From the NCBI GenBank assembly GCA_963840035.1, contig CAWIXE010000002.1:608001-672000 (forward strand): 64,000 nt of DNA, in the 5' to 3' direction. A model generated the notes under the pieces. That model did not search any database, was not told the origin of the DNA, and saw only the letters and a program-made list of their open reading frames with translations. Each line of letters begins with the position of its first letter. Positions within the stretch are counted from its first letter, which is position 1. The stretch comes from a candidate division FCPU426 bacterium. Its GTDB lineage: Bacteria > Oederibacteriota > PGYV01 > Palsa-1178. Shown here one piece after another: positions 1 through 64,000 of the stretch. Both the position numbers and the translations under genes were made by a program.

Positions 1-1
1 C

Positions 2-1159
2 ATGCAGGACGCGGACCCGTTTGGACTGATTGCCGGCGATACCATCGCGGGCGGGGACGTCAAAGCCACGCTGTTTGGCCTTTTTAAAATTTCCGGTGAA
101 TTTGAATATTCAAATTATTACGCCAGGTACGTGACATCGACTCCGATGCCTTACACGCAAAAAGGCTCGGCCATGTACGCGAATCTGGTACCGTCATTTT
201 TACCGAAGCAGATTTACCTCGGGGCCAGGTATACCAGGATAGACCCTGATTATGTGGCGCCGGCATCCGGCGTATCCGATACGAGCGTCAAATCAATTGA
301 CGCGGCAGACCCGGCAAAAGTCAAACTGGACAGCCTGACCACGATATCCGACCCCACAACTCTTGAAAACAATATGAACAAGATTGAAGTATCGGCCCGG
401 CTGAATGTGCCGTACTGCCTTTTAAGGCTTAACTATGGAGTGTCCTCGCAGCTTAGGGCGACGGGAAATATGTTCTATTCCAGGAGGTATGTCATAGGGA
501 CGTCCATCTGGTGGAACGCGTTTTACTCCAACTACGGTTTTCTGGACACCGCCTCAGGCCAGCACGCGGCAATTATAAATTACAATAATAACAGGTATGA
601 TTATGACCCGTCTTTGACAACCTACAGGCTCGCTGAGATAATGGCGGGCGGGAATGGCGGCCTCGCGACAGACGAATGGACATCCTCAAGGGAGTTCATG
701 GTCTCTTCGGACGTCACAAAAGACACGATAAAATATAAAACAAACGCGGTCGCCGATTTAAGGGTTGAATTGAGCAGGTTTGTAGGCCTGCGTCAGCCTC
801 TCTTTCTGCACGCTTACGGTGAACTCAACAGCCTTTCAAACGGGACTGATTACATAGTCAAGTATGACCCGGCGAGGCTTTTTTCCCAGCTTATTTTAAC
901 TTCAACAATCGTTTACAACCCCGTGAACAATATCTGCATCCTCGGATATTTCGGCTCTGAGGCGTGGGCGTCAAAAAGCACGCTGCCGCATGAGATTGAC
1001 TACCTTGACTGCATGGCCGGTCTCGGCGCTGATTTTGACATATCGGGCAGGGCCGGCCTTTTTATAAGGGTAAAGAATTTTTTCCATAAGGATAAGTTCA
1101 TATCCGGCAATAATTTCCACGGATGGCAGATAACAGGCGAGCTTAAGAGTTTCTTCTAA
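2..1159 (+). CDS. Outer-membrane beta-barrel protein, C-terminal part (5' truncated by window edge)
   Basis: Alternating amphipathic strands; ends ...GELKSFF (terminal Phe); shares GEFEYSNY and GLGADFDI...D....NNF motifs with the next ORF. Confidence 0.7.
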   Translation: MQDADPFGLIAGDTIAGGDVKATLFGLFKISGEFEYSNYYARYVTSTPMPYTQKGSAMYANLVPSFLPKQIYLGARYTRIDPDYVAPASGVSDTSVKSIDAADPAKVKLDSLTTISDPTTLENNMNKIEVSARLNVPYCLLRLNYGVSSQLRATGNMFYSRRYVIGTSIWWNAFYSNYGFLDTASGQHAAIINYNNNRYDYDPSLTTYRLAEIMAGGNGGLATDEWTSSREFMVSSDVTKDTIKYKTNAVADLRVELSRFVGLRQPLFLHAYGELNSLSNGTDYIVKYDPARLFSQLILTSTIVYNPVNNICILGYFGSEAWASKSTLPHEIDYLDCMAGLGADFDISGRAGLFIRVKNFFHKDKFISGNNFHGWQITGELKSFF

Positions 1160-1180
1160 TATATTACGGAGGTAATTAAA

Positions 1181-3289
1181 TTGAAAAGAATAATCATCGT
1201 GTTGACGGCGGCTTTGTTGCTGCCGTGTATGCCTGCCATGGCAGTACCGGCGCCGGATAAAGCGTATCAGGACATTATGACGCTTTCGTCATCAGGCGTT
1301 ATACCTGAAAAACCGGCAAAGGCGCAGATTACCAGGGATGAAGCGTTGATTCTGGTTGAATCCGGGGTTAAAAACGTAACAGCGGGTAATTACGGGGCGT
1401 CAAAAGCGGAACTTGAAACGCTTTATGGACTTGTAAAAATGTTTACGACAGACATGATGGAAAAGGGAAAGGACCTGGGGGAGATAGAGGATATCCTGGT
1501 CGACCTTAGGATGCGTTCGGAAAGTTCGCGCATGAAAAATATTGAGGATAAACAGGAAGCCATATCCGGAACCATAGGGCTTAAGATTAACGGCGATGCT
1601 TCAGTTAACATGGTGGACCTTCTTTTGACCGGGAACGCGTTCCCGCTGGAGAGGGATTACAGGCCCGTCACGCAATACATTGACCTCATATTTTCAGCAC
1701 ATCAGTCGGACAAGCTTTCGGCTGAAGCGGTTTTCAGGATCGAGAGCCTTTTTGGCAGCTACTGGAGCGCCATGAATATATACGGCGTCAGGAAACTGAA
1801 TATACACGGAAATTACCCGGTTTCATTTGACGCGGGAGTATATCAGGCAAAATTAACGCCGCTTACATTATGGGCTGTGGATGATGACAGGCCCTTTGAG
1901 GCGGCATTTTTTAAGAATAAGAGGGATATGATAAAGAAAGAACTGTATCTCGAAGATGAAATGTGGCCGCTGACAGGCTTAAAACTGGCATCGGATTTTA
2001 AATTATTCGGTGAAACGCAGTTCAACGCGGCGCTAATGGCGGCAAGGATTGCCGTGGCAAACGACACTTCAACGACCTCATATGCCTCATATGTAAACGC
2101 CCCGTCATATTCGGCCAGTGCCGGAGCCTTATACACATGCCCGCATGACAGGTATATGCTGGCGGGAAGGCTATCGACAGACCTGTCGTTTAAGGACAAA
2201 GTAACCTTTGGCCTTAACGCTGTTGAAATAACGGATATCAAAGAGACAGGGCTTATTAAAATGTCGCCATCCATGAGCAATCTGGTGGCATCAGCGGACG
2301 CTGAGGTCAAGGTGTTTGACTGGCTGAAACTTAAGGGCGAATATGCCATGTCTGATTACTATGTCACGACGTCACAGTCGGCGCAGGTGTGGAACAACAG
2401 GGACAACTGGGATTCCGCGCTGATGGCGGGGCTTGAGGCGGAAGGATTCGGGCTTAAACTTGACGGCTCGTTCAGGGTCAACGGCGACGTTTTTACCTCG
2501 TACGCGGCACAGTCAAGGACATATGACGGGTTTGCCAACTTCGCATATCTGACGGAAAATAACACATGGAACGTATCAATGGCGCCGCCCGCGTTTTCAC
2601 TTAATAACGCGGCGTTCCCGCTCACAAAATATAACGCGTCTATAAACGGAAGTTACGCCGCAACCGGCAAGAATCTGATGCCGTTTGTTTTTTATGAGAA
2701 TAACTCCATGCCTTACGGCGGGTCAACGCCTAACAGGCAGGGTCTTGATGTAAAAATAGGCGGCGATTATTTCGGATCGGCTATAATGCCGTCAGCCCGC
2801 TACTCTTACTACCAGGAGCTCGTGTCACACATGCCGGGCTCACAGGCTACATCGCCCAGGACTTTTCAGGCCGTTGAAGGCGGCATCAAGTCAAAACTTG
2901 GCAATATCTCCGCGGGCGCCGGATACAAACTTGAAATGACGGAAAACACATCAATAGGAGGCCAGGTGGAACTTACTGCACAGATAATAGACGCTTCCTT
3001 TGATTATGGGATAACCCCGAAGTTAGGCGTTCACGCCGGCTTTAAAGGCAATATATTTGCCGGCAAGGATTGCCCGTATACATATACGTCGGGTTCGGGG
3101 ATGGCTTTCGGAGTTTTAAAATCCTATGACGCTACAATACTTAAGTGGGGGCTTGGAGTGGATTATGAAATATTAAAACAGGCGACTGCCAGGCTTTCAT
3201 TCGCGCACACTTATTTTACGGATAACCTTGAATCATCGAATAATTTTACGGCGCAGGAGATCGATCTGAGCGCTGTCATGACATTCTAA
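1181..3289 (+). CDS. SLH-like + coiled-coil + beta-barrel outer-membrane protein (OmpM/SomA-like architecture)
   Basis: RBS GGAGG before TTG; signal peptide; AYQDIMTLSSSGVI...ITRDEAL resembles SLH; heptad stalk; barrel ending LSAVMTF. Confidence 0.7.
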   Translation: MKRIIIVLTAALLLPCMPAMAVPAPDKAYQDIMTLSSSGVIPEKPAKAQITRDEALILVESGVKNVTAGNYGASKAELETLYGLVKMFTTDMMEKGKDLGEIEDILVDLRMRSESSRMKNIEDKQEAISGTIGLKINGDASVNMVDLLLTGNAFPLERDYRPVTQYIDLIFSAHQSDKLSAEAVFRIESLFGSYWSAMNIYGVRKLNIHGNYPVSFDAGVYQAKLTPLTLWAVDDDRPFEAAFFKNKRDMIKKELYLEDEMWPLTGLKLASDFKLFGETQFNAALMAARIAVANDTSTTSYASYVNAPSYSASAGALYTCPHDRYMLAGRLSTDLSFKDKVTFGLNAVEITDIKETGLIKMSPSMSNLVASADAEVKVFDWLKLKGEYAMSDYYVTTSQSAQVWNNRDNWDSALMAGLEAEGFGLKLDGSFRVNGDVFTSYAAQSRTYDGFANFAYLTENNTWNVSMAPPAFSLNNAAFPLTKYNASINGSYAATGKNLMPFVFYENNSMPYGGSTPNRQGLDVKIGGDYFGSAIMPSARYSYYQELVSHMPGSQATSPRTFQAVEGGIKSKLGNISAGAGYKLEMTENTSIGGQVELTAQIIDASFDYGITPKLGVHAGFKGNIFAGKDCPYTYTSGSGMAFGVLKSYDATILKWGLGVDYEILKQATARLSFAHTYFTDNLESSNNFTAQEIDLSAVMTF

Positions 3290-3305
3290 TAAACGGAGGG
3301 AAAAA

Positions 3306-5453
3306 ATGACCAAAGACAGATTTTTATTGTTCGCATTCGCAATAGCCGTGCTTATAGCCGGCTGCGCAGGGGGTGCTGTAATGGCTGATGGAAGTGCTGG
3401 AAGCGGAAAGTATGTGTGGAAAAGCGTTATCGCCGGCGGCGGCGGATTTATAGACGGGATTATTTACCATCCCGCGGAAAAAGGGCTTGTATATCTGCGA
3501 ACCGATATGGGCGGGGCTTACAGGTGGGATGACACCGCGAAAATTTGGATATGCTTAAATGACATGTTCACAAGGTCTGAGGCTGATAATTACGGCATAT
3601 TAAGCCTTGCTGTTGACCCGGCAGACGCGAATAAAGTCTATATGATGACAGGCAAGTACACGCAGGACTGGGCGGGTAAAGGCGTATTTTTAGCCTCAGA
3701 CGACAGGGGCAAGACATGGAAAAAAACCGGCCTTGATTTCAAGGTTGGCGGCAATGAGGATGGAAGGGGCTGCGGAGAAAGGCTCGCGGTTGACCCGAAT
3801 AAACCATCTGTGCTTTTCATGGGCTCAACAAAGAACGGCATGTGGAAATCAACAGACAGCGGCGAAACATGGGAGCAGGTAAGTTCGTTCAAGCCGGTAA
3901 ACATAAACTTCATAGCTTTTGACCCGGCAAGCGGGAAAAAGGGCTCGGTTTCAAAAAGAATATTCGCGTCGGCAGCGGATACATCAAAGTCCATATATGT
4001 ATCCGAGGACGCGGGTAAGTCATGGAAAGCTGTTGTGGGACAGCCTAAGAAATTAATGGGAATCAGGAATGATGTTGTGAAAGGCTTTTTATATGTAACT
4101 TTTTCCGACGGGCCGGGGCCTAACGGCGCGACTATGGGCGCGGTATATAAATACGACATAGCGGAAGGGGCATGGACTGACCTTAAACTTCCTGAAGGGC
4201 CGGGCGGATTTTCCGGAATATCAGTAAACCCGAAAGACCCGAAAAACATCATAGTATCATCGCTCGACAGGTGGGGCGGCCCGGATGATGTTTTCCTTAC
4301 ATTTGACGGCGGAAAAACATGGGCACAGAAAATAAAAGGCGCGAAATGGGATAATTCTTACGCCCCTTATACGGCGAAAAATTTTACTCCGCACTGGATA
4401 GCTGACGTTAAGATGGACCCGTTTGACCCCAACAGCGCCATGTGGGTGACCGGATACGGGCTCTGGGCCACGAATAACCTGAAGGATGAACCCTGCACGT
4501 GGTATTTCAATGACAAAATAATAGAACAGACCGTACCGCTTGAGATAATAAGCCCTCCGTCCGGAGGCGCGCACTTGGTCTCGGCGCTGGGGGATGTGGA
4601 CGGGTTCAGGTACGTGGATGATTTTGATAAATCGCCCGCAGACAGGCATTCGCCTCCGAGCTGGACGACACTTTCCATGGCGTGCGCGTGGAACTCGCCT
4701 GATTTTATGGTAAAGACAATAAATAAACCCACGTTCGGCGCGTATTCCGAAGATAACGGAATTACCTGGAAGAATTTCGCGAAGAAGCCGGAGGGCGCGA
4801 AAAGCGGCGGCGGCACAAGGTCGATATGCGTATCAGCCGACGGAAAATCCATAGTGTGGTATCCGGAAAAAGCCGAACTCTATTTTTCAAAGGATAAAGG
4901 CGCTACATGGACCAAATCCAACGGCGGAGTGCCGGGAATAAGGCCGGTTGCCGATACAGCAAACGCATCAAAGATATACGCGTACGACGGTGCCACCGGC
5001 ACCATGTGGGTATCAAATGATTACGGCGAGAATTTCTCAAAAGGTTCCGCTAATTTTGATTTCGTGCAGAAATGGACTGTTGATGACTGCATGGCTGCTG
5101 CTGTCCCGGGTAAAGAGGGGCATGTATGGGTTACGGCAGACACTAAAGGCCTCTTCCGCACAAAGGATTCTGGAAACAGCGCGAATAAGATTGAAGGCGT
5201 TGATGAAGCATACAGGCTCGGGTTCGGCAAGGCAGCGCCGGGTAAGGATTATCCCGCAATATTTATCGTGGGCAAAGTCGGCGGTGTTTACGGTTTCTTC
5301 AGGTCGGATGACGAAGGTTCTTCCTGGACACGCATAAATGACGACGAGCACCAGTACGGCTGGATACACTGCATCATAGGAGACCCGAGGATTTATGGCA
5401 GGTGCTATGTGGCGCTTGAAGGCAGGGGCGTTGCTTATGGGGATTTACAGTAA
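3306..5453 (+). CDS. GH74 xyloglucanase (lipoprotein)
   Basis: Lipobox LIAGC; GGGGFIDG, YLRTDMGGAY, SALGDVDG catalytic Asp motifs; BNR SxDxGxTW repeats. Confidence 0.92.
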   Translation: MTKDRFLLFAFAIAVLIAGCAGGAVMADGSAGSGKYVWKSVIAGGGGFIDGIIYHPAEKGLVYLRTDMGGAYRWDDTAKIWICLNDMFTRSEADNYGILSLAVDPADANKVYMMTGKYTQDWAGKGVFLASDDRGKTWKKTGLDFKVGGNEDGRGCGERLAVDPNKPSVLFMGSTKNGMWKSTDSGETWEQVSSFKPVNINFIAFDPASGKKGSVSKRIFASAADTSKSIYVSEDAGKSWKAVVGQPKKLMGIRNDVVKGFLYVTFSDGPGPNGATMGAVYKYDIAEGAWTDLKLPEGPGGFSGISVNPKDPKNIIVSSLDRWGGPDDVFLTFDGGKTWAQKIKGAKWDNSYAPYTAKNFTPHWIADVKMDPFDPNSAMWVTGYGLWATNNLKDEPCTWYFNDKIIEQTVPLEIISPPSGGAHLVSALGDVDGFRYVDDFDKSPADRHSPPSWTTLSMACAWNSPDFMVKTINKPTFGAYSEDNGITWKNFAKKPEGAKSGGGTRSICVSADGKSIVWYPEKAELYFSKDKGATWTKSNGGVPGIRPVADTANASKIYAYDGATGTMWVSNDYGENFSKGSANFDFVQKWTVDDCMAAAVPGKEGHVWVTADTKGLFRTKDSGNSANKIEGVDEAYRLGFGKAAPGKDYPAIFIVGKVGGVYGFFRSDDEGSSWTRINDDEHQYGWIHCIIGDPRIYGRCYVALEGRGVAYGDLQ

Positions 5454-5500
5454 TCACAAATCCCATGCTTCGACAAGCTCAGCATGTAATCACATATCCC
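5451..5500. repeat. AATCMCA heptamer repeat with nested REP-like hairpin
   Basis: taatcaca-aatccca-[tgcttcgacaagctcagcatgt]-aatcaca-tatccc; same heptamers uninterrupted at 50153-50180. Confidence 0.6.
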
Positions 5501-5559
5501 GAGTTGAACAGGTAATATCAAACAGGTAAAGAAATAAAACTAATTCAAGGAGGAGAAAC

Positions 5560-6159
5560 ATGAAGAAAGTTCTTGCACTGATGGGAATTGCAGTGGTAAT
5601 GGTTTTTGCGGGATGCGCGTCAACAGGCGCGGCTGCGGATACTTCGGCATCTGCTGCGCCGGCAGCTTCGACTGCGCCGGTAGCCGGAAACACGTTCGTG
5701 ATATGCAATTTTGAGTCGAAAACAACTGACGGGTTTGAAGGCAAAGGGAAATGGGCGGATGCATTAAAGGTAAATGATGACGCCAAGTTTGTAAAGGAAG
5801 GCAAGTATTCGCTTAAGATAAACGCAAAGGGAAGCACGGGCTGGAACCAGGACATTGCCGTAAGCGCGGGCCCTTTTCCGGACAAATTTAACAGGTTAAA
5901 GGCGATAACAATGGACGTTTTTGTGCCGAAAGAATCCATAAAGGGAACCGAATATTTTCAGATATTTTTTGTGGTGAACGGTTCGGCAAACGCGTGGTAC
6001 CAGGTACCGCAGGGCCTCAAAGAAGGCTGGAATTCGCTTGAATACAAGATAGATACAGACAACGTCTCCGGCGACATATGGCACGTTTATATGGTATTTA
6101 ATTCCGGCGGGACACTCGCAGGGCCGGTTTATATCGATAATATAGCAGGTCAGTACTAA
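5560..6159 (+). CDS. Lipoprotein with single CBM-like (galactose-binding-fold) domain
   Basis: Lipobox FAGC, Ala-rich linker, FE...EGKYSLK...DVFVP...WYQ...GWN...VYIDNI pattern. Confidence 0.75.
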   Translation: MKKVLALMGIAVVMVFAGCASTGAAADTSASAAPAASTAPVAGNTFVICNFESKTTDGFEGKGKWADALKVNDDAKFVKEGKYSLKINAKGSTGWNQDIAVSAGPFPDKFNRLKAITMDVFVPKESIKGTEYFQIFFVVNGSANAWYQVPQGLKEGWNSLEYKIDTDNVSGDIWHVYMVFNSGGTLAGPVYIDNIAGQY

Positions 6160-6175
6160 GTATAAACGGATAATC

Positions 6176-6220
6176 AATGCGGCGCCCGGGCTGTATAAAG
6201 GCCCGGGCAGCCGCATTTTT
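6176..6220 (+). terminator. Intrinsic terminator
   Basis: aatgcggcgcccgggc...gcccgggcagccgcatt hairpin followed by T run. Confidence 0.7.
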
Positions 6221-6358
6221 AAGAATACAATGAAATAACACGTCTTAATATCGGTGTAAGCGATTCCGGAAACATCGCGAAGGCCGGGGTTTCACCGCAT
6301 AAACAGGCACGGCAGCATAGCTGTCCCGGAAAGGGACATGAATATTACGGAGGAAACG

Positions 6359-9094
6359 ATGAAATATACGGTAAAAAGCAGCGGAATTGAAGTAACACTG
6401 GGAAAGAATGTATTAAGCGTGGAGCCATATTCGCCCGGGATTATCAGGGTGAAGTGCGGGCCAAAGACGGCTAAAAAAAGGGAAAGCCTTTCCGTGGTTT
6501 TAAAGCCGGAAAACTTCAGGTGGTCGATAACCGAGGAAAAAAACTGCCTGTGGGTGCTGGCCGGCGGTCTTAAGGTGAAAGTTGAGGGCGCGGGAACCGT
6601 GAGGTTTTATGATGCGGCCGGAAAACTCCTGCTCTCGGAAAAATCATCCGCTAAAAAACTCAAACCGTCGACGGTGTCCGGCGAAAAATGCATTAACTCC
6701 TCGCAGGGGTTCCTGCGTTCGGCTGATGAAGCCATTTACGGGCTGGGACAGTATGAGGAAGATTTTATGAACTATAAAAACTGCGAAGTGCTCATGATTC
6801 AGGCAAACAGGGTGATAGTCAATCCTGTGATAACTTCCACAAAAGGCTGGGCTATGCTGTGGGACAATTATTCAGAGACCGTGTTTAAGGCGGGGGAAAC
6901 GGACTTCTCGTTTGACTCTGAAGTTTCCGACGGCATTGATTATTATTTCATGGCGGGCGGCTCCATAGACGGCGCCATAAAGCAGTACAGGAAATTAACC
7001 GGGGCCGCGCCCATGTTCCCGAAATGGATATTCGGTTTCTGGCAGTCAAAGGAACGTTATACTGACCGCGACGAGCTCATTTACATAATTAAGGAATGCA
7101 GGAAAAGGAAGATACCCTTAGACAGCATAGTACAGGACTGGCGCTACTGGGGTGAGAACGAGGTTTTCTCGGGTATGGAGTGGGAAAAGTACCGTTTTCC
7201 GGACCCAAAGAAGATGATGAAGGAAATACACGACCTGCACGCGCACCTGATGTGCTCGTTCTGGCCTGCGCTCGGCCCGGATTCAAAACCGCATAAGGAA
7301 CTCGCGGCAAAAGGTCATATGTTCAAGGGCCCGCACTGGACAGGGTCAAAACTTTACGACGCTTTTTCACCGGAGGCCAGGAGCATATACTGGAAACATG
7401 TAAAAAAATGCCTTTATGACAACGGCGTGGACGCATACTGGATGGACGGCACTGAGGCTGAATTCTTGTCGGCAGAGGACAGGTACGTACTCGCCGAAAC
7501 ATACAAGGCCAATGGCAAAAATGAACTTGGAACTATGGCAAGGTATTTAAACGCCTTTTCGCTGATGACCACAAAAGGCGTTTATGAGAATCACCGCGCA
7601 GTTTCCAATAATAAAAAGAGGGTATTCACTCTGACCCGGTCCTCTTTCGCCGGACAGCAGCGCAACGCTGCTGCTGCGTGGTCAGGGGATACATTCGCCA
7701 GTTGGGAAACATTAAAAGGCCAGGTATCGGCCGGCATTAATTTCTCCGCGTCAGGCCTGCCTTACTGGACCAGCGATATAGGCGCTTTCTACCCGTTCTT
7801 TAAATATAAGGAGCCGTTAAAGGACGCGGCATACAAAGAATTATATCTGCGCTGGTTCCAGTTCGTGGCATTTACGCCGATTTTGCGCGTGCACGGAACA
7901 GCCGCGCCAAGGGAAGTGTGGAGATTCGGCAACCCGGGAAGCGTGGAATATGATACGCAGATGAAGTTCATAGAGCTTAGGTATAAGCTTTTGCCTTACA
8001 TATATTCAACGGCCTGGAAAGTAACGAGCCAGGGATACTCGTTCATCCGTCCGCTGGCATCGGATTTTGCCGGGGATAAAGCCGCGGTAAATTGCGGTAC
8101 GCAGTACATGTTCGGGGAGTCTTTGATGGCGTGCCCTGTGACCAAGGAACTTTACAGGGAAACAACGCACAAAGGCGATTACATTTATTATAAGAACCTC
8201 TTTACACCGGACGGCAAGGAACACGGGCTGATATACGAGATATACAACGGAGTTGATTTCAAGGACCTGCGATGCACCAGGAAACTTGATACTTCCTCCA
8301 TGGGATGGGCAGGAAATATTCCGGCGGACATTAAACTTGAATATTCGCAGAGATGGACAGGAAAGATACTCACAAACGAAGCCGGCAAATATGATTTTAC
8401 AGCCATTACAGACGGTAGCGTCAGAATCTGGCTTAACGGGAAGCTTGTCGTGGACGCGTGGGATAACAGGGAAGAAAAACGTTTTGATTTCTCCGCGAAA
8501 CTCAAAGAAAACACCAAGTACTCCATAAAGCTCGAGCACCAGCAGTTCCGGATGAAGCAGGCAATAATGAGGCTGAACTGGCATACCCCGGCAATGAAAA
8601 AAGATGAGGCAAAGAAATCAATAAATGTTTACATGCCTGCGGACAAAAAATGGGTGGATTTCTGGACAGGCAAAGCAACTGTATCGGGTAAGGTGTTGGC
8701 CTTAAAGCCGGCGCTTGATACCATGCCGCTATACGTGGCTGCGGGTTCCATAATCCCCGTAGGACCGGCTATGCAGTATGTCACTGAAAAACCGGCGGAC
8801 CCGCTCGAACTGCGCGTGTATCCCGGCGCTGACGCCTCTTTTGAGCTGTATGAGGATGAAGGAGACGGTTATGACTATGAAAAAGGCGCATTTTCAATCA
8901 TATCCATAAAGTGGTTTGACAGGTTTAACACTCTTGTTATCGGGAAAAGGCAGGGAAAATTCCCGGGCATGATGAATGAGCGCACCTTTAAGGTGGCCCT
9001 GGTTAAACCCGGACGCGGCACAGGCATAAAGGAAACACCAAAAGCTGATGCCGTAGTAAAATATGACGGGACGGAAAAGACGGTAAAAATTTAG
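6359..9094 (+). CDS. GH31 alpha-xylosidase with inserted PA14 domain
   Basis: YWMDGTE nucleophile motif, WSGD, YWTSDIG, LYEDEGD C-terminal; PA14-like segment (SQRWTGKI...TDGSVRIWLNGKLVVDAW); no signal peptide; RBS GGAGG. Confidence 0.9.
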   Translation: MKYTVKSSGIEVTLGKNVLSVEPYSPGIIRVKCGPKTAKKRESLSVVLKPENFRWSITEEKNCLWVLAGGLKVKVEGAGTVRFYDAAGKLLLSEKSSAKKLKPSTVSGEKCINSSQGFLRSADEAIYGLGQYEEDFMNYKNCEVLMIQANRVIVNPVITSTKGWAMLWDNYSETVFKAGETDFSFDSEVSDGIDYYFMAGGSIDGAIKQYRKLTGAAPMFPKWIFGFWQSKERYTDRDELIYIIKECRKRKIPLDSIVQDWRYWGENEVFSGMEWEKYRFPDPKKMMKEIHDLHAHLMCSFWPALGPDSKPHKELAAKGHMFKGPHWTGSKLYDAFSPEARSIYWKHVKKCLYDNGVDAYWMDGTEAEFLSAEDRYVLAETYKANGKNELGTMARYLNAFSLMTTKGVYENHRAVSNNKKRVFTLTRSSFAGQQRNAAAAWSGDTFASWETLKGQVSAGINFSASGLPYWTSDIGAFYPFFKYKEPLKDAAYKELYLRWFQFVAFTPILRVHGTAAPREVWRFGNPGSVEYDTQMKFIELRYKLLPYIYSTAWKVTSQGYSFIRPLASDFAGDKAAVNCGTQYMFGESLMACPVTKELYRETTHKGDYIYYKNLFTPDGKEHGLIYEIYNGVDFKDLRCTRKLDTSSMGWAGNIPADIKLEYSQRWTGKILTNEAGKYDFTAITDGSVRIWLNGKLVVDAWDNREEKRFDFSAKLKENTKYSIKLEHQQFRMKQAIMRLNWHTPAMKKDEAKKSINVYMPADKKWVDFWTGKATVSGKVLALKPALDTMPLYVAAGSIIPVGPAMQYVTEKPADPLELRVYPGADASFELYEDEGDGYDYEKGAFSIISIKWFDRFNTLVIGKRQGKFPGMMNERTFKVALVKPGRGTGIKETPKADAVVKYDGTEKTVKI

Positions 9095-9101
9095 GAGGCA
9101 T

Positions 9102-12020
9102 ATGATGAAAAGATTACTGATTATTCTGGCGGTGTTTTTGCCGGCTGTATTTGCGCAGGCAGCGCCGGATGAAAATGGAGGGTCGATGAAAGAAACTAAT
9201 GTTGCCGGAACACAGGGCAGAGAAATAATCAATTTTGACAAAGGGTGGCTATTTCAAAGGGAATATGATTCCCCGGAAATGAAAGACCCGGCTTATAAAG
9301 ATAAAAAATGGGCCAAGGTAAACGTGCCCCATGACTGGGCCATAGAAGGCACTTTGAAGCCTAAAAAGGTAAAATACAGCGCCCCTGTTATGTTTGTTAT
9401 AAAAGGCGAATGGAAATTTAACAAGGGCGATGACGCGGCATGGAAAGACGCGGCGTTTGACGATTCGTCATGGGAAAAGGTAAAACTTCCTGCGTCATGG
9501 GAAGACCATTCAAATTATAAGGAAGACAATGTTTATGGCTGGTACAGGCGCGAGATAGTCGTGCCCGCCTCGATGAAAGGCAAGGATGTCATTTTTAACT
9601 GCGGGATGATAGATGATGTGGATGAGACGTATGTTAACGGAGAACTGGTCGGATCTACCGGGATTTTCCCGCCTAAATATGAAACTGCCTGGAATGTTAA
9701 CAGAGAATACAGGATAAAATCATCACTAATAAAATATGGAAAGAAAAATATTATCGCCATAAGGGTGTTTGACGGCTACGGAGGCGGAGGAATATACGGC
9801 GATAAGTCGCAGAGGCTTCTGGAAGGGCCTTTTGACAGGGCGGCTGACGGAGGTAACTCCACAGGATTCCTGCCCGGAGGTATTGGCTGGTACAGGAAGG
9901 CGTTTACAGTACCTGAAGCAATGAAAGGCAAAAAAATATCCGTTGAATTTGACGGCGCTTACATGGACTCAGAGACATGGCTTAACGGAATGAGCCTTGG
10001 AAAACATCCATATGGATATACGCCTTTTTCTTTTGACCTTACGCCATACCTGAAATACGGCAAGGAAACAAATATGATCGTCATGAGGCTCAATGTAAAG
10101 CAGCAGTGCACCAGGTGGTACTCGGGCGCAGGCATATACAGGCACGTAAGGCTCGTGGCAGTTGACCCTGTGCATATAGCGAAATGGGGAACATATATAA
10201 CCACGCCGGATATTTCTGAAAACGAAGCGATAGTCAGGATTGAAACCACCATTATGAATGAAGGTGCAAATGAGGAAGAAGTCACCCTTCAGACAACGAT
10301 ACTGGATAAGAACAACGCCGAATGCGCTGTGGTTGAATCAAAGGAAAAGATCGTACGGGGAAGTGAGAAGAAGTTTGTGCAGGAAACTAAGATAGCAAAG
10401 CCCTCGCTGTGGTCCACAGAAACACCGGATATGTACACTGCGGTTTCGCGCGTCATATCAAAAGGCGCTGAAACGGATAAATTCATAACCGCGTTCGGTG
10501 TCAGAACAATTAAATTCACCGATACCGAAGGGTTCTTTTTGAACGGAAAACATGTCCCGATCAAGGGCGTCTGCCTGCATCATGACAATGGTTATCTCGG
10601 CGCTGCCGTGCACAAACGCGCCATACAAAGGCAGCTTGAGATCATGAAAGAAATGGGCGCCAACGCGGTAAGGACAAGCCATAATCCCCCTGACACGGTT
10701 CTTCTGGACCTTTGCGATAAGATGGGGCTGCTTGTGATGGACGAGGCATTTGACGAGTGGAAGGAAAATAAGACCACTTTTGGCTACGGAAGATTTTTTG
10801 ACGAATGGGCGGAAAGAGACATAACAACAATGCTCCGCCGCGACAGGAACCATCCTAGCATAATTATGTGGTCCATAGGCAACGAGGTAGCGGAACAATG
10901 GGCCGGCACGGCTGAGAACGCGGAGAAATGCGCGAAAATGCTCGCTGATATATGCCGTAAAGAAGACCCCACAAGGCCTGTAACCGCAGCCTGCAACGTC
11001 GTTAATAACTCGATTGACAAGGGGATAGCAAAGCACCTGGATGTTATGGGAATAAATTATAATATTACAGAGTATGAGAAACAGCGCGGAAAGTATAAGC
11101 TTATTGGCTCTGAAACGTCGTCGGATACGAGTACACGCGGTGAATACAACCTCGTGGAAAAGGACGGGTTTATCGTACCGGAAGGCAAGCTTAATACGCA
11201 GTGTTCCTCTTATGATAATTTTGCGCCGGATTGGGCTACATCGGCGGCAAAATCGCTTCAGATGATCAAGGATTCACCCTGGGTCGCGGGTGAATTTGTC
11301 TGGACAGGTTTTGACTACATAGGCGAGTCTACACCGTACTGGTGGCCGGCTGTTATTTCATATTTTGGCATTACCGACCTTTGCGGTTTCCCCAAGGACA
11401 GGTACTACACTTACCAGAGCAAATGGACGGAAAAGCCCATGGTGCACGTGCTCCCGCACTGGAACTGGGAAAAATGGAAGGGGAAGGAAATACCGGTCAT
11501 AGTTGATACTAATTGTGAGTCTGTAGAACTTTTCTTAAACGGCAAATCGTTTGGTGAAAAAAAGAGGACTGACTCTGCCGGATTAAGACTTGAATGGAAG
11601 GTTCCGTATTCGACAGGGATTCTGCGCGCCTCAGCCAAAAATGGCGGAGTCCAGGCAGCCGAGGACCAGGTAAGGACAGCCGGCAAGCCTGTCAGGATAG
11701 AGATAAAAGCTGACAGGACAGAACTTTCGGCTGACGGTGAGGACCTTTCCTATGTGACTGTAAGGATGCTGGATAAGTACGGAACATTCTGCCCGACGGC
11801 CGATAATGAAATAGAATTTACCCTTGAGGGCGATGGGGATATTGCCGCCACCGGGAACGGTAATCCGCTTAACCACGCCTTCTTTAACGCGGCAAAATGC
11901 AGGGCTTTTAACGGCATGGTGCTGGCGATAGTCAAGGCCGGTGAAAAACCGAGCCACCTATATTTCACCGCTTCTTCAAAGGGCTTAAAAGCTGACGCTG
12001 TAAATATCGAAACCAAATAG
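9102..12020 (+). CDS. GH2 beta-galactosidase-like glycosidase
   Basis: Signal peptide; VPHDW, RWYSGAGIYR, GVCLHHD, RTSHNP, WSIGNE, WTGFDY motifs; extra sugar-binding domain inserted near N-terminus. Confidence 0.92.
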   Translation: MMKRLLIILAVFLPAVFAQAAPDENGGSMKETNVAGTQGREIINFDKGWLFQREYDSPEMKDPAYKDKKWAKVNVPHDWAIEGTLKPKKVKYSAPVMFVIKGEWKFNKGDDAAWKDAAFDDSSWEKVKLPASWEDHSNYKEDNVYGWYRREIVVPASMKGKDVIFNCGMIDDVDETYVNGELVGSTGIFPPKYETAWNVNREYRIKSSLIKYGKKNIIAIRVFDGYGGGGIYGDKSQRLLEGPFDRAADGGNSTGFLPGGIGWYRKAFTVPEAMKGKKISVEFDGAYMDSETWLNGMSLGKHPYGYTPFSFDLTPYLKYGKETNMIVMRLNVKQQCTRWYSGAGIYRHVRLVAVDPVHIAKWGTYITTPDISENEAIVRIETTIMNEGANEEEVTLQTTILDKNNAECAVVESKEKIVRGSEKKFVQETKIAKPSLWSTETPDMYTAVSRVISKGAETDKFITAFGVRTIKFTDTEGFFLNGKHVPIKGVCLHHDNGYLGAAVHKRAIQRQLEIMKEMGANAVRTSHNPPDTVLLDLCDKMGLLVMDEAFDEWKENKTTFGYGRFFDEWAERDITTMLRRDRNHPSIIMWSIGNEVAEQWAGTAENAEKCAKMLADICRKEDPTRPVTAACNVVNNSIDKGIAKHLDVMGINYNITEYEKQRGKYKLIGSETSSDTSTRGEYNLVEKDGFIVPEGKLNTQCSSYDNFAPDWATSAAKSLQMIKDSPWVAGEFVWTGFDYIGESTPYWWPAVISYFGITDLCGFPKDRYYTYQSKWTEKPMVHVLPHWNWEKWKGKEIPVIVDTNCESVELFLNGKSFGEKKRTDSAGLRLEWKVPYSTGILRASAKNGGVQAAEDQVRTAGKPVRIEIKADRTELSADGEDLSYVTVRMLDKYGTFCPTADNEIEFTLEGDGDIAATGNGNPLNHAFFNAAKCRAFNGMVLAIVKAGEKPSHLYFTASSKGLKADAVNIETK

Positions 12021-12031
12021 AAGGATGTAAA

Positions 12032-14184
12032 ATGATATCGTATAACAAAAATAAGGGCATGTTTTACCTTGATACCCGTGATTCTTCTTATGTTTTCGGG
12101 GTAAACAGCGGGAAGCAGATATATAACGCCTATTACGGCAGGAAACTCAGCCCGAAAGAGTCGGCTGCCGTCTCCGAGCCTGTGTTCAAGGAAATTGGTT
12201 ACCATATGGTCGACAATATGAAGTCGAATTACAGCCCTGAGATAAACATTTATGACGGGTATAATGTCTTTGAAAACACTTTAAAAGCCTCGCTTTCAAA
12301 CGGGACAAAGTCGCTTGACTGCGCGTACTCCGGCCACACAATAAAGGATAACGTCCTGAAAGTTACGTTAAAAGACAAACTTTATAACATAAGCATAGTG
12401 CTGTCGTATAAAGTGCATTTTGAATATAACCTCATAGAAAAATCGATTGTCATAAATAACAATGAAAAGAAGTTAAACGTAACGTTGGAAACATTTAATT
12501 CCGGGGAACTTATGCTGCCGGCCGGCAGATATAACCTCGGGACTTTTCACGGCGGCTGGATAAAGGAAATGTCGCTTACATTTGAGGAAATCACCCACGG
12601 CAGGAAAGTCATAGAAAGCCGGACAGGACACTCTTCGCACATACATAACCCGTCGTTTTTTATTACAAAAGACGCAAAGGTATCAGAGGACAGCGGGGAA
12701 TACTATTACGGCCAGCTTTTATGGGGCGGCGACTTCAGGTTTACTTTTGAAAAAAGGTTCTATGACACGGTTTCTTTTACCGGGGGCATAAACTCTTTTG
12801 ACGGAAATGCCACGCTAAAGCCCGGAAAGGTGTTTGAAACACCCGCCCTGATACTGGGTTTTTCAGACAAGGGCGCCGGTAAAATGTCACGCCAGCTCCA
12901 TGATTTTTACAGGGATAAGATAATGCTTAAGGAAAAACTGGATGACCATAAACGGGTCCTTGTAAACAGCTGGGAAGCTTTTTATTTCTCCATAAATGAG
13001 GATAAGCTGCTTAAACTGGCTGATAAGGCAAAGGAAATCGGCGCGGAAATACTCGTTGTCGACGACGGCTGGTTCAGGAGGAAGGATAATGACGGCAATT
13101 CCCTGGGTGACTGGTACCCGGTTAAGGAAAAGTTCCCAAATGGGATGGCTGAGTTCGGCAGGAAAGTAAAAGCAAAAGGGCTTAAGTTCGGCATATGGCT
13201 TGAGCCTGAAGCCATGAATACTGACAGCGGCCTTTACAGAAAGCATCAGGACTGGTGCTATCATTTTAAAGGCAGGCCTGACAAGGAAATGAGGCACACG
13301 GTCACGCTGAACATTACAAAAAAGGAAGTAAAAGAATATTTAAAAAAGATGATACACAGGGTAATAACCGAATATAAACCTGATTACGTAAAATGGGACA
13401 TGAACAGGTATGTCTCTGAGACAGGGGCCATTGACGGGACGCAGGCGCAGTTGGAGCACATGAAAGCGGCGTATGAACTTATGGATTACTTAAAAAGCCT
13501 GAACCCGGCCATCATACTTGAAGGATGCGCCGGCGGCGGGGGCAGGATGTCCGGAGGCATGTTTTCGCACGTGGACCAGATGTGGGCCAGCGATAACAAC
13601 GACCCGTTCTGCAGGCAGATCATACAGTACGGCACATCGCTTTTTTATCCCGCGCAGGTCATGTGCTGCCATGTGGCTGACAGCCCATATGGATTGACAG
13701 GCAGGGCTTCAACGCCGCTTTTCAGGGTACGCACGGCCATGGCAGGAAACCTCGGGACAGAGGCAAACCTGCTTGAGTGGAAAGATGAGGAAATAGCCGT
13801 ATTAAAAAGGGAAGTAGCGTTATATAAATCAGTAAGGGATATCATTTACACGGGTGATCTGTTCAGGATAGAAGCCCGTATGAATCAATGCGGGTGAGTT
13901 TTATGCATGTTTCAAAGGATAAATCATGCGCTGTATTGTTTTCATATTTCCCGGGCAAGGAACTGTATAAAAGCGTAAACGCTATAAGCGCGGAAAAAGA
14001 AGCCATGCCAAAGCCCGGAAACTTGAAATTAAAGGGGCTGCTGCCAGGCGCGGTATATGAACTTGAAATTGACGGTAAAAAAAGCGCGGCAAAAGGCAGC
14101 GTGCTCATGAAGACGGGAATAAAACTTAACTTAAAAAAGACGCAGGACAGCGCCATAATCAGGATCAACAGGAGGATTAAATGA
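12032..14184 (+). pseudogene. GH36 alpha-galactosidase, split by an apparent 1-nt deletion near 13872 (ORFs 12032-13897 and 13888-14184)
   Basis: NSWEAFYF, VVDDGWF, FGIWLEPE, YVKWDMNR, WASDN motifs; adding one A at gaagccc restores RIESPYESMRVSFMHVSKDK and the LKGL..Y..G..LM..G C-domain. Confidence 0.85.
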
Positions 14185-16136
14185 ATTATTTAAAGTTCTT
14201 TTTGCTTCTTTCCGTAATTATTGTGCTGAGCGCGGCTTTTGTTTTTGCCTCGCCGCAAAAGGCCTCACTGAAATTGAACTCTATTTTTACGGACCACATG
14301 GTACTGCAGCGCGACACCGCCGTATCCGTTTATGGAAAAGCAGCCGCCGGATCAAAGGTGGTTGTTGAGATTGCGGGGCAGACATTAACGGCAAAAGCGG
14401 GAAGCAAAGGGGATTGGTCCGCGAAACTGCAGCCAATTCCGGCAGGCGGGCCGTATGAGATGAATGTCATATCAGGAAATGAAACGGTTTCCGTTAAGGA
14501 TATTTTAACGGGCGATGTGTGGTTCTGTTCGGGCCAGTCAAACATGGAATGGATACTCTCAAATACGACGGATGGCGCTGAAGAACTTAAAGGCTTTAAG
14601 ACAAATCCGAATATTAGGCTTTTTCTGCAGGAACAGCTGCCGGCAGCAAAGCCGCTCACTGATCCGGCAGGAAAGTGGGCTGAATGCGACGCTGAAAACG
14701 CGAAGAATTTTTCAGCAATAGCGTATTTTTTCGCGAATAATTTATCAAATGAGCTTAAGGTGCCGATAGGCGTTATTGATTCATCCTGGGGCGGTACATC
14801 CATAGAGATCTGGATGGACCAGAATCTTTTAAAGGGGAATCCGGTTACAAAGCCCATACTTGACAGGTGGAAAGACAATCCGGTTTTTGACTGGAAAAAC
14901 TGGAATTATGGAAAAGGAATGAATTATTCCATAGAAGTATCTGAACTGCGTTTTTATGATTCCACAGGCAAGGCTGAACCTGCGTACGTGAACCTTACGC
15001 CAACTGACAGGAACGCGCTTGGCGGGTCATGGTATGGCTGGGCAAAGCCGGGTTCCACGGCTGAAGCGGCGGCAAAAGCAAAGGCGTGCGACATATCGGG
15101 AATTATAGGCTTCAACGCCTGGGCAGGCGCGGGAACGCTCCTGAAAAACGGCGAAGAAGCAGACCTTTCAAAGTATGACAGGATTATATTTAAAGTGCGC
15201 GGCAGCGGAAAGTTTTCCGTATCGTTGTGCCAGAATACGATAATTGACTATGATTATTATTCCACGCAGGATTTTGACGCGGTAAAAACATGGAAAGACA
15301 TATCCGTGCCGATTGCCGCGTTAAAACAGGGTGGATGGGGGCTCGCAAAGCCTTTTACGCAGAATGCCATCAAGCAGCTGCAGTTCAACATAAAGTCTAT
15401 GACTGTGGAGCTGCCGTCGGCTTTATATAACGGCATGGTGATGCCGTACGCGAAATTCCCGATAAAAGGATCCATCTGGTACCAGGGTGAGAATAACGCG
15501 AACAGGGCGCTGCAGTACGGAATGCTGCTTCCCATGATGATAAAGAACTGGCGTAATATATGGAATATCGGAGATTTCCCGTTCATCCTGGTTCAGCTGC
15601 CGAATTTCATGGAGCGCAAGGCGGAGCCTGGCGAGAGCGAATGGGCCGAGCTGCGCGAGTCTCAGCTTAACGCGCTCAGCCTTACGAGCACGGCTGTTGT
15701 GGCATCCATAGACATCGGCGACCCGAAAGATATACATCCCAGGCTTAAAAAACCTGTCAGTTACAGGCTTGCCCAGGCAGCGCTTAATGTGGCGTACGGA
15801 AAGGATGTCGTACCCATGGGGCCGGTATATGAGGCCATGAAAATAGACGGGAACAGGATAACGTTGTCATTTAAGTATACGGGCAAGGGTTTAAAGTCAA
15901 AGGACGGATCGTTAAAAGGTTTTTCAATTGCGGGAAATGACAAAAAATTCGTCTGGGCAAACGCGGAAATAAAGGATGACAAAGTGGTAGTCTGGAGCGA
16001 CTCTGTCAGGGAACCCGCGTCGGTCAGATATGCCTGGGCTGATAATCCGGAATGCAATCTTTATAATGAAGAAGGGCTCGCGGCTTCGCCTTTCAGGACG
16101 GATAACTGGCCGGGGTTAACGCAGGATAGATTTTAA
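14181..16136 (+). CDS. Sialate O-acetylesterase family (SASA) carbohydrate esterase with inserted CBM11-like domain
   Basis: GDVWFCSGQSNM, WYQGENN, DIHPR, VRYAWADNP..FRTD motifs; insert DLSKYDRIIFKVRGSG. Confidence 0.88.
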   Translation: MNYLKFFLLLSVIIVLSAAFVFASPQKASLKLNSIFTDHMVLQRDTAVSVYGKAAAGSKVVVEIAGQTLTAKAGSKGDWSAKLQPIPAGGPYEMNVISGNETVSVKDILTGDVWFCSGQSNMEWILSNTTDGAEELKGFKTNPNIRLFLQEQLPAAKPLTDPAGKWAECDAENAKNFSAIAYFFANNLSNELKVPIGVIDSSWGGTSIEIWMDQNLLKGNPVTKPILDRWKDNPVFDWKNWNYGKGMNYSIEVSELRFYDSTGKAEPAYVNLTPTDRNALGGSWYGWAKPGSTAEAAAKAKACDISGIIGFNAWAGAGTLLKNGEEADLSKYDRIIFKVRGSGKFSVSLCQNTIIDYDYYSTQDFDAVKTWKDISVPIAALKQGGWGLAKPFTQNAIKQLQFNIKSMTVELPSALYNGMVMPYAKFPIKGSIWYQGENNANRALQYGMLLPMMIKNWRNIWNIGDFPFILVQLPNFMERKAEPGESEWAELRESQLNALSLTSTAVVASIDIGDPKDIHPRLKKPVSYRLAQAALNVAYGKDVVPMGPVYEAMKIDGNRITLSFKYTGKGLKSKDGSLKGFSIAGNDKKFVWANAEIKDDKVVVWSDSVREPASVRYAWADNPECNLYNEEGLAASPFRTDNWPGLTQDRF

Positions 16137-16155
16137 AAACATGAAAGGTAGTGCA

Positions 16156-17244
16156 ATGATGAAAAGAAAAATATTGTTATTGGCAGTTTGCGCGCTGGCA
16201 GCGCTTATTGTTTTTCAGTCGTGCGCGTCAGCGTTTTTGGAAAAAGCCGGTGATAACGCAGTGGAAGGATTTAATGTAAATACTAAATTTGCATGGACTA
16301 CAGGGGCGCCTGTAATACTGCCGCAGCCGGAAAAAGGGCGTGAAGTTGTATCTGCAAAAGACCCGAGCGTTCTGTTTTATAACGGTAAATGGTATGTGTT
16401 TTATACAACCTGCGATACTAAAGGCGCATGGAGCATGCAGTTTGTTAGTTTTAAGGATTGGAAGGACGCGAAAAAGGCAAAAGCTTATCCCAAGGACAAC
16501 AATCCAAACCTGCAGGGATATCACTGCGCGCCGAATGTGTTTTATTTTACGCCCCAGAAGAAGTGGTACATGGTATTCCAGTCAGGCCAGCCGCAGTATA
16601 CGACAAACGATAATATAGACAATCCTGACGGATGGACAAAGCCGCAGGATTTTTTCAATGGAGCCCCTCCGGGACTGGAAAAAGGTCAGTGGGGCCCGGA
16701 ATGGCTTGATTTTCATGTGATTTGCGATGATAAAAACGCGTACTTAATGTTTACCGGGGATAACGGGAGATTGTACCGCAGCAGGACAAAACTTGAGGAT
16801 TTTCCCAATGGCATGGGCAATCCTGAGCTTTGTCTTAAGGGCAAGGAGAGGGGCGACGTGTTTGAAGGTTCTATGGCTTACAAAATAAAAGGTCAAAATA
16901 AATATCTTCTGATTGTTGAGGCGTTTGGCGCGCCTACTTATGACAGGTACTACAGGAGTTTTGTGGCTGATTCGCTTGACGGCGAGTGGAAAGAACAGGC
17001 AGGTACTTGGGAAAACCCGTTTGCCGGTTTGAATAACGTTAAATTTGATGAAGGCGTAACACCCTGGACAAAGGATATAAGCCACGGGGAACTTATACGG
17101 ACAGGTTATGATGAGAAGATGGAACTGGACCCTGAAAACATTCAGTTCCTGTTCCAGGGACGCGCGCCCGAGAGCAACGGCATGCAGTATCATTTACTTC
17201 CTTATAAAATAGGGCTATTAAAGGCTGTTAAAACTCAAAAATAA
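16156..17244 (+). CDS. GH62 alpha-L-arabinofuranosidase (lipoprotein)
   Basis: Lipobox FQSC; KDPS, APNVFYF.PQKKWY, LDFHVICD, FEGS, DISHGELIR motifs. Confidence 0.88.
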   Translation: MMKRKILLLAVCALAALIVFQSCASAFLEKAGDNAVEGFNVNTKFAWTTGAPVILPQPEKGREVVSAKDPSVLFYNGKWYVFYTTCDTKGAWSMQFVSFKDWKDAKKAKAYPKDNNPNLQGYHCAPNVFYFTPQKKWYMVFQSGQPQYTTNDNIDNPDGWTKPQDFFNGAPPGLEKGQWGPEWLDFHVICDDKNAYLMFTGDNGRLYRSRTKLEDFPNGMGNPELCLKGKERGDVFEGSMAYKIKGQNKYLLIVEAFGAPTYDRYYRSFVADSLDGEWKEQAGTWENPFAGLNNVKFDEGVTPWTKDISHGELIRTGYDEKMELDPENIQFLFQGRAPESNGMQYHLLPYKIGLLKAVKTQK

Positions 17245-17380
17245 CATGTTCGCTAAGCGGCAAAAAAACAACGGGTGAAAATTTGTTCTGTTTTCCACTG
17301 TCACGTGAAAAACAGAGCCTTTTGCATCTTTTTGTATTTAGAAACGCTATATTTGAGCAGTACATAGATCCTCGCGCAAA

Positions 17381-17464
17381 TATGCCTGCCGGGGGGGTCA
17401 AATTTTCTTATGGCCTGCGCTACTGCGCAATCCATAAGAAAATATGCCCCCCCCGGCAGGCATA
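17381..17464. repeat. Long imperfect inverted repeat (~84 bp hairpin)
   Basis: tatgcctgccggggggg..attttcttatgg ... ccataagaaaat..cccccccggcaggcata. Confidence 0.8.
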
Positions 17465-17524
17465 AATGGAAAAGCTCCGGGGCAGAACTAACCCGTTAAT
17501 TTGTAGGGCCTCTTATTTCGTGTC

Positions 17525-17548
17525 GTAGGGGCGATTCACGAATCGCCC
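17525..17548. repeat. GTAG-type REP element
   Basis: GTAG followed by palindrome GGGCGATTC-AC-GAATCGCCC. Confidence 0.65.
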
Positions 17549-17606
17549 GCACTGTCACGGTACTTCGTTTTGGATGGAATACGTAATACGACTACAAGGA
17601 GGTAAA

Positions 17607-19578
17607 ATGAGAAAAGTATGTCTTATATTTTTGACAATTTCACTGTTTTCAACAGCTTTACTTGCGGGTACCATGGATACTACGATAGCGGTAAATACTA
17701 CAGTGACGGTGAATACGTTCAAGCCGTTTAATGTTTTCGGAAATAATACCAACGGATGGACAAATCCTGTGGCTGTGAAGGATAAGATACAGGGCGCCGG
17801 AAATTATCTGTCTGCGCTATCCAGGAGGCTCGTGGGGCGATTCCTTTTTCTGGAACAGCAAAGGCGAATACGATAAGGACGGCAACTGGTCGCCAGGCAC
17901 AGCTGAATACGGGAAAAGCACAACCGGAGATCTTGTATATCACCAGAAATATATGCTTGATGATGATAAAACAACCGCGTGGAAGTCTAACGCCGATACC
18001 GATTTCCCAAACAGCCAGTGGGTGTACCTGGATTTAAAAGAAAAGAAAAACCCGGATAAATTGACCATATCATGGGGCAGTCCATACGCGAAAAAGTTCA
18101 CTGTCCAATACTGGGACCCGGCGGACGGCAGGCAATGGATGCCGTATGACGCCGATAAAAGTTCATGGCTTGATACGTCGGCAAAAGAGACAGCCGGCAC
18201 CGGTGGGGTACAGGAAGTATCATTTTCGCAGGTTAATACACAGTATGTAAGGATACTATTGACAGCCAGTTCTGAAGGGAAATCCGGTATTTACTCGGTT
18301 GTGGACTTGGACATATTTGAAAACGGACGGTCAATACTTTCCAAAGACACAAATTCAGTTGTGGTTTCCTCCTGCGATACTGCGGCAAAACTTGACGCTA
18401 ACGGGCCTTCGTGGATATTTGGGTTTGAACAGTATATGGAATTCATGAAGTCCTTCGGCCCGATTAAAGCCGAGCCTCTGATTATAGTGAATCTGGGCAG
18501 CGGCACGCCTGAGATGGCCGCGGCGTGGGTTAAATACGCGAATAAAGTTAAGGGTTACGGTATTAAGTACTGGGAGATTGGAAACGAAAGCGGAGGCCAG
18601 TGGGAAACCGGCGGCCCTATGAATGTGTATGACTATACCAGGCGCTATATCAAATACTATGAAGCAATGAAGGCTGTGGATCCGTCTATTACAATCATCG
18701 CACAGGGGCAGGCGGACGGAAAATCATTAACTTATGACGGGGTTTCAGCCATCGAGGCGTTTTTAGGAAGGCTTGCGAAAGAAAAGAAAACACATTACGC
18801 CGAAGGGCTGGTGACCCACCAGTACCCGAACTGGGGGCAGAAACTTGAGGATCTGCTCGCGTCGCCAAAAAAAGGCATGGAAGATACGGCCTCGCAGGTT
18901 AAAAAAGCGCTGGCCAAATACCCAAAACTGAAAAACATACCTATATGGATAACGGAGTTTAACACGTCGGACCAGGTAAAGCCGCAGGATATCAGCGTGC
19001 ACCTGGAAAACGGACTGTGGCTCGCGCAGTATATGCCAGAGTTCATACGCCAGTTCGGAAATAGGGGTTACATGGCCATGTGGGATGTTATGAATGGCGG
19101 CAGCGCGATAAATAACCCGACAGGCGGCGATCATGGTTACCTGCAGTCTGAAAGCGGGCCGTATCAGCATCAGGAGCGCGCCGATTACTGGACCATGAAA
19201 ATGATGACGAATTACTGGGCAACCCCCGGGGATGTCAGGGAGCATACGATGGTTGAGGCGGAATCCGGAAACCCGATGCTCGCGGCATACGCCAACATAA
19301 AGCCTGATAAAACACTAGCGCTGCTCGTTGTAAATAAGGACCCGGAGAATGCGTATAATTCAGCGATAACTATAAGCGGATACACACCCGTGCAGGAAGC
19401 GAAAACCTGGAAGTTTGACAGTGATAATTATAAATGGGATGCCGGTTCTTTACCTTATCACGCAAACCCGGATAACCCTCCCACGGAGTCGGCAATCAAC
19501 TACGCCGGGGAGAAATTTAATTTTGAGTTCAAACCTTATTCTATAACAGTCATAGAACTTAAGAAAAAGCAGGATTAA
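17607..19578 (+). pseudogene. Clan GH-A glycoside hydrolase (GH44/51/79-like) with inserted F5/8 discoidin domain; apparent +1 frameshift near 17810
   Basis: RBS + signal peptide at 17607; removing 1 nt in tatctgtctgcgc gives GNYLLRYPGGSWGD continuing into ORF 17953-19578 (YWEIGNE, WITEFN); intact paralog at 37337. Confidence 0.8.
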
Positions 19579-19606
19579 TAGCATATGTGGATAATGGAGG
19601 TAATTA

Positions 19607-21520
19607 ATGAAAAGGAAACTAAGTTTACTGATATTGTCCTTTATGTTCGTTATTGCCGCGTTTGCGGCTTTTGCGGCAGACGCACCATTTACTGTGGTTC
19701 CATGGAACGGGTATAAGGCAGCGGTTTCGCTGACGTATGACGACGGCGACCCCGTACACCTGGACCTTGTAATACCTGAAATGCAAAAGAGGCAGATGCG
19801 CGGCACATTTTTCCTTACCGCGGGTAATATATTAAGGAGCGAAGAATGGGCAAAAGCAGCGGCCTCAGGAATGGAGATAGGAAACCATTCCATGAAGCAC
19901 AGGCACGCCAATGAACTCACAGCCGCGGATGAAATAGAAGAAGTGGATACAGCGGGCAAAATATTAAAGGAACTTTCAGGACAGCCTGTGATGACCTACG
20001 CGTACCCGTTTGTCGAGATTACAAGCACCTTAAGGGCGCGCGTTGAGAAGGAATGCATCATGGCAAGAGGCGGCGGGCCGGGATACTATTATTACACACC
20101 TGATTCGGAACCTGACTGGTATAACATACACAGCCAGGGGACAGCTACTGAATATGGCTTTGAAAAATATAAGGACTGGATAGACCAGGACATGGAAACA
20201 GGCGCGTGGACAGTGTTTATGATACACGCCATAGAGGGCTCAAACTGGTTCCAGCCGGTGCCTAAAGACACTTTTATTAAGCTCCTTGACTATTTATACA
20301 GTAACCGCGGAGATGTCTGGACTGCGCCATTTGGCGAAGTAGGGGCGTACTGGAAGGCGCAAAAAACCATCGAGGCCGCTAAGATCGCGGATAAAAAAGG
20401 CAAAAAAATCATTAAGTGGAAAAAACCTGTGCCGTTCCCCGAGGGAGTTGTCCTAAAGGTACGCGTTAATACCGAAGGCAATATGCTCACCCAGGCCGGA
20501 CAAAGGGTGCAGCCAATCGGGGATAATATCTATCCGGTTTCGTTTGACGCGGGTGAAATGACCATAGAGAAGGCCATGAAGAAAGATGTTTCTTTACAGG
20601 TAAACAACAAACCCGGTTTTTATACGGAAGGTAAGAAGATACTCGCCCCGGGAGGCGAAGAAGTGGTGTTTCGCGGCATTAATGAGATGTTTGTGTGGAC
20701 GGACAAAGAAGGGGCAAAACTGCCGGAGATCGCGAAAACAGGCGCAAATTGCGTGAGGATAGTTTGGACCATAAAGGACGGGACAAAGGAAGAACTTGAT
20801 AAGGTAATCACAAAATGTATCGCCAATAAAATGATACCGATAATCGAACTTCATGACAAGACGTGCAAGTGGGATGATGATGTGTTTAAGGACCTCACAG
20901 CATACTGGACAGACCCGGAAATGGTGAAGATAATACAAAAACATGAAAAGTACCTCTTTATAAATTACGGAAATGAGATTGGCGACTGGAAAGTTACATC
21001 TGAAGAATACAGCGCAAAGTATTCCGCGGCCATTAAAGCCATGAGAAAGGCGGGCGTCCATGTGCCCATTATAATCGACGGCGCCAAATGCGGGCAGGAC
21101 ATGAATTTCTTTTATGCTGTTTCTGAAGATATAAACAAAGCCGACCCGGACCATAACTTCATATTTTCCGTGCATATGTGGTGGACTGACAATGACCCGG
21201 TAAGAATTCAGGACGCCATCACCACGGCGGCTTATACAAAAGTCCCCCTTATTGTCGGCGAGTTTGCGGCAATGGGTGTCGGTTGCGCCGCAAATGTAGC
21301 GTATAAGACCATACTTGAAGAGTGCGCTAAGAATAATGTCGGATGGCTCGCGTGGTCATGGGGCCCGGGCAACAGTGATTGCGCGCTTATGGACATGACA
21401 AAGGACGGTAAATTTGACACGCTCTACGGATGGGGAAAAGAAACTGCCCTGGATGATAAATACAGTATTAAAAACACATCAAAGATTCCGGAATATATTA
21501 AGCAAATGAAGGCGGAATAG
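19607..21520 (+). CDS. CE4 polysaccharide deacetylase fused to GH5 (GH5_8-like) beta-mannanase
   Basis: TYDDG and NHSMKH CE4 motifs; NYGNE, FSVHMW, VGEF, WLAWSWGPGN GH5 motifs; signal peptide. Confidence 0.85.
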   Translation: MKRKLSLLILSFMFVIAAFAAFAADAPFTVVPWNGYKAAVSLTYDDGDPVHLDLVIPEMQKRQMRGTFFLTAGNILRSEEWAKAAASGMEIGNHSMKHRHANELTAADEIEEVDTAGKILKELSGQPVMTYAYPFVEITSTLRARVEKECIMARGGGPGYYYYTPDSEPDWYNIHSQGTATEYGFEKYKDWIDQDMETGAWTVFMIHAIEGSNWFQPVPKDTFIKLLDYLYSNRGDVWTAPFGEVGAYWKAQKTIEAAKIADKKGKKIIKWKKPVPFPEGVVLKVRVNTEGNMLTQAGQRVQPIGDNIYPVSFDAGEMTIEKAMKKDVSLQVNNKPGFYTEGKKILAPGGEEVVFRGINEMFVWTDKEGAKLPEIAKTGANCVRIVWTIKDGTKEELDKVITKCIANKMIPIIELHDKTCKWDDDVFKDLTAYWTDPEMVKIIQKHEKYLFINYGNEIGDWKVTSEEYSAKYSAAIKAMRKAGVHVPIIIDGAKCGQDMNFFYAVSEDINKADPDHNFIFSVHMWWTDNDPVRIQDAITTAAYTKVPLIVGEFAAMGVGCAANVAYKTILEECAKNNVGWLAWSWGPGNSDCALMDMTKDGKFDTLYGWGKETALDDKYSIKNTSKIPEYIKQMKAE

Positions 21521-21525
21521 CGCGT

Positions 21526-23031
21526 ATGAAATATAAAAATCCTGTAATACCCGGGTTTTACCCGGACCCCAGTGTCTGCTGTGTCGGCGGGGATTTTTAC
21601 CTTGTCACCAGCAGCTTTGAGTATTTTCCCGGTGTACCCATATTTCACAGCCGCGACCTGGTTAACTGGGTGCAAATAGGCCACGTCCTTGACCGCAAGA
21701 GCCAGCTGCCGCTTGAAAAAGCAGAATGTTTTTCAGGGATATACGCACCCACCATAAGGTATCATGAAGGCACTTTTTATGTGACAACAACAAACACATC
21801 CGGTATTGGAAATTTTATCGTATCAGCCAAAAACCCGCAAGGGCCGTGGTCGGACCCAATAGCAGTACCTCAGGGAGGGATCGATCCATCGCTTTTTTTT
21901 GACGCGGATGGAAGCGTATATTACACTACATCCGGCGGGGGCGCGCTGCAAAGTAAGATAGACATAAAAACAGGCAGGCTGCTCACCGAACCTGTGCTTG
22001 TATGGAAAGGCACAGGCGGAAGATATCCTGAAGCGCCGCATTTGTATTTTATAAATGGATGGTATTATTTAATGCTGGCGGAGGGCGGCACGGGATACGA
22101 GCATATGGTCACTATGGCGCGTTCTAAAAGTCCGTGGGGGCCTTTTGAACCCTGTCCGCGCAATCCAATACTGACACACAGAAGCATACCGAGCCTGATC
22201 AGGGCAACCGGACATGCTGATCTTGTTTTTACAGGGGAACACTGGTTTCTGGTATTCCTGGGAGTGCGCACATCAGGCTACGACGATACGCATAACCTGG
22301 GGCGTGAGACATTTTTAAGCCCTGTGACATGGCATGAAGACGGATTCCCGGTGATAGGCAATAAAGGCATAATATCGGCTGAGATGGAGTCGCCTTTGGC
22401 TCCTGTTTTGGTACCTGAATTGCCTGCGCGTGATGATTTTAACTCGGATAGAATTGCTTTTTACTGGAATTATCTGCGTAACCCCGATGAAAATTTGTAT
22501 TCGTTAATAGAACGTCCCGGGTTCCTGCGGCTCAAGGGATCAAAGTACGGCCTTGACGATGTCGCGCCGACAGTATGGCTGGGCAGAAGGCAATGCCACC
22601 ACAACGTTAAGGCAGCGGCCTGTATCGAGTTTAAACCTTATAGCGCAAACGAAGAGGCTGGGTTATGCGTGCGAAAAAATGAAAATCATCACTATGAAAT
22701 ATTCCTGTCGTTAAGGGGCGGTAGAACATGCGTTGTGTTGAGGGAAACGATAGCGAACCTGAAAGTCGAGGTTGCGTCCGCGCCCGTAACGGAAGGCGTG
22801 GCTGAGAGCTGCATATTGGCTGTTGAAGCGGATGTAAACAACTATAGTTTTTCATACGGCCCGTCTGAAAAAGACCTGATACCGCTGGGAAATGGAATTA
22901 CCCGCTATCTCTCATCGGAAATTGCGGGAGGCTTCACTGGAGTCTATTTTGCCATGTACGCCGCCGGAAACGGCAGGCCATGCAAAAATCCGGCGGATTT
23001 TGACTGGTTTGATTATGCCGTAAAATCATGA
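21526..23031 (+). CDS. GH43 beta-xylosidase/arabinofuranosidase
   Basis: NPVIPGFYPDPS, SSFEYFPG, IDPSLFFD, PEAPH, GGFTG; no signal peptide. Confidence 0.92.
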   Translation: MKYKNPVIPGFYPDPSVCCVGGDFYLVTSSFEYFPGVPIFHSRDLVNWVQIGHVLDRKSQLPLEKAECFSGIYAPTIRYHEGTFYVTTTNTSGIGNFIVSAKNPQGPWSDPIAVPQGGIDPSLFFDADGSVYYTTSGGGALQSKIDIKTGRLLTEPVLVWKGTGGRYPEAPHLYFINGWYYLMLAEGGTGYEHMVTMARSKSPWGPFEPCPRNPILTHRSIPSLIRATGHADLVFTGEHWFLVFLGVRTSGYDDTHNLGRETFLSPVTWHEDGFPVIGNKGIISAEMESPLAPVLVPELPARDDFNSDRIAFYWNYLRNPDENLYSLIERPGFLRLKGSKYGLDDVAPTVWLGRRQCHHNVKAAACIEFKPYSANEEAGLCVRKNENHHYEIFLSLRGGRTCVVLRETIANLKVEVASAPVTEGVAESCILAVEADVNNYSFSYGPSEKDLIPLGNGITRYLSSEIAGGFTGVYFAMYAAGNGRPCKNPADFDWFDYAVKS

Positions 23032-23301
23032 AAGTTGTCCCTGCTTTTTCAAAATAGCCGCATAATAATATCACAACCTTTTCAATTCCGGGGTACTGTA
23101 TTTTAAGCAAACCAGAAAAACCGCAAAAAGGTGGCCGTTTTGTTTTGTACTCGGGCTTTCAAGCCGGAAGTAAACAAAACGTCTGTCGTTTCATAATCGC
23201 TTCCGGCTTATTGCGTTTCATTTTATTGACCCCAGTGTTATTTGACATTCGTGTATTTTAAGGTTATATACTTATTAGGGATTTCAAGTTTTGGGGGGGT
23301 T

Positions 23302-24438
23302 ATGAAAGCGCCAATTGTCATCCATTCACACGCGAAAGAATTCAAATTCAATGAAAAAATTATGTCCGCTTTGTTTGCCACCATGCCCGTTTATGTGGCG
23401 ATAGTTGCCGCTGATGGTTGCGTAGTTTATGCCAATGACGGGTTTTTAAGGCTGATGGGGCTCGTCAGGGATGACATCGAAAAGGGAAAACTTAACGGTT
23501 ACAACATTACCTGGACGGGGCTGGATGGAAAAAAAGTGGAAAAATCAGAGATGCCTTTTGTCCGTGTCATCTCCACAGGCAAACCCATAACAAGCGAGAT
23601 ATACAGCCTGGAAATCCCCGGAAAAGGGCCGGTATATTTCTCCCTGAATGGTTCGCCGTATTTTGCGAAAAATGGCGGCGTAATCGGCGCTGTTTTCGTG
23701 ATAACGGACGTGGATCATATGGTAAAGGCTGACCGGAAGCTGAAAGAAACTGTGGACGAACTCTCCACATTTTCGCATACCCTCGCGCACGATATGAAAA
23801 CCCCGCTTCATACCATAGTCGGCTATGTGGAGCTTATCCAGCAGCGCCACGGAAACGAGCTCTCCGGTGAAGCCCGGGAGCTTATGGGATTTGTCATAAG
23901 CGCCGCAAAGAGGGCATACACGCTTCAAAATGACCTCATGACTTATTTGAAGATAGGCCGGCTTCCGGTTATTTCCGGAAAAACCGAATTAAACCCGCTT
24001 GTTGACGAGGTAATAAACAACATAATGAGCGTTCTTATGGACTCGGGCAAAGAAGCGCATTTCAGCCATTCAAGCCTGCCGGCTGTGATGTCCGCAAACA
24101 GCCATATGTACGAGCTCTTTCAGAACCTCATAGAAAATGGAGTTAAATTTGTCAGGCCGGGAATCACTCCGGAAGTGACTGTGGGTTATATGAGGAAGGA
24201 CGGCCTGTGCCTGTTTTCGGTAAAAGATAACGGAATAGGCATCGCCCCCGAATACGCGGGAAAGCTTTTCAATATTTTTCAAAGGCTGCACGGCGAAGGC
24301 GAATATCCCGGAACGGGAATAGGGCTTGTGGTCTGCAAAAAAATAGTCTCAATATATGGCGGAACAATATGGTTTGAGTCGGCTCCCGGCGCAGGAACAA
24401 CATTCTTCTTTACGCTCCCCGAAGCCCTGGTGTGCTGA
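23302..24438 (+). CDS. PAS-domain sensor histidine kinase
   Basis: PAS-like N-terminus; AHDMKTPL H-box, NLIENG N-box, DNGIG, GTGIGL; TTGACA promoter box at 23242. Confidence 0.9.
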   Translation: MKAPIVIHSHAKEFKFNEKIMSALFATMPVYVAIVAADGCVVYANDGFLRLMGLVRDDIEKGKLNGYNITWTGLDGKKVEKSEMPFVRVISTGKPITSEIYSLEIPGKGPVYFSLNGSPYFAKNGGVIGAVFVITDVDHMVKADRKLKETVDELSTFSHTLAHDMKTPLHTIVGYVELIQQRHGNELSGEARELMGFVISAAKRAYTLQNDLMTYLKIGRLPVISGKTELNPLVDEVINNIMSVLMDSGKEAHFSHSSLPAVMSANSHMYELFQNLIENGVKFVRPGITPEVTVGYMRKDGLCLFSVKDNGIGIAPEYAGKLFNIFQRLHGEGEYPGTGIGLVVCKKIVSIYGGTIWFESAPGAGTTFFFTLPEALVC

Positions 24439-24467
24439 CAGGATTAATCGGCATTCATTATGTCCGG

Positions 24468-24563
24468 TTAAAACCTCACGAAATGGCCCAGCCAGAAAAT
24501 GAAAGATATCGTCAGCGCGTGCAGGACCCACCACAGCGGTTTTAAGAACTTGAATTTATCCAT
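24468..24563 (-). CDS. 31-aa small membrane peptide MDKFKFLKPLWWVLHALTISFIFWLGHFVRF (not in ORF track)
   Basis: GGAGG RBS overlapping upstream gene end, ATG 3 nt after its stop; resembles upstream protein's last helix. Confidence 0.6.
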   Translation of the reverse strand: MDKFKFLKPLWWVLHALTISFIFWLGHFVRF

Positions 24564-24566
24564 TTT

Positions 24567-25025
24567 TTACCTCCATAAAAGGTTCCCAAGATAATATACC
24601 AGTGATAAGACAACAAGGTGCACAGCCCAGAACCCGGTATTGGGATACCTGATCCATTTCCATCCGGGACTATGCGCTGGCTGTTCGGAAGAGAAAAACT
24701 CATTGCAAAACAGCGCCCTGCCTATGAAGAACTTGCCCAAAAGGATGGCTATATCCGGAACAAGGTTCCCCTTAATAAGGGAAAAATGGGACATGGTTAT
24801 TACGCCGATAATGACTGAAAAACCGTTTATCAGGTAAGCAAGATGGATGGTCTTCCTGAAATAAAACATGACAGGCACCGCAATCATGCTTAAAAGGCCG
24901 GCTATGAACGGGACATAACCGTATAGATGTTTCTGGAAAGGGTGTATCCGGTAATGAAGGCCGAATCCGCCGAATGAAACCAAAAAAAGCGCTAAGATAA
25001 GTATTATCCTGTTGTAATTTTTCAT
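24567..25025 (-). CDS. Polytopic membrane protein with several His in or near TM helices
   Basis: About 5 hydrophobic segments; RBS GGGGGAA. Confidence 0.7.
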   Translation of the reverse strand: MKNYNRIILILALFLVSFGGFGLHYRIHPFQKHLYGYVPFIAGLLSMIAVPVMFYFRKTIHLAYLINGFSVIIGVITMSHFSLIKGNLVPDIAILLGKFFIGRALFCNEFFSSEQPAHSPGWKWIRYPNTGFWAVHLVVLSLVYYLGNLLWR

Positions 25026-25431
25026 GTTTCCCCCTTATGTGTTCTGATAAAGATATATATACACAATTTTAACGGTTTTGTCAAATGCGCGGGATATAAT
25101 GCGGAATTTTTGCATCTTTTCTGCATTCATCTAAATCAAAAAAATTTTCCAGTTTGATTGATTTGTCCAAAACCCCTGTTATACTTGTCATGGGGTCCAG
25201 CCCTGGGGCGATTACCGGGGCAGTTTCAGGGATAAGTTCGGGGTAATGTGGATGGTATACTTTTCAAAACCAAAGAAAATGCAAATAAAAAAGCCGGCGC
25301 CAAAAAAGAAGAGTAAAAAGAGGTTAAAAAATAAGAATGCAGTGCGGAAGCGCTGGTTTTTGCATACGTAATTATTCACACAACTTTTTCATGAAAGTTT
25401 TGATGCCAAACACAAAAAAACGGAGGGAATT

Positions 25432-25623
25432 ATGAGCGATCAAAAAAGATGCCCTGTAACCGGAGCTACAGCAGGCGCGCCTGCCGGACGTGGGAAGGCA
25501 AACCGGGATTGGTGGCCCAGTCAGGTCAATTTTAAGGTGCTTCACCAGCACGCGCAGGTTTCCAATCCCATGGACCGCGGATTTAATTGCGCCGAAGAAT
25601 TTAAACAAGAGAGTAAAACATGA
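25432..25623 (+). pseudogene. katG: Catalase-peroxidase N-terminal remnant
   Basis: KRCPVTG...NRDWWPSQVNFKVLHQH...NPMDRGFNCAEEFK matches the KatG N-terminus; stops after 63 aa; RBS GGAGG. Confidence 0.8.
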
Positions 25624-25633
25624 GGATGCCGTT

Positions 25634-26149
25634 ATGATACTTCCCAAGATACGCGACAAGCGGCTTATTACGCGGCGGCGCGGCGGGGTTTTGACGGATC
25701 CGGACCATCATTTGCTGGCGGTCTGGGCCGCGCAGTGCTCGCGCCATGTTCTCCGGCATTTTGAAAAGGCGCGGCCAAAGGACGACCGGCCGCGGCGCGC
25801 TGTTGATATGGCGCTTGCCTGGTCGCGTGGAAAGGCAACCATGAAACAGGCGCTGAAAGCCGCGTACGACGCAAATGCGTCAGCCAGGAAATTGACCGGC
25901 GCGGCGAAAATGGCGGCTTTATCCGCCGGGCAGGCGGCGGCTGTGGCGCATGTAGCCGCGCATGAACTGGGCGCTGCGGCTTACGCCATACGTGCTGTGA
26001 TGGCGGCATCGCCTGAGGATAAAAGGGGAATTGCCGGGAAAAAAGAGCGGCAGTGGCAGATAAAAAGGCTGCCTGAAAAGATACGCGCTCTTGTAATCGA
26101 TGATGAGCGGCTGCGCAATGATATTTGCTGGTTTGTGTTCGGTAACTGA
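25634..26149 (+). CDS. Imm5-like (putative immunity) protein
   Basis: LAVWAAQCSRHVL..FE...P.DDRPR.A and AAGQAAAVAHVAAHELGAAAYA-type motifs, ERQWQ. Confidence 0.75.
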   Translation: MILPKIRDKRLITRRRGGVLTDPDHHLLAVWAAQCSRHVLRHFEKARPKDDRPRRAVDMALAWSRGKATMKQALKAAYDANASARKLTGAAKMAALSAGQAAAVAHVAAHELGAAAYAIRAVMAASPEDKRGIAGKKERQWQIKRLPEKIRALVIDDERLRNDICWFVFGN

Positions 26150-26169
26150 CGTAAGGATGCACTCTGTTT

Positions 26170-26712
26170 TTATTTTTGTCTTTCGCTGAGCCTGGCCCGG
26201 TACATCCTTTCCCTTAACCCGCCCTCATTTACAAACGCCGTTTCCAGCTGGCGCAGCTGCTGGTCGAGCAGGTAGTTGGTCTGGTGGATGAGGCAGATGA
26301 TTGCGTTGGCTGCGGTTTCGGGAGGGCCTTCGAAATAGGTCGTATAAGTCTTATATGACCTATCCGGTTTGCTTCCAAGGTGTCGTATGTCTAAAATCCT
26401 GGTATCGTCCTTAGGCCACAGTGACAGGCCGTGCTGCCGTAAGTAGTCCTGATAATCCAGCAGCAGCTCCTCCTGGCTTGCCCTGGCCACGCCGACCAGT
26501 TTTATCTCCGTCTCTTTTGATATCCCCGATGCCATGCTTCCCTCGGCGATATTTTGCCTGCCGCTTCTGGCTGCCTGTATCATCTGGTCTGTAGTCCGGG
26601 AAAACCTGTTTATAAAAAGCTCACAAAACTTGACTGTCGCGTCATATACTATCTCTGACATCTGAAAAGACTTTAACTTCTGATACCCGCCGTGGGGGAG
26701 TATGATACTCAT
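26170..26712 (-). CDS. Four-helix-bundle protein (23S rRNA IVP-like) with suffix domain
   Basis: HGGYQKLKSFQ, RTTDQMIQAARSGRQNIAEGS, VARASQEELLLDYQD, GGLRERMYRAR. Confidence 0.88.
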   Translation of the reverse strand: MSIILPHGGYQKLKSFQMSEIVYDATVKFCELFINRFSRTTDQMIQAARSGRQNIAEGSMASGISKETEIKLVGVARASQEELLLDYQDYLRQHGLSLWPKDDTRILDIRHLGSKPDRSYKTYTTYFEGPPETAANAIICLIHQTNYLLDQQLRQLETAFVNEGGLRERMYRARLSERQK

Positions 26713-28256
26713 TACACACCGACTTTCCAGAAATCCCTGTCCAATGACCTGTACTGTATTGCCTCTGCTATATGCAGTGTCTGTATGTTTTCCGAGCCTT
26801 CAAGGTCGGCGATAGTACGGGAAACCTTCAGTATCCTGTCGTAAGCCCTTGCCGATAGCCCGAGGTTTTCTATGGCGTTTTTAAGCAGTTCCTGCGATTC
26901 ATCCCCGAGTTGGCAGTATTTTTTTATGTGTTTGGGCCCCATATGCGCGTTGAAGTATATCTTTGTGCCTTTAAACCTTTTCTCCTGCGTTTTTCTCGCT
27001 TTGTTAACCCGTCCTCTTATGACTTCCGATGTTTCCGCCTCTGCCTGTGACGCCAGCTCGCTATACTGTACGACAGGCACTTCCACGTGTATGTCTATGC
27101 GGTCTAAAAGCGGGCCGGATATTTTTGATATATATTTCTCGCGTTGCTGTATGGAGCAGGAGCAGGTCTTGGTCGGATGTGTGTTGTATCCGCAGGGGCA
27201 GGGATTCATGGCGGCAAGCAGCATGAACCTCGCAGGATAGGTAATGGACGTGGCCGCGCGGCTTATGGTCACCATGCCGTCTTCCAGGGGCTGACGAAGA
27301 ACTTCTAGTACGTTCCTGTTAAACTCCGGCAGTTCGTCGAGGAAAAGCACGCCATTATGCGATATGGAAACTTCGCCGGGCCTGGGTATGGCGCCGCCGC
27401 CGATTAAACCCGCGTCAGAAATCGTGTGGTGCGGGGACCTGAAAGGGCGCGTGGCAATAAGCGCCGACTTCTCACGCATGATCCCCGAGACGCTGTGGAT
27501 CTTGGTGGTTTCTATGGCTTCATCCAGGTTCATTTCAGGCAGTATGGTGGGGAAGCGTTTTGCCAGCATGGTCTTGCCTGAACCCGGAGGCCCTATCATG
27601 AGCATGTTATGGCCGCCTGCTGCCGAGATTTCCAGCGAGCGTTTAATATACTGCTGTCCTTTTACCTCGGAAAAATCCACAGTGTAACGCGATGACATAC
27701 TGAAGGCCGCTTTAATGTCTATTTGATGTACAGGGACATCCTGAGTGCCGTTTAAAAAGCCAATTACGTCTTTAAGCCCGCTTACGGGTATGACGTCTAT
27801 GGATTCCACGACTGCTGCCTCATCCGCGTTAGCCAGGGGCAAAATAACCCCCTTATACCCCATTTCCCGCGCTAACAGGGCTATTGAGAGGCACCCTTTG
27901 ACAGTGTTTATGGAGCCGTCCAGCGACAGTTCTCCGACTATGATATAGTCGTCAAGTTTGACCGATGAGATGTTACCGTCGGCGGCCATGATGCCTATGG
28001 CAATGGGGAGGTCGAAGGACGGGCCTTCTTTTTTTCTGTCGGCAGGAGACAGGTTGATGGTTATTTTCTTGTTGGGCGGGAAAAAGTACTCGGAATTTTT
28101 AATCGCGGATTTTACGCGGTCCTTGGATTCTTTAACGGAAGTGTCGGGAAGCCCGACAAGGGACAGCCCGGGAAGCCCCGGTGATATGTCGACTTCAACT
28201 TCCACTTCATAAGCGTCAATACCTAAAATAGCGGCAGAACGGATTTTACCCAGCAT
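26712..28256 (-). CDS. comM: YifB/ComM Mg-chelatase-like AAA+ ATPase
   Basis: [61 protein letters not shown]. Confidence 0.95.
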
Positions 28257-28466
28257 AACTCGCACCCCTCTAAAGTGTTTTCGTTATTATATACATATTT
28301 GGGATAAAATCAAATGCTAAATTAATAATTAGCCAATAGCCAATATGCTTTTAGCCAATAAATATGGAAGCGCGCTTTGCGCGCATTTTATAATAGCGCA
28401 AAACCTTGTTTAATGGCTAAATGTTTATTGGATATTGGCTAATTGTATTTATGATATAATATTTTT

Positions 28467-29549
28467 ATGAAAACATACGACGTAATAATAGCGGGCGCCG
28501 GGCTGGCAGGCCTTGCCCTCGCAAAAGAACTGTCAGGGTCAGGAGTGTCGGTGCTTGTGCTTGATAAAAAAAGCAGGGCAACAGACGCGCCATACCATTC
28601 ATCGGGAACATTTATGAACCCGGCAGAATATTCCATTCCTTTGAATTTTTTTCACCCGATAAATGAAATTGAGTTTGATTCAAAAAACGAATCCTGTTTA
28701 AAAAAAGTTGAAAATTGCCATGTGCTTGACAGGGTGAAATATTACCAGTGGCTTGAAAAGGAAGCGCTTGCGTCGGATAACGTCAGGATAAGGTACGGAT
28801 GCAGGGTGCTTGGCGCTGAATATAAAGGCGGAAAAATTCGGGATTTGCTGTGCGATGATAAAGGCAGGAACATCAGGCTGCATGCTTCAATATACATTGA
28901 TTGCACAGGATTATCAGCGGCGCTTGGCGCAAAGGCCGGATTGACGCCGAAAAAATGCGTCATGGCGCTTGGAGTGGAACACCTCGTTCCGACAAAATCA
29001 GCCCCGAACCGGGCATGCTTTTATGTGGGCGGCAACCTGTGGGGCGGATACGGATGGGTGTTTCCGAAACAGGGAAACATATCCATAGCCGGAGCAGGGG
29101 TAATCAGAAGGGAGAGGTATTCTTCAATTGACGCGATATATGAGGAAATGTGGGAAAAGAGGGGGCTTTCAGTAATTTGCAGGCACAGATCTCTGGGTAA
29201 AAAGTTTGCCACTTTAAGGACAGGCAGGCCGTTAAATAAATTTGTCAGTGGGAACCTTATGATAGTAGGAGATTCAGCGCTCCAGGCAAACCCGCTTATA
29301 GGCGAAGGCATAAGGTTTGTTTTAGACGCGGTAAAGGAGGCGGCGGGATGTATCAGGAGCGCCATAAGTTCAGGCAACATAGGAATTATAAAAAAATATG
29401 GAACTACCTGGAAAAGCAGGTACCTGAAAAGTTTCAGGTTCTCGTATTGGATGCAGAAAATGCTCCGTGAGGTTACCTTAAATGACTGGATACTTGATAA
29501 AGGGGTTAAAGTGCTGACGTCTGCAATGACTACCAGTTCCGCAGGGTGA
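28467..29549 (+). CDS. Geranylgeranyl-reductase-family FAD oxidoreductase (C-terminus possibly frameshifted; alternative stop 29635)
   Basis: GAGLAG FAD motif, GGYGWVFPK, VGDSA...NPLIGEGI. Confidence 0.8.
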   Translation: MKTYDVIIAGAGLAGLALAKELSGSGVSVLVLDKKSRATDAPYHSSGTFMNPAEYSIPLNFFHPINEIEFDSKNESCLKKVENCHVLDRVKYYQWLEKEALASDNVRIRYGCRVLGAEYKGGKIRDLLCDDKGRNIRLHASIYIDCTGLSAALGAKAGLTPKKCVMALGVEHLVPTKSAPNRACFYVGGNLWGGYGWVFPKQGNISIAGAGVIRRERYSSIDAIYEEMWEKRGLSVICRHRSLGKKFATLRTGRPLNKFVSGNLMIVGDSALQANPLIGEGIRFVLDAVKEAAGCIRSAISSGNIGIIKKYGTTWKSRYLKSFRFSYWMQKMLREVTLNDWILDKGVKVLTSAMTTSSAG

Positions 29550-29633
29550 TAAGCGCGGACATATCCTTAAGTTTTATGCTGTTTATAGTTGTGGAAGCGT
29601 GGATGAAGATTAAGGTTTGGAAAACGCACAGGT

Positions 29634-29714
29634 AATTTTCAATTTAGAATTTTCAATTTTCAATTAAGAACGGACCGGTGTTAATTGAAAATTCAAAATT
29701 GAAAATGGAAAATT
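29634..29714. repeat. Inverted AATTTTC/GAAAATT heptamer repeat
   Basis: About 4 units each arm around a 17-bp spacer, between convergent genes. Confidence 0.8.
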
Positions 29715-29719
29715 TGTTT

Positions 29720-30175
29720 TTATTCAATCCAGAACGAAATAACCTCTAAATTCTTATTCGCCTGCCTTAACCTGTTTGACAGGACCTTAACAAGGATATC
29801 GACAATTTTTAAGGCTGTCTGAGGGGATTTTGCGCGCAGGGCCTGGTAGTTATCGCGGGTAATCGTCAGGACCACCGTGTCAGCCCCGGCTTTGGCTGCC
29901 GCAGAGCGCGGCATGCCGTCTAACAGGGACATCTCGCCAAAAAATTCGCCGGCGTTTATGACTGCTATGGTGTTTTCGGTTTCTTTGACTTTTTTTGTTA
30001 TTTTGACAGAACCGTTTTTGATGACAAACATTTTATCGCCCGGGCCTTCTTCGGGGAATATCGTGGAGCCGGCTTTAAATGACTCCTCCGCGCATATGGC
30101 GCTTATCGCGTCAGCGTCCGCCTGTGTTAAGTCTTTAAAACCCTTATTTTGAAGTAAAAAATCAGCTGAGCCCAT
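29720..30175 (-). CDS. Stand-alone cyclic-nucleotide-binding domain protein
   Basis: GEFFGEMSLLDGMPRSAAA phosphate-binding cassette; no HTH. Confidence 0.88.
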   Translation of the reverse strand: MGSADFLLQNKGFKDLTQADADAISAICAEESFKAGSTIFPEEGPGDKMFVIKNGSVKITKKVKETENTIAVINAGEFFGEMSLLDGMPRSAAAKAGADTVVLTITRDNYQALRAKSPQTALKIVDILVKVLSNRLRQANKNLEVISFWIE

Positions 30176-30319
30176 GTAAACCTCCTGAAAAAATAGTTTA
30201 AAGTTTGAAGTTTATAGTTTAAAGCTGAAAAATAAAAGAAGACTCTAAACAGTAAACTTATTTATATTTTACTGCGAATCACGGAAAAATCAAGAGGAAA
30301 AGGCAGGTCGAAAAATGTA

Positions 30320-31530
30320 GGTAAGTTGCAAGTTTTAATGCACCACTCCCTGAATCCCACACATTTTTCTTGTAGCATTTTGAATTATCATGTCGTTGGC
30401 TGTTTTGTATCCAAATATCCCTCTGGGATAGTTGTTTATCCAATTTTGGGCCTTTTTTACCGTTTCTACAGACACTTCCCCTATATCCGTCCCTTTAGGT
30501 ACGAACCGCCTTATTATGCGGTTTGTATTCTCGTTGGTTCCTCTTTCAAAAGAACTGAAAGGATGCGCGTAATATAGCATGGTCCTTTTTGTCCCTGGCT
30601 TTAATTTACTCTCTTCAAGGGTTCTCCAATCGAGAAACTCCGAACCGTTGTCTGCGGTTATCGTCTTGAATATCCTGGCAAACAAACCGCCATAAGTCCT
30701 TTCGAGTCCAGTCAACGCCTTGTCCACTTCTTCGACCTTGCAACAGTTCATCTTAATTATTATTTCCTGTCTTGTCATACGTTCGCTGATTGTCAGAAGA
30801 CATGCTCTTGTCCATTTAATACCCTTAACAACATCTATCTCCCAGTGACCATACTCCGTTCTTTCGTTTGCCGCCTTTGGTCTTTCTTCTATGCTCTTGA
30901 AAAGCCTGCTTCTATTTACTTTTCCGACCTTCCGATACTTCTTTTTACGCCTTCCTCCATATACCAGTTCTGCTTCTCCAACACCTGCAAACACACCGGA
31001 ATGTATATAATTGTAAACTGTCTTTATGCACAGATATGTCTTAAACCCCAGCTTGGTTCGCATTATTTCGCCTATTACTGCTGCCGGCGAATACTTATCC
31101 TGCGTTATCTTCCGTTCTATATGCCTGCTTAGTTCGTGGTCAAACCCGATCTTTAACGGGCGTCCTTTGTTCTTTTGTTTTTCATCATAGTCCAGCTGTC
31201 CATGATCGGCCCTATATACCAATCTCTCTTTGAGTTCCCAATCCGTCTGTATTACAGAACCTCTTTTTATCTCACGATTTATCGTGCTTGGGTCTCTTCC
31301 AAGTTGTTCGGCTATCTCACGCCCAGTACACTTCTTATCGCGCAGAGCCTCAATCTGGTACCGTTCTTTTAAACTTAAATACTTGTTTTTCCTGTCCCTT
31401 GTGGTAATCTTGACTTGTCCCATCATTCACCTCGTGTTTTTTATGGTGTCTTCGCAAACAACATAATAACACAAGTGCTTGGTGGGACTTTTTATTTACT
31501 CAGATGGTGCATTTCATCTTACACTTTTTA
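30320..31530 (-). mobile_element. IS30-family insertion sequence
   Basis: Imperfect ~26-bp terminal IRs ending AATGCACCA; flanked by 15-bp direct repeat AGGTCGAAAAATGTA (30305-30319, 31531-31545). Confidence 0.85.
30335..31426 (-). CDS. IS30-family transposase
   Basis: HTH IAEQLGRDPSTINREIKR; GHWEID, TITADNGSEF, ERGTNENTN DDE motifs; stop codon inside right IR. Confidence 0.95.
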   Translation of the reverse strand: MMGQVKITTRDRKNKYLSLKERYQIEALRDKKCTGREIAEQLGRDPSTINREIKRGSVIQTDWELKERLVYRADHGQLDYDEKQKNKGRPLKIGFDHELSRHIERKITQDKYSPAAVIGEIMRTKLGFKTYLCIKTVYNYIHSGVFAGVGEAELVYGGRRKKKYRKVGKVNRSRLFKSIEERPKAANERTEYGHWEIDVVKGIKWTRACLLTISERMTRQEIIIKMNCCKVEEVDKALTGLERTYGGLFARIFKTITADNGSEFLDWRTLEESKLKPGTKRTMLYYAHPFSSFERGTNENTNRIIRRFVPKGTDIGEVSVETVKKAQNWINNYPRGIFGYKTANDMIIQNATRKMCGIQGVVH

Positions 31531-31547
31531 AGGTCGAAAAATGTAAG

Positions 31548-33497
31548 CTACCAGAAATCGTGCTTGATTTTGGGCTTGTCACCGTTGTTGTCGTCGTTTT
31601 TAGGTTTCTGATCCTTCGCGGTTTCATCATATGTCGGCATGTTTGAGTGTGTTACATTTGTGTGAGGCTGGTTTAACGGCATCCTGGGCGTAAGCGGCGC
31701 TGTGCTGGCAGGGTGTATGGGAGAAATACCGTCGATTGCGGATACGCCTGAGCCGTGAACGGGTTCCTGTGGGATTATTGGCCTGTGAATAGGTTGTTTC
31801 TTGAATTCAGGCATCTTATCAGTGGGCAGTTCTCCTTCGCCTACGGGTTTTATGACTGTTTCCATATAATTCTCAGGCGGTGTCTGCGTGCCGGTATCAA
31901 ACTTCGGCTGAGGCTGGGGTTCCTGCACATGTTTGTATTCCAGATTGACAGCCGTCTGTTCAAACACCGGTTGCTGCTGTTTCCATGGGGCTTCTTCAGG
32001 CCTCGGAGGCAGGTCAATCATTCCCGGCTGGTCAGGTTCATTTAGAACTTCTATATCAGGCGGCGGCACGTGTGCCGGAGGCGCGGCCTGAGGTATAATA
32101 ACCGGCGGAACAACCGGAACCCGCACTGAGGGTGTAGGCGGAGCCTGCTGTACGGCGGGCTTTACCGGCTCGTCAGGAAGTCCTGCCATCTTTCTTTTCA
32201 TTTTTTCCTTCATTTGTTTCATGTACTCGTTCTGGTCAATGGCTTTCGCAGGCTGGTGCGTCGCGGGTTGTCCCGGGGTAAATGACGGAACTGCAGGCTG
32301 GTTTACCTGCGCCTGCGGAACCGGCGCGGGAGGGACGTTTATTTTTTTATCGGCCATTTTTTCCTTGAGGTTTTTCATGTAATCTTTTTCATCCCTTTTT
32401 TCCATCTGAGGGGGAGGGGAAGCCGGTTTTGACATGCCTTCGGGTTTTTCCTCTATGTACATGTTGAATAATTCCTGAACCTCGGCTAAAGGCATGGATT
32501 TCATGTCGGCAATCCTCTGCATGGCGTCTTCGACCATGTTGCCGTGTTCGTGTATCCTGATGTGCTTTGTGAATTCGGCGACTGCTTTGTCTATATTGCC
32601 GCGGTTCTGGTAAAGCTGCCCGAGCATATAGTGCGAATTGGCGTAAGTAGGGTCAAGCGCCACGGCTTTTTTATACATTTTTACCGCGATATCAGGCTGG
32701 TCCTTTTTGTCGTAGATTAAGCCGATGGTATTGTAAGTTTTGGCGCTTTTCGGGTTTAAAATGAGCGCCTTTTCAAATGCCTTAATGGCATTGTCATATT
32801 CCTCGCGGTGCTGGTAAGTATATCCGAGATTGGTGTACGCGCTTAAATAATTCGGGTCAATCAGCAGCGCCTGGTTGAAAGCTTCGATGGCTTTATCCTG
32901 CATGTGCCTTTCAAGGTATGCCACGCCGAGGTCGTGGTAGTTTTTCGCCTTGTTGACGTTTTGTTTTGCCGATTCCTGCAGTTTTGTTATGGCGTCATCC
33001 ATGGACTCGCCTGTGCCTTTTATGAATGAGTCAATGCCGAGGTGGTAAAGCCTCTCGGTAAAAACAGGGTCGAGTTCGCCCGCTTTTTTGAACATCTGCA
33101 GAGCCTCTTCAAACTTGGCGGAGTCATAATACACGTTGCCAAGGTTGTTGTAGAGCACCGCGGCGCCCGGGTTCTGCTCAATGCCTTTCTGATATACAAA
33201 AATCGCGTCGCTGTATTTGGACTGGCGGGCGAATAAAAGGCCCAGGTTGTTAAAGGCCTCAAGATGATGGGGGTTTATATTGACGAGTTTTTTAAGGATG
33301 TCATACGCAAGGCCGAATTCCTTCATGTCAGAGTATACAAACCCGAGGTTAAACAGTGCTTCTTCGTCTTTAGGGAAGAGTTTCAGGGCGTTTTCAAATT
33401 CCTTTATGGCTTTTTCATGGTCGTTTTTATCAGCGTATTCAAGCCCTTTTTTTATGTGTTCCGCCTTTTTTTCCTCGTCAGACTTAAATAATCCCAT
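31548..33497 (-). CDS. TPR-repeat protein with Pro/Gln-rich disordered C-terminus
   Basis: About 9 TPRs (A.FNLG..Y, YNNLG, YTNLG). Confidence 0.85.
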   Translation of the reverse strand: MGLFKSDEEKKAEHIKKGLEYADKNDHEKAIKEFENALKLFPKDEEALFNLGFVYSDMKEFGLAYDILKKLVNINPHHLEAFNNLGLLFARQSKYSDAIFVYQKGIEQNPGAAVLYNNLGNVYYDSAKFEEALQMFKKAGELDPVFTERLYHLGIDSFIKGTGESMDDAITKLQESAKQNVNKAKNYHDLGVAYLERHMQDKAIEAFNQALLIDPNYLSAYTNLGYTYQHREEYDNAIKAFEKALILNPKSAKTYNTIGLIYDKKDQPDIAVKMYKKAVALDPTYANSHYMLGQLYQNRGNIDKAVAEFTKHIRIHEHGNMVEDAMQRIADMKSMPLAEVQELFNMYIEEKPEGMSKPASPPPQMEKRDEKDYMKNLKEKMADKKINVPPAPVPQAQVNQPAVPSFTPGQPATHQPAKAIDQNEYMKQMKEKMKRKMAGLPDEPVKPAVQQAPPTPSVRVPVVPPVIIPQAAPPAHVPPPDIEVLNEPDQPGMIDLPPRPEEAPWKQQQPVFEQTAVNLEYKHVQEPQPQPKFDTGTQTPPENYMETVIKPVGEGELPTDKMPEFKKQPIHRPIIPQEPVHGSGVSAIDGISPIHPASTAPLTPRMPLNQPHTNVTHSNMPTYDETAKDQKPKNDDNNGDKPKIKHDFW

Positions 33498-33580
33498 GTG
33501 TGATGAGTTCTCCTATAAGATATGTGGTATTAAAATTATATAAACATTACAGGTAAAAGTCAATACACATAAAAACGGGC

Positions 33581-33611
33581 AAAAAAAAGCCCCCGGTTAA
33601 GGGGGCTTTTT
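33581..33611 (-). terminator. Intrinsic terminator
   Basis: A8-gccccc-ggttaa-gggggc-T5. Confidence 0.8.
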
Positions 33612-33624
33612 ATAGATAACTTGA

Positions 33625-34509
33625 TTAGTAGTTCATGGTTACGTTTACGCCTATGTTAAATCCCGAGAATTCAAATTTTGTTGGGTCTGAACCGTTGAAC
33701 TTTACTACGTCGCCTTTTGAAACCCCGGTGCCGTTTTTGTCAGCTTTCATTTCTGAAACATCAGCCATCCTGTAGCCAAAAGACAGGCCTGCGGATAAAG
33801 CTTCCATTATCTCGTAATTGATCCTGGCGCCTATATCAAGCACAAATGTCCCGCCTGTTGACGGATATTCTTCTTTGCTGGTGCCGGTTGATTCCGTAAA
33901 CTTCGCCCTTGCCAGCCCGTAACCGGCGTAAAGGTCGCCGATTAATGAAACCGGTACGGAAGGTATCTTGTATTCATAATTACCGCCAACCATGAGGGGT
34001 ATCAGGGAAGCGTCAATGGTAGTTTCGTTCGAACCCGATGTTATTTTTCCCTGGAAACAGCCAATGTATTCAAGCCTTGGGCCGAGCGCAACGGGTATGC
34101 CTTTAAATAGGAAGAAGTCAGCGTCCACGCCTATGACATATGCGGTTGTAAGTTTTGTAACCGAAGTCCCGGGAGTTCCGGCAATCGTGTCGAGTGTTTT
34201 ATTTAATGCAGCCATTGAGATAAAAGACATGTCAACCCACATGTCCACAACGCCCATGTAAGTGGCGGAAGCCGCAACTTCGGGGAGGTTGGGTTCGGGT
34301 TTGCCTTCTTCAGCCGTGTCAACAGGAAGATCGGCTGATTTGGTTTCCTCGGTTTTGATCATCTCGTCGCTTAGTTTTTCCTTTTCCACGACTGCTTTGG
34401 CGTCTTTGACGTCCTTTTCAATCGACAGAGTTTCTTCGGCAAAGCAGGGGATTGCTGTTACAAAGAGAAAAAATGATAAGAGCGCTAATAATGCTGTAGT
34501 TTTTTTCAT
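33625..34509 (-). CDS. Small outer-membrane beta-barrel protein (paralog 4, acidic N-terminal extension)
   Basis: Signal peptide; GPR, LIPLMVG, YAGYG, GYR, FSGFNIG motifs; terminal Tyr. Confidence 0.8.
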   Translation of the reverse strand: MKKTTALLALLSFFLFVTAIPCFAEETLSIEKDVKDAKAVVEKEKLSDEMIKTEETKSADLPVDTAEEGKPEPNLPEVAASATYMGVVDMWVDMSFISMAALNKTLDTIAGTPGTSVTKLTTAYVIGVDADFFLFKGIPVALGPRLEYIGCFQGKITSGSNETTIDASLIPLMVGGNYEYKIPSVPVSLIGDLYAGYGLARAKFTESTGTSKEEYPSTGGTFVLDIGARINYEIMEALSAGLSFGYRMADVSEMKADKNGTGVSKGDVVKFNGSDPTKFEFSGFNIGVNVTMNY

Positions 34510-34682
34510 GACCCACCTCGTTTTTGGTTTGTTTCCTTATAACTATATTATAACAAATGTATATACGGGTTTCAAGGTAAACAATATTTTAAATTTTCGA
34601 TTTTCAATTTTCAATTACAAACAGACAAAACAAATCTTGTATTGTTTTTTTATGCATTTAATTGAAAATATAAAATTAAAAA

Positions 34683-35438
34683 TTAAAACCGTAAATTTAT
34701 ACCAACGCCTGCGTTAATACCGGAATAATCAACAGTCCTTGTGCCGCCGAGTCCGTCTGAGATGATGGAGCCTTTCGGGACAAAGACGGTGTTTCCGACT
34801 TTTATCTCATCAACCGCTTTCAGGTTATCATATTTCGCGTATCTGTAACCCAGGTTCACACTTAAGGTAAACATATCGGCGAGGTAAAATTCAACAGCGG
34901 AAACAGCTTCGCCCATGATGCCGCCGCCCTGGTAGACGCTGCTGTAGCTGGTAATGGAAGAAGTATCAGTCAGCGGTTCTGAAGTGTTGATGCTTTTAGT
35001 CGCGAATGCCACTCCATACCCGCCGTACGCGCCCACTGTGAAAGAGAGGAATGTAAGCGGGACTTTGATGTGAAAATTCGCGCCGAGCATAACAGGGACA
35101 AGCACGGCCGCGTAGGTTTCTTTTGTGTTGTTGAGCATATCTGCGATAGTGATGGAGGTTGGAAGAACTACCTGCGCTCCTGTCTTTGGGCCTATAGAAA
35201 TATTGTTGTTTACGCCAAAATCAAAACACACATTGGCGTATACGGAATTGCCAAAAGTGGTAAAGCTGGCGTCCTTGCCGCCGTTTATGGCTGATTCCTT
35301 CATGGTGGTCAGACCGTTCTTTAGGTCGTCCATTGAAGCGTAAGAATAACCCGCATCAAGGCCGAAGCGGAACACAGCGGACACGGAAGCGGACAGGCAA
35401 AGGGTTAAGACTAATACAAGTAATGCTGATTTTTTCAT
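34683..35438 (-). CDS. Small outer-membrane beta-barrel protein (paralog 3)
   Basis: Signal peptide; GPK, LVPVMLG, YGGYG, DYSGIN; terminal Phe. Confidence 0.82.
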   Translation of the reverse strand: MKKSALLVLVLTLCLSASVSAVFRFGLDAGYSYASMDDLKNGLTTMKESAINGGKDASFTTFGNSVYANVCFDFGVNNNISIGPKTGAQVVLPTSITIADMLNNTKETYAAVLVPVMLGANFHIKVPLTFLSFTVGAYGGYGVAFATKSINTSEPLTDTSSITSYSSVYQGGGIMGEAVSAVEFYLADMFTLSVNLGYRYAKYDNLKAVDEIKVGNTVFVPKGSIISDGLGGTRTVDYSGINAGVGINLRF

Positions 35439-35545
35439 GTAATCCTCCTTGGATATTTGAGTAATTATATAACCATAAAAATATATTTTCAAGTTGTAAA
35501 TTAGACGGACGGGAAATGGGAAAGGTTACGCAAAGCGGAAGAAAT

Positions 35546-35575
35546 AAAAAAGGGAGCCTTCGCAGGCTCCCTTTT
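35546..35575 (-). terminator. Intrinsic terminator
   Basis: aaaaagggagcct-tcgc-aggctccctttt. Confidence 0.8.
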
Positions 35576-35590
35576 GTTTTCTGTTATGAA

Positions 35591-36298
35591 TTAAAACTTA
35601 AATGACACTCCGGCTTTAAAGTTCAGGCCGCTGTAATCGACCGGTAAGGCGGTGTCTGTAAGATAATTTTTCAGTTCGTCGCCTTTTTTTATGCTGTAAT
35701 AATCCGAGTCTGCCGTGGCCTTTAAAGACGTTATATTTGCAATCTTATAGCCAATGGTTACTTTGATTGTCATTAAGGATAACGGAGAAATCTCTATGCC
35801 GCCAAGAATGTCATAAACAGGGGCGCCTCCGGAAAAACCGGCTGTCGATGTATTGCCGGCGATCTTATTGTCAAGGTTGTGGAATGAAAAACCGTATCCG
35901 CCGAAGCCCTCAATAATAATTCCAACAGGAAAATCTTTTAAACGGATATCAATTGAGGCGCCAATTTGAGCGGGAATCAGTATGCTGTCCGTGCGCATAT
36001 AATCGCTGCCGCCTGTTATGGAACCCTGAGTGCATTTTACGAGGCCCACCCTCGGCCCTATCTGAAGAAACCATAAAGCCTGATACATCAGGTCGATGTT
36101 GGCATCAAGAGCGCTGGTAATCTTTGTGACTTTTGTGGTTGGAAACAAAACGTGGATATCGTCCATGGATTTGTTTACTTTTTCCATTGACGGCATTGCG
36201 TAACCGATGCCTAATCCTAAATTCCAGCTTGCTGATTCAGCGAAAGAAAAAGATGAAAATAAAGCAACGGCAATGACTGCTGATAAAAATTTTTTCAT
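35591..36298 (-). CDS. Small outer-membrane beta-barrel protein (paralog 2)
   Basis: Signal peptide; GPRVG, LIPAQIG, FGGYG, DYSGLN; terminal Phe. Confidence 0.82.
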   Translation of the reverse strand: MKKFLSAVIAVALFSSFSFAESASWNLGLGIGYAMPSMEKVNKSMDDIHVLFPTTKVTKITSALDANIDLMYQALWFLQIGPRVGLVKCTQGSITGGSDYMRTDSILIPAQIGASIDIRLKDFPVGIIIEGFGGYGFSFHNLDNKIAGNTSTAGFSGGAPVYDILGGIEISPLSLMTIKVTIGYKIANITSLKATADSDYYSIKKGDELKNYLTDTALPVDYSGLNFKAGVSFKF

Positions 36299-36388
36299 AT
36301 AATCCTCCTGGGTTTTGATGCGGTTATAATAACAATTTCAGACAGGTTAGTCAATAGGAAGGCGCGTGGTTTTGTAAAGAACCCGGTT

Positions 36389-37189
36389 TTAGAATCCTAC
36401 TGTTATGCCGGCGCCGAAGTTATATCCGGAATAATCTATGAAGACGTCTTTTCCGGCAAAATCCTTCAGCGCGTAGTCTTTTGGCAGGTCTATGCCAAGG
36501 CCCGCGCTTAAGTAAGAACCCGGCGTTTTTACGGTGGGGATGCGCGCGAGCTTATAACCCGCGCTTATGAAAAATGTGGTAAGCGGCGCCACTGAAAAAT
36601 CAAGGGATAAAAAACCGTCCGCGACAAAATTCCCGCCCTGATACGGGACTGTGATTGAAACCGGGTCAGAGCCTGTTACTTCGACCTTATATGTTTCCGC
36701 CACGAGTGCTATGCCATAACCCGCGTAACCGCCGAGCGTTATCGCGACATCAATACCTGGAACCGTCATTTTTGAAGTAAACCCCGCCATTAAAGGGATC
36801 AGCAGAGAGTCGAGCGTGTAGGTATATTTACCCGAGCCGCTGAAAATATAAGGCGATGTAAAGAATGGAAGGTCCACGGTGAGCGTGCCCTCGGTCGTGG
36901 TGCTTCCGGGGAAGCAGTATAGTAATCCAACCCTGGGGCCTACATATAATATATCAAGCAGTCCCACACTGATGTCAAGGTTGGCATATAAGCCGTCCTT
37001 AAAATACTTCTTTGTGTTGGTAGAGCCGATGTTGTCATTTTCTATTGTTAATGTCATAGAATTAATATAATCATTGGTCTCCTGCATGGTGACAAGGGCA
37101 TAACCGCCGTTAACACCCACATTAATAAGGGCAAAGGACTGGACCGCGAATAAAGCGCAAAAAACCGCTGAAGCAAGGATTTTTTTCAT
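36389..37189 (-). CDS. Small outer-membrane beta-barrel protein (paralog 1)
   Basis: Signal peptide; GPRVG, LIPLMAG, YAGYG, DYSGYN; terminal Phe. Confidence 0.82.
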   Translation of the reverse strand: MKKILASAVFCALFAVQSFALINVGVNGGYALVTMQETNDYINSMTLTIENDNIGSTNTKKYFKDGLYANLDISVGLLDILYVGPRVGLLYCFPGSTTTEGTLTVDLPFFTSPYIFSGSGKYTYTLDSLLIPLMAGFTSKMTVPGIDVAITLGGYAGYGIALVAETYKVEVTGSDPVSITVPYQGGNFVADGFLSLDFSVAPLTTFFISAGYKLARIPTVKTPGSYLSAGLGIDLPKDYALKDFAGKDVFIDYSGYNFGAGITVGF

Positions 37190-37336
37190 ATATACCTCCT
37201 GATATTTTTATGTTTATATGATATCAGCCAGTCAGTGTTAAGTCAAGTTTTGCATCCTTTTTAACGTTCAACCGTTATGTTATAGCATATGTTTAACGTG
37301 TTACAGACTAAAATACCGGATTCAGGAGATGAGCGG

Positions 37337-39898
37337 ATGAAAAGGTTCTTTGTTTTTCTGGCGTTATTGGCGCCTTCATATATATACCCGGCTACAGCCG
37401 CGATTACCGTGAATTATAATACGGAAATAAACGCGTTTACCCCGTCAAAACTGCTTGGAAATAATTCCGGGGTATGGCTTGCTCCCGCGGGATACAATAC
37501 CAACGCCGCTAAGATAAAGGCTGCGGGGTCTTCATTTATCAGGTTCCCGGGCGGAAGCCTTTCAAATGAATATCACTGGAACGGCGCCGGCTGGTTTGAC
37601 GCGCAGAAAATATGGCACTCTAACCCGTCGGCTTATTCAAAAGGTTTTATAGTTGAGCCCGAACACAGGGGGTCGTCATCAATCGGATACGGCAAGCCTG
37701 CGAAGTTAACTGACGGCTTGATTACAGCCTCCTCACAATGGCAGTCTGACACCATAACCGCGGCTTCAGCCACTACGAACGCTTATGTAATTATCAGGCT
37801 CGGCGCGCCGCAATACATAGACCAGGTAAAAATTTACTGGGGCGACACATACGCGGCTGAATACGCGATACAATACTGGTCAAGCACTGATTTTGCCTGG
37901 GCGCCGCATCAGGGAAATACAAATTATTGGCAGACGCTTGTGACGGTTACCGGAAATACGGGAGGTACCGATATCAGGACAATTCCCGCCACGTTTGGAC
38001 AAAACTTCAGGATACTTATGAAAAAAAGTTCCGGTACCGGATACAAGATGAACGAGGCCGAACTTTACAGCGGCGGGTATAAAAAGACAACCAACACAGC
38101 CACTACAGCCCAGACAGAAACTTACGCGTCGCCGACAGATAAGGCAAACGCGCCGATGGGGTGGACCCCGGATTATGATTTTCTGGCGTTCGTCAGTTTT
38201 TTAAGCAGTATTGGCCCGGACGCGCAGGGAATATGCAGCGTTAACTTCGGCACCGGTACTTATGAGGAAGCGGCGGCTTGGGTCCGGTACGCGAAGGATA
38301 ACGGATACCTAAGCAGGATTAAGTACTGGGAAGTCGGCAATGAGACAGAAGGCGTATGGGAGGCGGGCGGGCCGGTGGACGCGGAATACTATACCGAGCG
38401 TTTTATTCTTTTCTCTGACGCCATGAAAGCTGTTGATCCGGACATAAAAATATGCGGCCCGGTGCTTGCCTCATTACAGAATAATTCGGAGCTCTATGAC
38501 GGCATGTCATTTATGGATAAATTCCTTCAGGTACTGCAGTCGCACGGAAAACTGGCTTCGGTGGACGCGCTGGCGTTTCACATGTACCCCGACTGGCAGA
38601 ATACTGTGGAGGCGACTTCGCTTAGCACCCCGAATAACTGGGCGGCAGGGAGCAATTATAAGGCGTTCATAGACAATCTTCTTGTGAAATATTACGGTGA
38701 CGCCGCGGCAAAGGAATTAATAATGTCCGAGTATAACTGCGGCGCCGCGACAAAACTCACCATGGATTTCATGAACTCGCTGTGGACCGCGAACTGGCTC
38801 GGCGAATACGCGAAGTCTTTCGGCAACAGGGCATTTGCCAATCAGTGGGATATCATGAATAATAACGCTTCAACCGGGAATTACGACAACGGCTTTCTCG
38901 AGATAGGCCAGCAGACGGGCGCGTACAAATACCAGCCGCGATCGAGTTACTGGGGGATGTACATGATAAATAATTACCTGGCATGCGCCGATGAGTTTGG
39001 CAACACGCTTGTGGCCGCCTCGTCAAATCAGGGCCTGCTTCCGGTGTACGCGGCAAAACGCAATGACGGGAAACTCAGCCTTATGGTGATAAACAAGAGC
39101 AAGACAAACGCGTATACCTCGTCTATAAACATCAGCGGTTACGCGCCTGACCCGGCAGCGGAGCTTTATACATTCGCGGCAAACGCGTCGGCGCCGTACT
39201 ATGTTCAGAATTATGTCTGGCATGATGACGCCGCAAAATCATATGCCGACCCTGACCTTGCTCCGGTTAAAAACACATATGCCGGCGCGTCAGGCAGTTT
39301 CTCGTTTGACTTCCCGGCATATTCGATTTCTGTTTTCAATTTTGTCCCGTTTGGTTCCACGCCGACATTTACCCCGTCAATATCGCCGACACAATCACAG
39401 ACGAACACGTCAAGCGCCACGCCGACTTTTACCATCACAAAGACTGTGACTGTTACAAAGACCATTACAAATACGAGGACTGTCACTGATACGCATACCA
39501 TAACAAAAACAAGGACAGTCACTCCGACGTATACATTTACCCCGAGCATCACACTTACTTTTACGGCAACGGCGACAAAGACCCCGGGAGAACCAATACC
39601 GGGCGGGGCCGCACAACAGACTTATAAAAAAACATACGTTTATCCGTCGCCGTTTGATTCGTCGAAAGGCCACACCGGCATATGGTTTTTAAACCTCACA
39701 AAGCATTCAATAATAAAGATATATGACATGTCCGGGAAAATGGTGTACAGCAGGGAAGCTGATACGCCGCAGGGGGCGTATTTTCTGCGCTTTGAAGCGC
39801 AGCGGCGAAGGGATGTTTTTGCGCCGGGAGTGTATGTTTATGTTGTTAATAATAGAGGAAACCAGACTGCGACTGGAAAATTCGCGGTAATAAGGTAA
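37337..39898 (+). CDS. Secreted clan GH-A hydrolase (GH44/51/79-like) with discoidin insert, Thr-rich linker and FlgD/T9SS-like C-terminal domain
   Basis: RFPGGS, YWEVGNE, MSEYN; (TxT)n linker; YVYPSPF...IKIYDMSGKMV...GVYVY...GKFAVIR. Confidence 0.82.
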   Translation: MKRFFVFLALLAPSYIYPATAAITVNYNTEINAFTPSKLLGNNSGVWLAPAGYNTNAAKIKAAGSSFIRFPGGSLSNEYHWNGAGWFDAQKIWHSNPSAYSKGFIVEPEHRGSSSIGYGKPAKLTDGLITASSQWQSDTITAASATTNAYVIIRLGAPQYIDQVKIYWGDTYAAEYAIQYWSSTDFAWAPHQGNTNYWQTLVTVTGNTGGTDIRTIPATFGQNFRILMKKSSGTGYKMNEAELYSGGYKKTTNTATTAQTETYASPTDKANAPMGWTPDYDFLAFVSFLSSIGPDAQGICSVNFGTGTYEEAAAWVRYAKDNGYLSRIKYWEVGNETEGVWEAGGPVDAEYYTERFILFSDAMKAVDPDIKICGPVLASLQNNSELYDGMSFMDKFLQVLQSHGKLASVDALAFHMYPDWQNTVEATSLSTPNNWAAGSNYKAFIDNLLVKYYGDAAAKELIMSEYNCGAATKLTMDFMNSLWTANWLGEYAKSFGNRAFANQWDIMNNNASTGNYDNGFLEIGQQTGAYKYQPRSSYWGMYMINNYLACADEFGNTLVAASSNQGLLPVYAAKRNDGKLSLMVINKSKTNAYTSSINISGYAPDPAAELYTFAANASAPYYVQNYVWHDDAAKSYADPDLAPVKNTYAGASGSFSFDFPAYSISVFNFVPFGSTPTFTPSISPTQSQTNTSSATPTFTITKTVTVTKTITNTRTVTDTHTITKTRTVTPTYTFTPSITLTFTATATKTPGEPIPGGAAQQTYKKTYVYPSPFDSSKGHTGIWFLNLTKHSIIKIYDMSGKMVYSREADTPQGAYFLRFEAQRRRDVFAPGVYVYVVNNRGNQTATGKFAVIR

Positions 39899-39910
39899 TT
39901 TAATTGACTA

Positions 39911-39939
39911 TTGACTATAAAATAATAAAATGATATAAA
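39911..39939 (+). promoter_or_regulatory. Sigma70 promoter of tRNA-Gln
   Basis: TTGACT-17bp-TATAAA with extended TG. Confidence 0.7.
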
Positions 39940-39948
39940 TTTATACGT

Positions 39949-40024
39949 TGCCGGGTCGTCTAATTGGCAGGACACCTGACTCTGACTCAGGCGGTTGTAG
40001 GTTCGAGTCCTACCCCGGCAGCCA
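39949..40024 (+). tRNA. tRNA-Gln (CTG)
   Basis: TGCCGGG/CCCGGCA acceptor stem, CCTGA-CT CTG AC-TCAGG anticodon arm, GGTTCGAGTCC T-arm, encoded CCA. Confidence 0.95.
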
Positions 40025-40069
40025 AAATGAAAAAAGCGCGCTTAAAGCGCGCTTTTTTCATTTTGGCTG
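40019..40069 (+). terminator. 25-bp perfect inverted repeat / terminator overlapping tRNA 3' end
   Basis: cagccaaaatgaaaaaagcgcgctt-a-aagcgcgcttttttcattttggctg. Confidence 0.75.
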
Positions 40070-40364
40070 AGATAGGTGAGAGGAGAGAGTAGATAGGAGA
40101 TAAGCAGCCCGTTTTAAAACCCGGATCAAAAACCGGGTAAGCATCCGGTCACCTTTCTCCTATCTCCTCTCTCGTGAACTTAGGGCTGGATTTTGTATTT
40201 GTTTTACTGCAACTTGCTTTTGTCTTTTCCGGCTGCTATACTTTTATCATAAGAGTGTGCAGCAAACCGTCGGCTTAAAGCCGGCATCATACCCGATATT
40301 TTAACTCAAATTGAAAACTGACAAAAAAATTATTTTATGTATTATTTCTGCACGGGGGTGCTGT

Positions 40365-40547
40365 ATGCTAAAGCAGGAAAGGTGTTCGGAGGCTAATGCG
40401 GGAAAGAGCGAGTTCAAGTGCTGCTGCGGAAGGGTAAAAAAGTACGACCCATCAAGCGAGGATAAGACAATATACTGCCCTCACTGCAAGCAGTTTCATG
40501 AAAAGGACGACGCGAATTGCTGGACTCACATGAGGGAGGAGCAATAG
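40365..40547 (+). CDS. Small Cys-rich (zinc-ribbon-like) protein
   Basis: KCCCG...YCPHCK; G-rich RBS. Confidence 0.55.
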   Translation: MLKQERCSEANAGKSEFKCCCGRVKKYDPSSEDKTIYCPHCKQFHEKDDANCWTHMREEQ

Positions 40548-40634
40548 CCGCGGGCGCAAGTTGTCGTGTATTTTTATGCGAGAGCGTGTTAGAATTGGCA
40601 CATACAACTTGATAAAAAATCCGGGAGAAGAAAA

Positions 40635-41240
40635 ATGATAAAGGATATGCTGATTTTTTCGTTTTTGCCCATGCTTTTATTATCGGTACCATCATACGCG
40701 GCTGGAAAAGATAAAATCGCGACCGCCACTTTCGCGGGCGGGTGTTTTTGGTGCGTCCAGCCTGTTTTTGAATATATGAAAGGCGTCAAATCAACTGTGG
40801 CAGGGTACGCAAACGGCAAAGACAAAGACCCCACCTATGAGGATTATACTGAGAAAGGATATGTGGAGGCTGTGCAGGTGACATATGACCCTGCGGTTGT
40901 GACATACGAAGCGCTCCTTGAGAATTTCTGGATGCAGATAAACCCCACTGACGAAGGCGGCCAGTTCGTCGACCGCGGGGCGCAGTACAGGCCGGCGATA
41001 TTCTGGCGCGATGACGAACAGAAAAAAGCGGCGCTTGCTTATAAGGAAAAGATGTCAAAATCGGGAAAGTATGACGCGCCCATTAAAGTTGAAATATCGG
41101 CTTTTGTGAATTTTTATCCCGCCGAGGAATACCACCAGGATTATCATAAGAAGAACGCTTTCCGTTATAATATTTACAGGATGGGCACGGGCCGGGACGC
41201 TTATATTAAAAAAATATGGGGCGATATTAAAAAGAAATAA
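40635..41240 (+). CDS. msrA: Peptide-methionine (S)-S-oxide reductase with signal peptide
   Basis: AGGCFWC, GQFVDRG.QYR, FYPAEEYHQDY. Confidence 0.95.
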   Translation: MIKDMLIFSFLPMLLLSVPSYAAGKDKIATATFAGGCFWCVQPVFEYMKGVKSTVAGYANGKDKDPTYEDYTEKGYVEAVQVTYDPAVVTYEALLENFWMQINPTDEGGQFVDRGAQYRPAIFWRDDEQKKAALAYKEKMSKSGKYDAPIKVEISAFVNFYPAEEYHQDYHKKNAFRYNIYRMGTGRDAYIKKIWGDIKKK

Positions 41241-41299
41241 TTACTAATTACAAATGACCAATTACTAATGTGCGGAAAAACATTTAATTAGGTGGCTGG

Positions 41300-41749
41300 A
41301 TGCTATTGAGCGTGTTATCGGTTTTTTTTACCGCAATGCTTGAGTTGTGGGCGGCAATACCTCTCGGGTTTGTTCTGAAACTGGATCCGTGGATAAATGC
41401 TATTGCTACAATCGCCGGCGCAACAGCAGGTGTCGCAGTTGTTGTATTTGCGGGTGAAGGCCTGCGGGCGTGGATAATAAAGATGCGGAATGGTAATAAA
41501 GAATCGCAGCCAAAGGCAACCGCGGATAAAAAACCTTCAGCGATAGAAAATATCTGGAGGAAATATGGGATCATAGGACTGGGGCTTCTTGCCCCGTGGA
41601 TTACCGGCGCGCCGCTGGGCGCTGCCCTGGGTATGTCGCTTGGCGCGGACCCAAAAAAACTCCTTATCTGGATTACTGCAGGCAGCGTAATATGTACAAT
41701 AATACTTACAGCCATGGGCGCGGCCGGAGTCAGTTTAATCAAAAAATAA
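41300..41749 (+). CDS. Small multidrug-export-family membrane protein
   Basis: ELWAAIPLG, KYGIIGLGLLAP.ITGAPLG. Confidence 0.75.
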   Translation: MLLSVLSVFFTAMLELWAAIPLGFVLKLDPWINAIATIAGATAGVAVVVFAGEGLRAWIIKMRNGNKESQPKATADKKPSAIENIWRKYGIIGLGLLAPWITGAPLGAALGMSLGADPKKLLIWITAGSVICTIILTAMGAAGVSLIKK

Positions 41750-41829
41750 TTTACAATTATACCGGTGTTTTGTTATAATATTTATACGAAGAGGGATCGG
41801 CAAACAAAAAAATATCCGGAGGAATTACT

Positions 41830-42264
41830 ATGTCATTCATGAGATTTCTTGTTGTTGGATTCTTAAGCGGCCTGCTTTTCGCTTTTATGGACAGCGTTGT
41901 AAACCAGAATAACCTTGCGCACGCGATGTTTGAGTATTATAAAACCATTGCCAGGGCAGGGATGAATATTAATATTATCATCGGTGTTTTCATACTTTAT
42001 GGCTTTGCCCTTACATGGATATTTGAGGTTCTTTATAAATCGCTGCCGGGCAAATCGGGGTTTTCAAAAGGTACAAGTTTCGGCCTCCTGATTTGGTTCT
42101 TTAAGGTATTTATGTACGCTATGACACAGTGGATGATCATACCGGTGCCTGTTAATACACTCGGATATATACTCTCGGCCGGACTCGCTGAAATGCTGCT
42201 GCTTGGATGGTTCTACGGGCTTTTAATTAACCCGGAAGAGCATGTTTCTAAGAGCGTGCTTTAA
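41830..42264 (+). CDS. 4-TM hypothetical membrane protein
   Basis: RBS GGAGG; four hydrophobic segments; LPG...KG..FG. Confidence 0.75.
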   Translation: MSFMRFLVVGFLSGLLFAFMDSVVNQNNLAHAMFEYYKTIARAGMNINIIIGVFILYGFALTWIFEVLYKSLPGKSGFSKGTSFGLLIWFFKVFMYAMTQWMIIPVPVNTLGYILSAGLAEMLLLGWFYGLLINPEEHVSKSVL

Positions 42265-42388
42265 ATGCGAATTACTAATTACCAATAAATGTGTGCTATC
42301 GCACGATTATTATATTAAATCGCAAAGCGATACCTAAATTAGTAATTGGTAATTCGTAATTAGTAATTTTGCATGCATGTAGTGTGGT

Positions 42389-42417
42389 TTGACTTACCTG
42401 TCTTCCTTTGTTATAAT
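42389..42417 (+). promoter_or_regulatory. Near-consensus sigma70 promoter
   Basis: TTGACT-17bp-TATAAT with extended TG. Confidence 0.75.
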
Positions 42418-42443
42418 TTATTCACTAAAACAAAGGAGTTCAA

Positions 42444-45227
42444 ATGAAGAAAGCACCAATAATAATACCCGTTCTCATAATTCTTTTTGTGATGTTTAAC
42501 GGGTGTTCTTCAAAGGCCCCTTCGGCGCCCGGACCCGGGCCGGTTCCGCAAGACACAAAAACAATAACTCCGACACACAGCGTTTCACCCACATTTACAA
42601 TATCTCTTACCAATTCACCCACAAAGACAAATTCACCGTACTTTTCACCCACGGAAACCTGGACTGTAAGCCCGACTAAAACTCAAACCATGACATTCAG
42701 CCAGACATTTACTAAGACACAGGTGGTGCCGTCATTTACAAGGACCGCGACACCGACCCGCAGCGCCACTAATTCGCGGACCATGACCGTGACGCGCACT
42801 TCGACGGCAACGCAGACAAATACGCCGGCACCGGCGGTGCCGGTGATACCGATAATGATACAGGCGAACGTGCAGTCATGGAACGATTATACGAACTTTT
42901 ACGCGCAGGTTATGTTATATGACACCGTCAACTATGGATATGTAACAGCCACAAGCGTCGAGCTGAGTAATATTACCCATCCGCAATCTGTAAACCTGCC
43001 ATACGACGCCCCCAACACCAGATATTTTTACAACGAGTATCCGGTTACCTTCAATTATACTCCGGGGGATACTTACAGGGTGGAAGTACTTTATAACGGG
43101 TCGGTTTATTCCACGGAAGCGCAGGCTCCCGGTAATTTTTCATTTAATGAATATAACTTATCATCCGGATTGCAGTGCAACTGGCAGTTTGACGGCAGTT
43201 ATGACAATGTGAGGCTGTGGGATCAGACGTTGGGTACCGAGATTACGGATGCGGCATGGCAGGAACCTTCTAACACGGTGGACAGCGGGTTCACGGTGCC
43301 GGCGTCAAAATTTATTGTCGGCAATGATTATCAGATATTTATAGGCCTGAGCAGGGGCGTATACGGAGCTTTTACAAATACAGACGCGTATAGTTCCATT
43401 TTCCTTGGGACGGAAATCTACAGAAATTTTAACATGATAGGCCTGCCGACTTTTACAATGACGGTAACATGCACGCCATCAGAAACGGATACGCCGGTGA
43501 ACACAGAAACCGCGTCGCCTACCGAAACATTAACCGAAATCCCGTCAGTTACTTTTACAACAACAGAAACGGAAACACCGGTGGCCGGAACTGACACGCA
43601 GACACCTGATTATACGGCGACTGATACTCCAACCATTACACCCACGGGCACCCCGTCAATACTTCTTGATGAGGCCCTTGACGCGCCAGGGTATAATTTC
43701 ACCACCGGCGGCACAGCGCCGTTTTTCACGGAAACGGGAGTGTCATTTGCCGGCGGATCGGCGGCCCAGAGCGGCGCGGTGGATAATGGGCAGTGGAGCT
43801 GGGTAAGACTGGATTTTTCAGGGCCGGTTGTTGTCGGCTGGAGATGGAAAATGGAAGGGACCGCAGGAGTTGACATGATAAAGCTTAATAAAGACGGCGG
43901 ATACCCGATGGGTTTTGTGCTGGACCAGGTTAATCCATGGTGGGACGGGGATGAAATCGTATGCGGCAGCGGAGCGCATTATCTTCAGTGGGAATACATG
44001 CCCGGCTTTGGCGCGACCCCCGGGGTAAACAAAGCGTGGCTGGACAATGTATATGTTTATACACTCACGCCTTCAAAGACAGCTACGCCGACACTTACAG
44101 CAACGCCGACAAAGACAATTACTACAACAAATACGCCATACCACTCCGCCACAAATACTGCAACCGCAACGCCATCACCGACACTTACGCATACACCTTC
44201 ATGGAAAAGCGCGGGCGCGTGCATAACAGGCGGCACGGCAAACTATAACTGTATCGCCGCTGACGGCAGTGATGTTTATGAAGGTTATGAAAATGGCTCA
44301 AGCGCGCTTTATGTAAAAAAATACAACGGGACAGGTTGGGACACGCTTGGTTCGTCTGTGGGCAGCGGAACTCCCGGAATGCGGTGGATAGCGGCGCACT
44401 CAGGCTCAGTCTACGCTGTTTATAAAAAAGCAAGCGGTTTTATATCGCTGAATAAATATGATTCTTCCTGGTCTGAAGTGGGGGTTTCGGCGGTTACGGG
44501 CAATGTTCCTGCAATATGGATAGAACCTGTTACTGACAATGTTTATGTGGCATTCCAGGACGCTACGGGCCCTAATCCTATAATTGTAATGGTTTATGAC
44601 GGTAATACATTTACCCAGGTAGGAAGTTCTTTTGGCAGCGCGTGGGTTTCAGGCAGCATTTATCCTGTCTGCATAAGCGGATATAATAAGGCGGGAACTG
44701 TCAATTTATATTCTGTGTTTACGGATCCTTTAAGTTCATATACTGCGCATATGTGGCAATGGAACGGAACTGCATGGATTGACAGGGCGTTGGTATATCC
44801 TACAAATAACGGACAAAAGGCTGAAACTTTTGCCGTGGATACGGATCAGGCGACAGGCGATCTTTATGTGGTTTTCCAGGATTCCGGATGGAGACATGAG
44901 GTGATGGCTTATAAGTTCAGGGCAGCGGTACAATATTTTGACGTTGTCGGGACAAACGGCACCATTGACAACTGGTCATCAGGTTATAATACTGATATAA
45001 AAGTAATTGACGGGACAAAAATATACGCGCTTTATCATGACTATAGTACCGGTTACGCTGATGTGGCAGTCTTTAACGGAACATCATGGTCCAGCCCGGT
45101 GGGATTCAGAGGACTCTCGGGAGCCTCTGCGGATACGCTTTCAATGGATCTAGTTAACGGCGCCCCGTTTGTTTCTTACAAGGGCGGTTCATGTACTTCT
45201 GACATTACCGTAAAAAAGTACGAATAA
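42444..45227 (+). CDS. Large surface lipoprotein: three domains separated by Thr/Pro linkers, C-terminal beta-propeller
   Basis: Lipobox FNGC; three (TxTP)n tracts; repeated YV.f.D...V..yNGt.W blades. Confidence 0.8.
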   Translation: MKKAPIIIPVLIILFVMFNGCSSKAPSAPGPGPVPQDTKTITPTHSVSPTFTISLTNSPTKTNSPYFSPTETWTVSPTKTQTMTFSQTFTKTQVVPSFTRTATPTRSATNSRTMTVTRTSTATQTNTPAPAVPVIPIMIQANVQSWNDYTNFYAQVMLYDTVNYGYVTATSVELSNITHPQSVNLPYDAPNTRYFYNEYPVTFNYTPGDTYRVEVLYNGSVYSTEAQAPGNFSFNEYNLSSGLQCNWQFDGSYDNVRLWDQTLGTEITDAAWQEPSNTVDSGFTVPASKFIVGNDYQIFIGLSRGVYGAFTNTDAYSSIFLGTEIYRNFNMIGLPTFTMTVTCTPSETDTPVNTETASPTETLTEIPSVTFTTTETETPVAGTDTQTPDYTATDTPTITPTGTPSILLDEALDAPGYNFTTGGTAPFFTETGVSFAGGSAAQSGAVDNGQWSWVRLDFSGPVVVGWRWKMEGTAGVDMIKLNKDGGYPMGFVLDQVNPWWDGDEIVCGSGAHYLQWEYMPGFGATPGVNKAWLDNVYVYTLTPSKTATPTLTATPTKTITTTNTPYHSATNTATATPSPTLTHTPSWKSAGACITGGTANYNCIAADGSDVYEGYENGSSALYVKKYNGTGWDTLGSSVGSGTPGMRWIAAHSGSVYAVYKKASGFISLNKYDSSWSEVGVSAVTGNVPAIWIEPVTDNVYVAFQDATGPNPIIVMVYDGNTFTQVGSSFGSAWVSGSIYPVCISGYNKAGTVNLYSVFTDPLSSYTAHMWQWNGTAWIDRALVYPTNNGQKAETFAVDTDQATGDLYVVFQDSGWRHEVMAYKFRAAVQYFDVVGTNGTIDNWSSGYNTDIKVIDGTKIYALYHDYSTGYADVAVFNGTSWSSPVGFRGLSGASADTLSMDLVNGAPFVSYKGGSCTSDITVKKYE

Positions 45228-45240
45228 TAGTTGTTTAAAC

Positions 45241-45269
45241 AAAAGGCCGGGATAAATACCCGGCCTTTT
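45241..45269 (+). terminator. Intrinsic terminator
   Basis: aaaaggccggg-ataaata-cccggcctttt. Confidence 0.8.
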
Positions 45270-45355
45270 ATATTTACATACAAAAGGAATTATCTTATAA
45301 TAAATAAATCATTGCGGACAGCGCGGGAGCGCTGTCCCTACAAAACGGAGAGAAC

Positions 45356-46198
45356 ATGGCTGCAAAAATAATTGACGGAAAAGCTTATGCTGAAAAAGTA
45401 AAAGGGGAGTTAAGGGAAAAAGTCTCAAAGCTCACTGAGAAACCGGGGCTTGCTGTAATACTTGTCGGGGAGGATTCCGCTTCAAAAGTATATGTCGGCG
45501 GCAAGGAAAAGGACGCGCAGGAAGTGGGCTTTCACTCGGAGATATACAGGCTTGCGGAAAATACACAGCAGGATGAGGTTTTAAAGCTTGTAGATAAGCT
45601 TAACAACGACCCGAAGATACACGGCATACTGGTACAGCTTCCGGTGCCGAAACATCTGAATGAAACGCTCATAACCAATTCCATAAAGCCTGAAAAGGAC
45701 GTGGACGGATTTACGTATAACAGCGCGGGAAGGCTTTTGACAGGCAGCCCGTGCCTGGCCGCGTGCACGCCGAAAGGCTGTATAGGGCTTATTAAAACGA
45801 CAGGCATTGATATAAAGGGCAAGAACGCTGTTGTTATAGGCCGCAGTAATATAGTGGGTAAGCCTATGGCGATACTGCTCTTAGCCGAACACGCGACAGT
45901 CACCATATGCCACTCGCGCACTGTTGATCTTCCTTCATTTACAAGGCAGGCGGACATACTTGTGGCGGCGATAGGCAAGGCGAAATTTGTAAAGGCTGAC
46001 ATGGTAAAGCAGGGCGCGGTTGTAATAGACGTGGGAATGAACCGCGATGAGAACGGGAAATTATGCGGGGACGTGGATTTTGAAAGCGTAAAAGAAAAGG
46101 CGGCTTTTATTACACCGGTACCCGGCGGAGTCGGGCCGGTTACAAGGGCGATTTTAATGCAGAATACGCTTGAGGCTTTTGAACTGCAGAAAAAATAG
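45356..46198 (+). CDS. folD: Bifunctional methylene-THF dehydrogenase/cyclohydrolase
   Basis: HGILVQLP, KDVDG, CTPKG, GRSNIVGKP, TPVPGGVGP. Confidence 0.97.
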   Translation: MAAKIIDGKAYAEKVKGELREKVSKLTEKPGLAVILVGEDSASKVYVGGKEKDAQEVGFHSEIYRLAENTQQDEVLKLVDKLNNDPKIHGILVQLPVPKHLNETLITNSIKPEKDVDGFTYNSAGRLLTGSPCLAACTPKGCIGLIKTTGIDIKGKNAVVIGRSNIVGKPMAILLLAEHATVTICHSRTVDLPSFTRQADILVAAIGKAKFVKADMVKQGAVVIDVGMNRDENGKLCGDVDFESVKEKAAFITPVPGGVGPVTRAILMQNTLEAFELQKK

Positions 46199-46248
46199 TG
46201 ATACAAAAATAGTGATACGTGGAAAGTGGTATGTGGTATGTGAAGTAC

Positions 46249-46339
46249 GTACCACGTACCACGTACCACGTACCACGTACCACGTACCACGTACCACGTA
46301 CCACGTACCACGTACCACGTACCACGTACCACGTACCAC
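46249..46339. repeat. Perfect tandem repeat (GTACCAC)x13
   Basis: 91 bp, preceded by degenerate reverse-complement GTGGTAY units at 46212-46246. Confidence 0.95.
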
Positions 46340-46365
46340 ATTACACGTTTTAGGAGGTACTTTTA

Positions 46366-46851
46366 ATGAAACGTAAAGTCGTTTACCCTGGGACATTTGA
46401 CCCAATAACCAAAGGGCACTTGGACATTATTATCCGCGCGTCAAAGATGTTCGATGAAGTGACTGTTGCTGTGGCAAAAGGGGTTCACAAAAAGCCTTTC
46501 TTTTCACAGGAAGACAGGGTTGACATGGTAAAGAACGTGGTTAAAGGGATGAAAGGTATCAAGGTTGACACTTATGACGGCCTGATGGTTGATTATATGA
46601 AAAAAACTAAGAAACGCATCGTCATAAGGGGGCTCAGGGCTATTTCTGATTTTGAATATGAATTCCAGCTGGCTTTGCTCAATAAAAAGATGATGGGTGA
46701 CGATATTGAGCTCATTTATCTCATGCCTGATGAAAAATACCTTTATATTTCCTCATCAGCCGTAAAAGAAATAGCGGGACATGGCGGAAATGTCAGCGAG
46801 TTTGTCCCCAAATATGTCGCGCGTAAAATAAAGGAAAAATCAATAAAATAA
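46366..46851 (+). CDS. coaD: Pantetheine-phosphate adenylyltransferase
   Basis: YPGTFDPITKGH, RGLRAISDFEYE, ISSSAVKE. Confidence 0.97.
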   Translation: MKRKVVYPGTFDPITKGHLDIIIRASKMFDEVTVAVAKGVHKKPFFSQEDRVDMVKNVVKGMKGIKVDTYDGLMVDYMKKTKKRIVIRGLRAISDFEYEFQLALLNKKMMGDDIELIYLMPDEKYLYISSSAVKEIAGHGGNVSEFVPKYVARKIKEKSIK

Positions 46852-46983
46852 AGGGGTTTATCCGATTTTTTGTAATATTGCCCTAAAAAATCCTTTTAAA
46901 ATATGGCATTTCAAAAAATACTTGACTTTCCCGGTTTTTTCCTGTAATATATAAGAAAAATGAGGAAGGAGGGATTATCGCCA

Positions 46984-47283
46984 ATGACAAAAATTGAAAT
47001 GGTAGACAAAATCGGTGAGAACGTTGCTCTTCCGAAAAAGGACATTGAAAAAGTACTTGATCAGTTTGTGAAAATCTCCCAGGATGCTTTAAAAGGCGGC
47101 ATGAAAGTGTCGTTAACCGGCCTCGGATCATTTTCAGTTAAGGAAAGAAGGGGAAGAATCGCGCGTAATCCGAAAACAGGGGAAAAGGTAGACGTTCCGG
47201 CAAAAAAAGTTGTTAAGTTTAAACCGGGAAAAGACCTTATTCAGATTCTCCACGACTCAATGACAGGAACAAGCAACGCTTAA
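46984..47283 (+). CDS. hup: HU-family DNA-binding protein
   Basis: MTKIEMV...GLGSF...RNPKTGE...KFKPGK; promoter TTGACT-17-TAATAT at 46922. Confidence 0.9.
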   Translation: MTKIEMVDKIGENVALPKKDIEKVLDQFVKISQDALKGGMKVSLTGLGSFSVKERRGRIARNPKTGEKVDVPAKKVVKFKPGKDLIQILHDSMTGTSNA

Positions 47284-47440
47284 AGCTATCCGTCATACAG
47301 TCATAAGATTTTAAATAAATAAAGGGAAAAAATTAGCGTATTCACCTGCCTTTTTTATGCTATTTTGAATGGCAAAACGTTAATTTCAAATCATTAATAA
47401 GGGACACACAAAAATATTATTTTTAAGGAAGGTGTTTGTC

Positions 47441-48541
47441 ATGGCAGATAAGGCTCCAAAAAAGAAAACAGCTAAAAAAACAACGGGCTCAGAGGACAAG
47501 GTAAAAAAGGTTAAGGCAGTAAAAAAGCCCGTGAAGGAAAGTGCTGTTTCTCCGGTTGTTAAAAAGACTGAAGTTAAAAAGACACCGGCTGTAAAAGCTG
47601 AAAAACCCGCTAAAAAGGCGCCTGCCGTAAAAAAGATAAAAAGCTTAACTGACCATAAAATGACCGATGAGACTGAAGAAACGGAAATCGAAGCGTCCAA
47701 GTATTACCAGCCTGAGGTGGAAGAGGAAGCCGCGGAAGAAAAGCCTGCCCCGGGACAGAAAGTGGCTGAAAGGCATGAAACAACCATAGAGCAAAAATAC
47801 GGCGATAATAAGATAGTAATGATGGCCCGCGACCCGCACTGGTGTTATGTTTACTGGGACCTGTCAACCGGCCTTATGGCGGATAAAGCAAAAAACATTA
47901 ATGAAGCATATGACCTTATAATCAGGGTTTACGACGTCACATCCATTGATTTTAACGGCAATAATTCACATAAATTCGTAGACATACAGGTTAACGGCGA
48001 GGCCGGAAACTGGTATGTCAATGTCTGGGAAGCAGGCAGGACATATCTGGCGGATATAGGTTATAAGACGAAATCAGGGAAATTCATCCTGCTTGCCAGG
48101 TCAAAACCCGTGCTTACGCCGCAGGACAAAGTATCCAGCGTAACCGATGAAGAGTGGATGGTAGTGGACGAGGATTTTGAGGAATTATTCAGGATGTCTG
48201 CCGGAGGCGGCAGGGTGGGCGGAGGATCGGAAGGCTTCAGGTCGCCGCTGGAAGAGAACCTTTCATCAAATACCGTTTCAAGTTTTTCAAGTTATGCCGG
48301 AGGCGATAAGAAAAGGAAGTTTTTCCTTGTTGCCGATACTGAAGTCATCATTTACGGCGCCACTGAAGCAGACGCTTCGCTTACTGTAAAAGGCGAAAAG
48401 ACCCCTTTAAAACCGGACGGTACTTTTTCGCTTCGTTTTCACCTGCCTAACGGAAAAATGGAACTGCCTGTAGAAGCGGTATCAGCTGACGGCGTAGACA
48501 AATTTACCATTAAAATAAGCGTTGAGAGGAAAACGGAATAA
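47441..48541 (+). CDS. DUF4912-like protein with Lys/Ala/Pro-rich N-terminus
   Basis: RDPHWCYVYWD, RVYDVT, NWYV, ADTEVIIYGATE..PDGTFS; adjacent to GH57 as is usual for this family. Confidence 0.82.
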   Translation: MADKAPKKKTAKKTTGSEDKVKKVKAVKKPVKESAVSPVVKKTEVKKTPAVKAEKPAKKAPAVKKIKSLTDHKMTDETEETEIEASKYYQPEVEEEAAEEKPAPGQKVAERHETTIEQKYGDNKIVMMARDPHWCYVYWDLSTGLMADKAKNINEAYDLIIRVYDVTSIDFNGNNSHKFVDIQVNGEAGNWYVNVWEAGRTYLADIGYKTKSGKFILLARSKPVLTPQDKVSSVTDEEWMVVDEDFEELFRMSAGGGRVGGGSEGFRSPLEENLSSNTVSSFSSYAGGDKKRKFFLVADTEVIIYGATEADASLTVKGEKTPLKPDGTFSLRFHLPNGKMELPVEAVSADGVDKFTIKISVERKTE

Positions 48542-48548
48542 AACCCAT

Positions 48549-50147
48549 ATGAAACAACCCGACGGATATCTCGCATTAGTGCTCCACGCGCACCTGCCTT
48601 TTGTGCGCCACCCGGAATACAATGACCCGATGGAAGAATACTGGCTTTATGAAGCCATCACTGAAACATATATACCCCTGCTCAACGTTTACAATAAACT
48701 CATAGAAGACGGCGTGGATTTCAGAATTACCATGTCTCTTACGCCTCCGCTTATTTCCATGCTTAAAGATCCTCTCTTACAGGATCGTTATGTCAGACAC
48801 ATTAATAAAATGATTGAATTAGCGGAAAAGGAAGTTGAAAGGACAAAGTTCGAACCGCACTATAACCGTACGGCAGTAATGTACAGGGAAAAATTCTATA
48901 AATGCAGACACGTCTTCATAGATAAATACCACAAAGACCTTGTGGAAGGTTTTAAGCAGGTCCAGGAACAGGGGAAGCTTGAGATAATCACCTGCGGCGC
49001 GACGCACGGTTTCTTTCCGTTATCCACGGACAGGAACGCAGTAAACGCGCAGGTAAAAATCGCTGTGGACCATTACGTCCAGACCATCGGCAGGAAACCG
49101 CGCGGGATGTGGCTCCCGGAATGCGGATATAATCCGGGCGATGATGAAGTGCTCAAAAAATACGGCATCCGCTACTTCCTTGTTGATACCCACGGTATAT
49201 TATACGGAACTCCGAAGCCCAAATACGGCGTATTCGCGCCGGTGTACTGCAAGTCAGGAGTGGCGGCATTCGGAAGGGACCTTGATTCTTCCAAGCAGGT
49301 CTGGAGCGCGAAGGAAGGGTATCCCGGGGATTTTGATTACAGGGAATTTTACAGGGACATCGGATACGACCTTGATTACGATTATATAAAACCATACATT
49401 CATGAGTCAGGCATCAGGATGAATACGGGCGTGAAGTATTATAAGATCAGCGGGCCTAAAGTGGACCTTTCACAGAAAGCGCCGTATGACCCGTGGGCAG
49501 CCACTGAAAAAGCAGCCTCACACGCCGGCAATTTCATGTTCAACAGGGAAAAACAGGTTGAGCACTTAAAAGCGCATATGAAAAGGGAGCCGATTATAGT
49601 GGCGCCATATGACGCCGAACTTTTCGGACACTGGTGGTACGAAGGCCCGCAGTTCATTGACTTCCTCATGAGAAAGATGTTCTACGACCAGAATACCGTT
49701 AAAACCATAACTCCTTCAGAGTACCTGGAAAAGTTCCCGAAAAACCAGGTGGTGACGCCATCATATTCCAGCTGGGGCTATAAAGGCTATGCCGAGTACT
49801 GGCTTAACAACACCAATGACTGGGTTTACAAGCACCTGCATAAGACATACGACAGGATGAAGGAACTTTGCAATGTATACATGTACAAGCCGCGCACTGC
49901 CGATGAGGAGCGCGCCTTGAAACAGGCTGCAAGGGAAATACTGCTCGCGCAGTCATCAGACTGGGCGTTTATCATGAAGACCGACACGATGGTCGAGTAC
50001 GCGGTAAAACGCACCCTTCAGCATATTTTCAGGTTTACAAAAATATATGAGATGCTAAAGTCCAACAACCTTGACATGACATACATAGGCGAGATGGAGT
50101 GGAAAGACAACCTCTTCCAGGATATTGACTGGACCGCGTACGCGTAA
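48549..50147 (+). CDS. GH57 1,4-alpha-glucan branching enzyme
   Basis: LHAHLPFVRH, WLPECGY, YDAELFGHWWYEG, AQSSDWAF. Confidence 0.93.
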   Translation: MKQPDGYLALVLHAHLPFVRHPEYNDPMEEYWLYEAITETYIPLLNVYNKLIEDGVDFRITMSLTPPLISMLKDPLLQDRYVRHINKMIELAEKEVERTKFEPHYNRTAVMYREKFYKCRHVFIDKYHKDLVEGFKQVQEQGKLEIITCGATHGFFPLSTDRNAVNAQVKIAVDHYVQTIGRKPRGMWLPECGYNPGDDEVLKKYGIRYFLVDTHGILYGTPKPKYGVFAPVYCKSGVAAFGRDLDSSKQVWSAKEGYPGDFDYREFYRDIGYDLDYDYIKPYIHESGIRMNTGVKYYKISGPKVDLSQKAPYDPWAATEKAASHAGNFMFNREKQVEHLKAHMKREPIIVAPYDAELFGHWWYEGPQFIDFLMRKMFYDQNTVKTITPSEYLEKFPKNQVVTPSYSSWGYKGYAEYWLNNTNDWVYKHLHKTYDRMKELCNVYMYKPRTADEERALKQAAREILLAQSSDWAFIMKTDTMVEYAVKRTLQHIFRFTKIYEMLKSNNLDMTYIGEMEWKDNLFQDIDWTAYA

Positions 50148-50152
50148 GACTT

Positions 50153-50239
50153 TAATCACAAATCCCAAATCACATATCCCAAAGAAAACAAAAAAACGGC
50201 TGTTAACAGGCCGTTTTTTTTATTTGGGATTTGTGATTA
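50153..50239 (+). terminator. Terminator hairpin nested in inverted AATCMCA heptamers
   Basis: aaaaaaacggc..gccgtttttttt flanked by aatcacaaatcccaaat / atttgggatttgtgatt. Confidence 0.7.
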
Positions 50240-50261
50240 GCAGAAACGATACTGACTATAC

Positions 50262-50462
50262 TTGTGTGTAAATTGATTTGTTCTTTTATCCCTCTCCCCT
50301 TTGGCTATTTATAGTCCCCCCTTGCGGGGGAGAAGAGGGTAGGGTGAGGGGAATAAGGCAATTAGTTTCACCTCACCCCAGCCCCTCTCCTAAGAGGAGA
50401 GGGGGAAGCCGTAACAAGCAAAGCTCACTTTAAACTAATGGTGAAAATGAATTTACACACAA
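50262..50462. mobile_element. Putative 201-bp MITE-like element containing CCCTCTCC/GGAGAGGG REP-like hairpins
   Basis: 18-bp terminal IR with one mismatch: ttgtgtgtaaattgattt / aaatgaatttacacacaa; no ORF. Confidence 0.6.
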
Positions 50463-50527
50463 TTACATACAATAACGATAGAAACAACTAACTTTATCCG
50501 GGCGAGAATCTGTGATATAATTAATCC

Positions 50528-51292
50528 ATGAAAAAAATTATGTTTACATTCTTTATAGCTTTATTACTGGTTTCGCCGGGTTTCGGGCTCAATGAAAAGG
50601 ATTATAAGTATACCGGGTGGGTAAATGACTACGCGGGCATGCTTGACGCGGTGACAATCGATAAGCTTAATATGCTGATTAATGAAGTTAAGGATAAGAC
50701 CGGCGCGGAGATAGCGGTGGTAACAATTAAAACCCTTGAAGGCGATTCGCTGGAGGATTTTACCAACAGGCTCTTTAACAGCTGGGGCGTGGGCGTTAAA
50801 GGCAAGGATAACGGGGTAATGCTGCTGGTGGCTTCGCAGGAGAGGAAGATCAGGATTGAGGTCGGTTACGGGCTGGAAGGCGCGATCAATGACGGTTATG
50901 CGGGAAGCGTTATACGCGATGAGATAGCGCCGAGATTCAGGATGGAAGCTTACGCTGACGGCGTTTTAGCGGGAGTATATACACTAGCGAAAAAAATAGC
51001 GGCAGAATATAATATCGAAATTACCAGTGATCAGCCGGTACAGAGTGCAAATGCATACCAGAACTCCGACAAAAGGGATTTGCGCAAGGCTTCCCCGTTT
51101 GAGATACTGATATTTCTTATTTTTATGATATTTATGTTAATAGTTTTTATTAAGAATCCGTGGCTGTTTTTTTTAATAATGATGGGCGGACGCGGCGGCG
51201 GAGGTTGGGGCGGCGGTGGCGGTTTTGGAGGCGGTGGCGGCGGATTCGGCGGAGGTTCCAGCGGCGGCGGCGGAGCAAGCGGAGGGTGGTAG
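50528..51292 (+). CDS. TPM-domain protein with Gly-rich tail
   Basis: VNDYAG, WGVG.KGKDNGV, RIEVGYGLEG, GGGSSGGGGASGGW. Confidence 0.92.
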   Translation: MKKIMFTFFIALLLVSPGFGLNEKDYKYTGWVNDYAGMLDAVTIDKLNMLINEVKDKTGAEIAVVTIKTLEGDSLEDFTNRLFNSWGVGVKGKDNGVMLLVASQERKIRIEVGYGLEGAINDGYAGSVIRDEIAPRFRMEAYADGVLAGVYTLAKKIAAEYNIEITSDQPVQSANAYQNSDKRDLRKASPFEILIFLIFMIFMLIVFIKNPWLFFLIMMGGRGGGGWGGGGGFGGGGGGFGGGSSGGGGASGGW

Positions 51293-51412
51293 GCGTAAAC
51301 TTAAAAATTAAAATTTAAAACTGAAAGTGAAATAAATGATCTAAACCGGACTGATAATGTATTTAGTTTTCAGCTTTTAGTTGTGAGTTTTAAGTTAAAA
51401 ATGGAGGGATAT

Positions 51413-52114
51413 ATGGATAAAAAAGTGATGAACTTTGTAGAGGCTATAAAGAAGGCGCTTGGCAACAACCTGAAGTCGTTTGTGATATATGGTTCGGCCG
51501 CGGCAGGGGAGCATTACGCGCATTCGGATTATAACACACTGATGGTGGTTGAATCACTGGACACGGTTGTACTTAAATCCGTGTCAGGGGCCGTGAAAAA
51601 GTGGGTTTCCATGGGGCAGCCTGTACCGCTTATGTTTACCATGAAAAGTATCATGTCGTCATCGGATGTCTTTCCGATGGAATTCTTTGACATAAAAGAA
51701 AATTGCGTTGTGCTCTCCGGTGAGGATGTATTTAAGAAAGTTAAGGTCAATCCTAAGAACCTGCGCCTTGAAGTGGAGCGCGAGCTTAAGTCGAAGTTTA
51801 TAAGGCTCTGCCAGTCTTACGCCGCCGGTAGCGGCCGCCCCAGGGATGTCAGGCTTCTGCTTGTGAGGTCGGTTTCAAGTTTTGCAGCCATTTTAAAGGG
51901 CGTAATCAGGCTCTATAAAAAGAAACCGCCTGTAAAAAAAGCGGATATAATAAACGCTGCCCCGACGGCGCTGAAATTGAACAAGGGGCTATTTTTAAAA
52001 GTGCTCGCCATGAAAGACGGGAGCGTTAAGGTTTCTGACCATGAAACAATGGAGATTTTTAAAGAATACCTTAAGGAAATTGAACGGCTAGCTTTAATTA
52101 TAGATAAAAAATGA
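51413..52114 (+). CDS. Nucleotidyltransferase-fold protein
   Basis: IYGSAAAGE....SDYN, DVFPMEF. Confidence 0.8.
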   Translation: MDKKVMNFVEAIKKALGNNLKSFVIYGSAAAGEHYAHSDYNTLMVVESLDTVVLKSVSGAVKKWVSMGQPVPLMFTMKSIMSSSDVFPMEFFDIKENCVVLSGEDVFKKVKVNPKNLRLEVERELKSKFIRLCQSYAAGSGRPRDVRLLLVRSVSSFAAILKGVIRLYKKKPPVKKADIINAAPTALKLNKGLFLKVLAMKDGSVKVSDHETMEIFKEYLKEIERLALIIDKK

Positions 52115-52145
52115 CCGTGCAAACGGCATAAAACAGGAGGTCTTT

Positions 52146-52712
52146 ATGAAAGACGGCACAAAAGTACTTTTGTTTTTAGGCGCGCTTGTGGTAATCGTAA
52201 TAGCTATATTCGCGTCGACCTACAATTCGCTTGTGAGCTATGACGAAGGCATCAAGGCGGCATGGGCGCAGGTTGAGAACGTGCTACAGCGCAGGTCTGA
52301 TTTGATACCTAACCTTGTAAATACCGTAAAGGGATACGCAAAGCATGAGAAGGAAATATTTGAAAATGTGGCTAACGCCAGGGCCGCGCTGCTTGGAGCC
52401 AAAACAATTGATGACAAGGCAAAAGCAGCGGGCGCGCTTGATTCGGCTATCGGCAGGCTTCTGGCCATAGCGGAAAATTATCCGCAGTTAAAGGCAAACG
52501 AGAATTTCCGCGCTCTTCAGGATGAACTCGCGGGCACGGAAAACAGGATAGCTGTCGAGCGCAAGCGCTACAACGACATAGTTCAGGCATATAATACGAC
52601 AGTGAGGAAGTTCCCTGCGAACCTTATCGCGGGTATGTTCGGGTTCAAGCAAAAGGAAGTTTATTTCAAGGCTGAAGAAAAGGCGAAACAGGTCCCGGAG
52701 GTAAAGTTCTGA
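52146..52712 (+). CDS. lemA: LemA family protein
   Basis: QRRSDLIPNLV.TVKGYA.HE, ENYPQLKAN, ENRIAVER..YN. Confidence 0.95.
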   Translation: MKDGTKVLLFLGALVVIVIAIFASTYNSLVSYDEGIKAAWAQVENVLQRRSDLIPNLVNTVKGYAKHEKEIFENVANARAALLGAKTIDDKAKAAGALDSAIGRLLAIAENYPQLKANENFRALQDELAGTENRIAVERKRYNDIVQAYNTTVRKFPANLIAGMFGFKQKEVYFKAEEKAKQVPEVKF

Positions 52713-53197
52713 TGTATTACCGCTGTTTTGAGACAAAATTCGGGACAGCGGCCCTTTTATCAGAAGGCAGGGGAATCACGGCTTTTTACCTTCCTGATAA
52801 AAGGGAGATTATGATGAAGCGCGTGCGCAGGGATTTTCCGGGAGCCACTTTGAGGGCTGACGCGGATATCCGCAGGGCTGAAGCGCTGTTAAAAAGATAT
52901 TTTACCGGACAGAAAGTAAGCTTTAAAAATGTAAGAATTGACCTGCGGACTTTAAATGATTTTACAAAAGCCGTCCTTAAGAAGACGCTGAGTATTCCGT
53001 TCGGCAGGGTGAAGTCATATAAATGGGCGGGTAATGGCAAGTCAAGGCCGGCTGGAAGGGCGCTCGGGTCAAACCCGGTGCCTGTAATAATCCCGTGTCA
53101 CAGGGTAATAAAGGCGGATGGCACGCTTGGAGGTTTTTCCGGCGGGTTATCGTGGAAGAAATGTCTCTTAAATCTGGAAGGTGTTGTAGTCATATAA
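52712..53197 (+). CDS. ogt: Methylated-DNA-protein-cysteine methyltransferase
   Basis: NPVPVIIPCHRV active-site motif. Confidence 0.92.
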   Translation: MYYRCFETKFGTAALLSEGRGITAFYLPDKREIMMKRVRRDFPGATLRADADIRRAEALLKRYFTGQKVSFKNVRIDLRTLNDFTKAVLKKTLSIPFGRVKSYKWAGNGKSRPAGRALGSNPVPVIIPCHRVIKADGTLGGFSGGLSWKKCLLNLEGVVVI

Positions 53198-53219
53198 ACA
53201 ATAAATTCAGGAGGACTTT

Positions 53220-53639
53220 ATGGCAAAGAAAGCGGTTCAATTCAAGGCTGTTTGCGTTAATTGCGGCGTATTCATACCGGATAATTCAGGCGCTGTAAAA
53301 TCCGGCAAAAATTACTGCTCAAACTGCGCTTCTATCGAGGAAACAGCGGTATTATGCAAGCCCCGCGAGGCCGGATTTAAAACGCCTACTGGCATACTTA
53401 AGGCCGTTTGTTATGTGCTTTCACTTTTGCCTGTCGTGGGTTTCATCCTGGGAGCTGTCTTTTACCCGCAGGAAGATCCGGCAGTTAAAAAATTCGGCAG
53501 GGATTGTTTTATAATGATGGCGATAGGATTCTTTATAGGCATTGTATTCTTCTTCTTAATGATGGCGGCCGGAGTTGCCCTGGGCGGGGCGTTTGGCGGG
53601 GCCATGGATAAATTCAACTTTGGCGAGGGGTATTTTTAA
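53220..53639 (+). CDS. Zinc-ribbon membrane protein
   Basis: CVNCG..YCSNC plus two TM helices. Confidence 0.7.
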   Translation: MAKKAVQFKAVCVNCGVFIPDNSGAVKSGKNYCSNCASIEETAVLCKPREAGFKTPTGILKAVCYVLSLLPVVGFILGAVFYPQEDPAVKKFGRDCFIMMAIGFFIGIVFFFLMMAAGVALGGAFGGAMDKFNFGEGYF

Positions 53640-53768
53640 AGGATGCGGGTGAGTAGTAGGTGGTGGGTAGTGGGTGGAGTAACAACGAGATAAAAGATAG
53701 GAGACAGGAAGTGTGGTGTTAATTAGAAATCAGGAATAAGAAATTAGAAATCCATTAGCGGAGACTTC

Positions 53769-54431
53769 ATGGAATTAAAAACTGAAGGCATGGTGTTAAA
53801 AAGGTTTAAACAGGGCGAGTCGGATGATGTGACCATAATATATACGCGCGAGCTGGGCAAGGTCATGGTAAACTCGAAATCCACAAGGAAGATGGAAAGC
53901 CGCCTGCGGACTGCCCTTGAACTTTTTTCGCTTAATAAATACCACCTCGTAAAATCAAAAAAAGACTCGAAATATTTCAGGTTAATCCAGGCAGAGCCGG
54001 TTAAGATGTTTGAATCCATAAGGATGTCCCTGCGCAAGATCGGGTTTGCGTACCTCGTTGTGGAATTGCTGCACAAGTTTACTGAGCTTGAGGATCCGCA
54101 TTCCGATATGTTCGATATCGCAAAGGGCATAATGGAACTCGTGGAGAGCGGGAAATATTCGAACGTGGAAAATATTGAAAGTTATTTCAAGCTCAGGGTC
54201 CTTAAGATGGCGGGGTTTGACATAAATGTGGATGATAATTACCTCAAGGAAAACCATGTAACAAAGGAAATGAAGAACCTGCTGGCTGCCATATCGGCTG
54301 CCGCTGAGCCTGAAAAACTTGACGTGGAATACGACGTGATACGCGAGATAAACATGCTTATAGACGCGTACATGATTTACATACTCGGCGAGGACATATT
54401 CAGCGCAAGATTTTTAAAAGGCTTAAAATGA
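53769..54431 (+). CDS. recO: DNA repair protein RecO
   Basis: TEGMVLK....GESD....IYTRELGK...S+L...LELF OB-fold N-terminus. Confidence 0.85.
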   Translation: MELKTEGMVLKRFKQGESDDVTIIYTRELGKVMVNSKSTRKMESRLRTALELFSLNKYHLVKSKKDSKYFRLIQAEPVKMFESIRMSLRKIGFAYLVVELLHKFTELEDPHSDMFDIAKGIMELVESGKYSNVENIESYFKLRVLKMAGFDINVDDNYLKENHVTKEMKNLLAAISAAAEPEKLDVEYDVIREINMLIDAYMIYILGEDIFSARFLKGLK

Positions 54432-54889
54432 AAAAACGCGTTTTTGCGGCCGTTATACTCCTGGCGGCGCTGCTGCTTTTTACATCCTGCGCGTCAATGA
54501 AGACGGCGGGCCGCAATGACAGAAGCACGATTACCCGTACCGCAAAAAACATGCTGGATACAAAATATGAATTCGGAAAACAGGACCCGGGAAGCGGATT
54601 TGACTGCTCGGGGCTTGCCCAGTATTCCTACAAACAGGCGGGAATAAATATCCCCAGGACCGTGCGCGCGCAATATGACAAAGCGCGTAAAATATCCAAA
54701 AGCGAGGCAAAAGAAGCGGACCTGCTTTTTTTCTCGACAAAAGGCCCGGGCGCGACACATGTCGGAATATACCTCGGGAACGGAAAATTCATACATTCAC
54801 CTTCAGAGGGGAAACGGGTGCAGATAGTGGAGCTTGAAAATCCTTACTGGAAGGCCAATTTCTACGGGGCGGGGACTTACTTTCAGTAG
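54428..54889 (+). CDS. NlpC/P60 (C40) peptidase lipoprotein
   Basis: Lipobox FTSC; FDCSGL, HVGIY, FIHS. Confidence 0.92.
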   Translation: MKKRVFAAVILLAALLLFTSCASMKTAGRNDRSTITRTAKNMLDTKYEFGKQDPGSGFDCSGLAQYSYKQAGINIPRTVRAQYDKARKISKSEAKEADLLFFSTKGPGATHVGIYLGNGKFIHSPSEGKRVQIVELENPYWKANFYGAGTYFQ

Positions 54890-54981
54890 AGAGTTTAACA
54901 GACAAGAGACTGGAGACAGGAAAAAGGGTTTTTGATTTGTTTCAAAATCAGGAATCAGAAATTAAAAACAAGAGGAATATA

Positions 54982-55500
54982 ATGAGAAAAATTAAAGTGT
55001 TCACTGTTATTATGGCGGTTTTGGTTTTACCCGGGTTTATACATGCCGAACTTATAAACAAGTATACCATTGCCGAGCTGACTCCTTCGCCTGTGGTTTC
55101 AAAACTGAAAAAGGCAAAGAAGCAGACAAAACGGCAGATAATAATTAATTCCGCTAAGTCATTGATCGGGCAGGATTACTGGCCTGGAGGGCAGGATTCG
55201 GAATACGGATATGACTGTTCGGGGCTTACGCAGTACAGTTATAACTGCGCGGGTGTCACCATACCGCGTGTCTCCAGGGATCAGTTCAGGAATTCGTCGC
55301 GCCTGCAGGAAGATGAAATGAAACCCGGAGACCTGATATTTTTTAACACGCAGGGAAACGGCGTAAATCATGTGGGTATTTACCTCGGCGACGGCGAGTT
55401 TGTCCACGCGCCGGGTATAGGAAGGCAGATAAAGATAGACACGATAAACAAGCCTTACTGGAGAATGAGATTTTTCGCGGGGGGAAGGTACGTGAAATAA
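54982..55500 (+). CDS. NlpC/P60 (C40) peptidase, secreted
   Basis: YDCSGL, GDLIFF, HVGIY, FVHA. Confidence 0.92.
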   Translation: MRKIKVFTVIMAVLVLPGFIHAELINKYTIAELTPSPVVSKLKKAKKQTKRQIIINSAKSLIGQDYWPGGQDSEYGYDCSGLTQYSYNCAGVTIPRVSRDQFRNSSRLQEDEMKPGDLIFFNTQGNGVNHVGIYLGDGEFVHAPGIGRQIKIDTINKPYWRMRFFAGGRYVK

Positions 55501-55574
55501 CAATTTTCAATTAGAAGCCGGACCTTGTTATTAATTGAAAATTTAAAATAGAAAATTTAAAATTAGGGGTTTAT

Positions 55575-56807
55575 ATGGATTACAACGAACGCGTAAAAAG
55601 AAACAGCTCGATTTTAAAGCTCGTAGTTGCCGTTGTATTCGGCATTGTCATTATATCAACCCTTTTACAGCCAAAAAAAATACCGCAAGCCGCCCAGGAG
55701 TACTTCAGGCAGGTATCGTTTAATACCATTGGCGGCAGGTATGCCGACTCGGCATGGGATATGACCGCGGCCGTCGACGGGGGATACGCGGTTGTAGGCG
55801 ATACGCGGTCGTTCGGGGACGGCGGCACGGATATTTACCTTGTTAAGGTTGATGACAAAGGCATCATGCAGTGGTCTAAGACATTCGGGGGCGGAAAAGA
55901 CGACCACGGCATGTCTGTTATCACAAACGATAAAGGCAATTATGTCATCGCGGGTTTGACCAATTCATTTGGCGAGCCGGGTTCTGATATGTATTTCATG
56001 GAGGTCGGGCAAAACGGGGAGAAGATATGGGAAAATACCGTCGGTGATAATATATTTAACGCGGCGTATACTATAAAAGAAACGGCAGGCGGATACATAG
56101 CCGCCGGATATATGAGCCAGGAAGAGCACACCCTGGCCTCGCTTGTGAAGCTTGACTCAAAAGGTAATGTGATATGGAAAAAGAGTTTTGGCGGGGATGG
56201 CTGGAACATATTTTACTCGGTATTGTCCCTGAAAAATTCCGGATACCTTGCCTGCGGGTATTCAACGCTTACAAATGAGGCGAAATCAAGCGTGTATGTT
56301 GTTAAGACCGACAGGCAGGGAAAATTATTATGGGAAAGAACTTATGGAGGGAAAAGGGAAAACCGCGCATATGCGGCGGTTGAGACGGATGACGGCGGTT
56401 TTCTTATTGGAGGAAAGACAACTTCTTTCATATCAAAAGGCATCGGCTGGGATATATACCTTATTAAGATAGCCGCTTCAGGCGAAAAGCAGTGGGAACG
56501 TTTCATTACCGCGGCCGACCTTGATGTCGGCAAACCGCTGATAAAAGACGGAGCGGGTTTCGCGGTTGTTGGCACAAAAAAATGCTACGGCATATGCGAC
56601 GCAAATGTGGTTTTTGCTAAAGTGGACGCTTCGGGCAATACGTCGGACTTCAGGGTGTTTTCCGGCATCAGGGATGACTACGCAAATACCATATTGAAAT
56701 CCAAAGATGGCGGATATGTTATCTGCGGATCGACACTCTCAGGCGGCAACGGAATGAGTGATATGATGATTATGAAAATCGGGCCGGATGGTGAAAAGAT
56801 CTGGTAA
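55575..56807 (+). CDS. Membrane-anchored beta-propeller repeat protein
   Basis: N-terminal TM; about 7 repeats DGGY...G.T.S.G....D.YLVK.D..G...W.KTFGG. Confidence 0.8.
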   Translation: MDYNERVKRNSSILKLVVAVVFGIVIISTLLQPKKIPQAAQEYFRQVSFNTIGGRYADSAWDMTAAVDGGYAVVGDTRSFGDGGTDIYLVKVDDKGIMQWSKTFGGGKDDHGMSVITNDKGNYVIAGLTNSFGEPGSDMYFMEVGQNGEKIWENTVGDNIFNAAYTIKETAGGYIAAGYMSQEEHTLASLVKLDSKGNVIWKKSFGGDGWNIFYSVLSLKNSGYLACGYSTLTNEAKSSVYVVKTDRQGKLLWERTYGGKRENRAYAAVETDDGGFLIGGKTTSFISKGIGWDIYLIKIAASGEKQWERFITAADLDVGKPLIKDGAGFAVVGTKKCYGICDANVVFAKVDASGNTSDFRVFSGIRDDYANTILKSKDGGYVICGSTLSGGNGMSDMMIMKIGPDGEKIW

Positions 56808-56914
56808 AGCCGACCAAGGGTCGGTATTTACAGTTGGTTGTACAATTGAAATTAAAAAAGTGGAAAAAACCGCATATTTGGTATAATGTTTTTAACCTAA
56901 AACAGAGGCGCCAA

Positions 56915-57130
56915 ATGAGCGAAAACTGTCCGAGCATGTATAATTGCCCTTTGTATCCGCTTTTTAAAAGTGAATCAACCTTAAAAGTTTTTAAACTGAG
57001 GTATTGCATGGGAAAATTCAACAACTGCGAGCGGCGGATAAGGGCCTTTGCCGAGGAAATCATAGAAGTGCCAAATAATCTGCTTCCAAACGGGGAACTG
57101 CTCGGAGAGTCAAAAAGAACAGAACCGTAA
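56915..57130 (+). CDS. Small Cys-containing hypothetical protein
   Basis: RBS GAGG; CPSMYNCPLY...YC.G.F..CER...VP.NLLPNG; TGGTATAAT upstream. Confidence 0.65.
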   Translation: MSENCPSMYNCPLYPLFKSESTLKVFKLRYCMGKFNNCERRIRAFAEEIIEVPNNLLPNGELLGESKRTEP

Positions 57131-57176
57131 TTTCCAAAAACCATCCTAAATCATTAAAAAAATGTGATTTTGTGAA

Positions 57177-57205
57177 TTGACACAAAAGCGTTTTCGTGGT
57201 ATTTT
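57177..57205 (+). promoter_or_regulatory. Sigma70 promoter of CBM-barrel operon, LacI-like core in spacer
   Basis: TTGACA-17bp-TATTTT with extended TG; spacer AAAAGCGTTTTC. Confidence 0.5.
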
Positions 57206-57233
57206 ATTTCTACCAAAATATATGGAGGAATTA

Positions 57234-60200
57234 ATGCGATTAAAACACATTATTTTTCTGGCTCTCCTTATTACTTTCCCTTTATTCCTATATTCAGCGG
57301 AAACTGCGCCCGCGCAGATTGACCCGGACAAGTTTTACCTGTTAAACGGTTTTGATGATGAAACAAACTGGACCACATCAGACTGGGCAAACAACGCGCT
57401 TTCCACAATAACCCTTTCCAATGATTTTATAACGCAGGGAAAGAAGTCCATGGAAGTAAGTTTAAACGCCGTAAAAGCGGGACAGGGCGCCATCGTGCAG
57501 GTATTGGACCCGGGTGACATGTCGGATATTAACGAGATAAGCGTGGACATTTATAACTCCTCAATGTTGAAAATGGACGTAAGGCTTATGGTAAAGACGG
57601 GCGAGGCATGGCAGTATCATGAATCAAAACCCATAGACATAAAACCGGGATGGAATAAGAATGTTGTTTTTGACCTTGCGGCGGCGGAATATACCGCTGA
57701 AGGGGCAAATACATTTAATAAGAAGATATCAAACCGTAATTTTGTTCGCAGGCTCGGTTTTCTTTTTTATCCGGGTAAACCGGTAGACGGAGCCATCTAT
57801 TTTGACAACCTCAGGATTAAAGGAGGCCAGTCCATAGCCGCGCTGTTGCCGCAGGAGGCGCCGGCTAACTTAAAAACAGTGCTTATAGATGATTTTGAAA
57901 AAGGCACCCTGAAATGGTCGGCTGCCGCAGGCTGGTCATGCGCCGCGGGAGTGGACAAGATAAAAATGCCGGATGGCAATCAGGTCCTCAAGGCGCGCTT
58001 TAATATGTCATCACCCGGCATGAATGCCGCGTTTATTACGGAAGGCTCATTTGATTTATCCGGGGTGAACGATTTCATTATGGATGTTTTTAACCCGAAT
58101 GACACTATTATGAACTGCGGGTTCGCGCTTGCTACCGGCGACAAATGGGCATGGCAGGAAGCCCCGATATTCAAGCTTAAGAAAGGCTGGAACAGGGATG
58201 TAAAGGTAAGCTTTATAAAAAAATACTGGAAAAATGAGTCAAGCGGATGGAAAAGCAATGTTACGCCGGGCGATATAAAATCCGTAAAGAGGATTAATAT
58301 GCTGCTGTACCCGCCTGATATGGGCGAAGGGTATGCGCTGATAGATAATATAAGGATGACGACAACAGAGCCTGAGAAACTGGAAACTTTGAAACCCGTG
58401 GATATCGGGCCTGTGGCATTCTCCGTATGGAACAGTTTTGAAAAAGGCGTTAACTGGTCGCCTGCGGCGGACGCCGGCGGGGCCATCGCGGTCAATCCCG
58501 CTTTTGAATTCGGCGGGCAGAGGATAAACGGAATGGAGCTTGTATATTCCACCAGGAATGAAGTTGATAAAGCGGTATATTCCTACCGTTCGTCCATTAA
58601 TTTCGCCAACAGTGTTGGCATGAAATTTGACATATATAACCCGAACGCATACGGGGTAAAAATATCGGTGGCCTTTAAGACTGGTGACCAGGAATCATGG
58701 AATGAGACAAAACAGATAGGCATAGCTCCGGGATGGAACAGGGGCATATTGATAGATTTTGTATCGCCTTCATTTAAGTCGGCGGACTCCAACTGGAATT
58801 ATACGGATCCGTTCTATACAAGGAACGACATAAGGGAGATAGATTTCCAGATATATCCGGACGCCAAGGTCCAGGGCAAACTCTATGTCAGCGAAATAAA
58901 GCTTGCGCGGAGGAATTTTCTCGGGGATATAGGAGAATGGCTGGGCTTTACTTTTGTGAATAATTCAAAGGTGAAGGTTGAATCCATAAATTATTCTCTA
59001 TGGGACAACGGATCCTCAGAAGGCGGTTTTGAATCGGACGCTGCGCTTAATTACTGGACTGACGCGGGTATGTCGGACTGGGGCGTGTCAAGGGTGTCCA
59101 TTTCCGACAAGTTCCCGTCGCAGGGTAAAAAATCGCTGCGCATGGAGTATAAGGACGCGAATATCAAGGTCGGACTTGCGTACAAAAGCGTGACTGCTTT
59201 CAGCGTTTCAGACAAGGATTATTTCACGTTTGACGTGTATAACCCAGGAAAACTCATGAAATGCTCCATGGTATTTGATGACGGAAACACCGGCGGCTGG
59301 TACGAGACCAAACAATACGTCATATACCCGGGATGGAACAGGAACATAAAGGTTGACCTTAATTCCAATGACTGGAAACATGACTCTACAAACCTTCAGA
59401 ACTGCGATATATTACGCATTAAAAACGCGGTAAAGAATATCTTCATCATATTTTACGGCGGTATTGAAGGGTCCATATACCTGGATAACGTCAGGTGGGG
59501 CAAGAAATCCGGCCTGTCGTTGACACAGGCGGATGTCACACAGGATATTAACCTTGAACTTTCACCTTTGGATAATATCGACGCCAAGCTGACTCTGCGC
59601 GCCGCATATCACGCAGGAGGGGCGAATGAACTTGCCCTGGCTTCCGGGCATATTAACCTGCGCGGTTTTGGAAACGAACTCTCGGTATTCTCCGGGGAAC
59701 CCGCAAAGATTATTGACGACGTATTCGGGATAGTGGATCCGGGCGCGGTCGGGCCAAATAACATGGGTGTTTCCCTCGCGGGTACCGTATTCCCGATTAA
59801 CACTTCATATATCCTCAGCGGTTTAAGCCTCGATGCTTCAGAACCCTGGAAACTTTCGACAAGCTATCTTATGACCGCTAGGATAAAGACCTACCTGTTT
59901 GAGAAAAATTTCATTGGCGCTCTCTACGTGAATAACAGGCGCGGGTATTCCGAGGGCGCGGATATATTTTCTGGGAATTTTGAACAGTCAAGCCATGTAT
60001 ACGGCGGTGACGCTTCGCTTGCCATACCGGGGTTCGGGCTCTTTGACCTTAACCTTAAAGGGGAAGTGCTTTTCGCAAGTTATGACACTTTAAAACCCGT
60101 ATACCTGATTGATTCCGTGCCTCCGAAATATGTTTTTGAGGATCTCACCACATCGGCCGACAGGAAACTTATCTACGGCCAGGCTGACCTGCACGCGGGT

Positions 60201-60944
60201 TACCTGACACTTTACGCAAACTTAAGGATGATAGACAGGATGTTTTCCGCGACTTACTGTAACCAGGATTATAAGCCCGGTGATAACGCCATGTCTGTGA
60301 AGGCCACGTACATTATGGATGATGTTCCGCCATTTTCAATATTAAAATCCTTATCGCCCGAATCCGAAGCTTTTGTAAGAGGCACCCAGCTTATGGTCGA
60401 ATACAACAGGAACCATCAGTTAGGGGGGCTTACTTATCAAAAAGACTCATTAACTATAGATCTGAAAAACGACGAGGCGCTGGCAATGTCTAATTACCAC
60501 ATCTGGTACAGTTACGCCACCGAAGGCAATCCTTATCAGATACCGACGAGTTCGTTTACAGCCACCACAAAGCTGCTTATAGCAAACCTGGTTACGACGC
60601 GTGTTCTTTTAAGGTACCAGGCTTTAAGGGGTACTTTTTACAATGGCACAGGTGACCCTGCGCTGAGCGCGTCATTTAGTGAGGAAAACTACCCGCAATA
60701 TACCGGATTCCTTGAAGCCGGAATAAAGCTGTTTAAAGACTACAAACTCACGGCAAGCTGCAAGCTTCAGAATGCGCGGGGCATATGGTACACGAATGCT
60801 TACGCGGAAGCCGAAGCCAACTTAGTTGGAGCGGTAAACGCCATATTGAGTTACGGCGAGAAGCCGTTTACAGGCTACTGGTCGGATGATAATTCCAGGG
60901 ATACAAAAGATGTATACATGCTGAGCCTGAAGGCTTACTTCTAA
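57234..60944 (+). CDS. Four CBM-like repeats fused to a C-terminal outer-membrane beta-barrel
   Basis: Signal peptide; four F[DE]..W...D[IV][YF]N...W.E...GWN[KR]... repeats; amphipathic strands ending SLKAYF. Confidence 0.8.
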   Translation: MRLKHIIFLALLITFPLFLYSAETAPAQIDPDKFYLLNGFDDETNWTTSDWANNALSTITLSNDFITQGKKSMEVSLNAVKAGQGAIVQVLDPGDMSDINEISVDIYNSSMLKMDVRLMVKTGEAWQYHESKPIDIKPGWNKNVVFDLAAAEYTAEGANTFNKKISNRNFVRRLGFLFYPGKPVDGAIYFDNLRIKGGQSIAALLPQEAPANLKTVLIDDFEKGTLKWSAAAGWSCAAGVDKIKMPDGNQVLKARFNMSSPGMNAAFITEGSFDLSGVNDFIMDVFNPNDTIMNCGFALATGDKWAWQEAPIFKLKKGWNRDVKVSFIKKYWKNESSGWKSNVTPGDIKSVKRINMLLYPPDMGEGYALIDNIRMTTTEPEKLETLKPVDIGPVAFSVWNSFEKGVNWSPAADAGGAIAVNPAFEFGGQRINGMELVYSTRNEVDKAVYSYRSSINFANSVGMKFDIYNPNAYGVKISVAFKTGDQESWNETKQIGIAPGWNRGILIDFVSPSFKSADSNWNYTDPFYTRNDIREIDFQIYPDAKVQGKLYVSEIKLARRNFLGDIGEWLGFTFVNNSKVKVESINYSLWDNGSSEGGFESDAALNYWTDAGMSDWGVSRVSISDKFPSQGKKSLRMEYKDANIKVGLAYKSVTAFSVSDKDYFTFDVYNPGKLMKCSMVFDDGNTGGWYETKQYVIYPGWNRNIKVDLNSNDWKHDSTNLQNCDILRIKNAVKNIFIIFYGGIEGSIYLDNVRWGKKSGLSLTQADVTQDINLELSPLDNIDAKLTLRAAYHAGGANELALASGHINLRGFGNELSVFSGEPAKIIDDVFGIVDPGAVGPNNMGVSLAGTVFPINTSYILSGLSLDASEPWKLSTSYLMTARIKTYLFEKNFIGALYVNNRRGYSEGADIFSGNFEQSSHVYGGDASLAIPGFGLFDLNLKGEVLFASYDTLKPVYLIDSVPPKYVFEDLTTSADRKLIYGQADLHAGYLTLYANLRMIDRMFSATYCNQDYKPGDNAMSVKATYIMDDVPPFSILKSLSPESEAFVRGTQLMVEYNRNHQLGGLTYQKDSLTIDLKNDEALAMSNYHIWYSYATEGNPYQIPTSSFTATTKLLIANLVTTRVLLRYQALRGTFYNGTGDPALSASFSEENYPQYTGFLEAGIKLFKDYKLTASCKLQNARGIWYTNAYAEAEANLVGAVNAILSYGEKPFTGYWSDDNSRDTKDVYMLSLKAYF

Positions 60945-60964
60945 TGATAAGACGCGGAGGGAAA

Positions 60965-63388
60965 ATGAAAAGAATCATAACATGCGCAGCCATAATGTTG
61001 ATGGCCGCTTCAGGTATTTCCGGATATGCCATCAGCGGTTTGTCCATTACTGACAAGGAAGGCGTGCCTGTAAGGCTTACCGGCATTAACGCGCCATACC
61101 TGCCGATGCTTGATGAGCCGGAAATAAAGGCCGGACTTGACCTTATCAAACGTTCAGGGGTTAAAGTCGTCAGGGTTTTTGCCTCATTCTGCGGAAACAA
61201 GTCATATTCAATTCAGACAGGCCTGGGCAAGTATAATGACATGGCCCTTGAAACGCTGGATTTTACCCTTGCTGAAATCGGTGTCCGAGGCATGAAAGCG
61301 ATAGTGGTGCTTAGTGACTCCAATAAAACCTACGGCGGCAAGGAAGTGTATGCCCAGTGGGTGGGAGGTTCCAACGAAGACGTCTTTTTTAAAGACAAGA
61401 TTTGCCGGGAGTATTTCAAGCAGTTCATAACCATGATTTTGGACAGAAAAAACACGCTGACAGGCATTAAATATAAAAAAGACCCGAATATATTCGCGTG
61501 GGACCTTTGTAATGACGCTGAGAATAAAAGCGATGAGACAGGCGCGGCTATTTATAAGTGGGCCGGGGAAATGTCGGGATTCATAAAGGCCGATGATAAA
61601 ATGCATCCTGTGATAATGGGCGTTAAAAAGATTGTTATTTCCGATGATGAGATAAACGCTTATGACCTTTTCCTCGTTCCGGGGCTCGATGCGGCGTATA
61701 TTACGCTGAAGGCCGACGCGAAGATACCGCCTAACACGGCGCTTAATTATATTAAAAGGTATACTGCGGCTTTCTACGCGCAGGTGAACAAGCCCGTATT
61801 CCTGAACTTCAGCGACATTACAGGCGGAGCTTCGGCGACCATGTTATCCGACGCGGCAAGGTCTTTCTTTGAATCAAACGGGTCGCTGATAATATACAAC
61901 TACGCAGGGCTCCTGGCCTATAAGAAATATCCCGGCGCGCTTGACCTGGAAAATGATGCCGTTACAGGGGAGCTTCTTAAGGCCGCTGAAATATCCGATG
62001 AATTCAGGAAAGATGTGCCTGCCATTGCGATAAAATCGGTAAAAGTTTCCGCTGAACCGTACTCGGCAAAAATAACTTTTGATCTTTCCGAAAAGACAGA
62101 CGCGGAAGTGTTATACGGGGAATCAATGCCTTTAAAAACCAGGGCAAAAAAGGCGGCGGCGGAAGAGCTCAGCCAGTCGGTGCGAATCGACGGGCTGAAG
62201 GCCAACACCAAATACTTTTATATTGTAAAAGCGGGATCGTCCGCAAAAGCCGGCGTGACAAAAGTAAACAGTTTTATGACGTCCATACCTGAAAGAATAC
62301 CGGCTGTGCCTTTTAAAAGGAGTAAAAATTTTATCACCGTAAAAGGCACGCAGTTTTTTGACGGGGATAAACCGTATAAATATGTCGGGACCAATTGTTA
62401 CTATTTGAGATATACCAAGGACAAGTCCGTTGTTGACTACGTAATGAGGGAAGCTTCGCGCATGGGGTTTAAGGTAATAAGGGTGGGCTCAAACGGGGAA
62501 GCGGTCGATGAAAAAGAGGCGAGCGCGGGGGACCCGCTGAGGTACTTAAGGATAGGGCCGGACAAGTTCAATGAAAAGGCTTACAAAGGACTGGATTATG
62601 TAATAGATTCCGCTAGAAGAAATAACATGAGGGTCATACTGCATTTCTCGGATAATTGGGAATACTACGGCGGATTAAAAGTCTACGCTAAATGGGCGGG
62701 GCTGGAAGACAAGAACGCCGTATTCACAAATGAATTGTGCAGGAAGTACTTCAAGCAGACTATTGACGCACTTGTTAAAAGGAAAAATACATATTCGAAA
62801 ATTGATTATAAAGATGACCCGACAATTTTCGCCTATGACCTTTCAAATGAGCCGCGCGATGAAAACGACCCGACCGGCAAGGAACTTAACGGATGGATTG
62901 CCGAGATGTCAGCGTACGTTAAGTCTTTGGATAAGAAGCATCTTGTCACGACCGGCAGCGAAGGATTCTTCCTGAAAGAAGACGGCACTCATTATGGCGG
63001 CGCTGATTTTATAACCGAACACCAGATACCCACGATTGACTTCTGCACATACCACGTATATCCTTCGTATGAGCATAATAACTACTCGCTTAAAACAACA
63101 AAATGGATGATAGACCGTTGGGTAAAAACGGCGCATGAAACCATAGGAAAGCCTGTTGTTATGGAAGAATACGGTATCCCAAGCAAGAACCCTGATTTCC
63201 CGAAAGCCACCTGGATAAGGGAAATGACAAATCAGTTCTTTAATGACGGAGGGGACGGAGTAAACTACTGGTTCCTGATAGACCCGTCGTATTCAGGCGG
63301 TGATGGTTTTGAAGTCACCCCGGATGACACGGAATATGTAAATGAATTCATCAAAGTAGCCAACACTATCAATAAAGACGGTTATTAA
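60965..63388 (+). CDS. Tandem GH5 (mannanase-like) protein: degenerate GH5 + Fn3-like + intact GH5
   Basis: Two copies of R.N....I.YK.DP.IFA.DL.N; second has NEP and MEEYG, first has NDA and FLNFS. Confidence 0.85.
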   Translation: MKRIITCAAIMLMAASGISGYAISGLSITDKEGVPVRLTGINAPYLPMLDEPEIKAGLDLIKRSGVKVVRVFASFCGNKSYSIQTGLGKYNDMALETLDFTLAEIGVRGMKAIVVLSDSNKTYGGKEVYAQWVGGSNEDVFFKDKICREYFKQFITMILDRKNTLTGIKYKKDPNIFAWDLCNDAENKSDETGAAIYKWAGEMSGFIKADDKMHPVIMGVKKIVISDDEINAYDLFLVPGLDAAYITLKADAKIPPNTALNYIKRYTAAFYAQVNKPVFLNFSDITGGASATMLSDAARSFFESNGSLIIYNYAGLLAYKKYPGALDLENDAVTGELLKAAEISDEFRKDVPAIAIKSVKVSAEPYSAKITFDLSEKTDAEVLYGESMPLKTRAKKAAAEELSQSVRIDGLKANTKYFYIVKAGSSAKAGVTKVNSFMTSIPERIPAVPFKRSKNFITVKGTQFFDGDKPYKYVGTNCYYLRYTKDKSVVDYVMREASRMGFKVIRVGSNGEAVDEKEASAGDPLRYLRIGPDKFNEKAYKGLDYVIDSARRNNMRVILHFSDNWEYYGGLKVYAKWAGLEDKNAVFTNELCRKYFKQTIDALVKRKNTYSKIDYKDDPTIFAYDLSNEPRDENDPTGKELNGWIAEMSAYVKSLDKKHLVTTGSEGFFLKEDGTHYGGADFITEHQIPTIDFCTYHVYPSYEHNNYSLKTTKWMIDRWVKTAHETIGKPVVMEEYGIPSKNPDFPKATWIREMTNQFFNDGGDGVNYWFLIDPSYSGGDGFEVTPDDTEYVNEFIKVANTINKDGY

Positions 63389-63426
63389 ACTGTAATTTTC
63401 AGAATTTTGATCCTGCGGAGGTTAAT

Positions 63427-64000
63427 ATGAAAAAGACAATTGCGGTCATTTTACTTGCAACGGCAATTATTTTATGTTCGTGCGGTAAGGTTAAGGAATA
63501 TCCGACATCAACGCTCATGTTGTCGGCGGGCGGCACCGATAATTCCACGTATCCTTTTGAGGACGCTGGAGGGCTCGCGGGATTCAGCATCATTGATGTA
63601 CCAACTAACCGGCGTTTTTTATCCATGTCTTTTTCAACTGAGCAGGCATACAAGGGATCCGGTTCGGTAAAAATAGCATGCAACTTTAACGCAGGCAACT
63701 CTGGTGGCGTTATATCCAGAAGCGGGACAAATATGCCCATGGCGGGAAAGACTATAACAGCCTATGTATGGGTCCCATACGGGATGTTTCCGCTGTCTCT
63801 GGTGTACGGCACGTCCATATTTGTCCAAATCGCAAATTTTAACTGGTATGACAGCGGCTGGAAAAATTTGACCCCGGCATCGGCAATAGTCCCGGGTATG
63901 TGGAACAAAATTTCGGCGAAGGTGGATGACATGATATTCAACGGCAAGAATTTCGCGGGCAATGGCGATAATGCCAATACAGCCATAATATGGGGAATAA
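63427..64000 (+). CDS. CBM-like lipoprotein, 3' truncated by window edge (absent from ORF track)
   Basis: RBS GGAGG; MKKTIAVILLATAIILCSC lipobox; open to window end; AYKGSGSVK, ITAYVWVP, NWYD, GMWNKI parallel the 5560 lipoprotein. Confidence 0.8.
   Translation, partial: MKKTIAVILLATAIILCSCGKVKEYPTSTLMLSAGGTDNSTYPFEDAGGLAGFSIIDVPTNRRFLSMSFSTEQAYKGSGSVKIACNFNAGNSGGVISRSGTNMPMAGKTITAYVWVPYGMFPLSLVYGTSIFVQIANFNWYDSGWKNLTPASAIVPGMWNKISAKVDDMIFNGKNFAGNGDNANTAIIWGI

Follow-up and report, generated by a model that had tools for sequence, protein, structure and literature searches.

How are hemicellulose oligosaccharides brought across an outer membrane when the locus that encodes the degrading enzymes has no SusC/SusD pair? 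The locus that raises this question lies in a 3.46 Mb genome (three contigs, 98.3% complete) of an uncultured soil bacterium of the Goldiibacteriota, at the left end of the window, which is the whole 64-kb stretch of DNA that was analyzed (C2:608001-672000). A preliminary description, made from the sequence of the window, had reported a 23-kb co-oriented run of outer-membrane barrels and carbohydrate-active enzymes. The coordinates, Pfam, and PDB sequence matches agree with that run and its families, and the 12 plus-strand ORFs, with families taken from Pfam, are as follows.

1..1159, + strand, 3' half of B1; the gene (775 aa) starts at C2:606832, 1168 bp before the window; SLH-like domain, coiled coil, predicted plug-less barrel; CHU_1276-type
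1181..3289, + strand, B2 (702 aa); SLH-like domain ~24-105, coiled coil 99-131, predicted 22-strand plug-less barrel, C-terminal Phe; CHU_1277/FSU_2009-type
3306..5453, + strand, GH74 xyloglucanase; lipoprotein signal, Cys20; Pfam BNR/Sortilin repeats
5560..6159, + strand, CBM-like lipoprotein; Cys19; weak Pfam CBM_4_9 match (E 0.009)
6338..9094, + strand, GH31 alpha-xylosidase with PA14 domain (Pfam); signal peptide not seen
9102..12020, + strand, GH2 (Pfam); signal peptide; putatively beta-galactosidase-like
12032..14184, + strand, GH36 alpha-galactosidase (Pfam); frameshift near 13890
14181..16136, + strand, SASA-family acetylesterase with an inserted CIA30-like domain (Pfam); signal peptide
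16141..17244, + strand, GH62 arabinofuranosidase (Pfam); lipoprotein signal
17608..19578, + strand, unclassified clan-A-like GH with F5/8 domain ("GH-A"; Pfam); frameshift near 17810
19607..21520, + strand, CE4 and GH5 beta-mannanase (Pfam); signal peptide
21526..23031, + strand, GH43 with C-terminal ConA domain, xylosidase/arabinosidase-like; signal peptide not seen

PDB sequence searches matched the GH74 protein to a xyloglucanase (E 7e-224) and the GH31 protein to the alpha-xylosidase BoGH31A (E 1.5e-155), which bears out the xyloglucan toolkit proposed earlier, and matched the GH5 domain to a beta-mannanase (E 4.5e-32). The sole match of the GH-A protein was local and GH51-like (E 1e-11, residues 156-254); its orthologues are present in related barrel loci, and the copy of one relative is unbroken (670 aa, 62% identity). 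The C-terminal part of GH36 continues in another frame past ~13890, with a stop that overlaps the ATG of the SASA gene. Frameshifts in three genes (GH36, the unclassified GH, and an upstream TBDT) suggest assembly indels, with pseudogenes as a possible alternative. Only 16 bp separate the end of B2 from the start of GH74, and the lipoprotein at 5560..6159 has orthologues that are 58-59% identical and follow GH74 in three related loci. Pattern searches and inspection identified lipoboxes in an upstream solute-binding protein, GH74, the CBM protein, and GH62; by the same means, no signal peptide was seen in GH31, GH36, or GH43.

Farther along the window, at 57177-63999, Pfam identified a GH5 and, in a protein of 1255 aa, binding domains of the mannanase type. 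This region had been read as a second locus repeating the same barrel. That does not hold: the 1255-aa CBM-barrel protein (57177-60944) was ruled out as a homolog of B1 and B2 (hhalign 1.0% and 0.4%), its C-terminal part matching neither of them, and the true second copy lies elsewhere in the genome, at C2:348792-353372.

The run had also been described as cut at the left edge, and indeed B1 starts outside the window. The locus continues for 7.5 kb upstream, with gaps of 95 bp or less, as far as an FGGY kinase.

C2:600530-604649, FGGY kinase, isomerase-like ORF, and GH29, upstream of the window
near C2:604690, sigma70-like promoter (TTGACT-N16-TATAAT, found by eye) ahead of the CBM-like lipoprotein
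C2:604745-605434, CBM-like lipoprotein, upstream of the window
C2:605438-606790, SBP_bac_1, ABC solute-binding protein (SBP), upstream of the window

The isomerase-like ORF has no Pfam match; our guess is that it is a xylose isomerase. Given the promoter-like element ahead of the upstream lipoprotein, the uptake unit probably begins at that gene and probably consists of lipoprotein-SBP-B1-B2-GH74-CBM lipoprotein. No permease genes were found within the locus. The nearest paralog of the SBP (48%) is located elsewhere in the genome, adjoining two permeases.

A search with PF07980, used as the sole SusD Pfam family, returned no matches in the genome and none in 99 genomes of the phylum, and the Bacteroides thetaiotaomicron control was positive; this supports the earlier claim of a SusD-less locus. 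The genome has five TBDT matches. A TBDT/SusD pair upstream had been considered, and the TBDT half of that idea has some substance, as B1 is preceded, at a distance of 10-14 kb, by an ExbB-ExbD-TonB-TBDT set. However, this set comes without SusD, it ends 3.7 kb before the FGGY kinase, and prfC and two unrelated ORFs stand between it and the sugar genes. By N-terminal inspection, the remaining four TBDTs are outside CAZyme clusters, one of them two genes from a CBM11 protein.

Homology between B1 and B2 runs along their length (99.7%, E 1.1e-26), and Pfam assigns neither to a family. In AlphaFold models (pLDDT 84.7 for B1 and 72.2 for B2), N-terminal helices lead into a barrel of 22 strands each, as counted from DSSP lists. 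No plug is present in the models, which are helical before strand 1, and neither protein gave a Pfam Plug/TBDT match. Two long inserts of B2 (224-261 and 435-518) carry many of the best-conserved residues of the family. The top structural matches are TBDT barrels in which the barrel part alone is aligned (5t3r, Z 14.1-15.4, rmsd ~4), and Foldseek returned generic barrel matches only (TM-score ≤0.39). The lack of a plug agrees with the earlier characterization of the barrels as unusual and porin-like. An identity as TBDTs was rejected for lack of a plug.

The N-terminus resembles that of Veillonella OmpM1 in sequence (8BYS, E 3.1e-12, the profile match being confined to OmpM1 residues 1-120) and in structure (8BZ2, Z 10.9, rmsd 2.6 over 82/83 residues). 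The Pfam SLH family PF00395 has no matches anywhere in the genome; with an OmpM-like N-terminus and this blank, the domain is a diverged SLH. CsaB (PF04230) was not found in the genome. According to the accessible part of PMC10628300, OmpM forms trimers, with 16 strands and an SLH/coiled-coil stalk, and SlpA has 30 strands; the stalk is therefore common to OmpM and B1/B2 and the barrel is not, and an identity as classical OmpM was rejected on strand number. B1 and B2 are thus predicted to be 22-strand plug-less barrels carried on an OmpM-like SLH/coiled-coil stalk.

B2 was detected in 45/99 genomes of the phylum with a single query and in 70/99 with a profile (23/24 in its own order), and some of these genomes carry several B1-B2 cassettes. 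CBM11 occurs in 55/70 barrel-positive versus 6/29 barrel-negative genomes, a tally in which kin are not independent. Across three phyla, B1 stands immediately 5' of B2 in 94/100 loci, some of them near-duplicates (19/22 in the own order, 35/38 in other loci of the phylum, 20/20 in Fibrobacterota, and 20/20 in Bacteroidota-type loci); CBM-like lipoproteins usually come next. The B1-B2 count leaves aside 17 of the 38 metagenome loci, each shorter than 6 kb, and one locus in which no barrel ORF was called (L161). Five of the six misses fall at contig ends, and the other has B1 present. The SLH-like start is found in 34/38 own-order barrels, 84/99 other barrels of the phylum, 0/47 from Fibrobacterota, and 0/37 of Bacteroidota type, as judged with a profile that was built from members of the phylum and is biased toward it.

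Gene contexts beyond the order are diverse. A Chitinispirillia record reads SBP-ABC-B1-B2-CBM11/30 lipoprotein, and its B2 matches 109/151 sampled genomes of the same phylum as that record. Many Fibrobacterota copies adjoin ABC transporters or GH94, three-gene B1-B2-B2' versions exist, and GH18/NagB or GH3 accompany some Bacteroidota-type loci. In 13 loci of one family (f22), the cassette is flanked by an RNA methyltransferase and by lepA/signal peptidase/hemN-type genes and comes with lipoproteins and no GH. A representative library gave 718 matches at E ≤1e-10, which include a stalkless group of ~570 aa with some members named Cytophagaceae. Cytophaga hutchinsonii itself was absent among 57 matches in one search of the family, and no plasmid homolog of the Cytophagaceae barrel was found.

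Within the own order, 16/22 loci contain a GH and 21/22 a GH or CBM, in accordance with the earlier expectation that homologs of the barrels would be linked to CAZymes. The second B1-B2 pair of the genome (C2:348792-353372; 30% and 37% identical) has GH9-like genes before it and CBM9- and CBM11-like genes after it, these labels resting on likeness to scanned relatives. In trees built without rows shorter than 640 aa, the B2 proteins of hemicellulose loci form one group (7 rows, SH-aLRT 100, 0/500 shuffles), as do the B1 proteins (5 rows, support 92); the B1 figures come from a quick tree, not from a completed IQ-TREE search. It should be noted that one locus (L007) was labeled hemicellulose from its GH35/GH29/GH44/GH62 neighbors after a first tree had been seen. 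An SBP that is 61-65% identical is present in 5/6 loci with GH74 or other hemicellulases, and four other genomes carry both cellulose-type and hemicellulose-type loci. On these sequence grounds, B1 and B2 belong to a paralog clade that goes with GH74/hemicellulase loci, and the same genome has a cellulose-type copy as well.

A published counterpart of this architecture is found in C. hutchinsonii. As described in the part of PMC12016534 available to us, chu_1276-1280 is an "atypical PUL" that encodes a pair of outer-membrane proteins, a pair of hypothetical proteins, and an endoglucanase, has no SusD, and is needed for cellulose use; chu_1276 is essential for that use, and the cluster is reported in only three related Bacteroidota species. 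CHU_1277 is cited in cello-oligosaccharide assimilation (PMC5553014, in part), and disruption of SusC/D in C. hutchinsonii gave no phenotype (PMC6247017). CHU_1279 has 375 aa and the key residues W89, F92, F180, Y253, F256, and F343 (PMC12016534, accessible portion). Eight metagenome loci encode, as their fourth gene, a lipoprotein of 374-378 aa in which all six residues occur within two positions of those in CHU_1279, five of them exactly. This fingerprint was present in 8/8 lipoproteins of 374-378 aa versus 0/13 control lipoproteins. The gene after the CHU_1279-like one belongs, in seven of the eight loci, to a protein cluster scanned as GH9, and the remaining locus (L149) is cut there.

Own-order B1 matches gene 1 of these CHU_1279-anchored loci (98.5%, E 3.6e-15) and not gene 2 (2.2%), whereas own-order B2 matches gene 2 (99.9%, E 6e-32) and not gene 1 (0.8%). 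From this cross-specificity, the locus is, as far as gene order and the CHU_1279 fingerprint establish orthology, a relative of chu_1276-1280. Compared with two Bacteroidota lipoprotein profiles, the lipoproteins of the locus gave 81% over 70 columns for the CHU_1278 type, which is weak, and 4% for the CHU_1279 type. The proposal of a distinct PUL architecture is not supported in the sense of an unprecedented one, the architecture being of the Cytophaga chu_1276-1280 type.

FSU_2009 of Fibrobacter succinogenes S85 was a named match and is a B2 homolog (profile pair 99.7%, E 1.5e-26), with a pairwise identity of 21-27% over short stretches. The published annotation, in its accessible portion, lists FSU_2007 as CBM30, FSU_2008-2010 as uncharacterized membrane proteins, FSU_2011 as a lipoprotein, and FSU_2012 as GH18; the CBM30-B1-B2-B2'-lipoprotein-GH18 order of Fibrobacter-type loci agrees with it. 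From the GH18 gene, we infer that FSU_2007-FSU_2012 correspond to Fisuc_1525-1530. In the available part of PMC6204037, Fisuc_1525-1529 are highly expressed and not induced by cellulose, and Fisuc_1525-1528 have a mean rlog of 11.4-11.9 with a CV of ~2% across all substrates. The mechanism of cellodextrin transport is stated as unknown (PMC6851124).

Our favored reading, which we consider reasonably probable, is that this is a SusC/SusD-free xyloglucan/hemicellulose locus in which tandem CHU_1276/CHU_1277-family barrels and CBM-like lipoproteins form a wall-tethered, TonB-independent oligosaccharide channel. The lipoprotein GH74 would cut xyloglucan at the cell surface, and the CBMs of the lipoproteins would keep its products at the pore. 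A hetero-oligomer of B1 and B2 may exist, the coiled coil probably making it a trimer (compare the three-gene versions), and in it the long conserved loops would gate the lumen. Import would most likely be by facilitated diffusion through B1/B2. In the periplasm, GH2, the esterase, GH62, and GH29 would trim side chains, and the SBP would deliver oligosaccharides to an ABC permease whose genes lie outside the locus, thereby upholding the gradient; GH31, GH36, GH43, and a xylulokinase would finish the breakdown in the cytoplasm. A wider proposal, on which we are evenly divided, is that B1/B2 constitutes an ancient glycan importer of the outer membrane, a second one alongside SusC/SusD, common to Goldiibacteriota, Fibrobacterota, and cellulolytic Bacteroidota. 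It would supply the cellodextrin channel that Fibrobacter and Cytophaga have been missing, with cellulose, xyloglucan, and chitin paralogs, and its Goldiibacteriota form would be a wall-tethered hetero-trimer of 22-strand channels on an OmpM-type stalk.

Several observations sit uneasily with a channel: the housekeeping setting of the f22 loci, the constitutive Fisuc_1525-1529, the lack of a permease in the locus, the TonB set upstream, the TBDT near a CBM11 protein, and, for the wall tether, the absence of PF00395 and CsaB matches from the genome. The first two, together with the OmpM-like tether, fit barrels that act as an abundant wall-anchored scaffold: the CBM lipoproteins and the enzymes displayed on it would serve adhesion and digestion at the surface, and sugars would enter via general porins. 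So do the loss of cell-associated beta-glucosidase activity in chu_1276/1277 mutants (PMC5553014, in part) and the finding that CHU_1279 is important more for being present than for what it binds (PMC12016534, accessible portion). We regard such a platform as unlikely. The SLH part is missing from the Fibrobacterota and Bacteroidota barrels, in which barrel and loop motifs are kept; substrate-linked paralogs and nearby ABC transporters fit a selective pore, and the impaired growth on 0.1% glucose after chu_1276 disruption fits uptake (PMC12016534, in part).

More doubtful still are energized importers, in which TonB-ExbBD or another inner-membrane motor would pull an internal loop or the stalk instead of a plug. 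The barrels are the same size as those of TBDTs, an ExbB-ExbD-TonB set is within 10-14 kb, and F. succinogenes up-regulates TonB/ExbBD on cellulose with no matching receptor identified (PMC6851124). However, a plug is neither predicted nor matched, the upstream set comes with its own TBDT, and no tonB/exb gene was seen recurring beside barrels in related loci (clusters and Pfam of cluster representatives). Export or surface display of the adjoining lipoproteins and enzymes is highly improbable: lipoproteins are almost always adjacent and usher barrels occur among the structural neighbors, but B1 and B2 have no periplasmic chaperone, POTRA, or TPR domain, the usher matches are poorer (rmsd 5.4-6.2), and the SBP and ABC linkage indicates inward transport.

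The locus connects genetically proven Cytophaga genes, named and highly expressed Fibrobacter proteins, and a third phylum. It bears on the question of how cellulose fragments are imported without SusC/D in Fibrobacter and Cytophaga, and the homologs make experiments feasible in these two culturable organisms. PUL prediction tools based on susC/susD gain a marker from the re-use of the module for hemicellulose. The Cytophaga chu_1276/1277 barrel family was already known; the stalk, the ABC binding protein, and the hemicellulose paralog clade are what differs here. Our literature search, in which subscription journals were thinly covered so that an earlier mention of the Fibrobacter homolog is possible, found no prior three-phylum link, Fibrobacter or Goldiibacteriota membership, or stalked form. 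We take Goldiibacteriota to lie outside Terrabacteria, and in such a lineage a 22-strand barrel with an OmpM-like stalk is unexpected. SLH/OmpM proteins are reported, in the available part of bioRxiv 2021.05.31.446380, to be practically absent outside Terrabacteria. The accessible text on the Goldiibacteriota lineage describes many cellulases and CBM11 domains and does not mention TonB, Sus, or porins (PMC7031533).

The closest known system is chu_1276-1280, with which the locus shares tandem B1-type then B2-type barrels, an adjacent endo-glycanase, and the absence of SusD. CBM-like lipoproteins occur in both but are not clear orthologs, and the SLH-like domain and long stalk on each barrel, the xyloglucan/mannan enzymes, and the co-encoded ABC SBP set the present locus apart. 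FSU_2007-2012 has three barrels without SLH, whereas the locus here has a stalked B1-B2 pair. Veillonella OmpM1 and Deinococcus SlpA likewise place an N-terminal SLH-like domain and a coiled-coil stalk before the barrel, but B1 and B2 have 22 predicted strands, form an obligate tandem pair in glycan loci, and occur without CsaB. The Bacteroides ovatus xyloglucan SusC/SusD PUL has overlapping enzymes (GH31 is near BoGH31A), surface lipoproteins, and a 22-strand barrel; here, in contrast, there is no plug and no SusD, and an SBP/ABC route serves the inner membrane. LamB/MalE, ChiP, and CymA are sugar porins linked to ABC importers, in which a periplasmic binding protein drives facilitated diffusion. 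The working principle of B1/B2 is likely the same, with a fold similarity that is generic only (Z 11-13) and a barrel that is larger, paired, and equipped with dedicated lipoproteins.

Around the hemicellulose locus that contains the tandem predicted 22-strand, plug-less outer-membrane barrels B1 and B2, the following features were annotated (window coordinates unless marked; C2, contig CAWIXE010000002.1; L001 and L002, flanking stretches).

C2:592935-596831 (L001:2935-6831), ExbB-ExbD-TonB-TonB-dependent transporter operon
23242-24438, PAS histidine kinase, directly after the hemicellulose locus
30335-31426 and C2:585580-586656, IS30-like transposase copies (HTH_38, weak rve)
33625-37189, - strand, four tandem proteins of 235-294 aa, each with a signal peptide and an aromatic residue at the C-terminus
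37289-39898, paralogue (32%) of the locus's unclassified clan-A-like GH, carrying a stalk rich in Thr and a C-terminal domain that weakly matches the T9SS type
57177-63999, continuing into L002:1427-2071, a 1255-aa protein, a double GH5 protein and a lipoprotein

The histidine kinase is a possible regulator; no cognate response regulator was seen adjoining it. At least three frameshift-like breaks fall inside 35 kb, and one of them splits the transporter gene of the TonB operon. The first of the four tandem proteins has a weak OMP_b-brl match. At least three further paralogues of the unclassified GH occur in the genome, and together these proteins may represent a GH family without a name.

The genes at 57177-63999 are a candidate for a separate, single-copy mannan uptake module with no kinship to B1/B2. 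The 1255-aa protein has galactose-binding domains of mannanase type, and its C-terminal region, ending in Phe, is predicted to be barrel-like.

In other genomes, members of family f22 carry a lipoprotein-B1-B2-B2'-lipoprotein cassette (B2', a third barrel) at a fixed site, with an RNA methyltransferase gene on one side and lepA/hemN/hrcA-like genes on the other (L038, L041, L066, L069, L072, L075, L077-L083), which suggests a vertically inherited core copy. Fibrobacterota barrels (L064, L110, L112-L116, L121, L122, L124) lie alongside ABC transporters with family-5 solute-binding proteins, and often GH94 phosphorylases; this combination would constitute a full cellodextrin uptake operon. Finally, B1/B2-type barrels accompanied by GH18, NagB-like or GH20 genes (L134, L137, L157; L118, L119) are the predicted chitin versions.

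Follow-up and report, generated by a model that had tools for sequence, protein, structure and literature searches.

A predicted 24-stranded outer membrane barrel with four CBM-fold domains, a likely importer of beta-mannan oligosaccharides in a candidate division FCPU426 bacterium

Results

The window, a stretch of 64,000 nucleotides from a candidate division FCPU426 bacterium, contains one open reading frame at 57234..60944 on the forward strand that encodes 1,236 amino acids. A GGAGG motif at 57224-57228 precedes its ATG start. The N-terminus is a hydrophobic, signal-peptide-like stretch without a cysteine (no lipobox), in agreement with an earlier note on this DNA that had claimed a signal peptide. 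The peptide is predicted to be cleavable and to span residues ~1-22 (57234..57299, forward strand), with the cleavage site placed by eye, and homologues show the same pattern. A sigma-70-like promoter candidate, TTGACA-17-TATTTT, lies on the same strand at 57177..57205, 29 bp upstream of the ATG. Since its pattern occurs at the frequency expected by chance (2 sites vs. 1.9 expected), position is the one argument for this candidate. A TTG start at 57177 was rejected, as it falls inside the promoter-like site and the ATG is the start in homologues.

Two genes lie downstream in the same orientation, separated by short intervals, and they are the GH5 and the CBM-like lipoprotein that the earlier note had reported. 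The first (60965..63388, forward strand) encodes a two-domain beta-mannanase-like enzyme, presumably periplasmic, that consists of a signal peptide, an N-terminal GH5 copy, a linker domain and a C-terminal GH5. The N-terminal copy lacks the catalytic glutamate; the C-terminal GH5 has both the acid/base glutamate of the NEP motif and the nucleophile (E629 and E735, invariant in 17/17). Its best PDB match is the mannan endo-1,4-beta-mannosidase 3pz9 (E 8e-51), all 16 matches being mannanases or mannosidases, and neither a lipobox nor a secretion tail was found in the enzyme. The second gene (63427..64000, continuing to 64071, forward strand) encodes a lipoprotein of 214 residues with the lipobox cysteine at position 18 and one domain related to the repeats described below (hhalign against the repeat profile, 94.9%, E 4e-8). 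In the source genome, the cassette stands among housekeeping genes, and neither a regulator nor a transporter was found beside it.

The barrel protein contains four repeats of ~165 residues: repeat 1 (residues 33-197, 57330..57824), repeat 2 (214-378, 57873..58367, delimited by the repeat alignment), repeat 3 (~394-560, 58413..58913) and repeat 4 (~590-757, 59001..59504), all on the forward strand. Their GWN cores read exactly as previously claimed, PGWNKNV (G139), KGWNRDV (G318), PGWNRGI (G500) and PGWNRNI (G700), with core-to-core spacings of 179, 182 and 200 residues. Pairwise identity is 22-29% with E values of 1e-12 to 1e-20, far beyond chance. The whole protein matches the Pfam family PF21253 (Mann_GBD_bact) with 42.6 bits (cut-off 27), the best stretch being residues 43-151 in repeat 1. 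The galactose-binding-like beta-sandwich fold is present in repeats 3 and 4 according to models and in repeats 1 and 2 by homology. The nearest folds are those of a mannanase CBM and of CBM11: repeat 4 superposes on the CBM of the Bacillus mannanase 1wky (Z 16.0, rmsd 2.3, 139 aligned) and on the CBM11 structure 1v0a (Z 15.2, rmsd 3.1, 155 aligned), and the repeats also superpose on CBM22, CBM27 and CBM28. They thus resemble modules of the PF21253, CBM11 and CBM27 type, but identity is only 13-26%, and the known modules are joined to an enzyme, whereas the repeats are joined to a membrane barrel.

Full-length homologues are present in 35 of the 99 genomes of the phylum. The form with four or five repeats and the GH5 mannanase-like gene occur in the same 27 of these 99 genomes (27/27 co-occurrence), and the gene-neighbourhood survey that the earlier note had proposed found the two genes adjacent in 26 of the 27, a contig end interrupting in the last. 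A subfamily with two repeats lacks the GH5 partner and has mixed neighbours, some of them unrelated to sugar. Neighbourhoods of relatives contribute genes for GH130, beta-mannosidase and LacI: among the eight loci of family f22, GH130 occurs in four and LacI in five, and further genes are phosphomannomutase-like or encode a GH2 with a mannosidase Ig domain, a PGI/PMI-type protein, an esterase and a sugar-binding protein. In the source genome, GH130 gave one weak match (E 7e-4), and BLAST with the relatives' GH130, PMM and PMI gave none. Locus L018, which has unknown bases, was left out of alignment A3, and L012, L013, L021 and L027, which are broken or partial, were left out of alignment A5. 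A search of 1.84 billion representatives yielded 36 matches; every full-length one has repeats, none is a free-standing barrel, and the remainder look like fragments.

AlphaFold2 folds the C-terminal ~470 residues as an outer membrane barrel (pLDDT 84.2), which substantiates the claim of a strand-rich region of ~450 residues ending in phenylalanine. By itself, this part (residues 767-1236, 59532..60944, forward strand, ending in an invariant phenylalanine) has an odd number of barrel strands, 23, with short turns alternating with long loops and a predicted periplasmic helical hairpin at residues ~1028-1051. When repeats 3 and 4 are added, pLDDT is 86.1 and pTM rises from 0.74 to 0.81. In the longer model, the linker that joins repeat 3 to repeat 4 (residues 570-589, 58941..59000, forward strand) forms a strand of 20 residues (pLDDT 85-90), and a 35-residue strand runs from repeat 4 into strand 2. 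The linker is the predicted strand 1 of a 24-stranded barrel, and homologues show an amphipathic pattern at this place ahead of their last repeat. Mutual-information covariation (56 sequences, Neff 42) did not tell neighbouring strands from others, either for strand 1 or overall.

The barrel has no sequence matches in Pfam, NCBIfam or the PDB, and PDB sequence searches with the whole protein and with the barrel profile returned nothing meaningful. Its best Foldseek matches (MtrB, LptD, PapC, CirA, FimD and SlpA, identity 7-11%) are all large outer membrane barrels. The model is neither a 22-stranded TonB-dependent transporter (TBDT) nor a classical autotransporter, which has a 12-stranded barrel of ~300 residues and its whole passenger outside; here 24 strands are predicted, only repeat 4 would lie outside, inserted in a loop, and the autotransporter profile does not match the protein. 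None of the refuting outcomes listed in the earlier note that can be computed was obtained. Top Foldseek matches of the longer model to SprA were disregarded (rmsd about 40, TM 0.12-0.16).

The best full-length fold matches are the ushers PapC and FimD, which likewise combine a 24-stranded barrel with a beta-sandwich plug (rmsd 3.9-5.5 over 365-379 residues); the usher plug is inserted mid-barrel, whereas the plug predicted here precedes strand 1. FimD 138-656 aligns with residues 178-845 of the longer model (Z 12.8, rmsd 5.0, 365 aligned) and PapC 146-632 with 179-845 (Z 12.8, rmsd 5.5, 369 aligned), and the first strand of the solved barrels aligns from model residue 177-184, in the repeat 3-4 linker; without the linker, the alignments cover FimD 160-656 (rmsd 6.7) and PapC 165-633 (rmsd 7.2). 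This likeness raises the question of a dedicated protein exporter, which, once its plug is displaced, would bring one of the two partners, GH5 mannanase or lipoprotein, out to the surface. The strict linkage to a single enzyme and a single lipoprotein would suit such a role, as would the finding of no type II secretin, the genomic contexts of the two secretins present being those of a type IV pilus and of a Tad-like system. However, identity to ushers is 7-11%, there is no usher Pfam match, and neither chaperone-binding domains nor chaperone, pilin or other pilus genes nearby were found. Moreover, GH5 is absent beside the two-repeat homologues, and every accessory domain has a carbohydrate-binding fold. 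We consider an exporter distinctly unlikely.

The plug is predicted to be repeat 3. In the ESMFold2 complex of repeat 3 with the barrel, the score was 0.86 (best of three controls, 0.00); the mark applied, roughly valid here with our own alignment, was passed by 116 of 157 solved complexes and by 2 of 215 mismatched pairs. The complex joins two parts of one chain, and such pairs tend to pass, likeness to solved plugged barrels may help, and close cousins can pass, the three controls being other than repeats 1 and 2. The runs share at least 89% of contacts (166-178 contacts, partner pLDDT at least 87). Since the model puts repeat 3 in the lumen, a plug with CBM fold is predicted, contrary to the earlier statement that no plug is recognizable. 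Conservation at the plug interface (0.66) equals that of the corresponding positions in repeat 2 (0.66) and is below that of the other repeat 3 positions (0.72), so the interface does not stand out. Short turns and the C-terminal phenylalanine of outer membrane barrels face the periplasm. By this rule, repeat 4 is predicted in extracellular loop 1 as a surface lid (AlphaFold2 and structure alignment) and repeat 3 in the lumen, and repeats 1 and 2, N-terminal to the plug, would be periplasmic. To the earlier note's question whether the CBMs face periplasm or surface, the predicted answer is both. Barrel, strand 1, lid and plug are predictions of two structure models. Four repeats there are, as claimed, but in these models they are not free tandem domains ahead of a barrel. 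PDB searches gave no structural counterpart for a CBM plug in a 24-stranded barrel with a second CBM on loop 1.

Repeat 3 contacts 20 of the 24 strands, with 1, 2 and 24 among them, and 39 of 47 strand contacts fall on lumen-side parity. So close a fit, together with the lack of an evident energy source, could mean that the plug is permanent and that the barrel is a surface anchor on which repeat 4 serves as an adhesin or sensor for mannan, with nothing passing through. Wzi would be a precedent, since the available part of PMC9603273 describes it as a barrel of 18 strands that is occluded and has lectin-like properties. For mere anchoring, though, a 24-stranded barrel and two or three further periplasmic CBM-fold domains would be superfluous, many charged lumen residues beyond the plug interface are conserved, and a partner mannanase without lipobox or secretion tail needs its substrate delivered. 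This alternative is unlikely in our view.

No TBDT barrel or plug profile from Pfam or NCBIfam matched the protein at E 0.1, a negative outcome for the suggested HMM check against TonB_dep_Rec; the five PF00593 matches in the genome all lie elsewhere. SusD (PF07980) has no match in this 98%-complete genome, with B. thetaiotaomicron as a positive control. The same architecture and substrate might still belong to a non-canonical importer whose plug opens when repeats 1 and 2 are pulled by TonB or by a different motor in the periplasm. Moving a plug of 165 residues without energy would be hard, and the genome has TonB (five TonB_C matches) and ExbBD-type genes. Against this, the loci that were read hold no TonB gene, no TBDT profile matches, and the plug repeat of the two-repeat homologues begins a few residues past the signal peptide, without an N-terminal segment ahead of it and therefore without room for a TonB box. 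In the present protein, no TonB box was seen by eye before the plug, although the motif is too loose to exclude one. An energized importer appears very unlikely.

Discussion

The best reading of these results, and a likely one, is a TonB-independent, plugged import channel for mannan oligosaccharides, with binding, transport and gating all putative. A predicted 24-stranded barrel with a CBM plug, a CBM lid and two periplasmic CBM-fold domains probably imports beta-mannan oligosaccharides for the adjacent mannanase; substrate, direction and gating are what we infer here. In the first step, a separately encoded GH26 enzyme of the secreted type would cut mannan outside the cell. A GH26 of 1,044 residues is encoded elsewhere in the genome, and its C-terminal tail resembles those of other large secreted-type enzymes. 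Repeat 4, predicted to lie above the pore mouth, would then catch the chains with the help of the CBM-like lipoprotein. The sugar might slip through a gap that separates the plug from strands 15-17 and 21 of the wall; alternatively, the ligand might loosen the plug, for which CymA and chitoporin are precedents. Neither route would involve TonB. Once in the periplasm, the chain would be retained by repeats 2 and 1 and passed on to GH5, which would maintain the gradient by cutting it, and an inner membrane carrier would take up the products. The idea of the earlier note that a single chain unites glycan-binding-type domains with an outer membrane channel and offers an alternative to SusC/SusD thus gains support from predicted fold, gene context and absence of SusD.

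Sugar porins (LamB, ScrY, ChiP, CymA) have 14-18 strands and at most a short peptide plug, the barrels of CymA and ChiP having 14-16. The present model has 24 strands and a plug that is a domain. As far as the available text of PMC10406626 goes, CymA and chitoporin (ChiP) are TonB-independent oligosaccharide channels whose N-terminal plug closes them from the periplasm until the ligand expels it, the plug of VhChiP being a 19-residue peptide. The proposed channel would share with them the passage of oligosaccharides through a barrel shut by an N-terminal plug without TonB, and would differ in its 165-residue plug domain, its surface domain and its larger barrel. With the SusC/SusD utilisome, it has in common the barrel, the N-terminal plug, the lid over the mouth, and a linked glycoside hydrolase and glycan-binding-type lipoprotein. 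In contrast to SusC, which has 22 strands according to the part of PMC13543919 consulted, 24 are predicted here, the plug has a CBM fold, and the lid is in the same chain, in loop 1. Extra CBM-fold domains are placed in the periplasm, there is no TBDT profile match and no evident TonB box, and in place of SusD there is an adjacent 214-residue CBM-like lipoprotein.

The cassette could also serve the export of a mannose-rich polymer, in which case GH5 would act as a clean-up hydrolase in the periplasm, like those of synthase-dependent systems. A language-model comparison names DUF6029 as a look-alike of the barrel protein (score 0.93, 162/256 features), a family that PMC9603273, in its available part, links to polysaccharide export, and a GT2 gene adjoins one two-repeat locus. 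Wzi shares this feature similarity and is a plugged carbohydrate-binding barrel, yet the same partial source gives it 18 strands, a helical plug and a place in biosynthesis clusters. None of 25 barrel sequences matches PF19494 (DUF6029); genome searches for PF19494, which matched nowhere, and for SprA_N also missed their controls and carry no information. As no synthase, flippase or OPX gene was seen beside the cassette, and as the neighbours of relatives are catabolic (GH130, GH2, LacI, sugar-binding protein), polysaccharide export is highly improbable.

How large glycans cross the outer membrane of diderm degraders beyond Bacteroidota, without SusC/SusD, is largely an open question. The barrel protein is a concrete one-gene candidate for such uptake, in a lineage shown to attack cellulose (PMC7031533, in part). 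The part of a 2026 review that we drew on has TBDT, ABC, PTS and MFS classes only (PMC13543919). The literature searched, mostly open-access main texts, has no description of the family, though the CAZyme tables of PMC7031533 could list the repeats as CBM11. There is perhaps an even chance that this is a new class of glycan importer, in which plug, lid and periplasmic relay are copies of one CBM and a single TonB-free chain replaces SusC, SusD and surface glycan-binding proteins while threading mannan to the mannanase. For annotators it would mean, if true, that domains read as "tandem CBMs before a barrel" may lie on both sides of the membrane. Cytophaga hutchinsonii has an atypical PUL, chu_1276-1280, that is needed for polysaccharide use (PMC12016534, in part). 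By that description, it too has barrel genes of a non-canonical kind next to genes for a CBM-like protein and for a hydrolase, but its binding modules are separate proteins.

The barrel protein, its cassette and its family

The barrel protein is encoded at 57234-60944 on the forward strand (1,236 aa, with a GGAGG site ahead of the start), and the four GWN cores claimed in the earlier note are indeed present, at residues 139, 318, 500 and 700. Its repeats of about 165 aa are 22-29% identical to one another (E 1e-12 to 1e-20), and PF21253 (Mann_GBD_bact) is the sole Pfam family above cut-off for the protein, with 42.6 bits against 27. The whole protein has no match in NCBIfam; the C-terminal barrel region matched no Pfam family across 25 homologues and no PDB sequence. 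The host is a diderm, as judged by its BamA. The protein and its cassette, which continues with a GH5 gene (60965-63388, forward) and a gene for a CBM-like lipoprotein (from 63427, forward), are real and conserved, with an architecture that is unusual as modelled. As far as the literature was searched, in main article texts, the family has no published description; in the accessible part of PMC7031533, the words barrel, porin, TonB, SusD and mannan are absent. Just upstream of the barrel gene, at 56915-57130, lies a small Cys-containing ORF (71 aa from its ATG) with no Pfam match; none of the related loci listed has a counterpart at this position.

The family is small, with 36 proteins retrieved from 1.84 billion representatives. 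Within the phylum, a barrel-only search found it in 28 of 99 genomes, and a profile spanning repeat 3 to the end found it in 35 of 99 (E below 1e-100). Homologues at 46-47% barrel identity carry the source labels Ca. Goldbacteria/Goldiibacteriota, and one two-repeat homologue is labelled Ca. Coatesbacteria. The number of repeats per homologue is two, four or five. When 89 repeats were placed in a quick tree, they clustered by position rather than by protein (7 label changes versus a shuffled mean of 51.6), and the last repeats of the four- and five-repeat proteins form one group with support 93; on this sequence evidence the repeats are old and position-specific. Some two-repeat homologues (loci L060:4790-8008 and L054:9146-12727, and protein P0032, which has a weak CsgG-like match) have other N-terminal domains, suggesting that the periplasmic part is exchangeable. 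Assembly error or decay may account for a single TAA inside repeat 4 of the homologue at L036:1486-5190 (genome G086), and for a GH5 partner broken into two frames in another genome (G096:C10:44484-46464).

Predicted architecture

Structural superposition matches repeat 4 to the CBM of the Bacillus mannanase 1wky (Z 16.0, rmsd 2.3, 139 aligned) and to CBM11 (Z 15.2, rmsd 3.1, 155 aligned); for repeat 3, the matches are a xanthanase module, CBM27, CBM30 and CBM17. The repeats are thus predicted to have a carbohydrate-binding fold, although sharing this fold does not specify the ligand.

A model of residues 757-1236 (pLDDT 84.2, pTM 0.74) has 23 barrel strands, joined alternately by long loops and by turns of 2-5 residues; the exceptions are a helical hairpin and a single turn of 8 residues. 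When sides are assigned backwards from the C-terminal Phe, the most N-terminal strand of this model begins on the outer side, which implies that one strand is missing. Across homologues, hydrophobic residues alternate along the linker ahead of the last repeat, a pattern that the other linkers lack. In a model of residues 392-1236 (36 sequences, pLDDT 86.1, pTM 0.81), residues 570-589 form a strand, and an unbroken strand runs from repeat 4 into strand 2. With the linker included, alignments to solved barrels start in it, at model residues 177-184, and reach the first strand of those barrels: FimD 138-656 (Z 12.8, rmsd 5.0, 365 aligned) and PapC 146-632 (Z 12.8, rmsd 5.5, 369 aligned). Without it, they start only at FimD residue 160 (rmsd 6.7) and PapC residue 165 (rmsd 7.2). 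Porins behave in the same way. We therefore predict a barrel of 24 strands with repeat 4 inserted within its sequence. Short turns and the final Phe of outer-membrane barrels face the periplasm, which would place repeat 4 at the cell surface and all chain ahead of strand 1 on the periplasmic side.

The plug region of several TBDTs aligns with repeat 3. When repeat 3 was docked against the rest of the chain with a different predictor, the score was 0.86 versus 0.00 for the best of three controls, none of them another repeat. Of 157 solved complexes, 116 attain the docking mark, as do 2 of 215 mismatched pairs; the mark is roughly valid with the custom alignment used. Both partners here belong to a single chain, and such pairs tend to pass, possibly helped by likeness to solved plugged barrels. 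Contact agreement between runs was at least 89%, and partner pLDDT at least 87. Contacts involve 20 of the 24 strands, among them 1, 2 and 24, as well as two outer loops and one repeat 4 residue, and 39 of 47 strand contacts have lumen-side parity. Conservation at the interface is not raised, and covariation was uninformative. Repeat 3 is the predicted plug. Strands 15-17 and 21, and the portion of repeat 3 with W489 and the invariant E491, have no confident contact, unlisted residues being uncertain rather than demonstrably free; a sugar path may run between the two. That the plug seals the barrel, and the protein is merely a surface anchor, seems unlikely to us.

The architecture as predicted is very probable. 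Like SusCD, the protein would combine barrel, plug and lid and work similarly, and it would also resemble CymA/ChiP, for which the accessible text of PMC10406626 describes a ligand-expelled plug; as modelled, it belongs to neither group. Nor is it a member of the ushers, the autotransporters or the DUF6029/Wzi barrels.

Putative role in mannan import

All 16 PDB matches of the GH5 encoded directly after the barrel gene are mannanases or mannosidases. In 17 of 17 homologues, both catalytic Glu of the C-terminal domain are conserved; the N-terminal copy, 28% identical to that domain, lacks the catalytic Glu in the host protein and is likely, by sequence, a mannan-binding pseudoenzyme. This copy (60965-62000) is retained by all cassette homologues aligned. 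The enzyme has a signal peptide and neither lipobox nor secretion-type tail, which suggests a periplasmic location; that the barrel exports proteins is improbable. The GH5 partner occurs in exactly the 27 genomes in which the barrel-only search found a four- or five-repeat protein, adjoining it in 26. The lipoprotein is related to the repeats (hhalign 94.9%, 16 sequences aligned).

Among eight loci of family f22, GH130 occurs in 4 and LacI in 5 within the fetched stretch, along with phosphomannomutase-like, GH2 mannosidase-type, PGI/PMI-type, esterase and sugar-binding-protein genes. The host genome also has a large GH26 elsewhere. Mannan import, a putative function based on context, is thus probable. 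Against it count the lack of a clear GH130 in the host genome, the housekeeping genes flanking the cassette there, and the two-repeat subfamily, which lacks a mannanase partner and whose neighbours vary: some loci have alpha-galactosidase, GH129, GH2, GH42, GH43, GH5 and oxidoreductases, whereas others have unrelated genes. This suggests other substrates for that subfamily.

No SusD was found in the host genome, and none of its five TBDT matches lies at the barrel locus; we give a TonB-driven variant of the importer little chance, and a polysaccharide exporter hardly any. The whole reading, a plugged, TonB-independent channel importing mannan oligosaccharides, seems reasonably likely. Oligosaccharide would be captured by the surface-exposed repeat 4 and the lipoprotein, would pass beside or past the CBM plug, and would be relayed by repeats 2 and 1 to the periplasmic GH5 for hydrolysis. 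The function of the barrel protein is directly testable.

Other glycan loci in the host genome

A xyloglucan/hemicellulose-type cluster (window <1-23028; G000:C2:604745-631031 in the host genome) encodes a sugar-binding protein, a BNR-repeat GH74-like enzyme, a small CBM-like lipoprotein, GH31, GH2, GH36, an esterase, GH62, GH5 and GH43. Two further genes of the cluster encode barrel-like proteins of 775 and 702 aa with C-terminal Phe; TBDT and SusD are absent from it. At G000:C2:336531-365059, a paralogous pair of 805 and 715 aa, with identities of 30% and 37% to the first pair, lies among large enzymes of secreted type and several lipoproteins that are CBM-like. For glucans, the host lineage may use a second outer-membrane gate, made of two genes and independent of TonB.

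No type II secretin was found in the host genome, and many of its large enzymes end in a secretion-signal-like K/R-aliphatic tail (e.g., C2:1314759-1317893 and 341704-348518). Lipoproteins with one to three copies of the same CBM-like domain are scattered over it (C2:1494103-1499284, 1454286, 941839 and 124066; C1:513647), and one group of them adjoins a 495-aa barrel-like gene and sugar ABC permeases.
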